Source: a virus (lineage: Duplodnaviria > Caudoviricetes). Taken from it: a stretch of 64,000 nucleotides of DNA. Below are positions 1 through 64,000 of the stretch, one piece after another. The first letter of the stretch is position 1, and every line of letters begins with the position of its first letter. The translations under genes were made by a program, and so were the position numbers. Location: positions 1 to 64,000 of IMG/VR virus record IMGVR_UViG_3300037751_000591; one strand, given 5' to 3'. The notes beneath the pieces are model-generated. The model saw only the letters and a list, made by a program, of their open reading frames with translations, searched no databases and was not told where the DNA came from.

Positions 1-480
1 GGCAGTCTTCACGCCCTTCCGTTTGAAGGCGTCGCGTAACTGCTGATATGCCTCTTCGCTTACGAACCGGCGAACCAGCGCCAGATACCAGCCGCAGTAG
101 GCCCGGCCATGGCCGGCCTTGTTGCGCGGCGCGGCAACGTGCGCCAGTTCGTGACAGATAACCATGGGGGTTCGAGACCAGCGCGGCATGGTGATGTAGC
201 CGTCTGGCGTGCCGCCGCCGTTGCGCCGCCCCCGCCCATCCTTGACCAGCACGCTCCAGTAGAAGCGGTGCACGCGGTTGCGCCACCAGCGCGAGCGCGT
301 GATCTTCCTTACGAACGCCCGTGTTTCGTGGATGGACATGGGAGCGTTTCGGTCGAAGTCTTCGACCTCGCGCTCGGCGTCGTAGACGCGCTGGCGTTGA
401 AAGTCTCGGGGCCTACGCATCGAGCGCGTAAGCCTCTTTACGAACGCCCGTGCTTCTTGGAAGTCTTCGGGCCTAGCCAT
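1..480 (-). CDS. HExxH zinc metallohydrolase, Rv0185/TIGR04338-like (runs off window start; absent from ORF track)
   Basis: Manual translation from ATG 480: MARPEDFQ...RDFQRQRVYDAE...ICHELAH...GHGRAYCGWYLALVRRF; open to position 1. Confidence 0.7.
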   Translation of the reverse strand, partial: MARPEDFQEARAFVKRLTRSMRRPRDFQRQRVYDAEREVEDFDRNAPMSIHETRAFVRKITRSRWWRNRVHRFYWSVLVKDGRGRRNGGGTPDGYITMPRWSRTPMVICHELAHVAAPRNKAGHGRAYCGWYLALVRRFVSEEAYQQLRDAFKRKGVKTA

Positions 481-703
481 CGGCGACCTCGGCAAAGATG
501 CCGGCGGTCGGCGTGACCAGCCCTTCCTCGATCTGCAACTTGGCGATCCGCGGCGAGCACTGCATGCACGCGATCTTGCCGGCACGCCGCGGGTGCAGTG
601 GGTCTTCGTGCTCCGCCGGCACGGGATAGACATAGCGGTACTGCCCTCCCGTTTCGTTGGGGCAGAAGTCGCACTGCTGACTCCAGCCGTTCATCTTTGA
701 CAT
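473..703 (-). CDS. small Zn-finger protein
   Basis: CDFC and CMQC motifs; GGAGG RBS upstream; stop overlaps the next gene's start. Confidence 0.55.
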   Translation of the reverse strand: MSKMNGWSQQCDFCPNETGGQYRYVYPVPAEHEDPLHPRRAGKIACMQCSPRIAKLQIEEGLVTPTAGIFAEVADG

Positions 704-746
704 TATCTTGGGGCCTCCTGTCTGCCATTACGATGCCTCCAAGAGA

Positions 747-775
747 ATTATACCACGGGCGGAAGTATTTGTCAA
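747..775 (-). promoter_or_regulatory. sigma70-type promoter P1
   Basis: TTGACA-17nt-TATAAT with extended -10 TG. Confidence 0.8.
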
Positions 776-901
776 ATCGGGGTGGTAGCAACCCGCGGCA
801 GATTCGCCGCCAGACTTCCCTAATCGCCCCTAATCCGCCGCGGGTGAGGGGTTGGTCCATCGAGCGCGGGCCTCCCCTTGTAGTCGCCTGCGCTTCTATC
901 T

Positions 902-2146
902 TTAAGAATCGAAGAGGGGAAGATTGTCGAGTTGGTTCGACGGTGCGCCGGAGCCGGTTCGCAGTTTGGCTTCGAGGTCGAGGTAGGGCTTGCTGATGTC
1001 AAGTCCGATCCAGCGCCGGCCAAGCTCGCGGGCGACCAGCCCGGTCGTGCCCGATCCCATGAATGGGTCGAGCACGATGCCGGGCAGGTGCGGAACCTCG
1101 GCAAGCGAGGCCGCGCAGAGTCCGCGCATTCGGTCAACCCTGTCGCCCATGCCTCCGATCTGCGGCCGGCGGTCGGCAAAGCAGTCGCACGATGGCAGGT
1201 AGCCAAGCAGTTCGGTTTCGTCGAGTTGCCCGCTCGGGCCGGCGACCTTGCGATCCCCTCGGCCTGTCCGTGACGTCGACGCCAGACGCTGAGCCTCGAC
1301 ATTGCGGGTCGGATGCTTGATCCGTTCAATCACTGGCACCCAACCCTGACCGCACTCGGGGCACGTGTACTTCGGGCAGGACGCCGCGATCATCGGCGCA
1401 ATCAGGTCCGGCGGATAGGTCGCCGGATGCCCGCCGCGGTAGCTCGACGTTTTGGTTGTAATTACCGAAGGCGGGTTCTTGTCCAGCCCGAGCAGCCGGC
1501 GGACGGCCTCGTGGTCTGAGAAGTAGCCCATGTTGCGGACGGCCTGTATCACGTATTCATGGGCGCGTGTCCTTCGCCACGATGCACGCCGCGGTCGAAA
1601 GCCGCCGTACTCGCTGCACTGGTCACAGCCGGGGCACTGCTGCCAACTGGTCGGGCCGGTTCGGATCAGGTGAGTCTCGATGCGCCATCCAAGGCCCGGC
1701 TCGGGCATCGGGTCGTCTTTCCACCAAACGGTGTCGTCGCGGATAATCCAGCCGCGCGCTTGCAAAGCGAGCGCGATCCGGTGCGGCAAAAGCAGCAGAT
1801 TTCCATTCGGCACGTCTGCTACCTTGCGCGGCCCGTAGCTGTTGAGCTTGCCGCCGCGCGTGTTGATCTTGCTGGTCATATTGAGTCCGCCGGAGCCAGC
1901 GAAGGTGTCGCCGTAGTTGAGGTACAGCACGCCATCGGGCCGCAGGACGCGGGCAGCGTCGTCAAGCACGGTGACAAGATTAGCAATGTGTTCTTCGGGG
2001 CTTTCCTCGTTGCCGATCTCGCCGAGGCTGCTGGCCTCTTGGTCGCCGTCGTAGTCCCTGACCGCGTAGTATGGCGGACTGGTTGCGACCATGTGCACCG
2101 AATGGTCGGCGAGCGGGATGCGAAACGAGTCAGCCTGTATCAGCAT
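902..2146 (-). CDS. DNA N4C/N6A methyltransferase (beta class)
   Basis: TSPPYY motif IV near N-terminus, HPATYP, DPFMGSGTT motif I near C-terminus. Confidence 0.92.
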   Translation of the reverse strand: MLIQADSFRIPLADHSVHMVATSPPYYAVRDYDGDQEASSLGEIGNEESPEEHIANLVTVLDDAARVLRPDGVLYLNYGDTFAGSGGLNMTSKINTRGGKLNSYGPRKVADVPNGNLLLLPHRIALALQARGWIIRDDTVWWKDDPMPEPGLGWRIETHLIRTGPTSWQQCPGCDQCSEYGGFRPRRASWRRTRAHEYVIQAVRNMGYFSDHEAVRRLLGLDKNPPSVITTKTSSYRGGHPATYPPDLIAPMIAASCPKYTCPECGQGWVPVIERIKHPTRNVEAQRLASTSRTGRGDRKVAGPSGQLDETELLGYLPSCDCFADRRPQIGGMGDRVDRMRGLCAASLAEVPHLPGIVLDPFMGSGTTGLVARELGRRWIGLDISKPYLDLEAKLRTGSGAPSNQLDNLPLFDS

Positions 2147-3749
2147 TATCAAACATCGGCAGCCCATCCAATTGCCCGGTCGGGCCGCTGAACCCCGTGC
2201 GAATGGTGGCCTGCTCGCTCAGATAGGGCCGGCTGATGTCCATGCCGATCCCCCGGCGCAGTAGCTGCTGCGCGACCATAACGGTCGTGCCCGACCCAAC
2301 CATCGGATCGAACACGATGCCCGGCACAGCATCGGCCTGATCTGGCCATGCCGGCACGGCGACGCGCTCCAACCAGCCGCGCTCGATCCAGCTTTCGAGC
2401 AGTTCGGCGGGAACCGGTCGAGCGCCAGCCCGGTCGGTGCGAACGTAGTGCTCGATGGCCGACCCCGCCTCATCTTTCATAGCCTCCAACTGCGGCGACT
2501 TCTTGATCTGCTCGGCGTAGCGGCGCTGCTCGAAGCGCGTAATCAATCGCACGCCCTCATCGACATTGCGCAGCCGGTTCAATCCGCGTCTGCCAGTTGC
2601 TTCGGTCGGGTCTTCGGTGCCGCCGGTACCTGTTGGCGAAGCGATGGTCTCTAGGTCGTCTACTTCGAGTCCGGCATGACAACCACAGGTTGGTCGGTAG
2701 CCATGCACCGTCGTCACTCGCTCCATATGCAGCGTCGTAGTGCCAGTCGCATTCGTGTGGCCGCTATTGGCCGTGTACGGCACAGCGGGGTTCGGGTTGT
2801 CTGGCCTCGGGCGCGGCATGCTGCGGCTGACAATTGGTGCCCATCCTCTCCCGCAGGTGGGGCAGCACCAGCGGGGGCAAAGCGCCTTGACAAAAAACGC
2901 AACGAGGTCGGGCGGAAAGGTCGCCGAGTGCGACGCCTTGTAGGAGGCGGTTGGTATGGTTAGGATCGCCGGCGGATTCGTCATGGTCTCGACAAACGCC
3001 GACCAAAGCTCGGGCAGATCGCGGGGGTCAGGGATTTCCATTACGGACCGCGGGTTCTTGCCGGCCCTGTCAATGCTCACAAAGCCGCGCTGGATTGCAT
3101 CGGGGTCATCAGTGCGCTTGCCATCATAGTCAACATGGCCGCGGCCAGCGCGGGAGTCATGCGCCCAAAGCGCGGTCTCGCGCACCGCCTCTTGGTCCCC
3201 CCAATAACTCAAACCCTTGCTGAACAAGAAGACGAACTCGTAGCTCGATGTGGGCCGCCAGCTAGCTTGGCGCAATCGGCCACTCTCCAGTTCCCATCGC
3301 CAGCCACCGACGTTTTCGGGCAGGGGGTTCGGCTTGTTCCATATCACCGATTGCCGCAGCATCCAGCCGTCGGCCTGCAGCGCCAGCGCAATCCGCGCCG
3401 GCAAGAGCATCAGGTTGCCGCCCGGCACTCCGGCATCAACCCGCTCGTACTCGGGCTGCCAGTTCTTCGACCTCTTGCTCGCTGACTGGACGCCCCGACC
3501 GACTCCGGTGTGAGCATCGCTGTAATTTAAGAGGAATACCCCGTCGTCGCGCAGGACGCGCCTGACCTCGCGGAAGCCTTCGACCAGCCGCCGCACGTGC
3601 TCGTCTATCGTTGCCTCTTCGCCGAGTGGGGCATCGCCCTGATCCCCTTCGTACTTGCGGAGTCCCCAATAGGGGGGGCTGGTGAAAACGCAGTGCACCG
3701 ACCCGTCGGCCAGCGGGATGTTGGCTAGGAAATCGCCTTGTATCAGCAA
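2130..3749 (-). CDS. DNA N4C/N6A methyltransferase (beta class), paralog of the adjacent gene
   Basis: TSPPYW, HSATFP, DPMVGSGTT; TTG start. Confidence 0.92.
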   Translation of the reverse strand: MLIQGDFLANIPLADGSVHCVFTSPPYWGLRKYEGDQGDAPLGEEATIDEHVRRLVEGFREVRRVLRDDGVFLLNYSDAHTGVGRGVQSASKRSKNWQPEYERVDAGVPGGNLMLLPARIALALQADGWMLRQSVIWNKPNPLPENVGGWRWELESGRLRQASWRPTSSYEFVFLFSKGLSYWGDQEAVRETALWAHDSRAGRGHVDYDGKRTDDPDAIQRGFVSIDRAGKNPRSVMEIPDPRDLPELWSAFVETMTNPPAILTIPTASYKASHSATFPPDLVAFFVKALCPRWCCPTCGRGWAPIVSRSMPRPRPDNPNPAVPYTANSGHTNATGTTTLHMERVTTVHGYRPTCGCHAGLEVDDLETIASPTGTGGTEDPTEATGRRGLNRLRNVDEGVRLITRFEQRRYAEQIKKSPQLEAMKDEAGSAIEHYVRTDRAGARPVPAELLESWIERGWLERVAVPAWPDQADAVPGIVFDPMVGSGTTVMVAQQLLRRGIGMDISRPYLSEQATIRTGFSGPTGQLDGLPMFDNADTG

Positions 3750-3752
3750 TGG

Positions 3753-4322
3753 TCAGCCGTTTTGGTCTGGCGGCCTGTAGCCTTTGGGTTCTTGATGGGG
3801 CATATGCGTGAGCTTGCCCATGATGAGCGTGTACTGCCCGAGACCCGACCGGCTGCGCATTTCGAGGTAATACCGTCCATAGCTCGGGTCGCCGCCGTCG
3901 GGAAGATAGAGGCAGATTTCCGCATCATCGTCGTATCCGCTGATTGCCTTTTTGAGCATCACGGTATCGACAATCATCATAGCAGTTGGGTCGCCATATG
4001 GCAGCACCTTCCCCAACTTGACGCCTTTCCCATCTTCGAGCGGTACGATCTCGAACTCCATCGACCGCGCCTGCTCCCCGATCGGCCGCGCCGCCTTCAA
4101 CGTCTGGCCGACGAACGGCCTGAACGCGTCGAGCAGCGGAATGGCGTGCAGCCGCCAGCCGTCGGAAGCGAAAATCGTGTGTTCGGTGATGGTCAGGGCA
4201 AAGTAAAGGTCGGGCCGCGTGTGGTCGCGGCTGGCCGCCATCATCAGCCAGCGCATCATCTTGCGCTCGAACGGGTCAAACTTGACCTTGATCGATTGAA
4301 CCGTGCTTGTTCTCTTAGCCAT
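3753..4322 (-). CDS. DNA polymerase III beta-clamp-like protein (partial length)
   Basis: RDHTRPDL...IFASDGWRLH resembles the DnaN central domain motif RPxL...ATDGxRL. Confidence 0.5.
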   Translation of the reverse strand: MAKRTSTVQSIKVKFDPFERKMMRWLMMAASRDHTRPDLYFALTITEHTIFASDGWRLHAIPLLDAFRPFVGQTLKAARPIGEQARSMEFEIVPLEDGKGVKLGKVLPYGDPTAMMIVDTVMLKKAISGYDDDAEICLYLPDGGDPSYGRYYLEMRSRSGLGQYTLIMGKLTHMPHQEPKGYRPPDQNG

Positions 4323-4992
4323 GATAGTCCTTTGGAACCGCGTCCATCCAAATGATGTCGCCCTCGTCGGCCTCGATAAACACGCCATGCTTCTCGGGGT
4401 CGAAGGGCTGGCGCTCGATCAGCCCGTGCTTCTCCGCCATTTCCTCGAAGTCCCAACCGTCAAGATCGGTGCGTTCGGCGAAGTGGCGCACGATGTCACG
4501 CCAGAACGCCGCCAGCGAGCGCCGTATCTCCGGCGTCCGGTCGGGCGGTTCAGCCGGCTCAGGCGGTTCGGCTTTCCTGCTCGGGCGCTGGTCTCGAAAG
4601 CGGGCGTGCACATCATCCCATCTGCCGATGGCCGCCATAAGTCGAGCAGCGCGGACCATCTGATCGAGGCAGGATTTCCATTTTCGCTCCGGCTCGACCG
4701 CCAGCAGCACGTAGGCGACCAATCCACGGTGCCCGTCTTCACGGTGCATGCACACCAGCATGTACGTCGCCGCCGAGTACACTGACCCACGCAGTGTACT
4801 GATCCATGCCCTGCCGCTGCCGTGATGCAGTACGGCATAGGTGCAGGACGCATCATCCGCTGCGCTTGGCTTCGAGTACGCCAGCTCAAGCGGGGCAGAC
4901 CAGTCGACTCCCGACCGGATAATCCTATCGTGTCCGATCTTGAAGATTGGGAAGTGCCCGATATGCTGGCTTGTATCGCGAAAGATATTCAT
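4315..4992 (-). CDS. hypothetical protein
   Basis: ORF coupled to the upstream gene by an ATGA overlap. Confidence 0.55.
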   Translation of the reverse strand: MNIFRDTSQHIGHFPIFKIGHDRIIRSGVDWSAPLELAYSKPSAADDASCTYAVLHHGSGRAWISTLRGSVYSAATYMLVCMHREDGHRGLVAYVLLAVEPERKWKSCLDQMVRAARLMAAIGRWDDVHARFRDQRPSRKAEPPEPAEPPDRTPEIRRSLAAFWRDIVRHFAERTDLDGWDFEEMAEKHGLIERQPFDPEKHGVFIEADEGDIIWMDAVPKDYHG

Positions 4993-5312
4993 TCGTTGCC
5001 GCCTGACCAATCGCATGACAGATGCGCTCCGCCTTGAAGCGAACTCACAAAGGCGCAGAGTGTGCCATCTTCTGTGCGGAAATCGCCGACACAGGAACCG
5101 CCTCCTGTGAACATAGGAGCGTAGCAGCGATAGCGAAGATTGATGGTGTCCGAGTATGTTGATTCATCGCGACCAGTGACTTCCGCTGTCTGCCCGGTGG
5201 ATCGGGAAGGGCCTGAACAGGCCGCCAGCACGACCATGGCGATGGCGGTCATCATCAACAGGTCAATCCAGCTCATGCCGAACACCCCCTCGAACGATGC
5301 AGTCTTTTTCAT
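4989..5312 (-). CDS. putative lipoprotein
   Basis: hydrophobic stretch ending in lipobox LAAC. Confidence 0.5.
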   Translation of the reverse strand: MKKTASFEGVFGMSWIDLLMMTAIAMVVLAACSGPSRSTGQTAEVTGRDESTYSDTINLRYRCYAPMFTGGGSCVGDFRTEDGTLCAFVSSLQGGAHLSCDWSGGNE

Positions 5313-5545
5313 CGGCGCGCATCCTCTCGGTCCCATTGGTCGACGTAACAATTCTTGCAGGTCCAGCCACCCGGCAGGTCCTTCCACGGCCTGACCATCT
5401 GATGCCAGCCGGCATCGCGGGCCATGCTGCGGGCCGTGTCGTAGTCGGGGGCTTCAAAGTCCTGCCGGCGCTCGCACCCCGAGCACACGAAAATGTAGGT
5501 CGATTCAATCGTGATCCGGCCCGGCTCGTAAGCTGTCTCGGTCAT
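5309..5545 (-). CDS. small Zn-finger protein
   Basis: CSGC...CKNC; coupled start/stop. Confidence 0.55.
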   Translation of the reverse strand: MTETAYEPGRITIESTYIFVCSGCERRQDFEAPDYDTARSMARDAGWHQMVRPWKDLPGGWTCKNCYVDQWDREDARR

Positions 5546-5928
5546 TGGCTTGACCCGAACAGCGACGGCTGCTCGGCCTCACTCTCTTGGCGCGCCCTGT
5601 ACTCGTCGAGCGACATTGCCCGCCACTTGGTTGAGTTGCGGCCTCGAACGGTGCGGCCCGTTTTTCCCGTGTCAACAACAAGTCCGGCGTTCACCAGTTC
5701 GTTGCGCCTCGAGCGAATGCCGCTGTCTGACATGCCAATCCCCGCCTCGCGGCACTTGACGATCAAGAGTTCGTCAATCATGGCACCGTTCAGGATCAGG
5801 ACCTGCCAGACCTTGGCCTGCTGCTCGGTCAAATCGCCGAGCCGCTTGGCGGCCTGCCAAGAGGTCTCGGGGTCGCTCCAACGGGCAGCGCCCCTACCGC
5901 CGGGCATGTAGCCTTCATAGTTCGACAT
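5542..5928 (-). CDS. winged-HTH DNA-binding phage protein
   Basis: ARWSDPETSWQAA...RSRRNELVNAGLVVDTG pattern; C-terminal QPSLF. Confidence 0.65.
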   Translation of the reverse strand: MSNYEGYMPGGRGAARWSDPETSWQAAKRLGDLTEQQAKVWQVLILNGAMIDELLIVKCREAGIGMSDSGIRSRRNELVNAGLVVDTGKTGRTVRGRNSTKWRAMSLDEYRARQESEAEQPSLFGSSQ

Positions 5929-5946
5929 AGTGTGCAGCCTCCATGT

Positions 5947-6492
5947 CTACAAACGAGCCTCGCCGAGAAAACCGCGGTTTTCGTGCAGCGCCGGATAGGA
6001 CTCAATGCCGGCCGCGACCTGCTTGGTCATGCGGTCGTAGAGAGTCAGGTAAACGGCGGCGGCCAGATTGACGCAGTGATGAGTCGGGATAATGACGAAC
6101 TGGTGGCAGTGGCGTACTACGGACTTCCCGAGCGATCCATCTTCGGGACCGAAGACGTACAGGGCGTTTGGCGGGTGATAAAAGTCCGGCAGCGGGATCG
6201 AGTTCTTGCGAACCTCGATGGCAACCGGCACGACGGAATCAAACGCATCAAACGGATAATCGAACTGGATCAGGGTCACATCGTCGTAGCCGCGCATGCG
6301 TTCTTCTCGCGGCAGCCGGCCCTTGGGGTCGAGCGTCACCCTGTCGCCGGTGTACCAAACCTGCCCGATGCCAAAGCATGAGGCGGCGCGCACGGCGGCC
6401 CCGACGTTGTGCGGGTACTTCGGTTCGATTAGAGCGATGGCCGGCGCGATCCCTGCAGGCGGCGCGCTTTTGCCGTAGACCCTGCGCGTCAC
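5947..6492 (-). CDS. SpoU/TrmH-family RNA methyltransferase (SPOUT)
   Basis: PKYPHNVGAAVRAASCFG, YVFGPEDG, VNLAAAV..LYDR motifs. Confidence 0.88.
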   Translation of the reverse strand: MTRRVYGKSAPPAGIAPAIALIEPKYPHNVGAAVRAASCFGIGQVWYTGDRVTLDPKGRLPREERMRGYDDVTLIQFDYPFDAFDSVVPVAIEVRKNSIPLPDFYHPPNALYVFGPEDGSLGKSVVRHCHQFVIIPTHHCVNLAAAVYLTLYDRMTKQVAAGIESYPALHENRGFLGEARL

Positions 6493-7015
6493 TTGCCCAC
6501 TTCCTCTCGGATTTCCAATACCACTTCAAGGATGGCGACCAGCGCCATGAATATGTACTTCCACGGGCCGGCAGCATCACGTGTCTCGGTTCTCAGTTTC
6601 AGCAAGGTGTTTCGGTGCTTGTGTCGTATCATGAGAGGTCGCTGAAATCTCCCTCCCGCAGCTTGCCGAAGTCGTCGGGTGCCATGGCTGCCAGCTTAGT
6701 CAGGTCCACCGCTGGCATGACAACGCCGGCGATCTCTGCCAGAATGCGGAACGCCTTGTCAAAGTCGTCGTTGCCGAGGGCGGCCAAAGCCTCACCAACG
6801 GCGTCCCTCATGCTGACTATCGAGGGGTGCCGTCGGGCAGCGGCGTTCAGCAGGCCCTCGGCCTCATCACTGCTCAGCCACTGCTTGCAATGCGTGCAGC
6901 GGGCGACATACAACGTCCCGTCGTGGCTGATGGGCGTTACGGACCGCCAGTAGTGGAAGCCATACAAGCTGTGCTTGCACAGCAGCTTCGCCATCAGGTT
7001 GCCTCCGTTCACATA

Positions 7016-7044
7016 ATCCTACCGCCAGCGGCAGGGTTTGTCAA
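7016..7044 (-). promoter_or_regulatory. sigma70-type promoter P2
   Basis: TTGACA-17nt-TAGGAT followed by GGAGG RBS. Confidence 0.7.
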
Positions 7045-7505
7045 TCGGTCTCAGGGTCGAAGTCGTGTTCCTCAACGAACTCAGGGGCCAGCACGATCAC
7101 CTGTCCGCCGTCATTCATGGTGTAGACGGCGCGCCCAATGCCTTCGTTGCCGCCTTTCGTTTGACGGTAGTACAGGTCGACCGCTGCTTCCGCCGAGTTG
7201 CTCGTCGATCCCGCGGGCGTGTCGAGCGCCTTGCGCAATCGCGCATTGTCGGCCCGAAGCGCCGGGACGCAGGTGCAGTGCTGTTCGTCTGGACAGGGAT
7301 CGTCGGCCGCTATGCGTGCGGCCTGTCGCCAATCATCCAACTCGGTTTCCACCTGTTCCAAGTGTTCGCCGATCAGGGGGATGACGGACAAAATCGCCAG
7401 CATGTCTACCTTGGTGAACTGGACCTGCCCGTGTTTGGCATCCGCCAAACGGCGCTGCAGCATCACGGTCACGGCCCGCGCCTCGTTCAGTTCCCGCTCA
7501 TCCAT
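7041..7505 (-). CDS. hypothetical coiled-coil protein
   Basis: ORF in a coupled minus-strand operon; HCTC motif. Confidence 0.5.
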   Translation of the reverse strand: MDERELNEARAVTVMLQRRLADAKHGQVQFTKVDMLAILSVIPLIGEHLEQVETELDDWRQAARIAADDPCPDEQHCTCVPALRADNARLRKALDTPAGSTSNSAEAAVDLYYRQTKGGNEGIGRAVYTMNDGGQVIVLAPEFVEEHDFDPETD

Positions 7506-7818
7506 CGTCTTGCCTCCATTGGTCGAAGTAGACGCGCCTGCCCGTAGTGGTGATGTGCCAATCTAGTGAGTAGCCTATAGGTCGCGGGGCCACAAGCCCC
7601 ATCTTGTAAAGCCGCCACAGAAAACGACCGGCCAAGCCCGGCATGGCCTTGCCGCGCACGACCCCCTTGCGCACATCGCTGAGCGTTCGCCAGCCCGACG
7701 AGTCGGGCCACATTCTCTGCGCGAACCCACGGGCGCTAAGCGACCCCTTGGCATCAATAAGTATTTTCAGTGCACGGGCCTGAGGCTCAGTCAGCATCTT
7801 GGTCATCTGGTCGCTCAT
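7498..7818 (-). CDS. winged-helix protein
   Basis: LTEPQARAL...LWRLYKMGLV...ITTTGR wHTH pattern. Confidence 0.5.
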   Translation of the reverse strand: MSDQMTKMLTEPQARALKILIDAKGSLSARGFAQRMWPDSSGWRTLSDVRKGVVRGKAMPGLAGRFLWRLYKMGLVAPRPIGYSLDWHITTTGRRVYFDQWRQDDG

Positions 7819-7828
7819 CGGTGCTTCA

Positions 7829-8563
7829 TCAGTAATTCCACCTGTTCTTGTGTTCGCAGTCGGGCCAGTGCCACGATCGGCCGGCGGGAGCCATGTCTAT
7901 TGCCCACCAGTGGCCTTGCTGGTCCTTGGCGAAGTCAACGGACCAAGCATCGTCAACCTCAAATTGATTGCTGCGCATAATCTGGAAACAATAGAATTCG
8001 AGACGGGCCTGATCCATCGGGTGAATTGTGTTCATGCCGGCGAGCTTCTCGCGCCAGTCTGGATCAGACGAACCTCCCTGTTCAACGGCCTCGGCGGGCC
8101 AGTAAGGATGCGAGCAATAGATTTTCATTGGGCTGATAAAGAAACGGCGCTCGACGTTGATCGGCATGTCGCCGTGGAAAGCTGTGAAGGCGGTTTCGAG
8201 TTGTAAAAACTCGCGCAAAGCCCATGTTTGGACCGGCATGCTAGGTGTCGCCATCGCGCTGAATTCAACGATCTCGCGCATGTGCGAACCAATCGAATTC
8301 GGATTGGTAACGCAGCAAGAATCGTTCCAAGAGTGCTTGGCGCTGGTGTGGCCCGATCTGAGAAACACAGGCCCATTAAACCCGCGCGCCAGTTCTCGCA
8401 ACTGTAAAATGAACTTGGTCACGGCGGGGTCGGCAGCGAGGTCCAACATCTTAAAGAGGTCGGCGTCGGTCTGGCGGATCACAGTTTCGGGCACGGGAAC
8501 CCCGCTGGCCTGCAGCTTTGGGAACCAGTAGGCGATATTGGCCTTTTCAATTACTGTTGTCAT
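7829..8563 (-). CDS. ATP-grasp fold protein (R2K/D123-like)
   Basis: PVFLRS..SAKHSW, LREFL, ERRFFI, WSVDF, WAIDM motif order. Confidence 0.6.
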   Translation of the reverse strand: MTTVIEKANIAYWFPKLQASGVPVPETVIRQTDADLFKMLDLAADPAVTKFILQLRELARGFNGPVFLRSGHTSAKHSWNDSCCVTNPNSIGSHMREIVEFSAMATPSMPVQTWALREFLQLETAFTAFHGDMPINVERRFFISPMKIYCSHPYWPAEAVEQGGSSDPDWREKLAGMNTIHPMDQARLEFYCFQIMRSNQFEVDDAWSVDFAKDQQGHWWAIDMAPAGRSWHWPDCEHKNRWNY

Positions 8564-9049
8564 GATCCGCCTCGTCGGAACTCGGCGTTGCCAAGCTCGT
8601 CTGGCTCCATTGTCGCCGTCACGTTGTAACTTCCGCACTCGGGGCAACTGGCATCCATGGGTTCGACTCCTCTTGGGTGTTCGGCCAATGCCATCTCCAG
8701 CGGGCAATGCAGTAGCTGTTTGGCCCTGTCAGCGCATCAGGCCACAGGCTGCCGGGCCGGATGTCGGCAAACGCGCTGACGAACCGCCACTCTCTATCGA
8801 AATAGGCCTCGACAATCACGCCGCCCGTCATGCCGCCGGCCCAACCGTGGCACAGCAGGTCGGGGACCATGAGCGCTACAATCCGAGCGCCAAGCTGAGC
8901 ATCGTGCCCTGTATCGTAGACGACCCACCATGTCGCCGCCCGCAGCCAGTATTGATGGCGGTCGAGATCGGCCCTCGACTCAAACTCAAGGGGAAAGAGC
9001 AATGCCAGCGCAAGCAGCGCTACGACCGGCGCGACAAACTGGCGGCGGC

Positions 9050-9520
9050 TCATGGCACTTCGATGCCGAGCAACAGGAGCGCTTGGCGGGCGCGCACCGC
9101 GTCGGCGACTTTGATGCTCTTGCGCTGTCCCTCCGAAGACGAGTAGTAAGTCACGATGCTGTCGCCGGCCGCGATGCCCTCATAGTAAGGTGCGGCCTCG
9201 GCCAGCGGCAGCAGCGCTTCGACCAGTGCGGCGATATGTGTGCATGCTTCGGCAAGCATTTCCGGTCCTTCGTTGACGAGGGCTTCGACCATATGCGCGT
9301 TGGCGCGATCTTGGTCGTCGTCGGCCAGCCCCGGCGTGGTCATGACCTCGGTCTGGTATTGGGCTTGCTGCGCGACACCCGTCTTGTTGCCCTTGATTGT
9401 CTTGCAACCGTGGTGCAGGTCTGCCTTCCACGGTCTGGCGGTGACGCGTTCAGCCAGCCGGTTGATCCGGCGGTTGAACGTGTTGATCGTCGCCAGTCGC
9501 GTGATCTCGCGTTTGTCCAT
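9050..9520 (-). CDS. hypothetical phage protein
   Basis: ORF in operon; TARPW...ANAHMV pattern. Confidence 0.45.
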   Translation of the reverse strand: MDKREITRLATINTFNRRINRLAERVTARPWKADLHHGCKTIKGNKTGVAQQAQYQTEVMTTPGLADDDQDRANAHMVEALVNEGPEMLAEACTHIAALVEALLPLAEAAPYYEGIAAGDSIVTYYSSSEGQRKSIKVADAVRARQALLLLGIEVP

Positions 9521-10738
9521 CCCTTATGATCCTCTCCAATCGGGCGTCTATGACCATCAGCATGCCCATTAGAATTAGACCGAGCGCGTAAACAAATGCA
9601 ACGTCGGCTCTTGTCGCCGGTCTTTCGGCAGAGATTATCGTCGGCACGCCCGTTGCCACGACGATCATGAGACAAATCCCCGCGCCGACTATCAGATTTC
9701 CGACGATCATTACGGCATCCCCCAATAGAGAGCCAAGCCAAACGTCAGCAGCGCGGTCAGGCCGAGTGTCAGTTGGTCGGTCATGTCGAATCTCCCGGTA
9801 TCATCAGCCACTTCCTGATTGAATGGCCTGCCGCTTTCAAGCAAAGACTTTGTTCAGGATTATGCGCTGCCAAATCCCGTGCAAAGTTCGCGGCATCGTC
9901 GATTGCCTCGTTGTATACAAATCGGACCAATTCGACGCCGTTCAGGTGTTTCGCTCGTTCAAGTATGATGTGAGGAATTTTCGTCGCCTCTTGCAATTGC
10001 TCCGGTGTCGGTTGGTCGGTCATGTCTCACCTTTTCCCGTCGTTTCCCACCCAGACCACCGGTACAGTTCATGCCCAAGCTCGTCTGCGACGCCCATTGG
10101 GACATACTGGCCTTTAGATACACGCATATCCCCACAAACGGGGTCGCCATCAAGCCCCAACGCCCGCATCATCCTTGCCTCTTGTTCTGACGGAAAGGCG
10201 AACAGCTCTCCATCCCTTGGGCCTCCCACAAATCGGCAGGTGAGGATCGTCATGTCTCACCTTCCTGCGCGGCGAGCGTGCTCGGTGTCGGGGCGCAAAC
10301 CATTCCGAATCTCTCTATTCGCCTGCACCCTGATCCACGCAGCATACCTTTCGCTGGTGATCCAGTGAGGGTCAGCCAGCCCGTCGTACTTTGCGACAAT
10401 GGCATTCACCAATTCGATCCGCTCCCTCGGGTCTTGGGTCTTCTCCGCTTCACTCAATTCGTTCTGCTTGGCTACGAGCCATTCATGCAGGTCCATTGTC
10501 CTAAACTTCCTCTGCTTTGCCCCGTCTGTTTCTCATCGCTAGCTTCGCCGACGGATTTCCATTCGGCACTTGTACTCGCGCGTGCGCATGCAGCGCTTGC
10601 ATGTGACCCTCTCCGGCGCGGTTGTCGTGGCAATGCCGATGCGAGCATCGTCGGCGAAGTCACAGCCGCAGGCGGTAAACACGGTGAACCATTCATTCTT
10701 GAAGTGCCTGTGGTAAAGGTGCCAAGGTCCGACTGCCA

Positions 10739-11119
10739 TCAGACTTGTGCCTCTCTCATGATCTCGTCGAGGTAGCAGTGGCACTCCGGCTGTTCGGGAT
10801 AGGCGTCGTCGGGGTTGTGCCTCCAATTCCACCCGCAGTTCGGGCAGGGGGTCTCGTCGCCGTCAAACGTCCACTCGGCCTCTGTGAATGCATGGGCGCA
10901 GCGCGGGCAGACGCCTTGCTCGATGCAGACCGGACAGGGGTCGAAGTCCACCATGTAGCCAGCGCTCAACGCAACGCCCGCCGGCGAGGGGTCGTATGGA
11001 TAGCACGATCCGCCTTGCCCGTTGCAGTTGTCACAGTAATTGGGCCAATTGGCCGCATACTGAGCGGCCCGTTCGTTCCATCTTGCTTGGGCATCTGCGC
11101 AGGCCGCGCTGTGCTCCAT
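10739..11119 (-). CDS. Cys-rich Zn-finger protein
   Basis: CDNCNGQG, CPVC, CPRC, CPNC; strong RBS. Confidence 0.6.
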   Translation of the reverse strand: MEHSAACADAQARWNERAAQYAANWPNYCDNCNGQGGSCYPYDPSPAGVALSAGYMVDFDPCPVCIEQGVCPRCAHAFTEAEWTFDGDETPCPNCGWNWRHNPDDAYPEQPECHCYLDEIMREAQV

Positions 11120-11669
11120 GTCTACCTTCCTATCTGTGTGGGGGGTCTAGGAACAGGGCGGTCAGGCTGTTGGCAGCAGCGACAACAAGCGGGGCAATTG
11201 CCGCTGCCAGCAGAACAGCCGCCAGCGCGAGACTCACGATCCCGATGATTGCCGGTCTTGCCACTGCGCCGTAGTCGGACCAAACCGAGATCGCGGCGGT
11301 TCGTGCGCAGGGTAATGGTTCGATCATGCCGAGAGTCATACAAACGTCGTAGACGCCGGCGAACTGGTCCCACATATCGGCGAACATTCGGAAGAGGGAA
11401 GTCAGGATTTCCATTCAGGGTGCCTCGCCTTCCATGCGGTCATGCCCGAGGCGCGTAGCTGGCCTCCCTTCTTGGCTACTTCGAGCAGCGCCGCCGGTCT
11501 GCCGCAGGCCCCGACGATCTGATCGTGCAGGTCGTTAAGGCCCGCGTCGTGAACGACGCTCAGAGCCGCAAGCACGCCGCGGTAATAGAAGGCGTCGTCG
11601 ATTTTGAGCGGCCACTTGCGAACAGGATTCTGGATGCTGTCGTCAGGCGTCATTCGGACCTCCGAAAGA

Positions 11670-11697
11670 ATTGTACCGCAGGCGGAAGGGATGTCAA
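11670..11697 (-). promoter_or_regulatory. sigma70-type promoter P3
   Basis: TTGACA-16nt-TACAAT followed by GGAGG RBS. Confidence 0.7.
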
Positions 11698-12359
11698 GTC
11701 GCCTTCATCGCCTCGATCACGGCCTCGATAATCCGCTTGGTTTCTTCGGGCGATCTAGGCGGTATGCCGATCTGAGCGCGCACCTTGCCTTCGCTGGCGT
11801 CGCTGATTCTGATGGACGGCAGGATGGAACCGGCGGCAACGAGGTCCACCCTGAACTTGCTGTCGTATCGGCGCGAGTACGAATCATTGACCATTGCGCC
11901 GAGTTCGCCGAACACTTCGCGCATGGCCTTGGACCATTCCTTGGCGGCTATGTGAAGCTCGACATCCTTGTTGACATCATCGTTGCTCTCGGCGACGTAC
12001 TGAGTGAAGGTCTCGATGGCCTTATCGACATTCCATCCGCCGCTCTTGAGTCGGGCGTAGCTCCGCGTGGCTATGTGATGGCCCCTGACCTTGCGGATGC
12101 GGATGATCGGGTTGTTGTTTTGCACGCGCTCGACGTACACAATAAATTGCACAAGCCGGATATCCTCGCGGTAGGCCTCCCACTCGTAATAGCCAAGATG
12201 ACGCTTCTTGATGGTCACGCCTTCCGGCAGTTCGAGCAGGCTGATGCGGCCATCCACTTCCTCGCGCAGGGCCTTGTAGCGCTTGTTGACCTCGGCTTCT
12301 AGCTTTCGGCGGTGTTCCTTGTATGCATCCCTGTCATCCATGATTGTCATTCCTCTCAT
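11694..12359 (-). CDS. hypothetical protein
   Basis: 221-aa ORF collinear with neighbours. Confidence 0.55.
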   Translation of the reverse strand: MRGMTIMDDRDAYKEHRRKLEAEVNKRYKALREEVDGRISLLELPEGVTIKKRHLGYYEWEAYREDIRLVQFIVYVERVQNNNPIIRIRKVRGHHIATRSYARLKSGGWNVDKAIETFTQYVAESNDDVNKDVELHIAAKEWSKAMREVFGELGAMVNDSYSRRYDSKFRVDLVAAGSILPSIRISDASEGKVRAQIGIPPRSPEETKRIIEAVIEAMKAT

Positions 12360-12672
12360 TCAGATAGTCGGTCATCTTCCGTTGTGCCGAACCGTGCAGC
12401 CATGCTTTCCCGTTGAGGATGCGGCTCACATGCGCCTCGCTGATCTCGAAGTGCTTGGCGATCTCGTACTGGCGCATGGTCTCGGCCATCCTGAATATCT
12501 CGCCGACTTCTGCTTCGGTCAACCGCGACTGGCCGTTGGCCTGTCCGAACTGGACCGTCATGGAGCCGATGTCGCCTTTGTGGGCCGTTCGCCGGCGAGT
12601 CTTGGGATATTCACCGTGGCCGGCCATCCAGTCGGGATCGTCTATCTGCCAGCCATCCGTGATCTTGCCCAT
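12334..12672 (-). CDS. HTH protein resembling the C-terminal DNA-binding tail of phage HNH endonucleases
   Basis: GQANGQSRLTEAEVGEI...EIAKHFEISEAHVSRILNGKAW. Confidence 0.6.
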   Translation of the reverse strand: MGKITDGWQIDDPDWMAGHGEYPKTRRRTAHKGDIGSMTVQFGQANGQSRLTEAEVGEIFRMAETMRQYEIAKHFEISEAHVSRILNGKAWLHGSAQRKMTDYLNERNDNHG

Positions 12673-12792
12673 GGCTCACCTACTGCCAAGCGGCGGTCAC
12701 GAACCAAGCCACGTAAATTAGCATGGCAATCGCGAACACCAGCAGCACCGCCAACCACAGCCGAAACGTTCGTGCGCTCATTACGCCTCCAA

Positions 12793-13506
12793 TCATGCCT
12801 TGTTTAAACACTCGTCGCATGTATCAAAACCGGCCTCGGCATCGACCGTGTTCTTGCCGCAAACAGCGCAGTAAAAGGCAGAGGCGGGGCCTTCGATCTC
12901 CGGCAACACGGTCTCGATATCTGCCGCCAACAGACGGATTGCAGCGCCGTCGTATGCGGCCATCGCGCGTTGTTCCGTATATGGATCGTTCTTTAGCATC
13001 AGGCTCAAGCCGACGGCGACAAGCACATGCTCGGGCGCTTCTTCCTCTAGATGATGATCGTCCATGCCGGCCAGTATGAGGGTATAGCTTCCGTCGGTCT
13101 CGAAAATAATGGCGGCGGCATCATCTGGCACCTGAGGCAAGTCCCGCTCTTTAAGCTGCACCGCCAAGTCAGTAATCATGTCGCGCCAATGGCCTGCCTC
13201 ATCGCGACGGCCCTTCCAATACTCGCCCTGCCCATCCGAATCCGTGACGGCCATCCGGTCGTAGCGGGTACGGTGTTCCTCGGCCTCGAGCGCCATCCTG
13301 TGCACGGCATCCGCGTCTGGCACCGCTAGGCGATTCTGGAGTTCGTCGATGGCAAGCTCGCGCATACGGTGGCCGCGGCTGGTCCATCCCCCGTCGTAGT
13401 CGTCGGGTTGCGACCAGTCGTTAGCGAACGTATCGAACAGTTCGCTAGCAGGCAACTTCTCGATCTCTGCCAGAAACTCAATTTCCCACTTGGGCTGCTT
13501 TGCCAC
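12793..13506 (-). CDS. hypothetical protein with C-terminal Zn ribbon
   Basis: CAVC...CDEC. Confidence 0.5.
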   Translation of the reverse strand: MAKQPKWEIEFLAEIEKLPASELFDTFANDWSQPDDYDGGWTSRGHRMRELAIDELQNRLAVPDADAVHRMALEAEEHRTRYDRMAVTDSDGQGEYWKGRRDEAGHWRDMITDLAVQLKERDLPQVPDDAAAIIFETDGSYTLILAGMDDHHLEEEAPEHVLVAVGLSLMLKNDPYTEQRAMAAYDGAAIRLLAADIETVLPEIEGPASAFYCAVCGKNTVDAEAGFDTCDECLNKA

Positions 13507-15331
13507 TTGATCCTCTCAGTCCGGCACGATGCAAATGCCGTCTACTCTGGCTCCGCTAGGAACTCGATTTCTTCGGGCCGCGCCGGTCGGCCAAAGCGCC
13601 ACACGTCCTTGTCGCCGACGATGCGATAGGCCAGCGTGCCATCATAGATGGTCTGCGTGGCCGTGACGGTGAACGTGTCGTGTTCTGCCGGCCAGCGAGC
13701 GTTCTTGATCCTGCAGCGCCGGCCCACATCGGCATCGAGATCGTTGGCGTCGACGTCGAAGTAGGGCAGGCCCTTCAAGTCGGTATGTAATTCGTGCTCG
13801 CGCATTTCCATTCAACCTCCACCCGCGTAGGCGCTCGGATAGATGTCCGGCATATCGTCAACTGGTCCGCCAAAGTCTTCGCAGTGCGTGCACACATCAT
13901 CGCCGTCATAGCGCTCGGTGCAGGCCGCGTCCTTGAAGATAGTCATGATCGGCTCGCCGCACACATCGCAGGCGTGCTCACTGCCGTTGACGTAGAAGCT
14001 CAGATCGGCGCTCATTGCTCCGTCCCTTCCTCGAAGAAGCCGACGGATGTGCTTATACCCTCAGCCCCGAACCGCTCACGCACAGCATCGGTGATTGCCA
14101 CCGGCATGTTGAGATTGTCGGGGTCACGGCCGCGGCAGTAGTCAGCGAATTGCTGTGCCAGATTTTCATTCGGGCACCGGTAATGGTACTCTTGACCCAT
14201 GTAGCTGCCGATGAGATTGCCGAAGGTTACAAGAATCCCGTCCTGCTTGACCCATCGGCTCATGTAATGCAAGGCCGACATCATGGCTGGACTTCCGTTT
14301 CTGCATCGGCCCCCTCAATCAGCCAAGGCATGACGACTCGAACATACTCGCTGTTCAGGCCGGCCAAGAAGATGTCCTGATAGGATGCCGGCTCCATTTC
14401 CGCGCCCTCGATCCCGACCAGTTGCCAGAAGCACCAGTTCCCGATGCGGGGGTGCCTTGGTTCGTACTCCGAAAAAGCGTACTGGATGGTCAGGTCGTCG
14501 TCGAAAACCTTGATCGTGCTCGACCCGAGAATGTGGCGGGTTTCGCCCTCTTCGAGGGCGGGCCAGTTGAAGTTGGGGAGCAGGAACTTATTGGTGCTCA
14601 TTCGGAGTCCTCCGGCATTTCCCAACCATGCCAGCAGGCGGTGCCAATCCTCGACACCCCGCTCGGCCATTCGTAGCGCCTCAGCTTCTTCGGGTCGTTG
14701 GCGTGGCGGGCGCTCCTCGGGTGCCGGCGCTTGTATTCCTTGCTTTGGGCGAACGTGACCTTGCGCCCGCCGGCAGCGTTCTTGGCCCCGAATCGCAGGG
14801 GCCTGATCCGCGCGACGCCCTTGTAAGGTTTCTGCGCCTCGGCCCATGCCAGCGCCTGTTCGCCGTCAAGGACCAGCGCATTTCCATCCTTGTCGAGCAC
14901 GGTCATTTTCGTTTGGAGCGTGCCGTTCGTTGTAAAGTCGCTCATGCCTCACCTTCCTGTCTGTCTATGTTAGGTCAACCGTGAACCGTATTACTGCCGA
15001 CTCGCTTCCTCTGCCCCGCGGCGAACAGCGGCGCGCATTTCATTGTGCGCCTTGGCGTCTTCGATTGCTTGGTCAACTGTCGCCTTCAAGAGTTCAAGCG
15101 CCTCGATGTTTTCATAGGGGATGGCGACCGAGCATACGGTCTCGCGGGTGCGGTCGGACTCGTGGTAGTGCGTCCAGCGGCGAACATCGAAGGACAGGCA
15201 CCCACTGCCGGTATACGACCCGACCGAGATCGCCGTGCTGTCGGTCCGGTCGATCACCATTGTGGTTTCGGTGAACCTCGGCGTGTCCTTGCGGGGGAAC
15301 GCGTCAACCTTAAACCGCTTTTCCGTTGCCA

Positions 15332-16639
15332 TCAGTTTCCTTCCTCTCTATCTGTCTCGGGTCGCTCGATGATGCTCAGCACCTTGCATCGGCTGAGCGC
15401 TGTCTGCAAAGTTCCGTTGTAATCTTCGTGCGCCTTAATCGTGCCCTTCATCCGGTAGGTCCAGCCGACTTCCATGTACTGGCTGAGTGGATCGCCGTCG
15501 AACTCGCGGTCCGGCCAGACCAACTCGGCGGGCACCGGTGCGCTCGAAGTGAACCATTTGAAAACGTTGCCATCGGGATCGCGCATCAGGTACAAAAGGC
15601 TGTATCCGTACTGCGTGTCCACAGGGATTTCAGTCTCGACCGTCAGCGCCCACTCGCCGCGCTCTCCCATCGTGCCGACGTGCTCGCTAAAGCGCTCAGG
15701 CTCATCGGTCTGGCCGCTCGCACCCCACCTGCCGCTGGCTCGATAGAAGGCCGGCATCAGGCTGGCGACCAATCCGACGTGGCGATTGTGGAAGCTGTCT
15801 TCGGCGGTTGCCGAGACCAAGTTCCACTCGTAGTCGTTCAGGCTGTCGCTCTCGGCCAGTTCAGTCCGCGCCCACTCGATGGCGGCGGCGGCGTCGGCCT
15901 TGTGCTCGTCGGTGACGGTCAGGCGTTTGCGCTCATCGCGGGTTTCGAGGCTGTCGAGGGCAGTCGTGGCCGTGTCACTTCCCGACCGGCCCTCATCGCG
16001 TGCCTTGCCCCTGCTCAGCCAGCCGCGCTCATCAATGGCGGCGGCGACGTGGCCGAGGTAGGCTGCTAGATCAAACCGGTCGGCCCGCCAGCTACCGCCG
16101 TAGAACTCGGGGTCGCTGGCCCCCTCCAGTTCTTCGTACAGGCTGTTAGCCCACTCGATCTGCCGCAGCAGGTGGGCGTTGGCTCCGAAGTCCTTGAGGC
16201 AGGTGCGCCCGACTTGCTTCCATCCATCATCTTCGTTCCACAACAGGACGGTCGTCAGACGATAGCGGTCGTAGCCGCAGTGATCGCAGTCGGGGCCGGC
16301 CTTACGGTAATGCTCGGGGATTTCCAATCCGAGATCGCGGCTATCCGCCATTTGGGTGATGATGTTCAGGTCGCCCGAGTGGTCGATCATGCCGGCCACA
16401 TGCCAGCCTGTGAGCACAGGCGCTTGGCCGGTCACTTCCAAGTCGTAGTACCGCATGATCCTGCCGGTCGTGCGGTCAATCACGCGATCTTCGTGGCCGT
16501 GAACCGTCAGCGTCAGCGGGGCCATGTCGAGCTTGGCCGCTCGCTTGTTCAGGTGTTCGATCAATTCAACCACGCGCTGGCGGTTGGTTTCAGGGATTTT
16601 GTTGCGGATGGTCAGGGTGTCGGTCATGTCAGCCATCAT
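15332..16639 (-). CDS. conserved-type phage early protein (CxxC, C-terminal OB-fold-like region)
   Basis: CDHC..R, QVGRTCLKDF, C-terminal KGTIKAHEDYNGTLQTALSRCK. Confidence 0.6.
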   Translation of the reverse strand: MMADMTDTLTIRNKIPETNRQRVVELIEHLNKRAAKLDMAPLTLTVHGHEDRVIDRTTGRIMRYYDLEVTGQAPVLTGWHVAGMIDHSGDLNIITQMADSRDLGLEIPEHYRKAGPDCDHCGYDRYRLTTVLLWNEDDGWKQVGRTCLKDFGANAHLLRQIEWANSLYEELEGASDPEFYGGSWRADRFDLAAYLGHVAAAIDERGWLSRGKARDEGRSGSDTATTALDSLETRDERKRLTVTDEHKADAAAAIEWARTELAESDSLNDYEWNLVSATAEDSFHNRHVGLVASLMPAFYRASGRWGASGQTDEPERFSEHVGTMGERGEWALTVETEIPVDTQYGYSLLYLMRDPDGNVFKWFTSSAPVPAELVWPDREFDGDPLSQYMEVGWTYRMKGTIKAHEDYNGTLQTALSRCKVLSIIERPETDREEGN

Positions 16640-16881
16640 CAGACAGATCGGCTACCAAGCGGTCGAATTCTTCCTGCGTGATGTTTTCGTCGGCGAGGGA
16701 GTTTTCCAGTCCGCCGAGCGTGTAGCACCGCAGGCACAGGCGCACGAGGCTTTCGCCCTCGCCAGTCTCGCGGGTCAGCTTGCCGCACTCATCGCACTTG
16801 TAGGTGCCTGATCCTCGCTGGAATTTCCGGTTGTCTCTCATTTGATTGCCTCCCGTTGGTCCTGTCTGCGCTTCCATATAA

Positions 16882-16910
16882 ATCCTACCACGTGCGGAAG
16901 TAATTGTCAA
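16882..16910 (-). promoter_or_regulatory. sigma70-type promoter P4
   Basis: TTGACA-17nt-TAGGAT with extended TG. Confidence 0.75.
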
Positions 16911-16930
16911 GCGGTAGACAGGGCAGGTCG

Positions 16931-17119
16931 TCAGGGATCAGACGCCTTGCGCAACAGTACGATGCGCTTGGCGACCTGCTCAACGGGCCTCTCGAAAACT
17001 TCGGCGACCAGCATGACCGAGATCAGCGTTGCCACATCCTCGGCCTCGGTCCACGTGGGTTCGTCGTTCATTGCGATCCAGTCAACTGCTCGGTCCAGCA
17101 ACTGCTGTTTGCTTGCCAT
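16931..17119 (-). CDS. small hypothetical protein
   Basis: MASKQQLL..., start overlaps the upstream stop. Confidence 0.5.
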   Translation of the reverse strand: MASKQQLLDRAVDWIAMNDEPTWTEAEDVATLISVMLVAEVFERPVEQVAKRIVLLRKASDP

Positions 17120-17442
17120 CACTTGGCCTCCGTCAGGTAGGTCAGGCCCAACCGGTTGAACAGGTCTCGCTTGGTCTCGGCGCGATAGTGAAGGTCGCGC
17201 TCGACGCGCAGGCCGACCGGCCCATTGATCGACTCTAGCTCGCTGAGTGAGAAGGAGCCGAGTTCCATTTCGAGGCCGTCCACCAGCCCGAAGAACTCGT
17301 CTTCGCCGTCGAACTCGAAGGCGTACCATGTCCAGCCGGCCCAAGGGGTGAAGAACTTGCAGACCACGGGAGCGTCGAGGTCGCCGTCGGCCTCGTAGAG
17401 CGGGGGGAGCTTGCTTCGGAGTTCTTTCGTCAAGAGCTTCAT
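17119..17442 (-). CDS. DUF2958 family protein
   Basis: KFFTPWAGWTWYAFE...FFGLVDGLEMELGSFSLSEL. Confidence 0.85.
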   Translation of the reverse strand: MKLLTKELRSKLPPLYEADGDLDAPVVCKFFTPWAGWTWYAFEFDGEDEFFGLVDGLEMELGSFSLSELESINGPVGLRVERDLHYRAETKRDLFNRLGLTYLTEAK

Positions 17443-17476
17443 CTGAACCTCCATGCTGTCTGCGACTTCCATATAA

Positions 17477-17506
17477 ATACTACCACACACGGAAGGAATA
17501 TGTCAA
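17477..17506 (-). promoter_or_regulatory. sigma70-type promoter P5
   Basis: TTGACA-18nt-TAGTAT with extended TG. Confidence 0.72.
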
Positions 17507-17540
17507 GTGGTGTGCAGGGGCAAGCGCCGGCCCGATTTCC

Positions 17541-17574
17541 AAACCCCATGCAGGGCCAGAAACCCCATGCAGGG
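17541..17574. repeat. 15-bp direct repeat AAACCCCATGCAGGG x2 in the divergent intergenic region
   Basis: copies at 17541-17555 and 17560-17574; partial TGCAGGGG at 17513-17520. Confidence 0.8.
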
Positions 17575-17614
17575 GGTAAAAATGTCCGGCTGGCCTGACA
17601 AACGCCAAGCCAGC

Positions 17615-17643
17615 TTGCCAAGTCGCGCAATCAGTGCTACGAT
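17615..17643 (+). promoter_or_regulatory. rightward sigma70-type promoter
   Basis: TTGCCA-17nt-TACGAT with extended TG, upstream of gmd. Confidence 0.55.
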
Positions 17644-17672
17644 GAGTCACGCCAACCGGAGGGAGGCCCCGA

Positions 17673-18674
17673 TTGCCCGCCAAACGCGCATTGATTACCG
17701 GCATCACCGGTCAGGACGGTTCATACCTCGCCGAGCGACTCTTGGCTCAGGACTACGTTGTGTACGGACTTGCCCGCCAATCATCGAGTGGCCGCAATCT
17801 CAGCAACCTGCAACCCGCTATGCGCGCATGGGGCGACCGGCTGCATCTGCTCGCCGGCGACATGCTTGATTCGGCCACGGTTCGCTCAGCCGTTCAGGAC
17901 TCCCGACCGCACGAGGTCTACAACCTCGCCGCGCAATCCTTCGTCGCCGACAGTTGGAAGATGGCGACGTATACGATGGAAGTAAATGCCATGGGGTTCG
18001 TGCACCTGCTCGAAGCGGTCGCCGACCTCGACCCATCCATCCGCGTCTATCAGGCGTCAACCTCAGAAATGTTCGGCAACGTCAGCGCGAGCGGCATGCT
18101 CAACGAAGAGTCGCAAATGCGCCCGCGCTCACCCTATGGTGCGGCCAAGCTCGCCGCCCATCGAATGGCGGCGGTCTACCGCGAGTCGTACAACCTGTTC
18201 ATCGCCTGCGGCATCTGCTTCAATCATGAGTCGCCGCGGCGCGGTGAAATGTTTGTGACCCGCAAGATTGCGAGGGGCGTTGCCGAGATCAAGCTGAACA
18301 TGCGTGACGTGATAGCGCTCGGCGACCTGTCGCCTCACCGTGATTGGGGCTTCGCCGGCGATTACGTGGTTGCCATGCATCAGATGCTGCAGGCCGACGA
18401 GCCGGCGGATTACGTGATCGCCACAGGCGAATCACATGCGGTTCGTGACTACTTGCTGGCCGCGCTCGAGGTCGCCGGCCTGCCGCCAGACATCGAGCGC
18501 TACGTCTGGCATGACAAGGCGCTGCTCCGCCCCGCCGAGATTTTCAAACTTCGTGGCGATAGCTCGCGCATTCGCCACACGCTAGGCTGGACTCCAGCCA
18601 TGTCGTTTGGGACGCTGGTCGAGGTCATGGTTGAGACCGAGATCGAGCGCGCCCGGCTTCGCAAGCGCGCATAA
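17673..18674 (+). CDS. gmd: GDP-mannose 4,6-dehydratase
   Basis: ALITGITGQDGSYLAE, YNLAAQS, YQASTSE, PRSPYGAAK, FNHESPRRG, RDWGFAGDYV. Confidence 0.95.
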   Translation: MPAKRALITGITGQDGSYLAERLLAQDYVVYGLARQSSSGRNLSNLQPAMRAWGDRLHLLAGDMLDSATVRSAVQDSRPHEVYNLAAQSFVADSWKMATYTMEVNAMGFVHLLEAVADLDPSIRVYQASTSEMFGNVSASGMLNEESQMRPRSPYGAAKLAAHRMAAVYRESYNLFIACGICFNHESPRRGEMFVTRKIARGVAEIKLNMRDVIALGDLSPHRDWGFAGDYVVAMHQMLQADEPADYVIATGESHAVRDYLLAALEVAGLPPDIERYVWHDKALLRPAEIFKLRGDSSRIRHTLGWTPAMSFGTLVEVMVETEIERARLRKRA

Positions 18675-18750
18675 GGGAGGGCCGAGTATCGAGGGAACAA
18701 TAGTGAACAGACGAGGGAACAGAACTGTATCCAACCCAAATGGAGGGACG

Positions 18751-19767
18751 ATGCTTAAGAGATTTTCACCGTTCGCCGTGATTGCCCTGTCCGTATTGCT
18801 GCTGGTCGCAGCCGCGTTTGCTATCAGCGCGGTTGTTGCCGAGGCTGCACCGAACAGCACGGGCGGCGACGACAAATGTTACGGCGACTGTCCGAGCTTC
18901 ACCTTCGAGGCGAGCCGAGAGGTATGTCCGAGCGGATGGTTCCCGATCAATCATGGCGAGCACAAGGGTGAATGCGGTCGGTTCATCCAAGAGTTTCCTT
19001 TTATCGAGTTCACCAGCAAGGTGACGGAAACCTTTGGCCCTATCGACTTCACTTACGACAAGTCGAACGATCCCAAGAAGTGCCATCGCCCGACGGCATC
19101 GAGTCTAGGCATCCCATCATGGGCGCGCGACGATTACAACGGCCAGTTCAAGGAATGGCTGAATGCGCCTGAGGTCGAATGCTACGAGACCTGCGATGAG
19201 ACCATCGAGCAAGAGCCGATTGTTGAGTATGGTCCATGGTCGGATTGGACATGGGACGGTGCCAACAACAGGTTCGAGCGCTCGCGCACGGTCACAACGA
19301 CGATCAATCATGTGGACGCCAAGGACGGCGAAACCATTTGTGACCGCGACGTAAGCGAGGAAACCGAGCATCAGTATCGTGACCCCGATCAGGTGATCGT
19401 CGGCGTCGAGTTGTCGTGCGGCCCCGAATCCGAGGGCGGGAACGTTTACCAATCCTACGCCAAGATCACGGTCGAGCCGTCTGGCGGTGCAACCCTGACC
19501 TTTGACGGCCAAGACTTTACCGAAACGACCGTGGTGTACGCTGGCTTCAAGACCTACAACTGGTCGGCTGTGGCTGCCGATGGCTTCAACATCGTCGGCG
19601 ACGACAGCGGCAGCGTGAAGATCAACAGGTCCGAATGCAACGATCCGCCTCCGCCTCAGGACAACTCGGGCGGCGGCGACAGCCCCTTGGTTGTGTGGCT
19701 CACGATCTTGGGGGCTGCGCTGGTTGGGGCCGGCATCGCGTTTCGCCGGTCGCGCCGAACTGCCTGA
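18751..19767 (+). CDS. secreted Cys-rich surface protein with C-terminal sorting-signal-like tail
   Basis: N-terminal signal peptide (MLKRFSPFAVIAL...AEA); C-terminal PPPPQDNSGGG + TM helix + RRSRR. Confidence 0.75.
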   Translation: MLKRFSPFAVIALSVLLLVAAAFAISAVVAEAAPNSTGGDDKCYGDCPSFTFEASREVCPSGWFPINHGEHKGECGRFIQEFPFIEFTSKVTETFGPIDFTYDKSNDPKKCHRPTASSLGIPSWARDDYNGQFKEWLNAPEVECYETCDETIEQEPIVEYGPWSDWTWDGANNRFERSRTVTTTINHVDAKDGETICDRDVSEETEHQYRDPDQVIVGVELSCGPESEGGNVYQSYAKITVEPSGGATLTFDGQDFTETTVVYAGFKTYNWSAVAADGFNIVGDDSGSVKINRSECNDPPPPQDNSGGGDSPLVVWLTILGAALVGAGIAFRRSRRTA

Positions 19768-19793
19768 TCCTCGCAACCTTTCGTAACCCAAGA

Positions 19794-19827
19794 GAGGCGG
19801 GGCCAGCCCCGGCCCCGCCTCATCTTT
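19794..19827 (+). terminator. GC hairpin, possible terminator or attenuator
   Basis: GAGGCGGGGCC-agcccc-GGCCCCGCCTC with weak U tail. Confidence 0.45.
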
Positions 19828-19841
19828 CCGCCGGAGGGAAG

Positions 19842-20759
19842 ATGGCAAAGCCTGAGATTCACTTCAAGCGCATCGGCGTTCTGTATGTGATCGTGGCGCT
19901 GGTTGCGCTGCTCAATGTGCTGGTCCTTCTGCTCGCTGCCGAACAGCGACGCGATGCTCAGCGCCAGTCCGAGACCGTCATGGCGACAGCGCTCGCACTC
20001 GCCAATGTTTGGGCGACGCCGATACCGTTTCAGCCTGAGCCGACCACCGGCCCGACGGAATACGTCGAGCCGACCATCACGCCGCTGCCGTCGCCGACCG
20101 CCGGCCCCTACACCGTGGGGCCAATTAACTTCGACGACGGCAGCGCGCCGATTTCCATTCTCATAGGCGAATCACGGGTCGCCGACTCCATCCTGATCCC
20201 TGCATTCATTCCGATCTCATGGGACGCCCAATACGAGTCCGAAGATGACCTGTTCGCCGCCTACCGCAACACCGGTCTGGCGTGGCAGCCGGAGAGCCTC
20301 GGCTTCGGCGTGTGGCTGCACTCGGGCACGCTCGACGGCGTTGGCCTGTCGATGTACGAGTTTCAGCAGCGGGTCGAACTGGACGAGTCCGGCAACCGGC
20401 ATGACGCCCGCCACGTCGAGTTCGCGCTGCATGAGGCGGTCGTGGGGCGACCGGCCCTTGTCGTTCAGGGCGATTGCACCTTCGGTTCGTGCACGACCGC
20501 CAACTTCCTCGTGACCGACGCCATCCGCATCCCGCCAGACAAAGTAGCTGACTCGCAGCAATACCTGACGAGCGACGCCTACGACTGGATTGCCGTCAAC
20601 TACGGCATCGCGACGGCCAACGCCTTCGCGGGATCAGACACGTTCTTCATCCGCACCTGTGGCCGGCAGGCGGCTGGCGAGGTCTATGACGACACGCGCC
20701 CGTACTGGCAGCAGTCGCGGTTCTTGATTGCGTTCAAGTTCATCAGCGCAGCGGAGTAG
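19842..20759 (+). CDS. sortase-like membrane-anchored cysteine transpeptidase
   Basis: N-terminal TM, Pro/Thr linker, WLHSG (His), FFIRTC (TLxTC-like Cys), SRFLI (Arg). Confidence 0.6.
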   Translation: MAKPEIHFKRIGVLYVIVALVALLNVLVLLLAAEQRRDAQRQSETVMATALALANVWATPIPFQPEPTTGPTEYVEPTITPLPSPTAGPYTVGPINFDDGSAPISILIGESRVADSILIPAFIPISWDAQYESEDDLFAAYRNTGLAWQPESLGFGVWLHSGTLDGVGLSMYEFQQRVELDESGNRHDARHVEFALHEAVVGRPALVVQGDCTFGSCTTANFLVTDAIRIPPDKVADSQQYLTSDAYDWIAVNYGIATANAFAGSDTFFIRTCGRQAAGEVYDDTRPYWQQSRFLIAFKFISAAE

Positions 20760-20764
20760 CAGCT

Positions 20765-21367
20765 ATGGATTATGCAGAGTGGCACCGCATTCAAACGGAA
20801 GTGCACGGCCAGATCGTCAAGCCGGTCGAGTATCACCTTGCCGAGCAAGCAGCGCTCAAATACTTCTTCGGCGACCTGCACCGCGATCTTCGCATTCTGG
20901 ACGTTGGCTGCGGCATCGGCCTTGGCCTCGCCTATCTGGAGCGCATGGGGTTCGTGAATGTGCATGGCGTCGAAGTGAACGAGCGCAAGGCGTTCGTCGG
21001 GCAGTGCTTCGGCCTGAGCGTCGTGACCGGCGACATCGGCGAGTTGAGCACGGTTGAGAAGCAAGCCTTCGACGTTATCTATTGCTCGCATGCGTTCGAG
21101 CATGTGCACGATCCTGACAGGGCACTCGCCGGCATCCGTCGGACAGCGGCCAAGGACGCCCGCGCCTTTTTCATTCTGCCGTATCCCGACACCGGCGACC
21201 CCACAGCCCACTGCGCGTCCGAAGCGCTCGGCCTGCGGGTCAAGGATGATGGCGAGTCCGTGGCCCGCTGGTTCACCGACCGCGGACTGCGGCTGATTGA
21301 CAAGCGCTTTTCGAGCCAGCGTGAGCCGGAGGTCTGGCTGCAATTCCGCAAAGGATCGAGCGAATAA
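20765..21367 (+). CDS. class I SAM-dependent methyltransferase
   Basis: ILDVGCGIG, FDVIYCSHAFEHV. Confidence 0.88.
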   Translation: MDYAEWHRIQTEVHGQIVKPVEYHLAEQAALKYFFGDLHRDLRILDVGCGIGLGLAYLERMGFVNVHGVEVNERKAFVGQCFGLSVVTGDIGELSTVEKQAFDVIYCSHAFEHVHDPDRALAGIRRTAAKDARAFFILPYPDTGDPTAHCASEALGLRVKDDGESVARWFTDRGLRLIDKRFSSQREPEVWLQFRKGSSE

Positions 21368-21906
21368 TGACAAGTCTTGGCGGCGTGGCAATGTTTTTCA
21401 CCTTGTTTGTGTTTGGTATTACCTGTTTTCTGGCGGGCCTCGCTTTTGAAGGGAGCAACCGCCGAGAGCGGGCATGGCTCTTGTTTTGCTTCGCGGCCAG
21501 TGTTGGCAGCATGACTATGGTCTCGCTGGTGGGCACCTTGTTGGGGAGGTAGTGCCATGACGATGGTTGCTGGCCCGGCCGTGACGGTCTTCCTGTTGGT
21601 GGCTGGCTTTGCGGTTTGTTTGACCGCGATGTACACCTTGATCGTGTCCGCGGCCGATCGTGATTGGCCCCTTCTTCCCGTCGGCGTCATGGCGCTGCTT
21701 GGCGGTTACTACCTGTTGCTGCTGGCGCTTGCCATGGCCGGCGGTCGCATGTTCTGATGGCCGGTCCCGATGGGCAGCCGCCGTGCGGAACTGACGATGC
21801 CCTGAACGCTAGGGCCTTCCTTTTAATACTACCGTTCTCGGTTGCATTATGTTCCGCCGTCGGCTATATTTTGTGGACCGTTCTCACCCCCTGACTGGAG
21901 TCACCG

Positions 21907-22533
21907 ATGTTCAACTTCACGCCCAAGGAAGATGCCAACCAAGCGTTCGCCGACGTGCCCCATTACGACGAGGCGCGCAAGGAAGATGGCTGGCAGGGGC
22001 ATACGACCTCACGCTCGCTCGAAACGCTTAAGTCAGATGTGGTCGCCGCCATGGGCAGGGTCGGCGGGCTGGTGCATTCCTTTCAGCGTGGCAGCTACAC
22101 CATCGGCGGTCAGGAGCGCGAGGGGATTGTCATTCACTACTCGGTCGAGGGGCCGGGCGGCCAGATGGTCTATGGCCGGCTGGACATCGCCGCGCTGCCG
22201 TACAAGCCGCCCTACGGCGGCAACAGAAGCCACTCGCGCTACAAGTCCGCCTGCAAGATGCAAGAAGACAAGGCGTTGCGCATGGCGCTTTACAATGTGG
22301 CCGAAGCGCTGCGGGCGCAGTGGGTGCTGTCTCAACTGAATCCCGCCTACGTTCCGCTGATGCCGTGGATGATCGGCGATAACAAGTCGGGCATGACCTT
22401 GAGTCAGGCATATCTGTCCGAAGGCTACGGGCGCAACCTGCTGCCGCCGGGCGAGGATGGCGATAAGGCGATCCGCACCGAGTTCGAGCCAGACGACGAA
22501 GAGGCGGTTGAAGGCGAGTTTACCGAGAAATGA
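21907..22533 (+). CDS. hypothetical protein
   Basis: 208-aa ORF with GGAG RBS. Confidence 0.6.
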   Translation: MFNFTPKEDANQAFADVPHYDEARKEDGWQGHTTSRSLETLKSDVVAAMGRVGGLVHSFQRGSYTIGGQEREGIVIHYSVEGPGGQMVYGRLDIAALPYKPPYGGNRSHSRYKSACKMQEDKALRMALYNVAEALRAQWVLSQLNPAYVPLMPWMIGDNKSGMTLSQAYLSEGYGRNLLPPGEDGDKAIRTEFEPDDEEAVEGEFTEK

Positions 22534-22889
22534 CGGTCTACCTGCAGCGCTTTTTCATTCTCAACGCGCTCAACTTCTTCGACATCATCGTGACGTTTCT
22601 CATGTTCGCGATGATCCCGTCGTGGCCCACCCTCGAAGGCAATCCAGTCATGCGGGCGCTGCCCGTCGACGTCGCCACGGCTATCAAGATATTGCTGTGG
22701 GGGAGCGTGGCACTTGTCGTCAGTCATGATTCGACCCTGTTCAGAATCGGCGCGGCATTTATGAGCGCGACGGTCACATGGAACCTGCTCATGTGGCTGC
22801 CGTGGATTGTGCACAGGGCCGGCATGGGTATGTGGGCCGTGTTCATCATTTCCATTCCGCCGTGGGCATGGGTGCCCGTAGGAGGCTGA
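22530..22889 (+). CDS. multi-TM membrane protein
   Basis: about four hydrophobic helices, EGNP motif. Confidence 0.55.
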   Translation: MTVYLQRFFILNALNFFDIIVTFLMFAMIPSWPTLEGNPVMRALPVDVATAIKILLWGSVALVVSHDSTLFRIGAAFMSATVTWNLLMWLPWIVHRAGMGMWAVFIISIPPWAWVPVGG

Positions 22890-23753
22890 GTCATGGCGAA
22901 GCGGACAGCGAACGTCAAGGAAAAGATTGACAAGCCGGCCCCGACAGCCCATGTCTTTCGAGTCATTCTGCACGTCAAGCCGAGTCCCATAGATAGCGAG
23001 GGCCGCGTGGCCTCGCTGATTGACGAGATCGAGCTATTTGTCATTGCTGAGGATGACGCCGAAGCGCGGGAGAAGTCCATCACGCACGCCGAGGCCAAAG
23101 TCCGGTTCGTGCGAGGCTTGGAAGAAGGCTACGCGTTCCACAGGGAACTGCTGTACTTCGCCGAAATCGAGCATGTAGCTAGGGTGGATGTAGCATGAAT
23201 GACGTGACCGAATGTGAGACCATCATCGCCATCTTCGCCCGCTCGAATCACCCGCGGGGTTGGGGTTCCGGCTTTGGCGGATATGCTCATGGCTACGTGG
23301 TGCTGGCCGTTGCCTGCCAGTCCTATTCGCAAATGGCTGCTGTCCGCAATGCTATCAACCGCAAAGGCGTGCCCGAGCTACACGGCCCGAGGTCCTATCG
23401 CTGGTTCGGAGGCGGGTCGGGCGACTTCGATCATCTGTTTACGATTATCAATCTAGGTCCGCCACCGTCCGACATGATTATCGGTCAGGCCGCAGGCGAG
23501 GTTGCCAGTCGCGGCGACAACCGGCTGGCGTGGATCGGCAGGGCCGGGCCACTGCTGCGAGATATCGGGAGGCTGCCATGATGGGTTACGTGGTCTGCCA
23601 AGTGTGTGATTGGGAGGGCGAGGCGGAAGAAGCCGAGCGCAACACGGACGGCGAAAGCATTTGCCCCGACTGCGGGGGACGCTCGCTGATCGAGTATGAA
23701 GGCGAAGACAGCGACTTCGACGACGACCTTGACAACTACGAATTGGAGTACGC

Positions 23754-24497
23754 ATGACCATCCAGCCGCAGCTTCTTGACGGTTATTCGTTCGTCGGGCG
23801 CTGCCCTGTGTGTGGGGCAATCGGGTTCGCTATCGCCATGAGCAGGGTCGAAGATACCGGCCCGGAGATCGCGGCGCTCAAAAGCGAGGGATTTAAGCTC
23901 GAATGGGTGACATCGGCTACGGTGAGGGGGGGGAAGTGGGGCAAGTGCAAGCACATGAAGCTGGCCGACGAGTTCCGCGAAAAGGTGCGCCGGCATCCGA
24001 TGGACACCGAGTACGGTGAAAGCGCGGTCGAGCACTGGATCGACTTTTGGACTAACTTGATAGAGGAAGAGGAAGGGACCGAGACCATGCAGGGCAATGA
24101 CGCGGCCAGAAGCCGGCAGCAAGCTATAGCCGGCATCGACTTTAGCGACGGTGTTCGGGCCATTGTTGCCGAACGGTTGCGCCAGATCGAGGAAGAGGGC
24201 TGGACCGTCAATCACGATGACCATTGGAAGTCCGGCCAACTGGCGAAAGCCGCCGCCTGCTACGCAACCTACCCCGAGCACATTTTCATTCAGTACAAGA
24301 ATGCTGGCGGAGCCATCGAGTTTCGTGATCCATGGCCGTGGGAACCGCGATTCGACAAGCGGCCGGCGGGCGAAAGCCGCCGCCGCTTGCTGGTCATGGC
24401 CGGCGCGCTCATTGCCGCCGAGATTGATCGGTTGGACCGCGAGCGCAGCGCGGTCATGGCCCAAGCAAACGCCGACGCAACGGAAAGCCTTCCGTGA
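23754..24497 (+). CDS. conserved phage protein
   Basis: ERLRQIEEEGW..HDDH..GQLAKAAACYA...WPW...AGALIAAEIDRLDR motif, common in phages; extra N-terminal CPVC. Confidence 0.7.
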   Translation: MTIQPQLLDGYSFVGRCPVCGAIGFAIAMSRVEDTGPEIAALKSEGFKLEWVTSATVRGGKWGKCKHMKLADEFREKVRRHPMDTEYGESAVEHWIDFWTNLIEEEEGTETMQGNDAARSRQQAIAGIDFSDGVRAIVAERLRQIEEEGWTVNHDDHWKSGQLAKAAACYATYPEHIFIQYKNAGGAIEFRDPWPWEPRFDKRPAGESRRRLLVMAGALIAAEIDRLDRERSAVMAQANADATESLP

Positions 24498-25324
24498 CCG
24501 GCAATGGCGACACCCCCGAAGTCGAGCATGAGTTCGGCTGCTACTGTGGTTATGTGACCACGCTCGACGGCCCGCCGCCGACGGGCGGAGTCGGTCACTG
24601 CCCAAACTGCAACCGCAAGTACACGATCACGATTCTCGACGGCGAGTTACGAGTCGAGTGGTCGGCGATTTTCAAGCGCGTGCTGCTGCTTGATCTGGAC
24701 GGTACTGTGCGCTACGCCCCGCGCAGGCCGTGGCCGGAGAAGCCCGATCAGGTGCGGATATTTCCCGACGTGATTGAGAAACTCGACGAGTTCATCGAGC
24801 AGGACTTTTTCGTGGTTGCGATTACCAATCAGGCCGGTCCTGCCATGGGGCAAGCGCGGCTTGTCGATGTCCAACAGGCGCTGGCCGTTACCATGCAGCA
24901 GCTTTACCCGCGCCTGCACATGGTTCAGGCGTCCTTCGGGCATGACGATGCTGTGGTCGAGACCTTCCGCTATCGCAGCTTCCTTCGCAAGCCTCATTAC
25001 GGCATGCTGGCCGTCGCTGAGCAGACGATGATTGAAGAGGCCGGCATCGTGCCCGATTGGGACCGTTCACTGATTGTCGGCGACGGCGAGGCCGACCTTG
25101 AGCTTGCAAGGTCGGCGCACGTACCATTCGCGTGGGCGTGGGACTTTTTCAACCGCCCGCACCCCGACGAGGGCCGAAGCCCTGAGTGCCGCTACTGTAT
25201 GGGCGACGACGAAGAGGCCGACCCGCATCCGGGTCATAGCGGCGGCGGCCGCTGGTTCCATGCTCATTTGGCGGGCAGCGTATCCTGTGAGGATCAGGAC
25301 TGGTTCATAGGCCGTTATGGGTAG
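24494..25324 (+). CDS. HAD-IIIA phosphatase (GmhB / PNK 3'-phosphatase-like) with N-terminal Zn ribbon
   Basis: DLDGT, ITNQ, RKP, VGD...D motifs. Confidence 0.85.
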   Translation: MTGNGDTPEVEHEFGCYCGYVTTLDGPPPTGGVGHCPNCNRKYTITILDGELRVEWSAIFKRVLLLDLDGTVRYAPRRPWPEKPDQVRIFPDVIEKLDEFIEQDFFVVAITNQAGPAMGQARLVDVQQALAVTMQQLYPRLHMVQASFGHDDAVVETFRYRSFLRKPHYGMLAVAEQTMIEEAGIVPDWDRSLIVGDGEADLELARSAHVPFAWAWDFFNRPHPDEGRSPECRYCMGDDEEADPHPGHSGGGRWFHAHLAGSVSCEDQDWFIGRYG

Positions 25325-25491
25325 CTTTACCATGGTCGCAATCGCCAGCACTATGTTCTTCGGCCTCGGCATCGTCATCGGCAGCGCCGTCACCGGCAGC
25401 AGCGGGTCGAGTCTTGCCGGCATGGCCATCGGCACGCTGCTGATGTGTGCCAGCAGCCTGTTCGTATTGACCGCAACGGGTCGCCGGTTTG

Positions 25492-26559
25492 ATGGTTAAA
25501 CCGTCACCATTTCAGGCGCGCGTGCTGCGCTTGCTGGCCGAGGGATTTCAGTTCGGCAGCAGTATGTTTGACCCCCGCGAGGGTCGCAGGCGCGGCGGGA
25601 TTTCCATGCGACTGCCCGAGGGCATCGGGAGCAGCACGCACAATCATCATCGAAGGCGCAAGGAACTGAACTCGCCCCATGGCGAGGTCAGCATGGCGAC
25701 GGTTAGAGCCATGCTGCGGAAGCGCATGCTCACAGTCCGCACCGAAGAACGGCAGTATGGCAACAGCGACCCGTTCACGGTCTACCACCTCGAGCCGGCC
25801 GAGCGCTGGTTGAAGTGGGTAAGCGAGCGCGCCAAACCCGAAGATTTCGATTCCATAGAGCGTCCCAAGCCGGCCTTCACCGAGCAGCAGATGCTTGACC
25901 TCATTAAGGCGCGGTATAAAGACAGACGGCGCTATGCGTTCTTCCGTCAGTTCACCCTTGGCACCGGCATGTATGCCAACCGGCGCATCGATGCGTTCGT
26001 CATGAGCCTGTGGCCGTCCGACGATTTCGAGCGCATTGCATTCGAGGTCAAGGTCACGCGGTCGGACTTCCTCAGCGAGCTTCGGGATCAGGACAAGCGA
26101 GCGCGCGCCGCCAAGTATGCCAACCGGTTTTATTTCGCTGCGCCCGCCGGCATGATCGCGCCCGAAGAACTGCCCGAGAACGTCGGGCTGATGGAGGCGA
26201 AGTTCAGGCCGAATGGCGAGCCGTATCTGCGCATGGCGGTTCGAGCCAAGTCCACTCCGACCCCCGACTTTCCGATGTGGCTGGTTGCGTCCATCGTCAG
26301 GCGCGTGGACCGGATCGAGTTCGACGACGTGCTGCAGAAGCGGGCCAGCATTCTTGTCAACGCCTACTTTCCGCTGCAAGGTCTTCTCGATGAGGATGCG
26401 CCGGCCGATAGGTTCAAGGATGTTGTGACCTACTGGTTCACAGAACGGGGGCATTCGGTTTTCACGCGTCTTGACGATGAAACTGTCGCCGCCTACATTG
26501 AGCGGTATAATTTCGTGCACGCCGAGGACTCCGAAAGCGATTCCCATGACGACACCTGA
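25492..26559 (+). CDS. MmcB-like PD-(D/E)xK nuclease domain protein
   Basis: RRIDA...FEVKVTRSDFLSEL...ANRFYFAAP...ELPENVGL. Confidence 0.75.
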   Translation: MVKPSPFQARVLRLLAEGFQFGSSMFDPREGRRRGGISMRLPEGIGSSTHNHHRRRKELNSPHGEVSMATVRAMLRKRMLTVRTEERQYGNSDPFTVYHLEPAERWLKWVSERAKPEDFDSIERPKPAFTEQQMLDLIKARYKDRRRYAFFRQFTLGTGMYANRRIDAFVMSLWPSDDFERIAFEVKVTRSDFLSELRDQDKRARAAKYANRFYFAAPAGMIAPEELPENVGLMEAKFRPNGEPYLRMAVRAKSTPTPDFPMWLVASIVRRVDRIEFDDVLQKRASILVNAYFPLQGLLDEDAPADRFKDVVTYWFTERGHSVFTRLDDETVAAYIERYNFVHAEDSESDSHDDT

Positions 26560-27319
26560 GCCAAGAGAGCGGTTGCAGCGCATTATCGAGCGAGTGCGCC
26601 CGTTGTGGGAGCGGCCCCCCGATATGCCAATCTTCGACTGGCGAGACCAGCGCATAACAGAACACACGGCCGCTTTTATGATGCCCGATACCCGCGCGTG
26701 GGCATTGTGGGGGCCTGACGGCGATCTCTTGGTCGATGTGTTTGACAATCCGGCCCATGGGATCGATGGAAAGACGCTGGCGGAGTTCTACGCCTGCGCG
26801 CCCTATGACGTTCTCTTGCTGCTGCACATTGTCGAAGCCGCCGTCGCTTACACCGCCGCTTACGTCGCGGGCGGGCTTCCTCGGCAAAATGCCGATGGCA
26901 CGCTGCAAGCCAACTGGATGTGGCTTGACTTAGGCCCGCCGGAGGGCAATAACGAAAGCGCGCGCCTCTTAGCGCTGTGCCGAGCGATCTATTCCGACGA
27001 GCCAATCATCTTCGATGGAGAAACGATGCCAGACAACGAAAGCACACAGCCCGTCGGTGGGCTGCCGACCGCCGAAAACGGTGAGCGCATGCACGCCGGC
27101 GAGCCGCTCAGCGATCAGCCCGAAACGCTGGCGGCCCTGATTTATCAGAGCGTGCGCCACGTTAGGGATGCGGACTTAAAATCGCTGCTGCTCAGCGCCG
27201 CCAACTACGTGGCGAAGACCGAGCAGACCAAACGAGACATCCGCCAGACCATCGAAAACTCGCTGCAAATGCTCGACAAGCTCGATCAGCCGACGCAGCC
27301 AACGCCTGTCAAGGAATGA
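26546..27319 (+). CDS. hypothetical protein
   Basis: ORF coupled in operon. Confidence 0.5.
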   Translation: MTTPEPRERLQRIIERVRPLWERPPDMPIFDWRDQRITEHTAAFMMPDTRAWALWGPDGDLLVDVFDNPAHGIDGKTLAEFYACAPYDVLLLLHIVEAAVAYTAAYVAGGLPRQNADGTLQANWMWLDLGPPEGNNESARLLALCRAIYSDEPIIFDGETMPDNESTQPVGGLPTAENGERMHAGEPLSDQPETLAALIYQSVRHVRDADLKSLLLSAANYVAKTEQTKRDIRQTIENSLQMLDKLDQPTQPTPVKE

Positions 27320-27532
27320 CCGAGCCAAGGGTGATCCGCGGGCCACTCAACACGTTGGAGTGGACTGCTCTTATCGAATGCCCTGACTGTCAGCGCAAGG
27401 CGTGGATCGACCGCGAGCAGTATGAAGGCAAGATTTCCATTGTGTGTGAATGCGGCTGGCATGAAACGCACGACCTGACCGGCAAGACTGGCGACCCTAA
27501 CATCGCCAGAGCGACCTGAGGGAGGCAAAGTC

Positions 27533-28528
27533 ATGACCTTCGACGTGATTAGCGGCAAGGGGGCCATGGTCTGGCGGCTGCGCGAGTGGGAAGACGGTGA
27601 TCCCGCGCGGCAGGCCGCAGCCTGTGTGCAGGCCGGCCTGAGCTGGATTTCCATTAAGGTGAACGATGGCACGGACTTCCGATGGGAGTCCGAAAGCAGC
27701 TTCCCCAACAATCAGAATGAAGACCTGCTGCCTGACACTGTGGCTGCGCTGCGCGAGGCCGGCGTGGTTGTGATCGGGTGGGGATATGATTATGGTCGAA
27801 CGCCCGAGGTCGTGCGCGGCGGAACCCCCTCGATTTCCAAGGCGCATGCCGAGGCCGCCGCTGTTGTCGCCGCTTGTGCGGAATACGACATCTGGCACTA
27901 TCAGATTGACGCGCAGACGCCGTACCGCGGTGACGGTATGGGGCCGGTCGCCGAGGCGTTCATCCAGCGACTCAATCGTGACGCACCGCTGGTCGAATAC
28001 TCGCTGTGCTCATACCGGTATCCGCTGACTCATCAGCCGGATTTCCCCGTGCGCATCTTCGCGCCGCTGCTGGACTCATGGTGTCCGCAGGTTTACTTCC
28101 TCGAAGACAATCGGGCAGACGCCGGGTTCCTTCAAACGCAAACGTCCTACGTGCAGCATCAGAGCATTGCATCGCTGCCGTATTTCCCGATTTTCCCGAC
28201 CTACCAGTGGGTCAACCCTGTATCACGCGAGCCGTGGCGGGCGAGCTACGCGCAGTTGATTCATTCGTTCGCCGGCGCGTTCGCGCTCGGATTACCGGCG
28301 GCCGGCGTGTGGGACTTACCGCAGGCCGATGCAGAGCAGTTGGCCGCTATCGCCGACTTCGAGTGGCCCGAGCCAGAGGAACCGCCGCCCGGACCTGTGC
28401 CGGGTGATCTGGCCGAGCGCATTCGGGTGCTGGCCGATGAGTTGGGTGTCAAGGAGTCCGTGCACGGCGAGACCGTTGAGTCGTTCGTGCAAGAGCTTTT
28501 GTCCATCGCCGATGAGCTAGACACATAG
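27533..28528 (+). CDS. putative glycoside hydrolase / lysin (GH25-like TIM barrel)
   Basis: WISIKVNDG, GWGYDY, IDAQ, PQVY, GVW barrel-strand pattern; strong RBS. Confidence 0.5.
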   Translation: MTFDVISGKGAMVWRLREWEDGDPARQAAACVQAGLSWISIKVNDGTDFRWESESSFPNNQNEDLLPDTVAALREAGVVVIGWGYDYGRTPEVVRGGTPSISKAHAEAAAVVAACAEYDIWHYQIDAQTPYRGDGMGPVAEAFIQRLNRDAPLVEYSLCSYRYPLTHQPDFPVRIFAPLLDSWCPQVYFLEDNRADAGFLQTQTSYVQHQSIASLPYFPIFPTYQWVNPVSREPWRASYAQLIHSFAGAFALGLPAAGVWDLPQADAEQLAAIADFEWPEPEEPPPGPVPGDLAERIRVLADELGVKESVHGETVESFVQELLSIADELDT

Positions 28529-28537
28529 GAGGCACCG

Positions 28538-28972
28538 ATGTATGGCTACGACGTAAAAGGGTTATGGCAGGGACGGCAGGGCGATCTGCTGTTCGTGCGC
28601 GTGGCCGATGGGCTGCGCAAGGACGGACGCTTCGCGTTCGACGGCAACCTGCCGCAGTTCTTGTTTGCAAACGAGCAGACGGTCGTTGAGGCGGGCGGGG
28701 AGATCGTACTGGCCGAAGGGGAGAAGACGGGACATAAGCATGTTGTCACCAGTGGGCCGGCCGAGCTAGGGGTCAAGCTCCCTAATCCGCCGGATGGCGT
28801 AAGAAATAACGCCTCATGGCTTCGAATCAGCGAATCGACCGAGGTCCGCCACGACGAGCATCCGCCGCTGCCGCTTGAGCCGGGCATTTACATGATGGTT
28901 CGCCAGCGCGAGTTCGATTACGAGCAGTACGAGACTCTCAGTCGAGCGCGGTCGCAGACGAGGTTCGACTGA
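28538..28972 (+). CDS. conserved RQGD...EGExTGHxH protein (usual DUF6745 partner)
   Basis: RQGDL, LAEGEKTGHKH, HDEH, PGIY..RQRE. Confidence 0.75.
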   Translation: MYGYDVKGLWQGRQGDLLFVRVADGLRKDGRFAFDGNLPQFLFANEQTVVEAGGEIVLAEGEKTGHKHVVTSGPAELGVKLPNPPDGVRNNASWLRISESTEVRHDEHPPLPLEPGIYMMVRQREFDYEQYETLSRARSQTRFD

Positions 28973-29490
28973 TGACTGTTGTGGACATGAGCACATGGAA
29001 TCCGGTCGTTTTGGTGCTGGTTGCATGGCCGCTGGTGCTGATTGCTTGGTCGCCATGGGCTGCGATGGCTGTTTACGTGGCGGGCATTGCAGTGATGCTC
29101 TATGTGACCCATTACTTTGTTGAACGCCCCCTTGACGATTTCGGCGCGATTTCTGTTGCAGCCATCTGGCCTGCCTACTACTACATCGGCATTGGCTACG
29201 CTGCGTGGCGATTGCTGCGGTGGGCTGTGAGGCGCATCCTTCCCGTGCTTGACGGCATCATGGTTCGCTTCCTAACGCGCACCATCGACAAGAACGCCAT
29301 GGGAAAGCTGATCGAGCAGCGCTGGTCGCGAGGGCGCATCCGCCGCTACCTGATCGTTCACGACGAGACCGGCGAGCATGCCATCCCGATCCCGCCGCCG
29401 CGTGGAGCGCCGATAGAAAACGTGCTCGACGCCATCGCGTGGACGTTCACAGCAGAAAAGGGCGAATACGAGCCAGCGATAGAGGTCTGA
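28972..29490 (+). CDS. membrane protein with DUF6745-like C-terminus
   Basis: three TM helices followed by IPPP...DAIAWTF...EYEP..E. Confidence 0.55.
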   Translation: MTVVDMSTWNPVVLVLVAWPLVLIAWSPWAAMAVYVAGIAVMLYVTHYFVERPLDDFGAISVAAIWPAYYYIGIGYAAWRLLRWAVRRILPVLDGIMVRFLTRTIDKNAMGKLIEQRWSRGRIRRYLIVHDETGEHAIPIPPPRGAPIENVLDAIAWTFTAEKGEYEPAIEV

Positions 29491-31133
29491 TGCCGCCGTA
29501 TCAAATCGTCACAGCCGAAATCAGCGATTGGCTTCGCAACTACGAAGGGCCGCGCTTTCATGCGGTCCTTTGCGATCCACCGTATGCGCTGATTTCCATT
29601 GCCAAGCGCTTCGGCCCCGGACAGGCCGAAGCGTCTGAGGGCAGCGACGGGCGCTTCCGCCGGTTGTCCGGCGGATTCATGGGGCAAGAGTGGGACGGGT
29701 TCGAGTCCATGCAGGACTATCAGGCATGGGTCGCCGAATGGTCTCGCCTCATGATCGAGAAGGCGCTGCATCCCGGTGCGGTATGCTTGTTCTTCGGGGG
29801 CACGCGCACGTGGCACCGGCTGGCGTCCGGTCTCGAAGACGGCGGATTTGAGGTCTACGACACTTTTATGTGGGTCTATGGTCAGGGATTTCCAAAGTCG
29901 CATGACATCAGCAAGTTCATCGACCAGAAGGCCGGGGCTGAGCGGGAGGTTGTTGAGGAACGGACGCTGAACAACAACCGGTTCGCCGTGTCTGGATCGG
30001 GCGAGCCGCAGGAGCAATACCGCAAGAGCGAGGGCAACGCCAACATTACGGTTCCCGCCACGGCAGATGCCGAGCGGTGGGACGGTTGGGGCACGGCGCT
30101 CAAACCGGCATGGGAGCCAGTGATTATCTGCCGCGCTCCCCGCGGCAGCCTTGGCTATGCCGATCTGGCGCTGCAGCACGGGACGGGCGCGCTGAACATC
30201 GACGGCAGCAGAATTGAGGGGCCGGCAGGCCCCGGCGTTTGGGGCACAAGCAACGAAACGATCAATACCGACCGGAAGTTCAATACGTCGCCCGCCATGC
30301 AGGAATATCGCAGCCAGCGTCATCAATCAGGCCGATGGCCGGCCAACTTCGGCCTTGTCCATGACGAGCGCTGTGTCCGCGTCGGCCAAGTCGAAGGCAA
30401 GGCACGCGTTATCAACCGCTGGAAAGACGGCATGAAGCCGTTTGGCGGCGGTGCCGGCGGCGAGTATGAGACCGTTCACCCGTCCCGCGAGGGTGAGGCA
30501 TCGGCCGATCGCACCTACGAAGACAAGGGCGGCACGAACTTTGCGATGAAGCCCGGCGGCAGGCGCGATCCCGATACCGAGTCGGTTGATCTGTGGGCCT
30601 GTGTTCCGGGCTGCCCTGTGCGCGAGCTTGACGAGCAGGCCGGCTATGCGCGCAGCGGCGGCTATCCCGAACGCCGGCAGTATGACCAAACCCGCTTGGT
30701 CTACGGAAAGTACAGCGGCGAGATATCCGATCCCAAGTTCCAAAATACCGCCGGTTACGTCAGCCGGTTCTTCTACTGCTCGAAGGCAAGCAAGTCCGAG
30801 AGAGACCTTGGCCTTGAAGATTTCCATTGGCGAAGGACTGATTCCGGTTGGGAGCGGATAAGCGACCCCGCCGCCTATCCCGACGACCGGATCATCACTG
30901 GCAACGTTCACCCCACTGTCAAACCGCTCGACCTGATCCGCTATCTGGCCCGCATGGTGCTGCCGCCTGAACTTGACGGACCGCGGCGCATCCTTGTACC
31001 CTTCGCGGGTTCAGGTTCGGAAATGATTGGCGCACGACAGGCCGAGTGGGATGAAGTAGTGGGCGTCGAGTTATCGGAGGCATTCGCGGCGATAGCAGAG
31101 GCACGCCTGCTCGCCAATATTGGCATGTTCTAA
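29490..31133 (+). CDS. DNA adenine methyltransferase (beta class, large insertions)
   Basis: CDPPY, GFPKS, ALKPAWEP, HPTVKP, PFAGSGSE. Confidence 0.92.
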   Translation: MPPYQIVTAEISDWLRNYEGPRFHAVLCDPPYALISIAKRFGPGQAEASEGSDGRFRRLSGGFMGQEWDGFESMQDYQAWVAEWSRLMIEKALHPGAVCLFFGGTRTWHRLASGLEDGGFEVYDTFMWVYGQGFPKSHDISKFIDQKAGAEREVVEERTLNNNRFAVSGSGEPQEQYRKSEGNANITVPATADAERWDGWGTALKPAWEPVIICRAPRGSLGYADLALQHGTGALNIDGSRIEGPAGPGVWGTSNETINTDRKFNTSPAMQEYRSQRHQSGRWPANFGLVHDERCVRVGQVEGKARVINRWKDGMKPFGGGAGGEYETVHPSREGEASADRTYEDKGGTNFAMKPGGRRDPDTESVDLWACVPGCPVRELDEQAGYARSGGYPERRQYDQTRLVYGKYSGEISDPKFQNTAGYVSRFFYCSKASKSERDLGLEDFHWRRTDSGWERISDPAAYPDDRIITGNVHPTVKPLDLIRYLARMVLPPELDGPRRILVPFAGSGSEMIGARQAEWDEVVGVELSEAFAAIAEARLLANIGMF

Positions 31134-31142
31134 GGAGCAGCC

Positions 31143-31871
31143 ATGGCGTCAGACAAGTCAGGCATGCCGTCCGGACGGGAGGGCCAGTGCGAGGCCCGCA
31201 CGAAGACCTGCCGGAGCTGCAAAGTCAGGTTTACCAAGGGCGACAAATCGTGGGAGTGCCACAATTGCGGCGAGCCGCGGCGCTGCACGAATGATGCGAT
31301 CCAAGCCCGCACATCCTGCCGGGTGCACGGCGGCAACGGCGGCCGACCCCCGACCGAGACCAAGTTCAAAGTAGCCTCAGTGTGGGCCGAGAGCTATGCC
31401 CACGCCATCAATCATCCCGACCTGCTCAGCTTGCAGCCCGAGATCGCGCTGGTCATGTCGCGCATCAGCCAGCTTATGGACCGCCTCGAGCAGGTGGACG
31501 TATCCACTGTTCACAAGCCGACTCTCATCGCCGCCGACGAAATCGAGCAGGCTGCGCTCAGCGGCAACATGGGAATGCTGGCCGTCGGACTCCGCAACTT
31601 GCGTCGAGCGCTCGATCCCATCAGCATCGAATACTCGGTCTACAATCAACTCATGGAGAACATCGACATGACCCGCCGGCTGGTCGAGGTCGAGCGCCGC
31701 CACTTGGCCGAGAACAAGCGCGTGGTCGAGTTGACGTTCATGCTTGAAGTCATGATCGCGATAACCTACATAACGATGAAGTACATTCCGACTCATCAGG
31801 ACCGGGCCGCTGCTGCGAATGAACTTAAAGAGTATTTCCCCACCGGATCAGATATCACCGTTCCGGCTTAG
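31143..31871 (+). CDS. terS: terminase small subunit (HGG motif type)
   Basis: Cys-rich N-terminus, CRVHGG, position immediately before TerL. Confidence 0.65.
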   Translation: MASDKSGMPSGREGQCEARTKTCRSCKVRFTKGDKSWECHNCGEPRRCTNDAIQARTSCRVHGGNGGRPPTETKFKVASVWAESYAHAINHPDLLSLQPEIALVMSRISQLMDRLEQVDVSTVHKPTLIAADEIEQAALSGNMGMLAVGLRNLRRALDPISIEYSVYNQLMENIDMTRRLVEVERRHLAENKRVVELTFMLEVMIAITYITMKYIPTHQDRAAAANELKEYFPTGSDITVPA

Positions 31872-34389
31872 CATCGCGCCGGATTACGTCGCTGAACTAA
31901 ATAAGATCGCCTTGCCGGACCAGCCGGATGAACTCCAGCGCCGGCAAGAGGCGAGCGAGTCGCTGCTTGCTTTCACGCAGTACACCTTCCCCAACTACAA
32001 AGCCGACAAGTTCCATAAGCACCTTGCCGAGGCGCTGACTCGCATTGTCATGCGCGCCAAGGAAGGCAAGTCGTCAAGTCTCATGCTGTGGGCACCCCCG
32101 CAGCACGGCAAGCTGTGTGCTCATAGCACGCCGGTGCTCACAAGCAAGGGTTGGCGAACGCACGGCGACTTGCGCCCCGGCGATTATGTCTATGGCCGTT
32201 ATGGGCAACCCGTGCGCGTGATCGCCATATCGGAGCAAGGCATTGCCGACCGTGAAGTAGAGTTCAGCGACCACTCCGCTATTCGCTGCCATGCGAAGCA
32301 TGAGTGGAGCGTCTTCGACAGAAGTATGAGCAGCGAACACAGACATCGGCCATTCATTTGGGAAACCGATGCACTGCGTGAGCACGGGCTGATTTATGGC
32401 AAGCGCGGCAATCGCGGCTCGCGCAGCGTTTTTCAACTGGATGCCCCTGTTGGCATCAAGGGTCGTCACCGCGATCTTCCGGTTGATCCCTATGTGCTCG
32501 GTGTCTGGCTCGGTGATGGCACCGAATCGAAGAACTGTGTTGTTTATCATCCGTCGAACCGGGCCATCGTTGACAGAATGGCCCGGCACGGCATGCTGCT
32601 GACTGCCGGCAGCACTCACTCCGAAACCGGCTGCGAGACTGGTTACTTTCGCGAGCTTTATGGTCAACTCAACAGCGCTGGCCTGCTTGGCAACAAACAT
32701 ATCCCCGACGCCTACTTTACGTCGTCTATCGAACAAAGACTTCAACTGCTTGCTGGTCTGATTGACACTGATGGTTATGTGTACCCGCGCAATGGCCGGA
32801 CGGTATTTTCTACTGGCAACGACCGACTCGTGCGTGATGTTTCTCGACTGATTGCGACATTGGGCTGGCGGGTTACACATTCTTGGGCCGAGCCTGCTAT
32901 CTCATCGTCTGGCATCAGGGGCCGGCAGCCCGTTTGCCAGATCACATTCAACCCCACGGTCGACATACCGGTAGAGCTTGGCCGCAAGAAGAATCCGAAG
33001 ATCGAGCCAATCGAACGCCGCCGGTCCATTGTTGACATTCGAGACATCCCCCCCGAGCCGGGTCGCTGCATTCAGGTCGAGGGCGGCATTTATCTCGCTG
33101 GCGACCGCCTGATCCCGACCCACAACAGCGAATTGGTTTCGACTCGCCTGCCGTCATTCTGGCTGGCGCACAACACCGAACTGCCCGTGGCGATGGTCAG
33201 CTATGCCGCCTCGCTTGCCAAGCGCAACTCGCGCTATGCGCGTTCAGTCATGGACTCGCCGTTCTACCAAGAAATCTTCCCCGGCATCATGCCCGATGAG
33301 AAGAACTGGCGTATCGAGGATTGGCACGTCAAGAACCGCAAGGGATACGCGATGGCCGTCGGTGTTGGCGGCCCGATCACCGGCCACGGCTTCGGCCTCG
33401 GCCTGATTGACGACCCTATCGAAAATTGGGCGGCTGCGCAGTCGGAAACGCTGCGTGAGACCATCTGGCAGTGGTGGTTGGGCACGTTCCGCACCCGTTT
33501 GTGGGAAGGCGCGTCCATCATTTTCATGATGACCCGCTGGCACGAAGATGATCTGGCGGGCCGCATTCTGGACCAAGAGGGTACGGTCGAAGAGGGCGGC
33601 GAATGGGAAGTGCTGTCCTATCCGGCGCTGGCCGAAGACCCTGAGACCGACCCGCTCGGGCGCAAGGTTGGCGAACCGCTGGCCCCGTCGCGCTACTCGC
33701 GCAACTGGCTGGTCAACTTCCGTGATAAGTCGGTCGAGCAGGTCTGGCAGGCCGAGTATCAGCAGCATCCGGTTCCGCCATCGGGCGACTTCTTCAAGGT
33801 CGGGCGCATCGAACTGGTCGAGGCTATCCCCGCCGAGCTAGGGCGCGTGATCCGCGGCGTGCCCGTGGCGCTTACCGGCGGAGCACGCTATTGGGACTTG
33901 GCCGGCACCGAGCGAAAGACGGCCAAGCGCGAGCCGGACTCCACTTCGGGATCGCTCATGAATCAGCATGTCGGCCTCTATTACTGGTTGGACAATATCA
34001 ACGTTCAGTACGGGCCAGATCGAGTCGAGCAGATTATTAAGCAGACGGCCAACCTCGACGGCGACAGGGTTCGCATCCGTATCGAGCAAGAGCCGGGGCA
34101 GTCGGGCAAGGCGCAGATCGCGCATTACGTCACGCTGCTGGCCGGCTTCGACGTTGAGGGCATCCCGTCGAGCGGCGACAAGATGGTGCGGGCGGCGGCG
34201 TTCGCGGCGCAGGTAAACTCGGGTAATGTAAGGATGTTGAAAGCGCCGTGGAACAAGAAGGTGTTGGCTGTTCTTGCCAACTTCCCCCACGGTCGGGAAG
34301 ATGATGATGTAGACTCCGGTGCCGGCGCGTTCAATTCACTGGACCTCGAAGGCAAGAAATGGCGGAAGCAGGGCTTTGCAAGCGTCTAA
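31819..34389 (+). CDS. terL: terminase large subunit, intein-containing
   Basis: PPQHGK|SE Walker A, LIDDP Walker B, MTRWHEDDL, YQQxP, WDLA, EQEPGQSG, DDDVD. Confidence 0.95.
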   Translation: MNLKSISPPDQISPFRLSIAPDYVAELNKIALPDQPDELQRRQEASESLLAFTQYTFPNYKADKFHKHLAEALTRIVMRAKEGKSSSLMLWAPPQHGKLCAHSTPVLTSKGWRTHGDLRPGDYVYGRYGQPVRVIAISEQGIADREVEFSDHSAIRCHAKHEWSVFDRSMSSEHRHRPFIWETDALREHGLIYGKRGNRGSRSVFQLDAPVGIKGRHRDLPVDPYVLGVWLGDGTESKNCVVYHPSNRAIVDRMARHGMLLTAGSTHSETGCETGYFRELYGQLNSAGLLGNKHIPDAYFTSSIEQRLQLLAGLIDTDGYVYPRNGRTVFSTGNDRLVRDVSRLIATLGWRVTHSWAEPAISSSGIRGRQPVCQITFNPTVDIPVELGRKKNPKIEPIERRRSIVDIRDIPPEPGRCIQVEGGIYLAGDRLIPTHNSELVSTRLPSFWLAHNTELPVAMVSYAASLAKRNSRYARSVMDSPFYQEIFPGIMPDEKNWRIEDWHVKNRKGYAMAVGVGGPITGHGFGLGLIDDPIENWAAAQSETLRETIWQWWLGTFRTRLWEGASIIFMMTRWHEDDLAGRILDQEGTVEEGGEWEVLSYPALAEDPETDPLGRKVGEPLAPSRYSRNWLVNFRDKSVEQVWQAEYQQHPVPPSGDFFKVGRIELVEAIPAELGRVIRGVPVALTGGARYWDLAGTERKTAKREPDSTSGSLMNQHVGLYYWLDNINVQYGPDRVEQIIKQTANLDGDRVRIRIEQEPGQSGKAQIAHYVTLLAGFDVEGIPSSGDKMVRAAAFAAQVNSGNVRMLKAPWNKKVLAVLANFPHGREDDDVDSGAGAFNSLDLEGKKWRKQGFASV
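32113..33126 (+). mobile_element. 338-aa intein with LAGLIDADG homing endonuclease, class-3 signature
   Basis: inserted in Walker A (GK|L...THN|S); LGVWLGDG and LAGLIDTDG; HEW, RCIQV and PTHN blocks. Confidence 0.9.
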
Positions 34390-34390
34390 T

Positions 34391-34444
34391 CCCCATGGTG
34401 CATTTGGCGTTGAGGTTGCGGAGAGTCAGGTGCTACCCTATGAT
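34391..34444 (+). promoter_or_regulatory. putative late promoter (ATGGTGCATTTG box)
   Basis: box followed by TACCCTATGAT; same architecture recurs at 53379-53432. Confidence 0.55.
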
Positions 34445-34472
34445 GTAGCCTGTCTGCCAGACGGAGCCTTGC

Positions 34473-36971
34473 ATGGCGCGTACTGATGAACAATTGATCG
34501 TGCCCGCCGAGGTCGAAGAACGCCCGCAGGATCAGCGGGCGATTCAAATTCGGCCTGTTCTGAGTCGGCTGCTGCCGTTTTGGGGGCATCCGAGCTACCT
34601 GAGCGCCACGCGCTGGCGCGCATTCGTGCGCAATCAGCCGCTGGCGCTTGTCTTCCGTGACACGCTTATCAATCACATGCTGTCTTCGGAGTGGGACATT
34701 CAGCCCCGAGACCCCGACGACGAAGACAAAGACATCGGCGAGGCCATCGAATACTACACTGAGCTATTCGATCAGGGCCTTGACGAAGGCTTCGACCACC
34801 ACCTTGAACTGATTGCACAGGATTATCTCGATCTTCCAATTGGCGGCACCGCTGAGCTTGGCCGGCTTGACGACGATCCCGACGGGCCTGTTGTGTGGGC
34901 ACAGCATGTCGACGCCGCCACGCTGTATCCGACCTACGATTACGATTATCCGCTGCGGCAGGCGCTGGCCGAAGCGCCGGGACGCGTAGTGGCGTTCCCG
35001 AGGCACGCGGTCGAGCGTATATACATGACGCCGCGGCCCGAGATCATGCGCAAGGGTTGGGGCATGGCTCCGCCTGAGAAGGCGTACCTTGCCATGGAGC
35101 TTTTGTTCCGCGGCGACCGCTACTACGCCAACCTGCTGCTCGACACCCCCGAGGCCGGCATTCTTGACCTCAAGGACATGGAGAAGGAATCGGCGCTCGA
35201 ATGGGTTGAATCGATGCGGGAGCTATTCTTCGGCATCGACGGGTTCAAGGTGCCCGTGCTTTACGAGCACAACGAAGATGTCAAGTGGATTCCGCTCAAC
35301 CGCCCCCCGCTGGACATGATGTACGACAAGGTGACGATGAAGTACGCGCAGATCATGGCCGGCGCGTACGGCCTTCGCCTATCCGACATTGGCCTCGATG
35401 AGGTCTCGGGCGAGCGAACGCTGGCTGGCGTGATCCGCGGCGAGCGCCAGTCGAAGCGGTCCGGGTACGGTCGGTTGGGGTCGGCGCTCGAAAACTACTT
35501 CAACAAGCTGCTGCCGCACCAGTTGAAGTTCCGATGGCTGGACCGCGACGAGGAAACGATTGTCGCCAAGGGCAAGGCCATGATTTCGGTAGGTCAGGGA
35601 CTCAAGGTTTTGAAGGACGGCGGGTTCATCGATCAGGCCGAAGGCCGCAAGCAGTTGGTTGCCGAGGGCCTATTCAGCATCGATCTCGACCCCGACAAGG
35701 TTCCCGAGCCGCCGATGCCGACTTTACCTCCGGGCATAAATCCATTCGGCAACACGCAGCCGGCCAACGGCAAGCCGCCGCAGCCGAGCCAGAACGACAA
35801 GGTTGCGCCGAGCGATGGGGGGCGCGGGGAGATCGCGGGGCCAGTTGGCCGCTCGGCGGTGACAAGGATTTGGGACCGGTTGACCGGTCGCGCCACGCCA
35901 GAGCCGGGAAGCAATCCGGCGATTGTGAGTCAGGAAGAACTGCTCGAACGCATGGAAGCGATTATCAAGCCGGGCCTGATGGGGATTGTCAGTGCGGCCC
36001 GATCCGAGCCGGTGCGCTTGCGCCGACTGATTCGCGCCATGACGAAGCACATGGTTCCCGAAATGGTGAACGTCGTCAAAGCGCTGAGCGATTATCAAAT
36101 CCATTCGTTCTACCTGCCGGAAATGCATGCGCTGACCTTTGGCGAACCATCCGAGCTTGACTCGCTCGCCATGCGCAACATTCTCGACGAGGCCAAGAAG
36201 GTGCTCGATACGCACCTTGAAGATGATGACTGGTGGAAGACCGCCAGCGCTTACGAGCGGGCGTCCATTCTGAGCATCTTCGCCGAGGCTTACGAGCGCG
36301 GGTTGGCCGAGCAAGCGCTGCTCATGATTCGCGCCCTGTACGAAGAAGGGCTGCGGCCATCGCCGGCGGTCGGTATCAGTTTCGAGTTGACGAACCCCGC
36401 CGTCATTCGTCGCTTGCAGGAATCGGCCGGACTGCTGGTCCGGCGGATTGATGAAGGCACGATGTTTTTCATTCGCCGGCTGATCGTTGCCGGCGTGCGA
36501 CAGGGCCTTGCCAGCGACCGGATTGCTGCTGCCTTGCGCGACGGGGCGCGGGCCGAAGCGATTCTGGCCGATGAAGGCTACATGGCCGATGTGATTGAGG
36601 CCGTGCTTGAAGGCATGATCGAAATGTCGGAGGCGCGGACCAACTCTATTGTTAACACCGAAATCAACCGAGTCGAGAATGAGGCCAAACGCGACCAGAT
36701 GAAACAATCTGGCCTCGCGACAAAAGGATGGCGGCACCTTGGCAAGCGCGGAGTCACGGAGGCCGGCAACGAGCACCCCTGCCCGATCTGCAAGGGCAAC
36801 GAAGACTTGGGGTTCGTGCCGATTGACTACGTGTACGCCACTGTGTTTGAAGAGGGCGCGCAAACGCCGCCCGGCCATCCCAACGTTTGCCACTGTGCGA
36901 TCCGGTTCGACGAAAGCGAGTTATTCAACGTAGTGGGCAGGGGTGAGTTCACCCCATGGGCTGGAGACTAG
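34473..36971 (+). CDS. portal protein fused to MuF-like head morphogenesis domain
   Basis: follows TerL; portal-like N-terminal half (GWGMAPPE, PEAGIL); Pro-rich linker; C-terminal IVNTEINR...KGW...CPIC...PPGHPNVCHC. Confidence 0.8.
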   Translation: MARTDEQLIVPAEVEERPQDQRAIQIRPVLSRLLPFWGHPSYLSATRWRAFVRNQPLALVFRDTLINHMLSSEWDIQPRDPDDEDKDIGEAIEYYTELFDQGLDEGFDHHLELIAQDYLDLPIGGTAELGRLDDDPDGPVVWAQHVDAATLYPTYDYDYPLRQALAEAPGRVVAFPRHAVERIYMTPRPEIMRKGWGMAPPEKAYLAMELLFRGDRYYANLLLDTPEAGILDLKDMEKESALEWVESMRELFFGIDGFKVPVLYEHNEDVKWIPLNRPPLDMMYDKVTMKYAQIMAGAYGLRLSDIGLDEVSGERTLAGVIRGERQSKRSGYGRLGSALENYFNKLLPHQLKFRWLDRDEETIVAKGKAMISVGQGLKVLKDGGFIDQAEGRKQLVAEGLFSIDLDPDKVPEPPMPTLPPGINPFGNTQPANGKPPQPSQNDKVAPSDGGRGEIAGPVGRSAVTRIWDRLTGRATPEPGSNPAIVSQEELLERMEAIIKPGLMGIVSAARSEPVRLRRLIRAMTKHMVPEMVNVVKALSDYQIHSFYLPEMHALTFGEPSELDSLAMRNILDEAKKVLDTHLEDDDWWKTASAYERASILSIFAEAYERGLAEQALLMIRALYEEGLRPSPAVGISFELTNPAVIRRLQESAGLLVRRIDEGTMFFIRRLIVAGVRQGLASDRIAAALRDGARAEAILADEGYMADVIEAVLEGMIEMSEARTNSIVNTEINRVENEAKRDQMKQSGLATKGWRHLGKRGVTEAGNEHPCPICKGNEDLGFVPIDYVYATVFEEGAQTPPGHPNVCHCAIRFDESELFNVVGRGEFTPWAGD

Positions 36972-37016
36972 CGCCGCTGAGCGGGAGGCGACTCGACCGT
37001 ATGGAGGTCAAGTCAA

Positions 37017-37802
37017 ATGACTGACGAAGTTGCTGAACGTATCGCTCAGCGAGCGCTGCTGAGCGCCGGCGTGGGTGACGACCCTGAGCTATTGGCCGTG
37101 ATCGGCGGGTCGAAAGCCGACACGTCGAAGGCGCTGCAGGCGGAGTTCACTGTGCCGCAGCTACGCGAGCGGGCAGACCGGCTTGGCGTGAACCTGACGG
37201 GCCTCGGCCTGAAAGAGGATATCGCCGATGCCATCGCAGGCTATTTGCATGAAGGCATGGAAGCTGCCGAGGCGGAGTTGGAGCCAGAGCCGGATGCCGA
37301 AGCTCTGCCTATGCCGGCTGCACCCGAGTCGGATGGTCGGCCTGCGCCGCGTCCGGCGTCTAACCTGTCGACCGACGATATCGTGCGCCCGCTGAGCGGG
37401 GCCGGTCGGTTCTTGCAGGTCCGCCATGTCAGCCGCACGCTCAGCGGCTACGGGCAGGGCAACGGGCATGAATACCTCGATCCGCAGCAGGCCCGTGACT
37501 TCTTCGCCAAGTACATCGCTGCCGGCTATCACCTGCTGTTCGTGCAGCACCTTGGCATCGATCCCGCCGGCCACATGATGCTGTGGGCGTTCGGGCTGGC
37601 GAATGACCCGAAGGATGTGGCCGAATACAGCGAGCTACACCACATCGTTCGGACCATCGGAACGTCCGAGAATGCCATCACTGGCTTTCAAGCCGATGAG
37701 TACATTTCGTCGTATCTGGCCGACGGTTGGGAGTTGTACGAAGTCAAGCAGTTGGGCCTATCGCCATCCGGCATTAACGTGCTGTGGGTGCTGGTACGGT
37801 AG
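37017..37802 (+). CDS. hypothetical head-region protein
   Basis: strong GGAGG RBS; internally duplicated C-terminal module. Confidence 0.6.
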   Translation: MTDEVAERIAQRALLSAGVGDDPELLAVIGGSKADTSKALQAEFTVPQLRERADRLGVNLTGLGLKEDIADAIAGYLHEGMEAAEAELEPEPDAEALPMPAAPESDGRPAPRPASNLSTDDIVRPLSGAGRFLQVRHVSRTLSGYGQGNGHEYLDPQQARDFFAKYIAAGYHLLFVQHLGIDPAGHMMLWAFGLANDPKDVAEYSELHHIVRTIGTSENAITGFQADEYISSYLADGWELYEVKQLGLSPSGINVLWVLVR

Positions 37803-38092
37803 TTCTGGCCTACCTGCTGGTGGGCAGGCTGCTTGTTTGGGTTGCTGAGACCAGCGGCCCGACCAAGCGCATCTGGCGTCTGCATCCATTCTTAGAGGAA
37901 TTGGGCGAGTGCGACTTTTGCCTCGGCTGTTGGATATTTCCGGTGCTGGCCGCTTTGTTTGAAGTGAATCTGACCGCGCCGTTCTACTGGCCGGTAGCAA
38001 GCGAGATCATCACGGGCATTGCGACAGCGTTCGGTGTGCATCTGGCGAGGCTTGGATGGCAGACGAAGTTCGGAGTGGAAATCCTCTCATAA
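37784..38092 (+). CDS. DUF1360-like membrane protein
   Basis: TM helices around ELGECDFCLGCW. Confidence 0.55.
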   Translation: MGAGTVVLAYLLVGRLLVWVAETSGPTKRIWRLHPFLEELGECDFCLGCWIFPVLAALFEVNLTAPFYWPVASEIITGIATAFGVHLARLGWQTKFGVEILS

Positions 38093-41000
38093 ACGGCGGC
38101 GTGCCCGCGGTGTTTCGCGATGGCAGGCTGCCTGTCAAGGAGTCGTGTTCGCTTTGCTCGAAGCGAGCCGACTTCTTCGCGTCCCTCAATCACTTCGACT
38201 ACCGCGTCGAAGACACGTTCTGTACTGAATGCCTCGACAGGCAAATCGAACAAAGCGGACCGATCATCGAGTACATCATCCCGCTCGGCGGCGAAGACAG
38301 CCCCGGCACGGTTGTCACCCCCGATGAGTTCATGCGCCTGCTGCGCGGCGAGCCGGTCATTCATGGATTCAACCGGCGCGTCCTGACGTTTGACGATGGG
38401 CCGTTCAGGGTTGTTGAGCGCGGCGGACCGGGGTCGGGGCATCATGGGCACGAAGGCCGCCCCGGAGAGGTTGGAGGTTCGCGGCCGAGTGGGGCCGGCG
38501 GGGAGGTCGCCGAAGACTACGAAGGGCTGGCATCCGATATCCCACCGGAGATTCGGAGCCGACGCTATTTCCATGCGACTTCGCACACAAGCCGAGGCAA
38601 GAGCATTCTTGAGTCGGGCATGGTGCGACCGGGGGAGGCTGGCAGAATAGGGCCACTTGCTCCCGTTGAGGGCCGTGTCTACGTTACACAAGACCCCGAA
38701 TACGCGTTGGTTTATTCGCTCGGTGGTGACATGGCCGGCTCGAATCTCCCTGAACACTGGATCGAAGATGCGGGGCAGTATGGCTACATCTTCGAGATCG
38801 ATCCGCAGGCGTTTACCGACATCCAACCCGACGAAGACGTGATTGGCGAACACATCCATAAAGAAACGTTCCCGTGGCTGAATCGACTTGCGCGGCAGCA
38901 TTTGAGCAGCCGTATGCTGGCGGATGCCCAATTCGGCGAGTATGACGCTTGGGCCGAGGCCGGCAAGAAGTTGGTTGGCTACATGACGCCCGAGCAGAAA
39001 TACGAGATCATCCTGAGCGGCAGCCATGTTTCCGCGCTTGGCGAGCTACCCATTATTGCCGCGTGGCGTGTCGATAAAACGCAGGCCAGCCAGTACGAGA
39101 GATATACCTACGCTGAGGAAGACACCGAAGAAGATCGGCGGCGGCGCATCGACCTGATCTGGCAGCTATCGCAGCCAGTCGAGCGGAGTCTGATTGGCAG
39201 GCACTTCGGTCCGGGCGCACACTCCGGCACCGGCACCGATCAGGACGTGCATGCCGGCGACGGCGAGGGCGGGATTTCCAAAGCAGACGCCACGGGCATT
39301 TGGGGCCTTGGCCTCGACAACAGAAGCCTGCACACGGTTGCCTTCAAGCCGGCGGACAGCGGCGATGATGTCCAGCACTACCGCGAAGTTTCCATCACGC
39401 ATCACCCCTCGCGCAAGCAACCTTATCGAGCAGTCATGGCCTTCGGGCATACGGCGCGGTTTGTGGATGGCCGGCACTGGTTTGACACACTGGCCGAAGC
39501 GAAGCAGGCCGGCGATGCCTATGTCGGCGACTGGTCGGGGAGACCCGTCGAGCGCCACTACGGTCCGGGGCCGCACCCCGGCACGGGCACCGGTCAGGAG
39601 ATACATGCCGGCGAGAGTGAGGGTTCCTATGGTCCGCCGATCCCCGACGTGGCGACCGACGAACAGGTTGCTGGTTACAACCCTGTCGACATCAACAACT
39701 TCCGCATTGTGGGCGTCACCGATCTGTCCGACGCCAAGGGTCGCCTGATCGGGCCGGGAGAGTATGCGGATGCGGTCAGCCGCGTCATGCAGGATTTCTA
39801 CCGACGCACCGGCTTCAAGATGTCGCGGCACGTGATTTCCAATGAATGGATCGCGCTAGCCGAGGCCGGCGGCGGAACGTTCGCCGGCATGGTTTTGCCG
39901 TCCGAGCAGCTTGCCGACAAGCTGCAGGACACGTATGAGGATCAGCTTTACGGTGCATACATTCAGGCCGAAAACACCCTGTTTATCAGTCCTAACACCC
40001 GACTCATGCGGCCCGACCAGCAGCGGTTCAGCTTTGTGATTGCCCATGAGTTGGGGCACTGGCTGCATCATCGGGTTGACCTGAGCGGATTGGAACCTAG
40101 CGAAGAATACTTTGGCGCGATGAGCGACACCTACGGTATGGGCAGGTCGCTCGAAGAAGAATACATCGCCGATCTGATTGCTGCCCACGTGCTCGACGGC
40201 GAGGTTTACCGCTTCCATCGCGAGCAAATGAACCGTCCGCTGACCGACTTCGAGCGGTCGGACGCCGAGGAAGTGATTTCCATTCTCAAGAAGGCCCCCG
40301 TGCTGCGGAGTCGGACCATGACCAAGCGAGCCGAAGATCGCGTGCTGGTCTACTTCCCACAGACCGGCGAAGTGCTTGACGTGCCACGCGACCGGCTGAG
40401 CGAATTGCCCGAAACCGCCGAAATCTTCGGCGACCGCCTGCGTGGGGCCATGAGCGAGCGAGCCATGGGGTTCGGTATCAGCGACCCCTTCATGAGCACC
40501 GACCCCAACATGCCGCTCGACCCCGGCGGGCTTGGCGTCGAGTTCCATGAGCCGGTCCAGTTCGACCCGAAGACGGCAGACCCCGCCTACATCTACGCGT
40601 CGCTTTCGATGAGTCCTCCGCTGCTGGACTTGCAGAAGTACGTGCTTGATTACCTTGACAGCGCCGGCGCAGCCTATGATGCCCAAGAGCCTGAGCGCTT
40701 CCATATCACGCTGCTCTACATCGAGAAGATCGACAACTGGCAGTTGCAGGACCTGATCTCTCACATTCAGTTCCCCGCCGCTTTCACGGTCGAGGGCGTC
40801 CGCCTTGGCACGTTCAAGGAAGCAGACGACAAGCCGCTGGTGCTGATGATCGACCCCGACAATGCCCTGCTGCGCATTCAGCGCGAGCTTTACGAGCGAG
40901 CGGTGCAGATGGGGTTGAAAGTATCCGAGTACAGCCGGCCCGGACACTACAAGCCGCATGTCACGCTGGCCTATGACATGGAGCCGGCAGATCAGCGCAT

Positions 41001-44000
41001 GCCTAAGCTCGACAAGCCGATTCAGATCACGGTCGATTCGGTGGCGATAACGCGGCCCGATTACCGGCTGGCCCGTGTGGTGCGGCTGCCAACCGTGCCG
41101 GGCGGAGCCGCCTTTGTCATTCGGCGTTTTGAGCCGGATATGTTCGACCGCATGCGCCAGCAGCGGGACAGCGTGATTTCGAGGGCGTTCAGTGATATGC
41201 GTCGCTACCTTACCGATTTGGTCGGCTCGATCACCGGGCGTCAGGCCGACAACGAGGAAGAGGTCGCACGCCGGCCGATCGGCGAGTTACGGCTGCCCAA
41301 TTTGCCCCCTGTTCAGGCGGGCGACTACGTTTCGCTGGCCTATCTGCCCCTGACAATGGCGTGGCCGCACTTTGGCGAAGGCGCGTTTGATGAAATGCGC
41401 AAGATCGCCGACGCCACCAAGCGTCACTACGGGCCGAGCGCGCATCCCGGCACTGGCACCGAGCAAGAAGTCCATGCCGGTGAAGATTACGCAAGTGAAG
41501 ATGACATATCTGAGTGGAAGGCAGAGCAAAAACAACTGGTCGAGTATGCCCAAGAAAACTGGCGTGTTGTTGACAGTGTTCATCAGGCAGGGCGTGGGTA
41601 CAAGATCGTAAGTCTATGGCTTGATCCCGACGGGGTTCTTTATGATCCCGGCATGACACATTGGGAATCGGCCATCGATGCCTACGAGGGCGCTGGTCTA
41701 TGGGACGCAGACAGGGCGCGAGACGCGCGCCAGCGCCTTGAACTTCACGGTCAGAAGGAATTGGTCGAAATGGGGTTTGTCCGGGTTTCGGCCAGAGGGG
41801 ACCGGAGCTGGCTTGTTTTTCAAATGATGGAGCCATCAGAACTGACTCGCGATCAGCGCGAAGTTCTTGCTGTCGAATCGCAGCTTGTGTTCGACAGACG
41901 AGGCGAGGTATTCGCTGAGCCGAGTTCGCGAGCATTGGGGTTGCCTGATCGTTATGAGTCCGAAGAAGTCAAGGACATGCTTGGCCTTCGGTCGATTATC
42001 AAGCGTCACTATGGCCCCGGACCCCATCCCGGCACTGGCACCGATCAAGACATTCATGCGGGCGTAGGCGCTGCCCTGTCCGATCCGGTCGAGGCCCTCA
42101 GCGAAGCGCTGGTCGAAGACGCTATGCAAGTTCGCCGTGCCGAGGATGTAACCGCTGGCGATATCGGGCGGGGGTGGCTGCTGCCCGATGGACGTTTCGC
42201 CGATAGCAAAGGATCGCATGACAATTCTGCCGGCGAAGCACTGAATGCAGTCGGGGTCGAGCGCATCAATCATCCCTATTTCCGCTTCCCGCACGCGGAA
42301 AGCACGCTCATCAAGATGGGCTTTATTCGCATGGGCTTTAGTAGCTCAGTCGCATGGTTTGGCACCATGACAGACTTTACGCCAGATCAAGCAGAGTTCG
42401 TGGCGCGCTTGCTTGACCTCAGACCATTCAAACAGGTTTCCGTTGATTGGTATTCCCAAGAAGACGCAAGCCTACTTGAAGCCGTCGGTGATGAAAGACT
42501 GGCGCGCGCTCAATTGGAAAGAGAGATTGCGCGAGCTTATCGGACCATTAACCGCACGTGGGTTCCGGCAATTTACCGCGGTGGTCCGGGTAGCGGGCAC
42601 TTTGAGCATGAGGGCAGGCTAGGCGAAATAGGCGGATCGCTGCCCGCCGACGGCGTAGGGGGAGCGCAAGCGAGCGATGCTGTAGAGGGAGCGGGCACGA
42701 AGCAGGCTCATACTGGCGCTATCGCCAGTGATGCGGCAGCCGCGGCTGCCGGCCAGCCCTTGTCGGAGATTGAACCGCTCGGCGAGCGCCCGTTCGATCT
42801 TGTGCTGCAGTCGGTTGGCGTTGCCGCTGACGCCGAGCCTGACCGCTATTGGACGGAAATGCTAGAGCACCAGACTGCGATTGAAATGCAGCTTACTCAG
42901 TTGGAGGGCGAAGATCGGCGGGCCGCTATTTCGGTTAGTCAGCAGCTACACAAGAAGCTAACGATGGACTCATTGGCGCTTGTCGAGCGCGATGAACTTT
43001 GGCGGCAACCGCGAGATGAGTTTGTAGACGCCGGCAGGCCGGAGTTGATTAGCGGTGCAACACCGGAGGGCAGCGCAATTCTTGAACTTGTCGGAGCGCG
43101 CCGGCAGGCATGGCAACTGGCTGTGAATCGGGCAATTCAGCGCGGCGATCTCGAAATCGACGAAGACGGGAACATCCCGGATTTGGGATACTACAACTCG
43201 GGCGGGGGGAAGTGGGTGCCGCTCGAGGGTGATCTTTACCACGTGACGACGGCGATCAGCGCAGTGCGAGAAACCGGACTGAGATCGAGATTCGAGCTTG
43301 CCATGCAGCGGGGCGTTGGGCTTGGCGGCGGCGACGATCAAACCATCAGCTTCACGCAAGACCCCGGAGTTGCTCGCGGCATCGAGCGCGGCCTGCATGA
43401 GGCGCGGCTTGTGGCGCGTGACGACATAACATCCGACGATCTCATGACCATGGCAGCCGAAGGCACAGGCGCTGAGCGACCGTTCATTGACGATCTGATG
43501 TTGTTCTATTCGAGTGATTGGAAAGAAGGTGATTGGGCTGCTGGCCGCGAATTGCCACAGGGGTTGCGCAGCGTACTCGAGGGCACTGAGTATGGGCGCA
43601 GTGCGATGGGCCAGACGCTGGAAGATTGGCAGACCACCAAGGGCGATGAATGGGAAGTGGCCGAAGCCGGCCGCAGTTGGGAGGGCGGCGACGGTCGGAC
43701 TTACCACACGCAATTTGTCAGGCCGGCGACCGAAGAGGAACAGCTACATGGTCGCTTCGAGCTTTACAAGCGATTCTCGGCATATCGTGAGTACGCCGGC
43801 GGCTACCTTGACCCGCTGTTTTTCAGTTCCGATCCGGCGGCACTGGCCGAGATTGATCCGGCGGAGATCGCGACTGTTCGCTACTCGCCGCAATCCAACA
43901 GTCGCGGCTCGCGGCAGGGAGCGCTCGGCGAGATCAGAACCTATGGCACCGACGGTTTGCAGCTAAGTGGTGAGGAAAGCTACTTCGACATCGAGAACGG

Positions 44001-46776
44001 CCAGATCGTTGAGCGCCATTATGGGCCGGGCACGCACCCCGGAACCGGAACCGAGCAAGAGGCTCACGCCGGCGACGGCGGCGGCGCGGCAACCGATGTA
44101 GCCGAGCGGCCAAGCGGCGCAACAGGATCGGAGAAGCAGTCCGGTGTCGGCGGGGGGATTGGCGATTTTCTAAGGAAGTCCGACGAGAATGGCGGACGCA
44201 CCCACTCGGCAACACACGTAGAGACAGCGAATGCGTTGGAGCTATTCGGCAGGGCAGCCGAGCAGTTGGGAGCAGCCGTTGACAACCGGGCGTCTGCCGA
44301 CGCCGGAGAAATGGGCGGCCTGCCTCGAGAGATCGCCGAGCATATTGACAACCTGCTCAACGAGGGAAGATTCAGTGTTATAGAAAACACCGATATGGTC
44401 AGGGATATCTTGACCGGCCTAGAAGTCTACGAGTTTGAAATGGATAGGCACAAGCTAGCGCCGTCCATGACAGAACTCATTGAGCTGCAGACGCTGCGCG
44501 GTATGCTCGGCAGCTATACAGCGCCGGGATTCGATCCAGACAAGGAAGGTCTCAGCGACTTGTCTGTTGAAATGGGCGAGTACGTCCTGTCGCGTGGATT
44601 ACAGATTACCGACGATCCCGGCAAACTGGCCCTTTACGAGCAGCCTTGGTTCCAACGGCAGGTCACGCAGATCGCCGACAGCTTTGGCCTAGAAGACACG
44701 AGGATCATGGCACCATGGGCGACTGGCCTTGAAGGCGACCACGTTGTGCCCGACATCATGAACAGCATTGCCAGCAATAGCGATCTTAGGAACAGCAATG
44801 ATTTCCACCCCGAGGCCAAGACGTATTACTTCGATGTTTTCCGGCACTTGGCTAATATGCCCGGAACGCCAGAGGCCGCGTACATGATTGACAGGAGCGG
44901 GTCTGACTGGCGTTTCCAGATTGATAGCGAGATTATGGCGATGGGGCCGGGCCAGTGGCTTCCGCCGGACGAGTCCAAGTTTGGTGAAGGCGCTGAGATC
45001 GTGGCCGATTACGTCAATACGGCGTGGACTGAGTCCGCTCGCCATCCGGCATCAGTGGCGCTTATGGAAGAGGTAAGCCGGCAGTATGGCGGAACGCCCG
45101 CGCCAGAATCTGATCCAGATGGTGATTTCGTATCGGAGTGGGGCGAGGAGTTCAGCGAAGAACCAAGGAACATGCCGGGAAATTCGAGCGAAATCCTCTC
45201 CGGCTATGTCACGCGCACCTACGACGCCACGCAGCAATGGCTGGCGGAGCGCGACTATCGGCCCGGCGATACGGTTCGTCTTTTTCGCGGGCTGCGGACC
45301 TTGACGGGCGAATGGAATCCGTCCGGCGAGGGCGGCGATACAACGGTGGATATGTGGTCGGTTTCCTCTTGGACATCCGACTTGGATACGGCAAGGTCGT
45401 TCGCCGAGCATGAACCATTTTCATATGACGACGATGTAGAGGACCTACCCGGCGCGATTGTGGCCGCCGACATCCCCATAGAGCGCTTGTTCGCCAACAG
45501 CGATACGGGCATGCCGTCGAAAGGCGAGTACGAATGGCTGGTGCTTGGCAAGGACGGCGTTGAGGGCACGGTCTATTCGACGGAAGATAGTCTCAACGAT
45601 GCGATCATGTGGGGAGCGGCGTGGAACGCGGACCTCACGGAGGTTGCTCAGAGACAGAATGACCATAAGCGTTGGTCTTGGGATGAGCACCAGCGCCGGG
45701 CCGAGAACACCGCTGCTGTCAAGCGGGCCGGCGGTGCTCGCAGCATGCACATCGACGAGCTTGCCGGTGACTGGTTGAAGGTGCTTGCCTACGAACTGGC
45801 GCGCGCCGCCGAAGCCAACGAAATGAACGCCTCCAGTCCCATTGAGGTCAAGGGCATGCTGCGGCGAGTAGTCAGGCATTATGGTCCGGGGACGCACCCC
45901 GGCACGGGCACTGAGCAAGATATTCACGCGGGCGGCGGGCGCGGCCGCGGGCGAGCGAGCAGTGCCCGCGCTGTGCGCATGGCGCAAGAGCCTGTCCGCA
46001 ACTACACCTTCGCCGAAAACGACGAGTACATCAATCACGCACAGCAGGTCTACGACCGGCAGCCGCCGGAAATCAAGGCGCAAATTGACGAAGTGCGGCA
46101 GCGCATCAAGGAAGGCCAGACCACGCAATCGATCTATAAAGACCCCGAGACCGGCGAATACAGCCCCGACCGCCAGACGCTGCATGAGCAGATTATTGAG
46201 CAGATGCTGGCTGGCCGGACGCCTGAAGAACAACCGAGCGTGCTCATGACCGGCGGCTATCCGGGTTCGGGCAAAGGCACTATTTTCCGCCACTTGCAGC
46301 AGCAGGGCGAGACCCTCGAGAATTACGTCTGGATTGATTCCGACGCGATCAAGGAGCAGCTTCCCGAGTACGAGGGATGGAACGCAGCCCTGACTCATCA
46401 AGAAGCATCCGATATCGTGGAAGAAATTGTAAATCGCGCCGCATCGCAGCGGCTGAGCATCGTCTACGACGCGACGATGCGCAACCAGTCTGAGTCCGAC
46501 GCGATCCTGCGCCTGTTTGAGGATCAAGGATACAGCAGTCGCATCGTGTTTGTGGACGTGCCCATCGATGTCGCCATGGATCGGGCCATCACGCGCTTTG
46601 CCGGCGGCACCGGCCGGTTCGTGGACTTGAACTACATTGCTACTCACGACGGCAAGAACGTAGCCAGCCTCGAAGCGTTGAAGGAAACCGTTGACCAGTG
46701 GGAGCATTGGGACAACAACGTACCCTTCGGCCAAGAGCCGATCCTGATTGGCAGCGGTCAAAAGGAAGAGGAATAG
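38056..46776 (+). CDS. 2906-aa polyvalent polyprotein (three ART-like domains, zincin, 2H phosphoesterase, zeta-like kinase) divided by 8 Gly/His tags
   Basis: uninterrupted ORF; YFHATS, HELGH, HITL/HVTL, LYHVTT, FRG/SSWTS/EYE, GGYPGSGKG. Confidence 0.85.
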   Translation: MADEVRSGNPLINGGVPAVFRDGRLPVKESCSLCSKRADFFASLNHFDYRVEDTFCTECLDRQIEQSGPIIEYIIPLGGEDSPGTVVTPDEFMRLLRGEPVIHGFNRRVLTFDDGPFRVVERGGPGSGHHGHEGRPGEVGGSRPSGAGGEVAEDYEGLASDIPPEIRSRRYFHATSHTSRGKSILESGMVRPGEAGRIGPLAPVEGRVYVTQDPEYALVYSLGGDMAGSNLPEHWIEDAGQYGYIFEIDPQAFTDIQPDEDVIGEHIHKETFPWLNRLARQHLSSRMLADAQFGEYDAWAEAGKKLVGYMTPEQKYEIILSGSHVSALGELPIIAAWRVDKTQASQYERYTYAEEDTEEDRRRRIDLIWQLSQPVERSLIGRHFGPGAHSGTGTDQDVHAGDGEGGISKADATGIWGLGLDNRSLHTVAFKPADSGDDVQHYREVSITHHPSRKQPYRAVMAFGHTARFVDGRHWFDTLAEAKQAGDAYVGDWSGRPVERHYGPGPHPGTGTGQEIHAGESEGSYGPPIPDVATDEQVAGYNPVDINNFRIVGVTDLSDAKGRLIGPGEYADAVSRVMQDFYRRTGFKMSRHVISNEWIALAEAGGGTFAGMVLPSEQLADKLQDTYEDQLYGAYIQAENTLFISPNTRLMRPDQQRFSFVIAHELGHWLHHRVDLSGLEPSEEYFGAMSDTYGMGRSLEEEYIADLIAAHVLDGEVYRFHREQMNRPLTDFERSDAEEVISILKKAPVLRSRTMTKRAEDRVLVYFPQTGEVLDVPRDRLSELPETAEIFGDRLRGAMSERAMGFGISDPFMSTDPNMPLDPGGLGVEFHEPVQFDPKTADPAYIYASLSMSPPLLDLQKYVLDYLDSAGAAYDAQEPERFHITLLYIEKIDNWQLQDLISHIQFPAAFTVEGVRLGTFKEADDKPLVLMIDPDNALLRIQRELYERAVQMGLKVSEYSRPGHYKPHVTLAYDMEPADQRMPKLDKPIQITVDSVAITRPDYRLARVVRLPTVPGGAAFVIRRFEPDMFDRMRQQRDSVISRAFSDMRRYLTDLVGSITGRQADNEEEVARRPIGELRLPNLPPVQAGDYVSLAYLPLTMAWPHFGEGAFDEMRKIADATKRHYGPSAHPGTGTEQEVHAGEDYASEDDISEWKAEQKQLVEYAQENWRVVDSVHQAGRGYKIVSLWLDPDGVLYDPGMTHWESAIDAYEGAGLWDADRARDARQRLELHGQKELVEMGFVRVSARGDRSWLVFQMMEPSELTRDQREVLAVESQLVFDRRGEVFAEPSSRALGLPDRYESEEVKDMLGLRSIIKRHYGPGPHPGTGTDQDIHAGVGAALSDPVEALSEALVEDAMQVRRAEDVTAGDIGRGWLLPDGRFADSKGSHDNSAGEALNAVGVERINHPYFRFPHAESTLIKMGFIRMGFSSSVAWFGTMTDFTPDQAEFVARLLDLRPFKQVSVDWYSQEDASLLEAVGDERLARAQLEREIARAYRTINRTWVPAIYRGGPGSGHFEHEGRLGEIGGSLPADGVGGAQASDAVEGAGTKQAHTGAIASDAAAAAAGQPLSEIEPLGERPFDLVLQSVGVAADAEPDRYWTEMLEHQTAIEMQLTQLEGEDRRAAISVSQQLHKKLTMDSLALVERDELWRQPRDEFVDAGRPELISGATPEGSAILELVGARRQAWQLAVNRAIQRGDLEIDEDGNIPDLGYYNSGGGKWVPLEGDLYHVTTAISAVRETGLRSRFELAMQRGVGLGGGDDQTISFTQDPGVARGIERGLHEARLVARDDITSDDLMTMAAEGTGAERPFIDDLMLFYSSDWKEGDWAAGRELPQGLRSVLEGTEYGRSAMGQTLEDWQTTKGDEWEVAEAGRSWEGGDGRTYHTQFVRPATEEEQLHGRFELYKRFSAYREYAGGYLDPLFFSSDPAALAEIDPAEIATVRYSPQSNSRGSRQGALGEIRTYGTDGLQLSGEESYFDIENGQIVERHYGPGTHPGTGTEQEAHAGDGGGAATDVAERPSGATGSEKQSGVGGGIGDFLRKSDENGGRTHSATHVETANALELFGRAAEQLGAAVDNRASADAGEMGGLPREIAEHIDNLLNEGRFSVIENTDMVRDILTGLEVYEFEMDRHKLAPSMTELIELQTLRGMLGSYTAPGFDPDKEGLSDLSVEMGEYVLSRGLQITDDPGKLALYEQPWFQRQVTQIADSFGLEDTRIMAPWATGLEGDHVVPDIMNSIASNSDLRNSNDFHPEAKTYYFDVFRHLANMPGTPEAAYMIDRSGSDWRFQIDSEIMAMGPGQWLPPDESKFGEGAEIVADYVNTAWTESARHPASVALMEEVSRQYGGTPAPESDPDGDFVSEWGEEFSEEPRNMPGNSSEILSGYVTRTYDATQQWLAERDYRPGDTVRLFRGLRTLTGEWNPSGEGGDTTVDMWSVSSWTSDLDTARSFAEHEPFSYDDDVEDLPGAIVAADIPIERLFANSDTGMPSKGEYEWLVLGKDGVEGTVYSTEDSLNDAIMWGAAWNADLTEVAQRQNDHKRWSWDEHQRRAENTAAVKRAGGARSMHIDELAGDWLKVLAYELARAAEANEMNASSPIEVKGMLRRVVRHYGPGTHPGTGTEQDIHAGGGRGRGRASSARAVRMAQEPVRNYTFAENDEYINHAQQVYDRQPPEIKAQIDEVRQRIKEGQTTQSIYKDPETGEYSPDRQTLHEQIIEQMLAGRTPEEQPSVLMTGGYPGSGKGTIFRHLQQQGETLENYVWIDSDAIKEQLPEYEGWNAALTHQEASDIVEEIVNRAASQRLSIVYDATMRNQSESDAILRLFEDQGYSSRIVFVDVPIDVAMDRAITRFAGGTGRFVDLNYIATHDGKNVASLEALKETVDQWEHWDNNVPFGQEPILIGSGQKEEE

Positions 46777-47024
46777 ATATGCCCGATGTCGAGATCGTAG
46801 ACGGCGGCGACGAATATTTGGATGAGGCTGTAATCCGCGGCATCAAGCGGGCCATCGAGAATAAGGCTGCCGACGACCGCGCCATGCTGCCCGAGCCAGC
46901 GCCAGCTAGCGATGAAGACGTGGAAGTGACCGGCAAGCTGCGGCGCGTGAAGGTCGGCGTTGCGCGTCATTACGGTCCGGGGTCGCATCCCGGCACGGGC
47001 ACCGATCAAGATGTGCATGCCGGC
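39199..47024 (+). repeat. dispersed coding repeat H-tag R-H(Y/F)GP(G/S)xH(P/S)GTGTxQxxHAG, 7 copies
   Basis: 60-nt copies starting at 39199, 39553, 41422, 42004, 44014, 45874, 46965. Confidence 0.95.
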
Positions 47025-47648
47025 GAGGGGGCCGGCGGCAAAGGCAGCGACCGCAAGACTCGGGTCGGCATCACGTCGGCCAGACCGGGCCGGCCAAGCG
47101 AGCAGGTCTATGAAGACATGCGCGGCTTTGAAGGCCGGCTGCGCCAGATTGAGAGTGTGCGCGGGGTGAGCGTCAAGCCCGGCATTGGCGGATGGCAGGG
47201 CGGAGAAGAACCGACATGGGTTGTGGAGTACGAGGGCAACGGCGAGGCCTTGCGCCTGATGGCCGAGACCGGCAAGCAGTTCAATCAGGACGCCGTGCTC
47301 ATCATGACGCCGCCGGGCGATCAGGGCGGCCAGCCTGTCGTGGACTGGCACTTCGGCGAGGCGATCAGCGAGGGCGAGCGCGACGCTATTCAGGACCTGC
47401 TTGTTGAGTCCGGCATTGGCGGCTGGACATGGTATCGTGACGCCAACAGCCAGAGCGTGCTGAGGGCCGTTTCGGTCCCGCAGTGGGGAGGCTCAGCCGG
47501 CGCACACCTTAAGTCCGCCGACCTTGTGAGCGACCTGTTCTCACAGGCGGGTCTGACGTACACCCGCAGCGACGGCTCAGTTGGCATCGAGATTTTGGAG
47601 AGGGAAGGCGAGTTCAGCTATGACCGAGTCCTCGAAGCAGCCGAGTGA
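46779..47648 (+). CDS. H-tagged protein with SAM lyase (T3 SAMase)-like domain
   Basis: GITSAR...GGWQGGEEPTWVV...KQFNQDAVLI pattern after the tag. Confidence 0.55.
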   Translation: MPDVEIVDGGDEYLDEAVIRGIKRAIENKAADDRAMLPEPAPASDEDVEVTGKLRRVKVGVARHYGPGSHPGTGTDQDVHAGEGAGGKGSDRKTRVGITSARPGRPSEQVYEDMRGFEGRLRQIESVRGVSVKPGIGGWQGGEEPTWVVEYEGNGEALRLMAETGKQFNQDAVLIMTPPGDQGGQPVVDWHFGEAISEGERDAIQDLLVESGIGGWTWYRDANSQSVLRAVSVPQWGGSAGAHLKSADLVSDLFSQAGLTYTRSDGSVGIEILEREGEFSYDRVLEAAE

Positions 47649-47776
47649 CGCACTGGCCCGCTTGAAGGCGGCCAGAGACAACAGGGAAGACGGGGCCGAC
47701 GGCTGGATTGGCGATCTGCCCGAACTTCCCGAGCTTCCCGCTGGCGAGAAAAAGGTTGCCGTCATGATCCCGAAGC

Positions 47777-50050
47777 GTGACCGGAGCGGAAGTGACGATT
47801 CAGACAGTTGAGGTTGGCGGTCGACTGCGGCGCGTCGGCGTCGCAAGAGGCGGCGAGGGTTCTGGCCATCATGGCCATCGCGGGCGTCCGGGCGAGGTTG
47901 GGGGGTCTGCGCCTTCGAGCGAGACCGTCATTGAAGTCGGCGATGTGGGAGAAGCGCCGGGCAGCCGCGTGGCAGATAAGCAGGCTGCTCGAAGTGCTGT
48001 AAGGGAACTCCGCGAGCGAGGCACAATCAGCCCTCTCGATCCCCGCGACATCGTGTTTGGCGTACGGCACGATGATGACGAAACATCAGTTGTTGTTGTG
48101 AACGTCAGCGAGTGGCAGGGGACCATGCACCTAGAGTCGATCATGGTCCCGACGGACGAACAGGGAAGAGGGGCGGCGTCGTTCATTCTTGACGAGATTC
48201 TCATTCCGACCGCCGATAAGTACGGCGTGGAGATCACCGCCATTGCAGAGCCAATCGGCGAGTCGGGCCTGCCGAAGAAGGCGCTCATTCGATGGTATCT
48301 GCGGCACGGTTTTGAGCTAGTGGACACGCCGGGCGGCGACGATATCATTTATCGGCCCCAAGGGGCCGCCGTTGCGAGAGGCGGTCCGGGGTCAGGCCAC
48401 TTTGGGCACGAAGGCCGGATTGGTGAGGTTGGGGGCAGCCAACCATCCGGCGGCGATACACTTGCTGTCGCGCCCCCATCCGATTACCGCAGCCGAGACT
48501 GGCGTGCTGTGGCCGACGGATTTCAGCGCACGGCCAGCCGGCTCTCGCCATTTGAAATGACCAAGGCCAACTTCACGGGGTTCTGGCTATCGCCAGACGG
48601 CGAGATTTACCGGGTGCAGGGCATGAGGCACAACGAGGTCGCCGAGGAAGCTATCGAGGCGGCCCGCGACCAGTTGAGTCCGTCTGTTCTCGAATATTAC
48701 CAAGAGCTAAAGCAGAGCTTCCTCACTGACTCGCCGGCCCTCGACGTGACCTTGGAGCTAGGGTTCATTCGGGGCTGGATGTCGGCGGCAAATGGCCCGA
48801 AAGAGATTTCCATTACCATCGACGAAGCGGCGACCGACCTGCGCCGAGCACAGAAACAGACGCTGCTCGACATCTTCTCAGTGGCCCCTGACCGCGAATA
48901 TGACTTTGTGTGGGCCGTCTATCCGACGGGCGGCAGTCACATGCCGATTGAGAGCGGCAGAGACCGCGACGAGTTCATGGCCCGGTTCGGCATGATCCAG
49001 CGCCAGTTCACACCACCGCAGCCGGACATGATCGCTCGCGCACTGGCCGGCTTCAACAATGCGCTCAGCGTTGTTGAAGCGATGCTTACACGTGGTGGTC
49101 CGGGCAGTGGGCACCGCGGCCACAAAGGACGGCCGGGCAAGGTGGGGGGGTCGCAGCCGTCAGGAGGGGGAGCGCCGACCGAGGGCGACAGGCTTGACGA
49201 TGAGCGCAGGCGTGCCGTCGACATGTTCAGGGCAGGCAAGGGAACGCCAGAAGGCTTGGCTCTGCTGCTGGACGACTTAGAATGGAACGGCTCGCCTGAG
49301 CATGTGGAAATAGCGGCACAACGGGCCGGCATTCCCTTTTGGGACATATACCGATTTGTTGAGGCCCTCAGGACTACGAGAATGTCGTATGTTGCTATGC
49401 AACTGAACCTTTACGCCGAGGGTATGCCCGAGTTCGCTGACATCATGAGCACGCAGGCCGACTTTGTGGATGAGCCTCTCAATGGTCAGTTCCGCAGAGC
49501 GGATATTCCTTGGGGAATGCCCGACCGCGATCCGGCCCTTGTCGAGCGCCTGAATGAGATCGAGGCCGAGATCGGCGAACTCGACTATGAAGTGGCATAC
49601 GTTCTGACCCCCGGCGGCGACGTGATACTGCACAAGGAAGGCACGGTCGACGAGGTTAGATTTTCGGAAGAAGAGATCGCGTTGATGGAAGGCGCTGTCA
49701 TGATCCACAACCATCCATCGAACTCGGCCTTTTCCGACGACGACATAAACATTGCCGTTGATGCCGGCGCTTTAGAAACGATAGTTGTTGGCCGAGGCGG
49801 GAAGCGCTATATCATGGGGCTTGGCGGATACGTCGGCGACGTGGACCGGGAAGTAGTCCGGCGTCAGGCCATTGGCTATTATCACTCAGCCGACTTCCCG
49901 GTTCGGCAGGTGTTTGGCCCGCTGGTCGAGCAACACCGCCTTTCCCCCGTGCACGCCAGCTTTTATCATGGTATTGAGCAGTGGTTGCGGGTCGAGCGCG
50001 AAATGCCAGACCACATCGATTTCGTTTATCAAAACAAGGATATGAAGTGA
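47777..50050 (+). CDS. G-tagged polyprotein: GNAT + WLxPDG domain + JAB/MPN
   Basis: three tags; EQGRGAA...WYLRHGF; WLSPDG; HNHPS...FSDDD. Confidence 0.8.
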   Translation: MTGAEVTIQTVEVGGRLRRVGVARGGEGSGHHGHRGRPGEVGGSAPSSETVIEVGDVGEAPGSRVADKQAARSAVRELRERGTISPLDPRDIVFGVRHDDDETSVVVVNVSEWQGTMHLESIMVPTDEQGRGAASFILDEILIPTADKYGVEITAIAEPIGESGLPKKALIRWYLRHGFELVDTPGGDDIIYRPQGAAVARGGPGSGHFGHEGRIGEVGGSQPSGGDTLAVAPPSDYRSRDWRAVADGFQRTASRLSPFEMTKANFTGFWLSPDGEIYRVQGMRHNEVAEEAIEAARDQLSPSVLEYYQELKQSFLTDSPALDVTLELGFIRGWMSAANGPKEISITIDEAATDLRRAQKQTLLDIFSVAPDREYDFVWAVYPTGGSHMPIESGRDRDEFMARFGMIQRQFTPPQPDMIARALAGFNNALSVVEAMLTRGGPGSGHRGHKGRPGKVGGSQPSGGGAPTEGDRLDDERRRAVDMFRAGKGTPEGLALLLDDLEWNGSPEHVEIAAQRAGIPFWDIYRFVEALRTTRMSYVAMQLNLYAEGMPEFADIMSTQADFVDEPLNGQFRRADIPWGMPDRDPALVERLNEIEAEIGELDYEVAYVLTPGGDVILHKEGTVDEVRFSEEEIALMEGAVMIHNHPSNSAFSDDDINIAVDAGALETIVVGRGGKRYIMGLGGYVGDVDREVVRRQAIGYYHSADFPVRQVFGPLVEQHRLSPVHASFYHGIEQWLRVEREMPDHIDFVYQNKDMK

Positions 50051-51078
50051 GCTACGTCATTGATCGAGCGGTCAGTCGGGGGGCCTACTACGTGGCCGGC
50101 GAAGGCTACCGCCGGACCGAGCTTACATGGGAGCAGTTCGACAGCCTCTTGGCTGGCGAATCTATCGTGGTTGACGGCCAGACCATTGATCCTAGCGACC
50201 CGTTCAACCCCGTGCTGCCCTATGAGGACTACCCTATCGACAGCAGCGATCCGTTGCAGAGATTGACGGAGCGTGGCGGGCCGGGGTCAGGGCATCGTGG
50301 GCACAAGGGCAGGCCCGGACAGGTCGGGGGGTCGCAACCTAGCGTCGGCAGCGCCGCCGGCGAGGCAGAGGCCGACGCAGGATTTGAGCGCCACGGCACG
50401 ACCAAAGAGGTCTATCAAGAGCTACTTGATCGAGCGCGTGCAATGAACAACGAAGGTCGATTTGCCCATGTTGGCCGCGACATCAAAACGGGCGAATACC
50501 TGCTGTTTACCGAGCGCGAATCGGCGGTCGAGCATCAGGGCAACAACATTCGCCACATTGGTTATGAGCAGTTCTATGCTTTCACGCCCATCGAAATGAT
50601 GTTTCACAAGAGCGGGGACCAAAGCAACGTCACCTTTGATGGCGATGAAATGAGCGATCTAAAAGCCTTCGGAACAATGTCAGAAGAAGACTACGACGAT
50701 CACATGATTGTCATTCACAATCATCCCGAAAGAGTGGGCGAGTTTATGCCGCCGTCGCCGAGCGACCTTCGGGCCAGCGCCCTCATGTACGCTGCCGAGT
50801 CGCGTGTCTACACCGGCGATGGGACCTACACGCTGCGCTTGGGGCAACTAGGGAATCGGGCAGCGTCGCAGATAATGAAAGCGTTTTGGATTTTCGACGA
50901 GACCAACTTTTCAGATCGATTTCCCGAGCTAACAGGCCACGGCGGGGAAGCACAAGAGGATTATGTCATAGCAAACAGCCTTGGCGACGAATTGAAAGAG
51001 TACCAGCTAGAACGACTCGCTTATGTGGCCGAACGATTGCCGTGGGTGTCCATTGAGTTTGAGCCAATCGATGAGTGA
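50047..51078 (+). CDS. G-tagged JAB/MPN-like protein
   Basis: GTG start overlapping the previous stop; HNHP...PSPSD. Confidence 0.75.
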   Translation: MSYVIDRAVSRGAYYVAGEGYRRTELTWEQFDSLLAGESIVVDGQTIDPSDPFNPVLPYEDYPIDSSDPLQRLTERGGPGSGHRGHKGRPGQVGGSQPSVGSAAGEAEADAGFERHGTTKEVYQELLDRARAMNNEGRFAHVGRDIKTGEYLLFTERESAVEHQGNNIRHIGYEQFYAFTPIEMMFHKSGDQSNVTFDGDEMSDLKAFGTMSEEDYDDHMIVIHNHPERVGEFMPPSPSDLRASALMYAAESRVYTGDGTYTLRLGQLGNRAASQIMKAFWIFDETNFSDRFPELTGHGGEAQEDYVIANSLGDELKEYQLERLAYVAERLPWVSIEFEPIDE

Positions 51079-51991
51079 AACTTTCATACTCGACGAAGAT
51101 ATGTTGCGCGTTACTCCCGCCGGGCCGGTTCCCGATTTGAGCGGGGAGCCAGTCGAGCGCGGCGGTCCCGGCAGTGGCCATCATGGCCATAAGGGTAGGC
51201 CCGGATCGGTCGGAGGTTCGCTGCCGCGGATGGGCAATCCCATTCCCGAGAAACCGGGGTTCAACTACGGCGGCGCATGGGACCTGATTGAATCGTTGCC
51301 GAAGACAGAGCGGTGGGACATCATTCGCGAGGCGTACGAGGTCACGGACTCGGTTCACTTCGCGCCTGTGCCTGACGGCGTTGATCCGCTGCCTTGGCGC
51401 GAAACTAGGGCGCTGTCGAAGGGCGGGTCATTTCGATGGGGGGTGTTTGGCCCGCTGGATATTGCATTCAATTTGCAGACCGGCGGGGAGCACTATGGCA
51501 ATTATCCGATGCTGAATGCCGTCCATGAATACGGGCACTTCATGGATATGCTGCTTGGGACAAGCCAAGACCCGACCGGCTATTTTCGTTACCTGTTCGG
51601 ATCGAAAACAGCGCTGACTGCGGCAGGCTTGCGCGACCCCCTGATTGTCAGTGCCTACCAAGAACTATTCTCCGTGGCACGCGCTTCGGATGGCGTACAA
51701 CAACTTGCGCAATACGACAATTGGCGCTGGACCGATTCGCGGGGCTACCAGCATGAAACGAATCAAGCCAGTGCGCTTAAATGGTTGTCCACGGTCGAAA
51801 TCTTTGCCAGAAGCTATACCCAATGGGTTGCCGAACGGTCAGGCAACGAGCGCTTGCAAGGTCAGGTGCGCGGCTGGCGCGAGGCTTGGCGCGACGGCGG
51901 CGGTCCCGATCTGCAATGGGATACTGACGACTTCCAGCCGATAGGCGAGGCCATGGACAACCTGTTCAAAGTGGCAGGGCTTCTCAAATGA
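51071..51991 (+). CDS. G-tagged zincin metallopeptidase (LPD1-like)
   Basis: HEYGHFMD...EIFARSY. Confidence 0.75.
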   Translation: MSETFILDEDMLRVTPAGPVPDLSGEPVERGGPGSGHHGHKGRPGSVGGSLPRMGNPIPEKPGFNYGGAWDLIESLPKTERWDIIREAYEVTDSVHFAPVPDGVDPLPWRETRALSKGGSFRWGVFGPLDIAFNLQTGGEHYGNYPMLNAVHEYGHFMDMLLGTSQDPTGYFRYLFGSKTALTAAGLRDPLIVSAYQELFSVARASDGVQQLAQYDNWRWTDSRGYQHETNQASALKWLSTVEIFARSYTQWVAERSGNERLQGQVRGWREAWRDGGGPDLQWDTDDFQPIGEAMDNLFKVAGLLK

Positions 51992-53160
51992 CTCTCTACC
52001 CGCTAACCGACGACCTGATTTTCGTTGATGGCGACAACGAGTTTGAATACATCGGGCCGTCCATCATGGTCGAGCGCGGCGGTCCGGGGTCGGGGCATCA
52101 TGGGCATGAAGGCAGGCCGGGCGAGGTTGGCGGCAGCCGGCCGAGCGGCAAGCGTGGCGCGCAGTTCAGCGAGACTCCGGCGCTGGCAGTCGAAACCTAC
52201 CTGCGGCGCGTCGTTACAAGCCGGCCGCAGTTTTCCATTCGGGTCATTGGCGATGAACCGCAGCCGATTGATGTCAGCACGTTCGCTGACGCCGTGCGCG
52301 CATGGGATGCTGATGGCCGCCGCGGCCATATCGAAGTTGTTGACCCTGAGCGCGCCTTTTGGGCCAGCTTCGGCTTTCAGGAGAGCCTTGACGTCGACGC
52401 CGTAGAAGATTGGGACGCCGAATTTCAGATGTTTGTGGACGTTCACGACTACATGCTGCAAGCGCTGAACGATCCAGAGTTTGCGAATCTGACGGCCCAA
52501 ATCGACCGCCGCGGTAGCTACATGGTAGAAGCCGCCGAACGCGCCCTTGCCCGTTGGAACGAGGCTCGCGCTCGAGGCGAGGAAATCGGACGTTTTGACG
52601 GGCCGGCAGGCTACAACATTATTTTCACCAATGACCGCGACTATGTTGGGGCCGGATCGAACAACGTGGGGCAGCTTGGCGGCAGGGTGTTCTGGCAGCC
52701 GCTGAGCATTGCGGAAGAGGATGCCGCGCTCGGCGAGGCCTCGTTCAACTTTGGCCTATCGCCGGCATATGTCCAGTTCCATGAAATGCACCACGGGTTC
52801 GGGTCGGACACCGAGCTTGATCGCTTTTCCGACCTCATCAGCCTAGACTTCTACATGAGGCGCTACGAGGATTTGCCGGGTTACATGCAGGCGGCGGTTG
52901 TGGACAAGGCATTCCAAACGTACTATTGGGGAACCGGTCGCCTGAGCGGCAGATGGCGCGAGACGCGGCTTGCATCCCGTAGAGCAAGCGCTTGGCTTTA
53001 CAACCGCTATCCCGAGTTCTATGGTCAGGCCATCGAAGAACGGCGGGCCTATGTCGCCGACGACTCTGGCGACGTTCCTTACTCTTACTGGCTGGATGAT
53101 CCAGACACCAGCGGCGGCCGGCTGCGGCGTTGGTCGAGAGAGTACCGGGCGAAACCATGA
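51988..53160 (+). CDS. G-tagged HExxH protein
   Basis: tag followed by a domain containing HEMHH. Confidence 0.65.
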   Translation: MTLYPLTDDLIFVDGDNEFEYIGPSIMVERGGPGSGHHGHEGRPGEVGGSRPSGKRGAQFSETPALAVETYLRRVVTSRPQFSIRVIGDEPQPIDVSTFADAVRAWDADGRRGHIEVVDPERAFWASFGFQESLDVDAVEDWDAEFQMFVDVHDYMLQALNDPEFANLTAQIDRRGSYMVEAAERALARWNEARARGEEIGRFDGPAGYNIIFTNDRDYVGAGSNNVGQLGGRVFWQPLSIAEEDAALGEASFNFGLSPAYVQFHEMHHGFGSDTELDRFSDLISLDFYMRRYEDLPGYMQAAVVDKAFQTYYWGTGRLSGRWRETRLASRRASAWLYNRYPEFYGQAIEERRAYVADDSGDVPYSYWLDDPDTSGGRLRRWSREYRAKP

Positions 53161-53369
53161 CAGAGCTAATTGAGTCCTCGACCGACAGGCGAATCCCGGT
53201 CGAGTTGGTGACGACAGAGCAGACAGCGGCCTTCGCCTCGGCCTTCAACGCCCTGATCCTGCGTGGCCTTGCGGAAGACGACGCCCTCGAAGAGGCCTTC
53301 GCGGCGGCCATCACCCCCGAGCAGCGGGCCGCTGCCATGGGCGAAGACTCCCTCTACATCCCCGAATAA
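53157..53369 (+). CDS. small acidic protein
   Basis: ATGA-coupled ORF. Confidence 0.5.
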   Translation: MTELIESSTDRRIPVELVTTEQTAAFASAFNALILRGLAEDDALEEAFAAAITPEQRAAAMGEDSLYIPE

Positions 53370-53378
53370 TCGTTCCTT

Positions 53379-53432
53379 CCCTATGGTGCATTTGTACTTT
53401 CGCGGTCTGGCATATCCGGCCTAGACTGTGAT
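53379..53432 (+). promoter_or_regulatory. putative late promoter (ATGGTGCATTTG box)
   Basis: box followed by TAGACTGTGAT at the same spacing as in the 34391 copy. Confidence 0.55.
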
Positions 53433-53444
53433 AACGGAGGTTCC

Positions 53445-54956
53445 ATGCCTGCTGCCGCGACTGCTGAGCTTGTCCAGCGCCCGAAGGACGTGAAGGCCCC
53501 TGATACGCTGTCGGGCCACGCAGCCGATATCTGGCGCAGCGCTTTTCTGAGCGCATACAGCGACACCTGCAAGAACCGCGATGATCGTGACGCCTGTGCT
53601 GCGAAGATCGCATGGTCGGCGGTCAAGCAGAGCTATCGCAAGAACAAGGAAGGCCAATGGGTTGAGAGGGCTGCCGACCCGAACGTTGCGGCGGTTGATA
53701 CTGGCGCTGTGGACGGCGGTGCGTTTGCAACGCCGGTCGAACCCGACCGACCGATCATCCCGACGCCGCAGAATCTGACACGGGGAGAAGCAGAGGTTTG
53801 GAACCGTGTCTATCTCGAAGCAGTCAAGGGCGCATGTGCGCAGCAGGATAATCCGCAGGCATGCGCAGCGCGAGAGGCTTGGGAGGCGGTCAAGGCATTC
53901 GGCGAAGAAGCCGAGCTAGATGACGAGATCACCGCCGAGCCGGAAGATGAAGAGGAACCGACCGAAGATGAAGAGGCGGATGCCGAGGATGAAGCCGCCG
54001 AGGGCGAACCGGCAGACGATGAAGAGGCGGTAGACGACGAAGAAGTGGGCGACGCGAAAGAATCAGCCGAGGCGGACACTGGTGAGGAAGAAGCCCCGGC
54101 GGACGCAGAGGAAGAGGAAGCAGAGGCGGAGCCAGCCGAGGAAGAAGAACCGGCTGACGAAGAAGCTGAATCCGAGGAAGACGAGGAAGAGGAAGACGAA
54201 AAGGATCAGCGCCGCCGCGTCCGCAAATCACTGTCAGAGCGCAGTGACGGTCTGACAGGCAAGGGAGGCACCATGGCCCCGAAGGAACAGGTCTACACCG
54301 AACGCCAGATGCAGGCGCTGATCGCCGCCGGCCGCGCCATGCCGGATGGCCGTCTGCCGATTGTTTCCAAGGCAGACGTTTCGGCAGCCGTTGAGTCGTT
54401 CGCCAAGGCCAACGCAGCCGATCCCGCTGTCATTCGACACATCATCGTTCGCGCCGGCTCGCTCGGCGCGCTTGAACTGCTGCCGGATACGTGGATCAAT
54501 CGCGGCACGGCAACCATGATTTCCAAGGTTGACGAGCAGTGGTTGAAGGCGGCTGTGACCCGCATCGCCGAGACCCTCGATGACCTGCAATGGCTGAGCG
54601 GCATCGGCGAAGACACGACCATCACGCGCCCGACGGATATTCCTTCGACGGTGTGGCGCACGCTGCCGGCCATCGAGCGCAGCGCTCGGGCCGAATACCT
54701 GCGCACCTTTGTGCGCCGGATGTACGAGCAGGCCGTTGACGACATGCGCGTTGCGGGATGGCGGGCTGAGCCGATGGTTGGCCGCCCCCATGAGTTTCAG
54801 TTCAAGAAGTTCGTGGAAACTGGCGAAGGCCCGCTGCTTGTGCGCGCCATTCTTGTGCGCAAGGCCGGCACGAAGGTTTGGCTGCCGCGCGAGATCAGCC
54901 GCGGCGCATCGCTTTCGACAGCGGTCATGATGCTGCCGGATGAGTTGCGCCCGTGA
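53445..54956 (+). CDS. ChaB x2 - acidic linker - DUF6582-like head protein
   Basis: IWRSAF...IAWSAVKQSYRK..GQWV; AMPDGRLPI...RHII.RA..LG...LPDTW. Confidence 0.75.
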   Translation: MPAAATAELVQRPKDVKAPDTLSGHAADIWRSAFLSAYSDTCKNRDDRDACAAKIAWSAVKQSYRKNKEGQWVERAADPNVAAVDTGAVDGGAFATPVEPDRPIIPTPQNLTRGEAEVWNRVYLEAVKGACAQQDNPQACAAREAWEAVKAFGEEAELDDEITAEPEDEEEPTEDEEADAEDEAAEGEPADDEEAVDDEEVGDAKESAEADTGEEEAPADAEEEEAEAEPAEEEEPADEEAESEEDEEEEDEKDQRRRVRKSLSERSDGLTGKGGTMAPKEQVYTERQMQALIAAGRAMPDGRLPIVSKADVSAAVESFAKANAADPAVIRHIIVRAGSLGALELLPDTWINRGTATMISKVDEQWLKAAVTRIAETLDDLQWLSGIGEDTTITRPTDIPSTVWRTLPAIERSARAEYLRTFVRRMYEQAVDDMRVAGWRAEPMVGRPHEFQFKKFVETGEGPLLVRAILVRKAGTKVWLPREISRGASLSTAVMMLPDELRP

Positions 54957-56800
54957 CAAAGGCGGTAGCTCGCGACGTTGCCCCGAGCGGCAACAAAAAC
55001 GCCGGCCAGATCACGCTTGACAGGGAAGACCGCAAGCTGACGAAGGCCGAAGCCGGCTTTCAAGAGAGAGGCGGCATCCCCGAGCTTCGCTGCGGGGACT
55101 GCCACTACTTCACGGGCAGCGGCTGTCGCATTGTTGAAGGCTCTATTGACGCCGACGACGTATGTGACCAGTTTGAGCCGGCGAGGGAGAAGGGCAGTAT
55201 GTCTTCACAGATCGCGACCGCGGTAGGCAGGGCCGGTGATCTTCCCCGCGTGGAAATGTTTATCAACCGCGTGTCGGAGAACCCGCAGACCGGCGAGCGG
55301 CGCTGGTACTCGACTGCCTCGGGAACGAAGAAGGACCGCTACGAAGAACGCATGTCGGTCGCGCTGTTTAAGGATTTCATCCGCAGGGCCGAAAGCCGCG
55401 AGCCGGCACCGGCCCCGTTCATATCCGAGGCTTGGAATGGCGGCCTGCCCTATCTCGGGGTCGCCCATTATCTTGACCTGAATGGCGACGGAATCGTTGG
55501 CCCGACCGAGCGGGTGTGGGTCGACGGATCGGTTTTCAAGGCACGCGGAACATTCGATGATGGTCCGCTGGCGCAGGCGGCCTACGAATCCATCAAAAGG
55601 GACATTGAAAACAACATTCCCCAAGACGAGCGCGTGCGGATTTCCATTGCATTCCTTGATTATGGGCACGATCATGAGGGGCGCGGTTCCTTTGAGCGCA
55701 AGGCGCTTACGGATACGTGCCCGATGTGCACGTCTGGCGTCGGCGAGAAGGTCTACAAGGCCGGCCACTTGGTTCATCTGGCGCTCACGCGCAGCCCGGC
55801 CTATGTGGAAACCTCGATTGAATTAGAGGAGCGGAGCAGCATGAAAACTAGGCGCGACGACGCGGCCAGCATTGTCGGCGACGATCTTGCCGATGAGCTA
55901 GAAAAGCGTCAACTCGAATCCCTCACAGCGCGTAGCGAGAATGCGGGAATCGACCCCCGCGCCATCGTTGTAAAGCGGGGTGAGGATGAGGGCGACGAAG
56001 CCAAAGGCACCGGCAGCGCCGCCTCGGAGCGCGAGGGGGACCGTTACAAGAGCACGCTGCTTGGCGGCGCGCTTACGCTCGACGACGCGGAAGCAGCGCT
56101 CGCCGAGCGGTCGGCCGACGATCCATTTGTGGACCAATGGGATGTGCTCAGCGTCGTGCTGTGCAACATCGCCGGTCCCGAGAAGGCCGACCAGATCAGG
56201 GGAGTCCTTTCGGATTTCCAAAGTCAGGTTGACGTGATGACGGCCAAGGCGGTCATCAACATCAACAACGTGCTCGAAGCGGAAACAGCAGCCGAGCAGC
56301 CCGCGCCTGCCGCTGCCAGTGCCGCCATTGAGCGCAGTGAACATCAGGAGGTACACGTGACCCATCCACTCGACGAAGCAGTGGCTGGACTCGTGGAAGC
56401 ATACGACGAGGCTGTGGCGACACCACTGGACTCGGCCTCTCGACTTGCCATGATCCAGCCGGCCATCAACGCCGTCGGTGAAGCCATTACGCGCTCAGTC
56501 AGCACGCAGGCTGCGCCTGCTGCTGAGGGCGGTGCTGGCGTCGACGCCAATGCGCTGATGAGCATGATCCAAGAAGCGCTCGCGCCCATTCAGGCCGATA
56601 TCGCTTCCCTTAAAAGCACGACCACGGTTGAGCGCGCTGCACCGCGCACCCCGCGCATTCCGGCCCCACGTGGCTACCAGCCCGTAGGTCCGGGGCAGGT
56701 GGTTCGCAACGCCGGCGGGGAAATGCCGCCGGTCGCACCCACCGTGAAGCGAAGCAAGCTGTCATCGCTCGTTCGGCGATCCGTAGGGTTGCAGAACTAG
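54953..56800 (+). CDS. prohead protease-scaffold with N-terminal HiPIP-like Cys cluster
   Basis: position before MCP; DRYEERMS, VAH, SIAF, HLALTRSPAY; helical Ala-rich C-terminus. Confidence 0.75.
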   Translation: MTKAVARDVAPSGNKNAGQITLDREDRKLTKAEAGFQERGGIPELRCGDCHYFTGSGCRIVEGSIDADDVCDQFEPAREKGSMSSQIATAVGRAGDLPRVEMFINRVSENPQTGERRWYSTASGTKKDRYEERMSVALFKDFIRRAESREPAPAPFISEAWNGGLPYLGVAHYLDLNGDGIVGPTERVWVDGSVFKARGTFDDGPLAQAAYESIKRDIENNIPQDERVRISIAFLDYGHDHEGRGSFERKALTDTCPMCTSGVGEKVYKAGHLVHLALTRSPAYVETSIELEERSSMKTRRDDAASIVGDDLADELEKRQLESLTARSENAGIDPRAIVVKRGEDEGDEAKGTGSAASEREGDRYKSTLLGGALTLDDAEAALAERSADDPFVDQWDVLSVVLCNIAGPEKADQIRGVLSDFQSQVDVMTAKAVININNVLEAETAAEQPAPAAASAAIERSEHQEVHVTHPLDEAVAGLVEAYDEAVATPLDSASRLAMIQPAINAVGEAITRSVSTQAAPAAEGGAGVDANALMSMIQEALAPIQADIASLKSTTTVERAAPRTPRIPAPRGYQPVGPGQVVRNAGGEMPPVAPTVKRSKLSSLVRRSVGLQN

Positions 56801-56888
56801 CGGGAGTCAGAAATCATCCAAGTCCTGTGGGCCTAGCAAGGCGTTAAGCGGGACCGAGACCGAAGAACGGACACAGGAGACTTAGAAG

Positions 56889-58088
56889 ATGGAAAACGTG
56901 ATGGTTCCCGACCTGTTGGTTGGCGAGCGCGTTCTTGACCTCGGCGAGGGCGGCGGCAACGGAGCGTTCGTTGGGCGTGCTACTGACCCCAACATCCTTC
57001 CGCAGCCGTATGCGACCCCCGGCGACTTCGCTGCGCAGTATCCAACTCCGCTGGACACGACCGAGATCATCGCCATGTGCGAGGAAGTCACGCTGTTTCA
57101 GGCCCTGCCTGAGGAAAACACAGCGCTCAAGCAGCACACTTGGCGAGAACTGAATGAACTCGCGTTCGTGTCAGGCTCATCGTACATTTCCTTCGCTGAC
57201 GGCGAGTGCCCCGAAGAATACTCGCACGACGGCGACAACACCACGGTTACGCTCAAGAACATCGGCGCGAAGAAGTCACTGAGCCTGAGCGACATCATGC
57301 ACTCGCAGGCCGTGGCTGCCGCCAATTGGAATGGGATCAACCGACTCGTCGGTGGTGTCCCCTCGGGTGAAGGCATGCCCGGTGGCACCGATATGGCGAC
57401 GTTCCAAATGGAGCAAGTCGCTGATGTCAAGGAAAAGGAAATCCGGTTGTCAATGACGCTGGTCCTGAACGGTTGGGATCGGCTGCTGGTTGAGGGTGAC
57501 GCCAACGCGAACTCGCTTGAGTTCACGGGTGTCGAGCAGTGGGATGACAACCTCGAAGGTTGCGACTTCCACGCGAACGATAACTCGGCCTCGGGCACGT
57601 TCTCGGCGGCTGGCTTTGACCGGTTCCTCAGCGAGGGCTGTGCCAAGCCGACAGCCCTGTGGGGTCATCCGCAGGCCATTCAAGAACTGATGTCCGCCTA
57701 CTTCCAACTTGGATTCCAAGGGTCGCAGGTGGTCAACTTCGAGAGTGGCGACCGCATCACTCCGGGCTTCAACTTCGGTGGTTTCGTCAACACCGGTGTT
57801 GGCCGGCTGGCTGTGGTTGCGGACAACAACTTCAACCGCGCGAACGCTGGCGGCGGGGCGTTTCAGGCGACGATCTATGGCATGCGCATGACGCACAACG
57901 GTGTGCCGCTGGTCTACAAGCTGACGCAAATCCCGCTGGCCCTGCGCGACCTTGTGCCCGGCTGTACGGCAATCAGCTTCGAGGTTTGGGCGAAGACTGC
58001 CCTCATCATCAAGCACTGTTGCGCACACGGCGCGTACACCAGCCAGTTCACCGGTCGGATCGTGACGACCTGCCCTGTGATCGGGTAG
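56889..58088 (+). CDS. major capsid protein
   Basis: 399 aa following the protease-scaffold, RBS, biased codon usage, followed by a strong terminator. Confidence 0.75.
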   Translation: MENVMVPDLLVGERVLDLGEGGGNGAFVGRATDPNILPQPYATPGDFAAQYPTPLDTTEIIAMCEEVTLFQALPEENTALKQHTWRELNELAFVSGSSYISFADGECPEEYSHDGDNTTVTLKNIGAKKSLSLSDIMHSQAVAAANWNGINRLVGGVPSGEGMPGGTDMATFQMEQVADVKEKEIRLSMTLVLNGWDRLLVEGDANANSLEFTGVEQWDDNLEGCDFHANDNSASGTFSAAGFDRFLSEGCAKPTALWGHPQAIQELMSAYFQLGFQGSQVVNFESGDRITPGFNFGGFVNTGVGRLAVVADNNFNRANAGGGAFQATIYGMRMTHNGVPLVYKLTQIPLALRDLVPGCTAISFEVWAKTALIIKHCCAHGAYTSQFTGRIVTTCPVIG

Positions 58089-58111
58089 GTCTACGGTAGC
58101 TGCCACTGCGA

Positions 58112-58146
58112 GGGGCCAGCCGGTCTATCCGGTTGGCCCCTTTTTC
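58112..58146 (+). terminator. rho-independent terminator
   Basis: GGGGCCAGCCGG-tctat-CCGGTTGGCCCC-TTTTT. Confidence 0.85.
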
Positions 58147-58163
58147 AATCAAGGACTCAAGTA

Positions 58164-59489
58164 ATGGTCGGCGTGCCTCATGATGTGGTGCACGGTCGCG
58201 AGTATGGCGACAAGTTGCTGAGCGTCCCCGTCGCGCTCGAATGGGATCGTACGGTCGGTGGCTTCAAGATTGTTACCAAGTCCGAGACTGCTTTTGCCGA
58301 GCGCGATGGCTTTGGTAGGTCTCGCGTCAGCAACCCCGAAACACTGTTCGATGGGCAATTCCGCTATGACGAGTCGCCGCTGCTCTGGCAGAGTCGATTG
58401 GATGGTGGCAGCGTCATGCATCTGCCCGCACAAGGGGCCGTGCGGCTGAGGGCGGCGGCCGACGAAGAGGCGCTTTATCAGACGAGGCGCTATTTTCCGT
58501 ATCAGGCCGGCAAGTCACAACTTGTCCAGATGACGGGCCTGTTTCCGACGCAGGCTGGCGCGACTGCCCGAGCCGGCTACTTTGATGATAACGACGGCAT
58601 TTACTTCCAAGTTGCCGATGGCGTCGCGGGTTTCGTTGTCCGTTCGAGCGTAAGCGGCGCGGTTGTGAACACACTTGTTCCACAGTCATCATGGAGCGAA
58701 GATGGGTTCGATGGCAGCGGCCCGAGCGGTCTCGTACTCGATCTGACGAAGGGGCAGAACATCGTTTTCGACATGCAGTGGCTTGGCATTGGCCGAGTCC
58801 GGTGCGGCTTTGACGACGGCGGCGTAAAGTATTACGTTCATGTGTTCGATTTCAGCAACAAGATTGCGCTACCGCCATACATGCTCACGGCTACACTACC
58901 GGTCCGGTACGAAGTGGTGGGCGCGACAGGCATGGCGGGCAACGCCGACTTGACTGCCGTTTGCTCAGCAGTTATGTCAGAGGGCGGTCTGCATTTGGTG
59001 CAGGGATTTCCATTCCATGCGCACAAACTTACCGCCACCACGGTTGACAATGATCCGATTGTTCCGCTGGTTTCTATCCGTCCGAAAGCCACATTTAACA
59101 GCTTGGTCAACCGAACTTGGATTGTGCCGAAGCGAGTAAGTGCGTTGAATGACGGGCAGGTGCCGGCGCATGTCTACATCATTTATGGGGGTGCACTGAC
59201 GAACCCTTCATGGGCGGACGTGAACGCGGAATCGGCTGTTGAGCGCGACATATCGGCGACGGCCATAGCGGGCGGTATTCATATCGACGGCATGTTCCTT
59301 CCCTCGGGCAATGGCAATCAAACACAGGGACTTGAGCAGGGCCTAATTGAAATATTGCCGCTGACGCTCGATGTAGACGGCGGTCATCCGACATCGCCGC
59401 TGACGGATGTTCTAACAATAGCGGCCTCGACCATGGAAGCACAGACTACGAGTGTGTTCGGAATGGTGAGTTGGAGCGAGTTGCGCTAG
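58164..59489 (+). CDS. probable virion beta-sandwich protein
   Basis: beta-rich sequence; QTRRYFPYQAGK and WLGIGRVRCG motifs; follows MCP. Confidence 0.55.
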   Translation: MVGVPHDVVHGREYGDKLLSVPVALEWDRTVGGFKIVTKSETAFAERDGFGRSRVSNPETLFDGQFRYDESPLLWQSRLDGGSVMHLPAQGAVRLRAAADEEALYQTRRYFPYQAGKSQLVQMTGLFPTQAGATARAGYFDDNDGIYFQVADGVAGFVVRSSVSGAVVNTLVPQSSWSEDGFDGSGPSGLVLDLTKGQNIVFDMQWLGIGRVRCGFDDGGVKYYVHVFDFSNKIALPPYMLTATLPVRYEVVGATGMAGNADLTAVCSAVMSEGGLHLVQGFPFHAHKLTATTVDNDPIVPLVSIRPKATFNSLVNRTWIVPKRVSALNDGQVPAHVYIIYGGALTNPSWADVNAESAVERDISATAIAGGIHIDGMFLPSGNGNQTQGLEQGLIEILPLTLDVDGGHPTSPLTDVLTIAASTMEAQTTSVFGMVSWSELR

Positions 59490-59524
59490 TTGTCTGCGGT
59501 TAGGCGATTTGCTAGAGTCGTGCC

Positions 59525-59800
59525 ATGATAGAACAAATGATGGTTACAAATGAACAGGGCCAAGTGGCGATGAAGTACATGCGCAAGAACCGCGTGCTCA
59601 TCACCTGTGGACCGGTTGAAGATCGCCGGCAGTATGTTTTTGACATGCGGGCCAATATCTGCATGGCATGGGTCAATGAAGAAGACGTGCCCTGCGCGCG
59701 GGCTGTCAAAGGCGGCTGCTGCGGTCAAAAGAAGCCGGGCGTGATTACTTTCGCGAACGAAGATGATGTCCGCCGCTGGACCAACGGTGGTGGTCGATAG
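59525..59800 (+). CDS. small Cys-containing protein
   Basis: GGCCG motif; in operon. Confidence 0.5.
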   Translation: MIEQMMVTNEQGQVAMKYMRKNRVLITCGPVEDRRQYVFDMRANICMAWVNEEDVPCARAVKGGCCGQKKPGVITFANEDDVRRWTNGGGR

Positions 59801-59809
59801 GAGGCTTAG

Positions 59810-60562
59810 ATGGATGCGACAGACCTGACCCGATCCGAGGTTATCAACGAGTTCGGCGAGCGAGTCGGCAGGCTGCTGATTGACGCCGGCTTTGCATCGC
59901 TCAGCGTCATCGAGCGGACGCCGGACGCCGATCTGCTGGCAATCTCGGGCTTTGGCGAGGCCAGCCTTCTCGCCGTGCGGGAAGTGGCTCCGTATTTGGG
60001 AGCACCCGAATCGGTCGAGGCAGAAACGGAGGCCGAGCCGAGCTACGCCGACAGGCTGAATGATCTTGGCGTCCCTTTTCCGCCGGGGGGGACATACAAT
60101 CAGGTGTATCCGGTCGAGGGAGCGGATTACGTCGAGGCCGTTACGCCCATGGGCCACTTTAGGCTGTATGTGAATGTGCCCCGCTCGCAATTCGCGTGGG
60201 AGCAGTTATCCGGGCCTGCCGGCGAGGCGCTATCGGAAACCGCAGCGCCGGAGGGTTTGCAGCAGTCGGTGCGAGTCAAGAGAATCGCCGAGGCCACTGG
60301 CTCAGTGATTTCTGAAACGCCAGCGGCTGATCTGGAGGCCGAGCCGGAAGCTGAGCCGGAGGCTGAGCCGGAGGCTGAGCCGGAAGCTGAGCCGGAAGCT
60401 GAGCCGGAGCCAGATGCTGAGCCTGAGGCCGAGCCGGAAGCTGAGCCGGAGGCTGAGCCGGAGGCTGAGCCGGAAGCTGAGCCGGAAGCTGAGCCGGAGC
60501 CAGATGCTGAGCCTGAGGCCGAGCCGGAAGCTGAGCCGGAGGCTGATGCCGACGAAGAATGA
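59810..60562 (+). CDS. HhH-domain protein with acidic (EAEP)n tail
   Basis: LLAISGFGEAS HhH motif; repeat tail. Confidence 0.65.
   Translation: MDATDLTRSEVINEFGERVGRLLIDAGFASLSVIERTPDADLLAISGFGEASLLAVREVAPYLGAPESVEAETEAEPSYADRLNDLGVPFPPGGTYNQVYPVEGADYVEAVTPMGHFRLYVNVPRSQFAWEQLSGPAGEALSETAAPEGLQQSVRVKRIAEATGSVISETPAADLEAEPEAEPEAEPEAEPEAEPEAEPEPDAEPEAEPEAEPEAEPEAEPEAEPEAEPEPDAEPEAEPEAEPEADADEE
60335..60546 (+). repeat. 12-nt tandem repeat with 90-nt higher-order period
   Basis: GA(A/G)GC(T/C)GAGCCG units; 90-nt blocks start at 60335, 60425, 60515. Confidence 0.95.
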
Positions 60563-61398
60563 TAGACCTTGACCGGGTTGCAGTAACGGGAGCCGAGGGC
60601 AGACTCGGCTCCCATCTTGTTAGCTTGGGTGCACACCCGCTCGACTGCGATATCTCTGAGAGCCACGAGGTTGAAGAGGCGCTCGATGCAGCGCGGCCAC
60701 TGGTCGTTATCAACTGCGCGGCCTACACTGCGGTAGACGATGCCGAATCGCCTGTCAATCATGAGCGGGCCATGCGTGCCAACATGACCGGACCGGGCAT
60801 CCTGCGCAGCATGTTCGACGGCTACCTGATTCACATGAGCACCGGCTTCGTCTTCGACGGTAGCAAGGGGCCATACTCCGAAGAAGACGAGCCTTCCCCC
60901 GTGAACTTCTATGGCATGACCAAGCTAGGCGGCGAGGCGGCGCTGTCTATCAGGCCGAGGTATCCGAGCGTCATTGTGCGTGTGCTCGATCTGTTCGGGC
61001 CGGGACCTTCGCCTGACTTTGTAAGCGCCGTAAGAGGCGTGCTAGAGTCTGGCGGAAGTAAGGCGCTGCCGGCCAATCTATTCGGGACGCCGACATACAT
61101 CCCCCATCTGGCCGAGGCGCTTGTGGCGATTATCGAGCGCGGGCACACCGGCACGCTGCACATAGGCGGCACCGCCAACCTGAGTCGCTACAAGTGGGGA
61201 CGCATGATTGCCGAGCACTTCGGTTTCGATCCCGAGCAAATCAAGCACACCGAGCGGATCACCGGATTGGCACCACGCCCCCTGAATGCCACGCTTGACG
61301 TGAGCAAGGCGCGCTCGCTTGGACTGCCGCTTTACGACCCGAAAGAAGGTCTCGAAGCGCTGGCGGAGTCCGAAGCGGCCAATGACCCCCTACCCTGA
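60559..61398 (+). CDS. rmlD: dTDP-4-dehydrorhamnose reductase-like SDR
   Basis: VTGAEGRLG, INCAAYTAVDDAE, STGFVFDG, YGMTKLGGE. Confidence 0.88.
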   Translation: MIDLDRVAVTGAEGRLGSHLVSLGAHPLDCDISESHEVEEALDAARPLVVINCAAYTAVDDAESPVNHERAMRANMTGPGILRSMFDGYLIHMSTGFVFDGSKGPYSEEDEPSPVNFYGMTKLGGEAALSIRPRYPSVIVRVLDLFGPGPSPDFVSAVRGVLESGGSKALPANLFGTPTYIPHLAEALVAIIERGHTGTLHIGGTANLSRYKWGRMIAEHFGFDPEQIKHTERITGLAPRPLNATLDVSKARSLGLPLYDPKEGLEALAESEAANDPLP

Positions 61399-62095
61399 GA
61401 TTTCCATTGTCGTTCTGACCTACAACCGTTTCGTGCTGATCGATCAGCGCCTGACCGAACTTAACAGGCTTCCGCTGGCAGTGAACGGGGCCGAAGTTGT
61501 CGTATTCGACAATGGTTCGAGCGACGGCACGATGCTCGTTCTGGCCTCGCACCGCCATCATTTCGCGCAGGTCGGCCATCGTCTTGCCGCCCACCGAACA
61601 GAGAAAAACCTTGGGTTTGCCGGCGGCTTCAATGAAGCTGCCAAGGCGGCCGAGGGGAATATCCTTGTGCTGCTGTCAAATGACGTTCGCATACTAGGCG
61701 ATTTCTTGCCGGCCATCCGCGAAGAACTGGCCGACCATACCGACCCACCGAAGCTGGTCGCGCATGAAGTAATCCGCGGCAACGCCGGTTGGAACCAGTT
61801 TGGCGAAACGAGCTTCCCTTGGCCGGCTGGCTACTTCCTCGCGCTGCGCAAGAGCACGTGGACAGCGCTTGGCGGATTTGACACCGCCTTTCACCCCAAC
61901 GATTACGAAGATGTCGACATAGGCTATCGGGCGCAGCAGGCGGGCATGCAGATTGTTGAGCGCCGCGACATGCCCATCGAGCATATGGTTGCGCAAACCG
62001 TCGGCTACTCCCCCGAGCGCTACGAACAGACAGTGCGCATGCGAGCGCTGTTCGCCGCCAAGCACGGCTTGGAGAACAGGCCGGAGAGACCATGA
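61382..62095 (+). CDS. GT2 glycosyltransferase
   Basis: SIVVLTYN, FDNGSSDGT, NLGFAGG, YEDVD. Confidence 0.9.
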   Translation: MTPYPEISIVVLTYNRFVLIDQRLTELNRLPLAVNGAEVVVFDNGSSDGTMLVLASHRHHFAQVGHRLAAHRTEKNLGFAGGFNEAAKAAEGNILVLLSNDVRILGDFLPAIREELADHTDPPKLVAHEVIRGNAGWNQFGETSFPWPAGYFLALRKSTWTALGGFDTAFHPNDYEDVDIGYRAQQAGMQIVERRDMPIEHMVAQTVGYSPERYEQTVRMRALFAAKHGLENRPERP

Positions 62096-62481
62096 CCGTT
62101 CTGCCCGCGATATCCGATTCGCTGATCCTGTTCTTCTGGCTCATGATCGGCCACGCCTTCGCCGACTTCCCGCTGCAGCCGCCATTCATGGCGCGCGGCA
62201 AGAACCGCAATGTACAGACCGACTACGATCCCGCGCTGCACGGTTCGAGCAAGGCTGTGATCTGGCCGTTCTTCCTGACCGGCCATGCGCTCATTCACGC
62301 CGGCTTTGTTGGCGTCATCACCGGGTCGACGGGATGGGCGCTGTTTGAACTCATCGCTCACTGGATCATCGACTTTGCCAAGACCAACAACTGGACCACG
62401 ATGTATGTCGATCAGGCACTGCACATGCTCACGAAGGCTTTGATCGTGTGGGTGATTTTCATTCTAAGGACCACGCCATGA
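62092..62481 (+). CDS. DUF3307 membrane protein
   Basis: HAFADFPLQ, HALIH, HWIIDFAK, DQALH. Confidence 0.85.
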   Translation: MTVLPAISDSLILFFWLMIGHAFADFPLQPPFMARGKNRNVQTDYDPALHGSSKAVIWPFFLTGHALIHAGFVGVITGSTGWALFELIAHWIIDFAKTNNWTTMYVDQALHMLTKALIVWVIFILRTTP

Positions 62482-62846
62482 TCCTGTTTCTTGACGACAG
62501 CGAGCAGCGCATTGAGTTGTTCAGGGCGTGCTTTCCATCGGCCATGATCGTCAACACAGCAGAGCAGGCTATCGAGCACTTGCGGGATGATGCCGTGGTC
62601 TGGTCGTCTGTCTGGCTGGACCACGACCTCGGCGGCACGACCTTTCAGGATAGCGATGATCGCGAGAGCGGTTACGAGGTTGTGCGCTGGATTCTTGCCA
62701 ACCGTCCGACCATCTTGGAAGTCTACGTGCACACGTGGAACCCGTCGGCCGGCGCGAACATGGTCATTGATTTGCAGGGGGCTGGCTACATCGTTCACCG
62801 CTGGCCGTTTGATCCCAACCTTCTATTTGCCGGAGTCGGAGAATGA
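62478..62846 (+). CDS. stand-alone receiver-like domain (cyclic-phosphate processing type)
   Basis: LFLDD, LDHDLG, SGYEV, HTWNP. Confidence 0.75.
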   Translation: MILFLDDSEQRIELFRACFPSAMIVNTAEQAIEHLRDDAVVWSSVWLDHDLGGTTFQDSDDRESGYEVVRWILANRPTILEVYVHTWNPSAGANMVIDLQGAGYIVHRWPFDPNLLFAGVGE

Positions 62847-63751
62847 AGATCGCGTTCACGATGATCCATTATCCGGTTGCCATGGGCCGCTACTTCTTGG
62901 AGGCGTTGCTGCGCCGAGAGGATGTCGAGCTTTGGACTGCCGGCCCATTCACGGGTCGCTGGATTCCGTGGGCGGGCGGGATGCATTTGCCAGAGTCGTA
63001 TGTGCGCGCGCCGGATTTCGCGTTGCCGTTCGGCGGCGGAACGCCATCGCTGCCTTACGAGATCGTCGAGAATCGCTGCCCCTTCAAGCCGGACCTGTGG
63101 TTGGAGGTCAACGCCGGCATGTCGCCGACTGGCCGGCCAAGCGGTCTCTACGCGGTTGTCGGTACTGACCCGCATGTGCTCAACTATGACCGAGTCCGAC
63201 GCGGGGCCGATTACTTCTTTTGCATGCAGCGTCCTTACGCCAAGCCGGGCGACCACTGGCTGCCTTACGCGTACGACCCCGTTTACCATTCGCCGTCACC
63301 GAAAAAGGTTGGCGAGCGCAAACACGACGCGGCCCTGATCGGGCTGCCCTATGAGCAACGCACGAAACTTGTTCAGGCATTGCGCGCTCAGGGGCGCGAC
63401 GTTTTCTACGAACTCGGGCCGGCCTACGGGGATGCCCGTGATGTCTACCACGACACGAAAGTTGGGCTGAACTGGTCGAGCTTGCAGGACACGACGGCCC
63501 GCTGCTTTGAATTGATGGCAATGGCGACCGTGCCCGTGCTCAATCGGGTGCCCGATTTGATGTCTATGTTCAAGGACGGCGAAGACTTCCTCGGCTTCGA
63601 CACGATGGATGAGGCCGTGGCCCACGTTACATGGGCGATTGAAAATCCCGAAGACGCCGAGCAGCTTGGTCGACAGGCAATGAATGCAGTTAATGAGCAC
63701 ACATGGGCGCATCGAGTCGATGCCATCTTGCAGACAACCGGCGTGGTCTGA
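62843..63751 (+). CDS. GT-B glycosyltransferase (CgeB / Glyco_trans_1_2-like)
   Basis: WLPYAYDP, KVGLN, RCFELMA, HTWAHRV. Confidence 0.85.
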   Translation: MKIAFTMIHYPVAMGRYFLEALLRREDVELWTAGPFTGRWIPWAGGMHLPESYVRAPDFALPFGGGTPSLPYEIVENRCPFKPDLWLEVNAGMSPTGRPSGLYAVVGTDPHVLNYDRVRRGADYFFCMQRPYAKPGDHWLPYAYDPVYHSPSPKKVGERKHDAALIGLPYEQRTKLVQALRAQGRDVFYELGPAYGDARDVYHDTKVGLNWSSLQDTTARCFELMAMATVPVLNRVPDLMSMFKDGEDFLGFDTMDEAVAHVTWAIENPEDAEQLGRQAMNAVNEHTWAHRVDAILQTTGVV

Positions 63752-64000
63752 TGGGTTTGGAATCCGGCCTCACGTTTGACCGGAAGGCGATTGCGTTCAG
63801 CGCCATGATCGCCTACATGGATTTCCAAACGCAGGCCGAGACCCATCACGCTCGCTTCGGCAAGTTGACGACACGGCTGATGGAACAGACCAACGACGCC
63901 CTCAACTTGCTCAACGAGAACCGGGCGCAGTTGGCCTCGATGCACCTGCTTGGTCCGCTGGCCGAGGCCTTCCGGCAGCAGTCGCTGGCAATCGAAGGGC
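63751..64000 (+). CDS. hypothetical protein (truncated by window end)
   Basis: TGATG-coupled ATG; MGLESGLTFDRK... open to the end. Confidence 0.5.
   Translation, partial: MGLESGLTFDRKAIAFSAMIAYMDFQTQAETHHARFGKLTTRLMEQTNDALNLLNENRAQLASMHLLGPLAEAFRQQSLAIEG

Follow-up and report, generated by a model that had tools for sequence, protein, structure and literature searches.

Two adjacent genes of a phage genome, ORF A and ORF B, probably encode a dedicated substrate and its processing enzyme, a type-II membrane-anchored cysteine transpeptidase with a sortase β-barrel from a divergent, hitherto unannotated family. An earlier note on this DNA had proposed a sortase-like enzyme beside its probable substrate, and this proposal is supported by the predicted fold, by conserved His, Cys and Arg residues, and by a gene pairing that extends across the family. 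In monoderm bacteria, sortases are the main route for the covalent attachment of proteins to the wall. They use a His-Cys-Arg triad to act on C-terminal tails composed of a motif, a TM helix and a basic cluster (motif-TM-basic). The enzyme of this two-gene cassette most likely clips the tail of ORF A and fixes the protein to the envelope of the infected cell. Taken together, the results point to a new family of sortase-like enzymes that come with their own substrates, represented in the phage by a self-contained pair.

Genomic context

All coordinates refer to the window, i.e., the whole stretch of 64,000 nucleotides that was analysed. It belongs to a phage genome of 102,736 bp (CheckV 92%), whose phage identity is given by a TerL with an intein, a portal protein and virion proteins. 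Genes upstream of 17490 are carried on the minus strand, while the plus-strand block containing the ORF A/ORF B pair opens with gmd. The following features surround the pair:

17673..18674, plus strand: gmd, GDP-mannose 4,6-dehydratase (Pfam GDP_Man_Dehyd, 5.3e-107; context only)
19790..19826, plus strand: GC-rich hairpin in the ORF A/ORF B intergenic gap (RNA fold)
20765..21367, plus strand: SAM-dependent methyltransferase (Pfam Methyltransf_23, 1e-16; Methyltransf_11, 1.7e-14; context only)

The position of the pair beside gmd and a methyltransferase, as described in the earlier note, was confirmed, with gmd upstream and the methyltransferase downstream, starting 6 nt past ORF B. Both ORF A and ORF B possess a GGAGGG Shine-Dalgarno sequence 3 nt ahead of the ATG. 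The intergenic hairpin has a folding energy of -39.2 kcal/mol (z -3.47; 0/200 shuffles were equally stable), and an outer stem pairs with the Shine-Dalgarno region of ORF B. It was not called by the terminator scan because of its weak T-run. The hairpin may serve as an attenuator that keeps the enzyme-to-substrate ratio low.

Searches of the phage for an integrase or a resolvase were negative, which suggests a lytic lifestyle, albeit short of proof. A tblastn search with TerL gave no clue to the host. No relatives were found in DNA and protein searches of the INPHARED phages, nor in IMG/VR, for which both ORF A and alignments of the enzyme served as queries.

ORF A, the probable substrate

The features of ORF A are as follows:

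18751..19767, plus strand: ORF A, 338 aa, secreted and Cys-rich, probable substrate
18751..18849, plus strand: Sec-type signal peptide, ORF A aa 1-33 (ending VVAEA, followed by AP), read from the sequence
19645..19677, plus strand: candidate sorting motif PPPPQDNSGGG, ORF A aa 299-309, from aligned tails
19687..19764, plus strand: C-terminal hydrophobic helix (aa 313-331) and basic RRSRRTA (aa 332-338) of ORF A

The signal peptide, ten Cys residues and the PPPPQDNSGGG-TM-RRSRR end of this secreted protein were all found in the translation, as the earlier note had it. According to the AxA rule, the signal peptide would be cleaved after residue 33. The tail reads C296-NDPPPPQDNSGGGDSP, followed by the hydrophobic residues 313 to 331 and RRSRRTA, and the peptide stretch considered as candidate substrate of ORF B is ECNDPPPPQDNSGGGDSPL. 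A tail of the motif-TM-basic type occurs in one ORF of the whole 102.7-kb phage genome, namely ORF A, which is therefore the sole candidate substrate there.

Family searches with ORF A yielded nothing beyond a weak TIG match, and none of the NCBIfam CTERM models matched it. A look-up in the Atlas gave Big_3_5/Ig-like proteins as structure neighbours at TM <0.5, which serve as a lead only. The C-terminal half of ORF A looks Ig-like.

The tail architecture is kept in the ORF A homologs P0005-P0009, as is a Pro-rich/Gly-rich segment ahead of the TM helix. The aligned tails contain PPPPQDGAGGG in P0005, PPP(I/V)xTFD(A/S)GG in P0006 and P0007, and VPETG in P0008. The PPPPQDNSGGG of ORF A aligns where its relatives have a PxTG-like motif; it has no Thr-Gly, and an LPXTG-type pentapeptide is not found in the phage protein. 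The suggestion of a non-LPxTG signal holds for the phage copy, whereas PxTG-like motifs prevail in the wider family. This prevalence argues that the phage motif is a divergent Thr-less derivative of the PxTG-like motifs rather than an unrelated signal.

ORF B, the predicted enzyme

The features of ORF B are as follows:

19842..20759, plus strand: ORF B, 305 aa, membrane-anchored, predicted sortase-fold cysteine enzyme
19872-19940, plus strand: TM segment, ORF B aa 11-33, with K/R residues ahead of the hydrophobic stretch
20124-20756, plus strand: predicted catalytic domain, ORF B aa ~95-305, with a Pro-rich linker between the TM segment and the domain
20319..20321, plus strand: codon of His160 in WLHSGT, a residue that directly follows β4 (155-159) in the model
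20658..20660, plus strand: codon of Cys273 in FFIRTCGRQ, the predicted nucleophile, where β7 (267-274) ends
20718..20720, plus strand: codon of Arg293 in QQSRFLI, where β8 (292-304) starts

ORF B had been described as a TM-anchored protein with His, Cys and Arg in sortase order. Both the anchor and the three codons were verified, and among 64 representatives of the family the three residues are conserved beyond what chance would give. Cys273 is invariant (64/64), the His motif is retained almost throughout (H160 63/64, S161 59/64, G162 63/64), and R293 is Arg in 62/64. Conservation of at least 90% in the 64 representatives applies to H160, S161, G162, G274, E280 and R293. A distant subgroup, comprising L024, L037 and L040, is devoid of R293 and keeps R229. 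For this reason, the function assigned to R293 could instead belong to R229, which is a conserved Arg as well.

Residues 11 to 33 of ORF B are hydrophobic, and the model has a long N-terminal helix, consistent with a membrane anchor. An N-terminal TM or TAT-like anchor, a Pro/Thr linker and a catalytic domain are found throughout the family. In established sortase structures, the His is located after β4, the Cys at the end of β7, and the Arg on β8. DSSP analysis of the model places His160, Cys273 and Arg293 at these positions by strand order, from which the three residues would be expected to lie adjacent in space. The spacing between His and Cys amounts to 113 aa in ORF B, much above that of known sortases, owing to helical insertions.

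Sequence searches and predicted fold

The ORF B family is too divergent for the sortase models of Pfam and NCBIfam. No match to ORF B was obtained with Pfam and NCBIfam models at E<=10, PF04203 and the NCBIfam sortase models included, or with PHROG models. At E<=1, PF04203 had no match in the phage, though controls matched, and it matched 0 of the 64 family members. A PDB profile search with the family returned low-complexity linker matches only and no sortase sequence match. Alignment by hhalign to 36 canonical Anaerolineales sortases was not significant (P 0.036, ~0.04), and in this non-significant alignment Cys273 is placed on the canonical TLxTC Cys. Greedy full-length hhalign misplaces the His and was left out of the residue mapping.

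The structure of ORF B was modelled with AF2 without templates, using a deep alignment of relatives (pLDDT 89.3, pTM 0.77). The predicted fold is an eight-stranded sortase β-barrel, the outcome of the structure comparison that the earlier note had called for. In a Foldseek search against the PDB, the best ~50 matches are all sortases (E 2e-5 to 1e-3, prob 0.96-1.0). The VIA aligner gave a Z of 8.3 and an rmsd of 3.4-3.6 over ~126 of ~150 SpySrtA residues, a Z of ~8 being merely moderate for this tool and possibly reflecting a common arrangement. A VIA search of the entire PDB (48,161 chains), independent of Foldseek, placed sortases of classes A-F at ranks 1-17 (Z 5.7-7.9). Past rank 17, it returned only coiled coils, which match the N-terminal helix of the model. 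A shallow model built from 3 sequences led to the same answer, sortases.

The L,D-transpeptidase fold (YkuD), a β-sandwich with an HxxxxxxS/GxGCxR motif, has no Pfam match in ORF B and is absent among the structural matches listed, all of which are sortases. A clan-CD (caspase/gingipain-like) His...Cys protease, hinted at by hydrophobic-block motifs, was considered and rejected, as no fold of this kind came up in the structure searches and the strands follow the sortase order.

Cellular family and gene pairing

A profile search with ORF B identified ~60 distant relatives. Cellular members are present in ~5% of the sampled Anaerolineales genomes, nearly all of which also contain canonical sortases; PF04203 is found in 115/121 genomes of this order. 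Related loci were retrieved with a six-sequence sub-alignment of the enzyme family. Upstream DNA could be read at 26 loci; at 20 of these, the next gene upstream lies on the same strand and ends in a motif-TM-basic tail, with a gap of -22 to +188 nt to the enzyme gene. The background for such tails is 15/223 ORFs (Fisher 3e-15, which overstates the significance because of the relatedness of the loci). Homologous enzymes are thus accompanied by a tailed gene, a kind of co-occurrence that the earlier note had proposed to check, and probable sorting-signal substrates comprise both ORF A and these tailed genes. The unit of enzyme and immediately upstream tailed gene is conserved across divergent clades.

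The motifs of the neighbours include SPVTG, LPGTG, SPQTG, APVTG, HPPTG, HPDTG and (L/P)PTVGPG, and are thus mostly PxTG-like; the motif of the phage does not recur among the cellular members. One neighbour tail lies above the cut-off of the NCBIfam model LPXTG_anchor (TIGR01167), with 16.2 vs 15.9 bits. The neighbour at locus L007 (…SGSFNITNSNCNDPSDPPEEHPDTG…, motif HPDTG) shows homology to the tail of ORF A. P0003 and P0005, the nearest homologs of the enzyme and the substrate, are each recorded with a longest contig of 17,767 bp, which suggests that the two travel together.

Proposed mechanism and alternative explanations

In the proposed mechanism, ORF A would be exported by Sec and lose its signal peptide, while the C-terminal helix and the RRSRR tail would hold it in the membrane. 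Cys273, aided by His160 and Arg293, would then attack a peptide bond within PPPPQDNSGGG. The likeliest scissile site is around Q-D-N-S, which corresponds to the T-G position in the relatives. The acyl-enzyme would pass the protein on to an amine in the host envelope, with a peptidoglycan precursor as the likeliest acceptor, and the Cys-rich/Ig-like product of ORF A would end up covalently displayed on the infected cell. Receptor masking and superinfection exclusion are speculative roles of the pair.

Host LPXTG sortases would not recognise the phage motif, hence the phage brings an orthogonal pair of enzyme and substrate. A broader reading, to which we give even chances, regards the family as a seventh, hitherto unrecognised sortase class (HSG...FCGRxLxGE...WxQARF), native to Anaerolineales, where it would operate beside canonical sortases on substrates encoded next to it. 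Its capture by a large, apparently lytic phage would have given rise to an orthogonal cassette of enzyme and cargo, re-tuned to a Thr-less motif. With this cassette the phage could covalently decorate the host wall with the Cys-rich/Ig-like product of ORF A, neither relying on the host sortases nor competing with them.

The fold, the residues and the pairing would fit equally well if ORF B had a sortase fold and were hydrolytic only, a sheddase that frees ORF A as a soluble extracellular protein with no ligation to the wall. Sortases are established to turn to substrate hydrolysis where a nucleophile is lacking, and the Gly-rich stretch after the motif as well as the conserved acidic residues E179 and E280, which have no counterpart in canonical sortases, are compatible with such an activity. 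However, transpeptidation is the activity of the known sortase-fold enzymes that act on motif-TM-basic tails, retention of both partners in the membrane serves transfer to lipid-linked acceptors, and a secreted protein needs no cleavable anchor. Release by hydrolysis is therefore considered unlikely. We regard it as more improbable still that ORF B cleaves or re-sorts PxTG/LPXTG proteins of the host surface, with the tail of ORF A being a mere tail anchor. The candidate hosts offer many canonical sortase substrates, in line with the prevalence of PF04203 in the order, and the Thr-Gly of most cellular partners is missing from the phage motif. Yet such remodelling is at odds with the conservation of the enzyme and its upstream tailed gene as a unit, with the tail architecture and Pro-rich/Gly-rich segment kept by the ORF A homologs, and with the apparent location of the closest homologs on one contig.

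The lowest probability, a very small one, is assigned to a resemblance to sortases that arose by convergence or from the modelling itself, in which case ORF B would be a non-catalytic or differently catalytic envelope protein. The absence of significant sequence homology and the Z of at most 8.3, which may represent a common arrangement according to the tool's note, would agree with this. It is countered by a model made without templates whose 17 top globular matches in an unbiased search are all sortases of all six classes. Moreover, an invariant Cys and a near-invariant His and Arg occupy the sortase positions, and the partner genes carry sortase-type signals, one of them above the LPXTG_anchor cut-off. 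A membrane-anchored transpeptidase with ORF A as its dedicated substrate is accordingly the preferred reading.

Significance

Sortases are widely used as protein-ligation tools, with their narrow motif range as the main limit. A family invisible to current profile libraries would widen both the known sortase diversity and the range of candidate ligases. The ORF B family offers motifs of its own (PxTG variants, PPTVGPG and the phage PQDNSGGG), together with a built-in list of cognate substrates. In the literature searched, no description of a phage with its own sortase plus its own substrate was found. If confirmed, this would show that a virus can place a covalent surface modification on its host via a self-contained two-gene module, with a bearing on superinfection exclusion, adhesion, and the little-known phages of Chloroflexota-like hosts.

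Comparison with known systems

The predicted eight-stranded β-barrel of ORF B is shared with the sortases (MEROPS C60/PF04203, classes A-F), such as SrtA of S. pyogenes (SpySrtA), SrtE1 of S. coelicolor and SrtB of S. aureus. Also common to both are the placement of the His after β4, of the Cys where β7 ends and of the Arg on β8, as well as an N-terminal membrane anchor with a linker. The hydrophobic strand of ORF B followed by x-T/F-C and ...Q-A/S-R-F-hhhh resembles the sortase TLxTC...R. As in classes B, C and D, a substrate with a motif-TM-basic tail is encoded next door, and the PxTG-like motifs of most cellular partners resemble sortase signals. In contrast, no sortase model detects homology in the sequence of ORF B. 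This protein contains ~50 extra residues, present as helices inserted from β4 to β5 and within the β6/β7 region, and the family signature HSG...FCGRxLxGE...WxQ(A/S)RF differs from that of sortases, with E179, Q175, R229 and E280 as additional conserved residues. As all sortase classes score alike, ORF B is not assigned to any of them.

The tripartite tail of ORF A, consisting of a motif, a TM helix and a basic cluster, is also known from the rhombosortase/GlyGly-CTERM, exosortase/PEP-CTERM, archaeosortase/PGF-CTERM and myxosortase/MYXO-CTERM systems, and its Gly-Gly-rich character is similar to GlyGly-CTERM. The GlyGly-CTERM/rhombosortase system was rejected for ORF A, since there is neither an adjacent rhomboid-type enzyme nor a model match. 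Furthermore, rhombosortase, exosortase, archaeosortase and myxosortase are polytopic intramembrane enzymes with unrelated folds, whereas ORF B is single-pass with a predicted extracytoplasmic sortase-like barrel.

Sortase B of S. aureus and IsdC (NPQTN) likewise combine a dedicated sortase with one substrate encoded alongside it, whose signal is not LPXTG. Sortase B is a clear PF04203 member, unlike ORF B. The PPPPQDNSGGG of the phage has no Thr; its P-Q-D-N, with Asp in place of Thr, resembles the P-Q-T-N of the sortase B signal, which we take as a lead only.

The ORF A-ORF B pair in the phage genome

The phage record comprises 102,736 bp with an estimated completeness of 92%, of which the window is a part. 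It encodes an intein-bearing large terminase, a portal and virion proteins, and no integrase or resolvase was found in the phage. At about 17.6 kb the direction of transcription changes from minus to plus, and a plus-strand block begins:

17673-18674, plus strand: gmd (Pfam GDP_Man_Dehyd, 5e-107), first gene of the block
18751-19767, plus strand: ORF A, second gene
19842-20759, plus strand: ORF B, third gene
20765-21367, plus strand: SAM methyltransferase, fourth gene
21367-21757, plus strand: two small ORFs of 61 and 66 aa, directly 3' of the methyltransferase, each apparently a two-helix membrane protein
31819-34389, plus strand: large terminase, split by an intein that contains LAGLIDADG/Hom_end homing-endonuclease domains

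The coordinates and motifs assigned to ORF A and ORF B in the earlier note proved exact on re-reading, and Pfam calls on the flanking genes confirm its placement of the pair beside gmd and a methyltransferase. The 61- and 66-aa ORFs may act together with the surface cassette or be holin-like. In the terminase, the Terminase_6N and 6C halves lie on either side of residues ~295-366. Elsewhere in the window, a 2,906-aa ORF (38056-46776, plus strand) is located between a portal/MuF-like gene and later head genes. The window also contains three genes for DNA methyltransferases (phrog_67, N6_N4_Mtase), at 902-3749 (minus strand) and 29439-31133 (plus strand); two of them lie in tandem, and the set suggests heavy anti-restriction methylation. 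The gene at 24494-25324 (plus strand) encodes a protein with N-terminal Cys-x-x-Cys pairs and a PNK3P (polynucleotide kinase 3'-phosphatase) domain (2.7e-8), and this protein may help to repair RNA or DNA ends.

The 338-aa ORF A product begins with a Sec-type signal peptide and contains ten cysteines; its tail consists of C-NDPPPPQDNSGGGDSP, a 19-residue hydrophobic helix and RRSRRTA. In ORF B (305 aa), a positive-inside anchor at the N-terminus (aa 11-33) and a Pro-rich linker precede a domain of ~210 aa containing WLH160SG, FFIRTC273GR and QQSR293F. Each ORF is preceded by a strong GGAGGG ribosome-binding site. The 74-nt spacer between them forms a very stable GC hairpin (-39 kcal/mol, z -3.5), whose outer stem overlaps the Shine-Dalgarno sequence of ORF B, an arrangement that would favour high substrate and low enzyme output.

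A sequence family beyond existing sortase models

Searches of Pfam, NCBIfam and PHROG gave no family match for ORF B or, a weak TIG match aside, for ORF A. At E<=1 the Pfam sortase model gave no hit in any part of the phage, while it was positive in control genomes. For ORF B, word-based homology search yielded only two relatives, and for ORF A five, all metagenomic; the His, Cys and Arg motifs were already common to these first three ORF B sequences. A profile search with their alignment against 1.84 billion representatives retrieved 63 proteins, 38 of them at E<=1e-10. In the resulting 64-sequence alignment Cys273 is invariant, and His160, Ser161, Gly162, Glu179, Arg229, Gly274, Glu280 and Arg293 are at least 90% conserved. 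The family signature reads (L)W.HSG ... hhh(Y/R)(F/T)CGR.L.GE ... (W/Y).Q(A/S)RFhhh, and nearly all members carry an N-terminal TM or TAT-like anchor and a Pro/Thr-rich linker.

None of the 64 members matches Pfam Sortase, and the family profile has no match among PDB sequences. When compared by profile with 7 or 36 canonical Anaerolineales sortases, the family showed no significant similarity (P about 0.04); the sole local alignment places FCGR...QARF on TLxTC...R. A distant subgroup (loci L024, L037 and L040) has the signature IHSG(L/V)GGE ... ETCGW.(L/M)PGE ... SIYL; it lacks the equivalent of Arg293 and keeps that of Arg229, which raises the question of which arginine is catalytic in the family.

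Members occur in Anaerolineales/Anaerolineaceae MAGs. Among 401 sampled Chloroflexota genomes, systematic profile searches located the family in 6, and among 401 Anaerolineales genomes in 21, with one copy per genome, rarely two. Of 121 genomes from the same order, 115 contain canonical Pfam sortases, and these include genomes with the new family, which is thus an add-on rather than a replacement. This distribution and the GC content of the phage (60%) are compatible with a Chloroflexota host without proving it. No relatives were detected in IMG/VR (enzyme alignments, ORF A) or INPHARED (DNA, protein).

Predicted fold of ORF B

AlphaFold2 models were built without templates. With three sequences the model reached a pLDDT of 65, and its top 50 Foldseek matches were exclusively sortases. 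The model from the 64-sequence alignment (pLDDT 89.3, pTM 0.77) likewise returned only sortases among the matches listed (E 2e-5 to 1e-3, probability 0.96-1.0). Re-alignment to S. pyogenes SrtA gave Z 8.3 and an rmsd of 3.4-3.6 Å over about 126 residues, covering essentially the whole SrtA chain (residues 92-228) and model residues 99-305. In a Foldseek-independent search of 48,161 chains, ranks 1-17 were filled by sortases, with all of classes A-F represented (Z 5.7-7.9), and below these only coiled coils appeared, matching the N-terminal helix. Neither search had an L,D-transpeptidase, caspase-like or other protease fold among the matches listed. A Z of about 8 is moderate and, as the aligner itself warns, can reflect common arrangements; the exclusivity of the sortase matches and the coverage of the full domain nevertheless argue for a true sortase fold. 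The sortase barrel that the reading in the earlier note requires is supported by the predicted model.

Order of elements in the ORF B model
β1: residues 104-108
β2: residues 117-126
β3: residues 144-148
β4: residues 155-159, His160 directly after
Two inserted helices: between β4 and β5
β5: residues 204-211
β6: residues 216-230
Three short helices: between β6 and β7
β7: residues 267-274, holding Cys273
β8: residues 292-304, Arg293 at its beginning

In the modelled strand order, His160, Cys273 and Arg293 occupy the positions that the catalytic His, Cys and Arg have in established sortase structures.

Substrate-like neighbours

Co-occurrence of homolog pairs, named as a check in the earlier note, was found: of 26 loci whose upstream DNA could be read, 20 have an immediate same-strand upstream gene ending in a motif, hydrophobic helix and basic tail, compared with 15 of 223 background ORFs in the same loci (Fisher 3e-15, inflated by kinship of the loci). 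The gap to the enzyme gene is -22 to +188 nt, mostly below 25 nt. The six remaining loci include two that are N-masked and one near miss. Motifs comprise SPVTG, LPGTG, SPQTG, APVTG, HPPTG, HPDTG, HIGTG and (L/P)PTVGPG, with KMGGEGN in a distant clade; the NCBIfam LPXTG_anchor cut-off is exceeded by one tail and approached by two others. The cargoes are diverse, including PT-rich low-complexity proteins, an ice-binding-like protein and, at L007, an ORF A-like protein whose end (...SGSFNITNSNCNDPSDPPEEHPDTGSDMVLALP...) is homologous to that of phage ORF A. The L021 contig, from one MAG, encodes two family members oriented towards each other, and each of them has a tailed gene of its own beside it.

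L021, 25-1137, plus strand: tailed neighbour, ice-binding-protein-like (NCBIfam IBP_CFB, 3e-26), ending LPGTG-TM-basic
L004, 4812-5138, minus strand: small gene (~90-108 aa), divergently upstream of the substrate-enzyme pair
L002, 802-1074, minus strand: small gene (~90-108 aa), divergently upstream of the substrate-enzyme pair

The small gene (...VGW(D/E)(H/Y)FSYTAQVKDTLK(K/Q)AFEL(I/V)KLI(Q/N)HSPSA...) is conserved in two Anaerolineales MAGs and could be a regulator of the pair.

Pre-helix segments of ORF A and its homologs
L007 neighbour: HPDTG
P0008: VPETG
P0006 and P0007: PPP(I/V)xTFD(A/S)GG
P0005: PPPPQDGAGGG
Phage ORF A: PPPPQDNSGGG

This gradation indicates that the phage signal is a PxTG-type derivative without the threonine rather than an unrelated motif.

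The closest metagenomic homologs of enzyme and substrate are P0003 (65% identity) and P0005 (82% identity), respectively. The longest contig reported is 17,767 bp for both, which suggests that the pair is conserved as a unit. In a FastTree phylogeny of 94 sequences, the phage enzyme clusters with P0003 and P0004 (support 97-99), with P0010 and P0013 joining that group (support 100). All five have IRTCGRQAAGE in common and stand apart from the Anaerolineales MAG clades. The L007 enzyme, beside its ORF A-like cargo, belongs to the other major clade, and the cargo module has therefore been combined with different enzyme lineages.

Proposed function and comparison with known sortases

The best-supported reading is that ORF A and ORF B form a dedicated sortase-substrate pair, with catalysis predicted. 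ORF A would be exported by Sec and retained by its C-terminal tail, whereupon Cys273 of the ORF B ectodomain would attack a bond within PPPPQDNSGGG. Resolution of the acyl-enzyme by an envelope amine would leave ORF A covalently displayed on the surface. Among all ORFs of the whole phage genome, only ORF A has a motif-helix-basic tail. Three rival readings are less likely: action of ORF B on host proteins instead of ORF A, purely hydrolytic release by ORF B, and fold convergence as the source of the sortase resemblance.

As host sortases are of the LPXTG type, a private enzyme and a private motif would make the sortase-substrate cassette host-independent. Its location in one operon with gmd and the methyltransferase suggests a block for remodelling the infected cell surface. 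Display could conceivably serve superinfection exclusion, receptor masking or adhesion.

Searches within the open-access subset of the literature turned up no account of a family like this one, nor of a sortase-substrate cassette encoded by a phage. In fold and logic the pair follows the sortases and so does not constitute a new kind of system. Compared with known sortases, the ORF B family nevertheless falls outside every available sortase model by sequence, contains large insertions, has a signature and a motif spectrum of its own, and includes a phage-borne copy of enzyme plus substrate.

Follow-up and report, generated by a model that had tools for sequence, protein, structure and literature searches.

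Hydrophobic-x-Arg sites at domain borders of head and cargo proteins in an uncultured phage, and a possible prohead-protease processing scheme

Gene content of the head module

The 64,000 nucleotides of the window include the head module of a phage that is uncultured and has a genome of ~103 kb (102.7 kb), and all features described here lie on the + strand of the window: a portal-MuF fusion gene, a series of cargo genes bearing Gly/His-rich tags, a gene for a ChaB-domain head protein, a fused protease-scaffold gene and the gene for the major capsid protein (MCP). When the MCP, the protease domain, one tag and the 757-aa cargo protein were compared by tblastn with 50,697 phage records, no cultured relative emerged; the protease, the MCP and the tags remained without a name in Pfam, PHROGs and NCBIfam, a PDB sequence search returned no match, and a literature search found no paper containing the tag strings.

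The fusion gene (34473..36971, 832 aa), delineated by PHROG matches and an alignment with seven relatives, carries portal and head-morphogenesis/MuF matches at aa 249-315 and 569-815. Its Pro/Gly-rich linker holds two candidate sites (arrows mark the putative scissile bond): PVGR↓SA (35841..35858, aa 457, P1 = R460), which comes after a conserved SxGGRGE[IV] motif, and LTGR↓AT (35880..35897, aa 470, P1 = R473). In five relatives the alignment extends over the linker and the MuF half. Four of them (L002, L004, L008, L012) have x-x-R↓[ATSG] at the first place, and the fifth (L009) has a Lys and no Arg; near the second place, L008 carries LTGR↓AE.

The largest cargo gene (38056..46776) encodes a polyvalent protein of 2906 aa with eight tag-delimited modules, among them, by Pfam, a 2H phosphoesterase and, at the C-terminus, a Zeta-toxin kinase. 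Its tags are of two types: type A at 38386..38511 (junction VVER↓GGPGSGHHGH) and 42544..42669 (AIYR↓GGPGSGHFEH), and type B at 39166..39291 (double junction PVER↓SLIGR↓HFGPGAHSGTGT), 39520..39645 (PVER↓HYGPGPHPGTGT), 41389..41514 (ATKR↓HYGPSAHPGTGT), 41971..42096 (IIKR↓HYGPGPHPGTGT), 43981..44106 (IVER↓HYGPGTHPGTGT) and 45841..45966 (RVVR↓HYGPGTHPGTGT, ahead of the Zeta-toxin module). The SAM-lyase-like cargo gene that follows (46698..47648, true start probably the ATG at 46779) has a type-B tag at 46932-47057 with the junction GVAR↓HYGPGS; its L002 homologue has a type-A tag (VIKR↓GG). The remaining cargo genes bear type-A tags: three in the 757-aa gene (47777..50050; 47813-47938, 48344-48469 and 49058-49183, with junctions GVAR↓, AVAR↓ and MLTR↓), and one each in the 365-aa gene (49981..51078; 50239-50364, LTER↓GG), the 322-aa gene (51023..51991; 51125-51250, PVER↓GG), whose product has a weak PHROG match to 'minor head protein and DNA pilot', and the 390-aa gene (51988..53160; 52042-52167, MVER↓GG).

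Altogether there are fifteen tags, eight of type A and seven of type B, and these unrelated types have in common only the hydrophobic-x-Arg (h-x-R) junction, which precedes 15/15. Tag copies have diverged (48-71% identity) around an invariant junction Arg, and the Arg residues inside the tags have Gly at P2, a non-aliphatic P3 and mostly Pro next. Tags are restricted to 38-52 kb of the genome, the tail genes being without any. In many phages the consensus of the tag family includes the h-x-R element as well, so that it may be a property of the tag and not of a protease.

The ChaB-domain head protein (53445..54956, 503 aa; Pfam ChaB at aa 20-75) carries WVER↓AA (53658..53675, aa 72, P1 = R75) at the exact end of the ChaB match. 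The corresponding place reads WVKR↓A, WVAK↓S or FQDR↓A in relatives, ChaB domains fused to the protease terminate in W-x-x-K↓A, and cellular ChaB likewise terminates in basic residues; WVER may thus mark no more than the domain end, which speaks against its place in the processing scheme considered below.

Protease-scaffold and capsid proteins

The protease-scaffold gene (54953..56800, 615 aa; alignment with 11 relatives) encodes a Zn-ribbon-like N-terminal domain, a prohead protease and a scaffold with a conserved, basic C-terminus (LVRRSVG), and it lies immediately upstream of the MCP gene, an order kept in 11 related loci. The AF2 model of the protease domain (55238..55852; pLDDT 80) retrieved T4 gp21 (5jbl) in Foldseek (prob 1.0, E 3e-4), and VIA-align superposed it on T4 gp21 with Z 12.9 (rmsd 2.7 A, 143 of 165 residues), the next matches being herpesvirus (VZV, HCMV) proteases (Z 6.7 and 5.6). 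As modelled, the domain has a T4 gp21/assemblin-type fold, which is that of the superfamily including the HK97-type S78/U35 proteases; the sequence profiles gave no match (no Pfam S78 or U35 match; Pfam, PHROG and NCBIfam empty at E up to 10). Across 12 relatives H77, S136, D141, H144, H146 and H180 (domain numbering) are invariant, and H77 and S136, residues 172 and 231 in the numbering of the whole 615-aa chain, are the candidate catalytic His and Ser. An S1-pocket idea, setting Asp141 here against a hydrophobic residue in the Leu-junction lineage, was dropped, the alignment being unreliable there.

Both borders of the protease carry candidate sites. Directly ahead of the fold, AVGR↓AG (55220..55237, aa 90) corresponds to [VTI]-x-[RK]↓ in 9 of the 11 relatives with an N-terminal domain (AVSR, TVRR, WxPK, WVAK, WVAR); L010 and L015 lack this motif. 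At the protease/scaffold border, LEER↓SS (55823..55840, aa 291) has Leu at P4 and Glu, not an aliphatic residue, at P3; it sits in a tail with pLDDT<50, i.e., a segment modelled as disordered, and the border reads E-[RK]↓[SA]-M in 12/12 relatives. Three further candidates lie in the scaffold: LAER↓SA (56099..56116, aa 383), where about half of the aligning relatives (L001, L010, L012, L015) have a basic residue at or within a few residues of the place, in loose register; AIER↓SE (56324..56341, aa 458), ahead of a conserved HPLD block, which is VVAR↓SA in L001, VAFR↓ST in L010 and LVQK↓V in L009 and absent in others; and TVER↓AA (56624..56641, aa 558), matched by [AVL]-x-[RK]↓[ST] in the five closest relatives only.

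A DUF2213 (PF09979) protein, such as the 628-aa protein of L016, which represents another lineage, occupies the same place upstream of scaffold-like sequence and the MCP, and shares an N-terminal WNG-x-P-L-x-V-x-H and an ALEE at the domain end; its junction is [RK]-x-L↓GG, as against h-x-R here. The likeness to our protease is a by-eye resemblance of motifs only, hhalign giving a probability of 0.4% (single sequence). The DUF2213 and SU10 papers do not mention cleavage.

The MCP (56889..58088, 399 aa) has >1500 metagenomic homologues, and its nearest ESM Atlas clusters are SU10-type MCPs (SU10_MCP, feature score 0.98), with no match to PF17236 or another family by hmmscan. Its predicted maturation site, FVGR↓ATDP (56967..56990, aa 27, P1 = R30), was aligned in 120 homologues, of which 97 have Arg, 22 Lys and one Gln at P1, and ~112 have Val or Ile at P3; in this alignment the leaders differ in both sequence and length but end at a near-invariant border, [VI]-x-[RK]↓[AT]-x-D-P. 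The MCP fold was not obtained by modelling, the AF2 model (pLDDT 34) being unusable for reading either an HK97 fold or leader disorder. Among 12 loci, no co-variation of Arg and Lys between MCP and protease sites was found, which we read as interchangeability of the two residues, fitting a basic-P1 enzyme, and not as counter-evidence.

Distribution of the motif

All nine Arg-site strings quoted in an earlier note on this DNA were located where it had placed them in the MCP, portal-MuF, ChaB and protease-scaffold proteins. Its observation that one kind of site recurs among them holds. Conservation at the MCP and the protease borders agrees with it, as do 15/15 tags; LEER, with its Glu at P3, and several scaffold sites fit badly or are lineage-specific.

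We compared the 11 head-module proteins (7601 aa) with the remaining 86 ORFs of the same genome (20522 aa), expected counts being taken from within-protein shuffles. The motif [VIL].R[GASH] occurs 67 times in the head set against 28.1 expected (sd 5.0), and 64 times against 77.1 in the other ORFs; with tags excluded, [VIL].R[AS] is still ~2-fold over-represented in the head set (34 observed, 16.0 expected, sd 3.8) and without enrichment elsewhere (34 and 45.1). For [VIL].R alone, the counts are 159 against 101.9 and 298 against 297, respectively. Taken singly, the 2906-aa cargo protein (27 sites, 11.0 expected) and the ChaB protein (9 and 1.5) exceed expectation, whereas portal-MuF (5 and 3.1) and the MCP (1 and 0.7) are not enriched. 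The loose expression also matches within folded domains: HLALTR↓SPAY, for instance, forms part of the protease's last strand, and other matches fall on conserved Arg of the ChaB protein's C-terminal domain.

A possible processing scheme and its alternatives

The h-x-R pattern may be the cutting code of a T4-like head protease acting on the head module, which would make the system a plausible Arg/Lys-specific variant of T4/phiKZ head maturation; for the scheme as a whole we estimate a probability of about 0.45. The scaffold-fused serine protease would cleave after Arg (or Lys) with an aliphatic residue, usually Val or Ile, at P3. The capsid protein would lose its 30-residue leader to leave the mature N-terminus ATDPNILP, the protease would be freed from its own N-terminal domain and from the scaffold, the scaffold would be cut into fragments, the ChaB protein trimmed and MuF separated from the portal, and ~15 cargo modules would be released, each beginning with a Gly/His-rich tag. 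The occurrence of cleavage, the exact bonds and a single enzyme for all of them are what we infer from the motifs, their enrichment and conservation, and the protease fold.

We favour this scheme because the protease fold matches T4 gp21 and retains an invariant His and Ser, because a variable MCP leader ends at a near-invariant border, and because basic sites occupy both protease borders, the C-terminal one in a disordered tail. It is further suggested by two unrelated tag types that share only h-x-R, with an Arg that is invariant despite divergence and internal Arg residues that depart from the motif, by the confinement of the enrichment to head proteins and of the tags to 38-52 kb, by the protease-scaffold border of L016, which is itself a tag junction, and by the precedents of T4 gp21 and SPN3US gp245. 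Points against it are the matches of the loose expression within folds, the Glu at P3 of LEER, the position of WVER at a domain end, the narrow conservation of three scaffold sites, the h-x-R carried by the tag family in many phages, a tag that would stay on the cargo, and an MCP without a usable model.

T4 gp21 cuts after Glu in L/I-x-E. Its substrates (gp23, gp22, IPI-III, Alt) present a single short motif on the capsid leader, scaffold, protease and packaged internal proteins, as the sequence motifs do here, and the protease fold is common to both systems. Here P1 would instead be Arg/Lys, protease and scaffold form one fused protein, and the cargo modules are strung together in polyproteins. 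Whereas T4 removes its targeting peptide, a cut ahead of the Gly/His tag would leave the tag attached to the cargo.

HK97 gp4, P2 gpO, Mu gpI and lambda C belong to the same protease superfamily, some of them fused to or nested with the scaffold; protease and scaffold are encoded just upstream of the MCP, an order alike here, and auto-cleavage takes place at the junction, as it would here. Our protease has no Pfam S78 or U35 match. HK97 cuts gp5 after Lys103, and we know of no member of this group that processes chained cargo.

To our knowledge, the giant phages phiKZ and SPN3US have no Gly/His tag. Their proteases (phiKZ gp175, SPN3US gp245, AXE) process MCP, portal, ejection proteins and the protease through a single motif, which is similar here by prediction, although the P1 differs and their sites were mapped by mass spectrometry whereas ours are predicted. 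T4 gp21 and SPN3US gp245 (AXE motif) cut MCP, portal, ejection proteins and themselves, and the giant-phage protease sheds a C-terminal piece (PMC10052503).

The earlier note assigned all sites to one prohead protease. A protease of the T4 gp21/assemblin fold does lie between the cargo genes and the MCP; a single cutter for everything goes further, and cargo zincin and JAB modules are rival cutters. Its assignment of the sites to head maturation is supported for the MCP, where [VI]-x-[RK]↓ is conserved, and loosens for LAER, AIER and TVER, kept in the closest relatives only, and for WVER at the ChaB domain end.

That h-x-R mostly marks no cleavage at all we consider rather improbable. It would then be a structural or binding element, a strand-like leader end before a Gly/His metal- or partner-binding loop, together with conserved Arg in Arg-rich head proteins, and the polyproteins and portal-MuF would be packaged intact. 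The leaders do alternate hydrophobic residues (RRVGVAR, RVVTVR, RVITIR), many motif matches are conserved residues within folds, and Iyer et al. 2017 (PMC5512222) discuss the polyvalent-type virion RNA polymerase of phage N4 as entering the capsid with no cut beforehand. The junction residue also follows the tag subfamily, GSGN going with Leu and GSGH with Arg/Lys, but this link is not strict, as L016 has GSGH tags with Leu junctions. Against intact packaging, the same three-residue pattern recurs where the MCP leader ends, on either side of the protease and ahead of two tags that are unrelated, and if nothing is processed it is hard to see why unrelated enzymes are chained over 2906 aa with such regular punctuation.

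Processing could also be divided, the MCP and protease borders being prohead-protease sites and the cargo junctions being cut by a cargo peptidase, which we regard as unlikely. Candidates are present, with HExxH zincin motifs in the 2906-, 322- and 390-aa proteins and JAB/RadC-like HNHPxxxxxSxxD motifs in the 757- and 365-aa proteins, and according to Iyer et al. 2017 (PMC5512222) polyvalent proteins are predicted to process themselves through an MPTase. Every zincin and JAB module here is, however, itself tagged cargo, and the tag junctions have the pattern of the MCP and protease borders. Moreover, the tagged proteins in the 10-kb stretches of L002 and L015 themselves have no HExxH or JAB-like motif and keep the h-x-R↓tag junction, and Pfam zincin and RadC domains each occur in 1/56 tag-bearing proteins. 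Ubiquitin-type sites are LRGG/LxGG, and a JAB/DUB-like enzyme acting after Gly-Gly (h-x-R-G-G↓P) in type-A tags would suit their xERGG and xARGG junctions ([RK]xLGG elsewhere) and the JAB-like modules, but it is very improbable, since type-B tags have h-x-R and no GG, and GG is equally absent from the borders of the MCP, ChaB and the protease.

The polyvalent proteins of Iyer et al. 2017 (PMC5512222) are delivered from the head and combine several enzymes, drawn from ART, Zeta toxin, 2H phosphoesterase, ParB, RadC/JAB, MuF and zincin modules. Several unrelated enzyme or effector domains in one head-associated polypeptide occur here too, the 2906-aa protein having both Zeta_toxin and 2H phosphoesterase; that paper proposes self-processing by the zincin, and where it deals with processing and linkers it describes neither Gly/His tags nor a basic junction that the capsid protein has as well. 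If cleavage by the head protease is correct, polyvalent proteins would be linked to capsid maturation rather than to self-processing, and the T4/phiKZ maturation scheme would extend to a basic-P1 protease. It would also give a testable rule for head-packed, injected proteins and their cut positions in a large group of uncultured phages, covering ADP-ribosyltransferase-, Zeta-toxin-, SAM-lyase- and 2H-phosphoesterase-like modules.

More tentatively still, and with some doubt, junction plus Gly/His tag might serve thousands of phage lineages as a general 'load and cut' punctuation of the polyvalent effectors that their virions deliver, the pre-tag residue (Arg, Lys or [RK]-x-Leu) co-evolving with the prohead-protease specificity of each lineage; packaged effectors and mature head-protein ends would then be readable straight from sequence. 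Tags of type A occur widely, in 3335 cluster representatives, with a junction residue that is uniform within a genome and different among lineages (R, K or [RK]-x-L), and tag-bearing proteins elsewhere carry ART-PolyVal, ParB_N, RadC, MuF and Zeta domains.

Capsid and protease proteins with basic borders

The source is a single 102,736-bp IMG/VR virus record, the window being its first 64 kb, with 60% GC and a CheckV completeness of 92%. Genes for a DNA methylase (29439-31133), a large terminase with a LAGLIDADG intein insertion (31819-34389), a portal-MuF fusion (34473-36971), a 261-aa protein (37017-37802), a 2906-aa multi-enzyme protein with a 2H phosphoesterase and, at its C-terminal end, a Zeta-toxin kinase (38056-46776), five smaller cargo proteins (46.7-53.2 kb), a ChaB-domain protein (53445-54956), a 615-aa protease-scaffold protein (54953-56800) and a 399-aa protein designated the major capsid protein (MCP; 56889-58088) follow one another on the + strand. 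No cultured relatives were found by tblastn of the MCP, the protease domain, a tag and a 757-aa cargo protein against 50,697 phage records. The intein matches LAGLIDADG/Hom_end homing endonucleases in Pfam (aa 295-366), and an 881-aa head gene of an unrelated tag-bearing phage (L019) likewise contains an intein. Acidic stretches occur in the ChaB protein, as a long Glu/Asp/Ala run (53900-54250), and as PEAE repeats (60300-60560) in a 250-aa protein after the MCP region.

The MCP was called from its position, more than 1500 conserved metagenomic homologues and SU10-type capsid neighbours in the ESM Atlas (score 0.98); AF2 gave no usable model of it. Among 120 homologues of 70-90% identity, a leader of 20-40 residues is variable in both length and sequence except for a GE-x-VL-[DN]-LG motif, and its end is sharply marked by [VI]-x-[R/K]↓[AT]-x-D-P-V-I-L-P-Q-P-Y (↓, predicted cut bond). 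By manual count, Arg stands before the bond (P1) in 97, Lys in 22 and Gln in one, with Val or Ile at P3 in about 112 of the 120.

Comparable borders flank the protease domain in an alignment of the 615-aa protein with 11 IMG/VR relatives. Its C-terminal border reads E-[R/K]↓[SA]-M in all 12, and [VTI]-x-[R/K]↓ directly precedes the fold in nine of the 11 proteins having an N-terminal domain, with AVGR, AVSR, TVRR, W-x-P-K, WVAK and WVAR as variants of this border. Across the 12 loci, whether the MCP site has Arg or Lys is independent of the choice at the protease sites, which fits an enzyme accepting either basic residue. The scaffold sites named in the earlier note are less constant: AIER↓SE and LAER↓SA are partly retained, and TVER↓AA is kept in the five closest relatives only.

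An AF2 model of residues 96-300 of this protein, encoded at 55238-55852, from the 12 sequences (pLDDT 80; below 50 in the last 19 residues, VETSIELEERSSMK...) retrieved T4 gp21 (5jbl) as the first Foldseek match (probability 1.0), and an independent all-against-all structural alignment gave Z 12.9 and an rmsd of 2.7 A over 143 residues, with far lower values for the next matches, the varicella-zoster (Z 6.7) and cytomegalovirus (Z 5.6) proteases. These matches to gp21, together with invariant His77, Ser136, Asp141, His144, His146 and His180, make the predicted prohead-protease assignment of the modelled domain sound at fold level. The N-terminal domain preceding it is ChaB in six relatives (L003, L004, L006, L007, L008 and L012); in the window and in L001, L002 and L015 it is Cys-rich and Zn-ribbon-like, ChaB being a separate gene, and in L010 a similar Cys-rich segment forms its own ORF just upstream of the protease gene.

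Enrichment of h-x-R and its place before Gly/His tags

The nine strings that the earlier note quoted as sites of hydrophobic residue, any residue and Arg (h-x-R), namely FVGR, PVGR, LTGR, WVER, AVGR, LEER, LAER, AIER and TVER, all occur at the residues assigned to them. The note had attributed them to one prohead protease with [VIL]-x-R↓small specificity, and enrichment over the Arg-rich background is indeed real in head proteins, since their counts exceed the expectation from within-protein shuffles. In 11 head proteins (7601 aa), [VIL].R[GASH] was observed 67 times against 28.1 expected (sd 5.0), as compared with 64 against 77.1 in the genome's 86 other ORFs (20,522 aa); [VIL].R[AS], which is unable to match a tag junction, gave 34 against 16.0 (sd 3.8) and 34 against 45.1, and [VIL].R alone 159 against 101.9 and 298 against 297, respectively. 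The excess lies chiefly in the 2906-aa protein (27 versus 11.0), the ChaB protein (9 versus 1.5) and the protease-scaffold (9 versus 2.6). The regex is loose, and several of its hits are conserved residues within folds, among them HLALTR↓SPAY on the final strand of the protease as well as HIIVR↓AG and LLVR↓AILVR in the ChaB protein.

The cargo is divided by 15 Gly/His-rich tags, eight of type A (GGPGSGH-x-GH-x-GR-x-G-x-VGGS; 38386-52167) and seven of type B (H-[YF]-GPG-x-H-x-GTGT-x-Q-x-x-HAG; 39166-47057). Arg immediately precedes all 15, with Val (9), Ile (3), Thr (2) or Leu (1) at P3, and stays invariant although identity between the diverged tag copies is down to 48-71% across their 42 residues. 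Types A and B are unrelated sequences that share nothing but the h-x-R junction, and this is the best argument that h-x-R may have a function of its own.

Within the genome, type-A tags are confined to 38.4-52.2 kb, with none in tail genes. Their profile matched 3335 cluster representatives in a set of 1.84 billion proteins, a single protein carrying as many as nine tags, and 56 sampled carriers display ART, ART-PolyVal, Zeta toxin, ParB_N, ChaB, MuF, RadC/JAB, Tpt1 and anthrax-LF-like zincin domains, i.e., the repertoire of the polyvalent proteins in Iyer et al. 2017 (PMC5512222). The passages of that paper on processing and linkers contain no such tags, and a literature search found no mention of them; they are seemingly a widespread, undescribed punctuation of polyvalent phage proteins. 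JAB/MPN-like motifs, HNHPSNSAFSDDD (49700-49800) and HNHPERVGEFMPPSPSD (50700-50800), lie at the C-termini of the 757-aa and 365-aa cargo proteins, with similar ones in five tag-bearing proteins (P0169, P0246, P0398, P0408 and P0409).

A predicted maturation scheme and its alternatives

From the motifs, their enrichment and conservation and the protease fold, we infer a T4/phiKZ-like maturation with basic P1 and a single scaffold-fused protease, to which we give slightly less than an even chance (roughly 0.45), every cut and the enzyme making it being predicted. The protease would be co-assembled into the prohead and would cut after [VI]-x-[R/K] at the MCP leader, leaving a predicted mature end ATDPNILP, at both borders of its own domain, inside the scaffold, behind the ChaB domain, in the portal-MuF linker and before each tag, so that module-sized enzymes would be freed with an N-terminal Gly/His tag. 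Arg residues within the tags have Gly at P2, a non-aliphatic P3 and mostly Pro next, and would therefore escape. Restricted to the MCP and the protease borders, the scheme is somewhat more likely than as a whole.

The scheme follows the logic of T4 gp21 and of SPN3US gp245; the latter has an AXE motif that marks where it cuts itself, the MCP, the portal and ejection proteins (PMC10052503). It differs from both in its predicted Arg/Lys specificity, in fusing protease to scaffold behind interchangeable N-terminal domains (Zn-ribbon-like or ChaB), and in being tied to a Gly/His tag that is widespread, apparently undescribed and would stay on the cargo.

One rival involves no cleavage, h-x-R being the end of a beta-strand-like leader before a binding loop. 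Alternatively, zincin or JAB modules of the cargo could cut the tag junctions, in line with the self-processing idea of Iyer et al. (PMC5512222); however, such modules are tagged cargo themselves, and tagged proteins of L002 and L015 retain the junction yet have no such motif. Ubiquitin-like cleavage after Gly-Gly would account for neither type-B tags nor the MCP border.

At the ChaB border (WVER↓A, WVKR↓A, WVAK↓S or FQDR↓A), the Pfam ChaB match ends as well, and WVER may therefore mark nothing more than a domain end. The portal-MuF linker has a conserved S-x-GGRGE-[IV], behind which four of the five relatives that can be aligned across the linker and the MuF half have x-x-R↓[ATSG] once or twice; the fifth, L009, has Lys at this site and no Arg. 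The S-x-GGRGE-[IV] stretch (35790-35830), located where the portal part ends, is similar to GRPGEVGG, the second half of a type-A tag, and may, judging from this likeness, be a degenerate half-tag. A half-tag, GHAGRPGQRGGS, also stands at the beginning of a 507-aa protein of L019.

Junction residues in other lineages

Each genome uses one kind of residue ahead of its tags, and lineages differ in it: many have h-x-R, L019 and P0193 have h-x-K, and L016, P0196, P0248, P0202, P0266 and P0178 have [RK]-x-L; P0404 combines a K and an R junction in one protein. In the tag-bearing locus L016, a Pfam DUF2213 (PF09979) protein (L016:15103-16989), upstream of scaffold-like sequence and the MCP, contains WNG-x-P-L-x-V-x-H and ends its domain in ALEE, as the window's gp21-fold protease does; the hhalign probability was only 0.4% (single sequence). 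Given this likeness in motif and position, DUF2213 may be a prohead protease family. The same protein carries a tag at the exact place of the window's ELEER↓SSM (ALEEGGPRAL↓GGPGSGH), and the L016 capsid family retains F-R-x-[L/A]↓[AG]-P following an indel-rich stretch, a suggestive but weak parallel.

No trypsin-family gene was seen in the window. In the Lys-junction, tag-bearing phage L019, a trypsin-family (PF00089) protein (L019:15529-16257) of the head module adjoins a Peptidase_S78_2 prohead protease, and may be a second enzyme that reads the basic junctions of this lineage.
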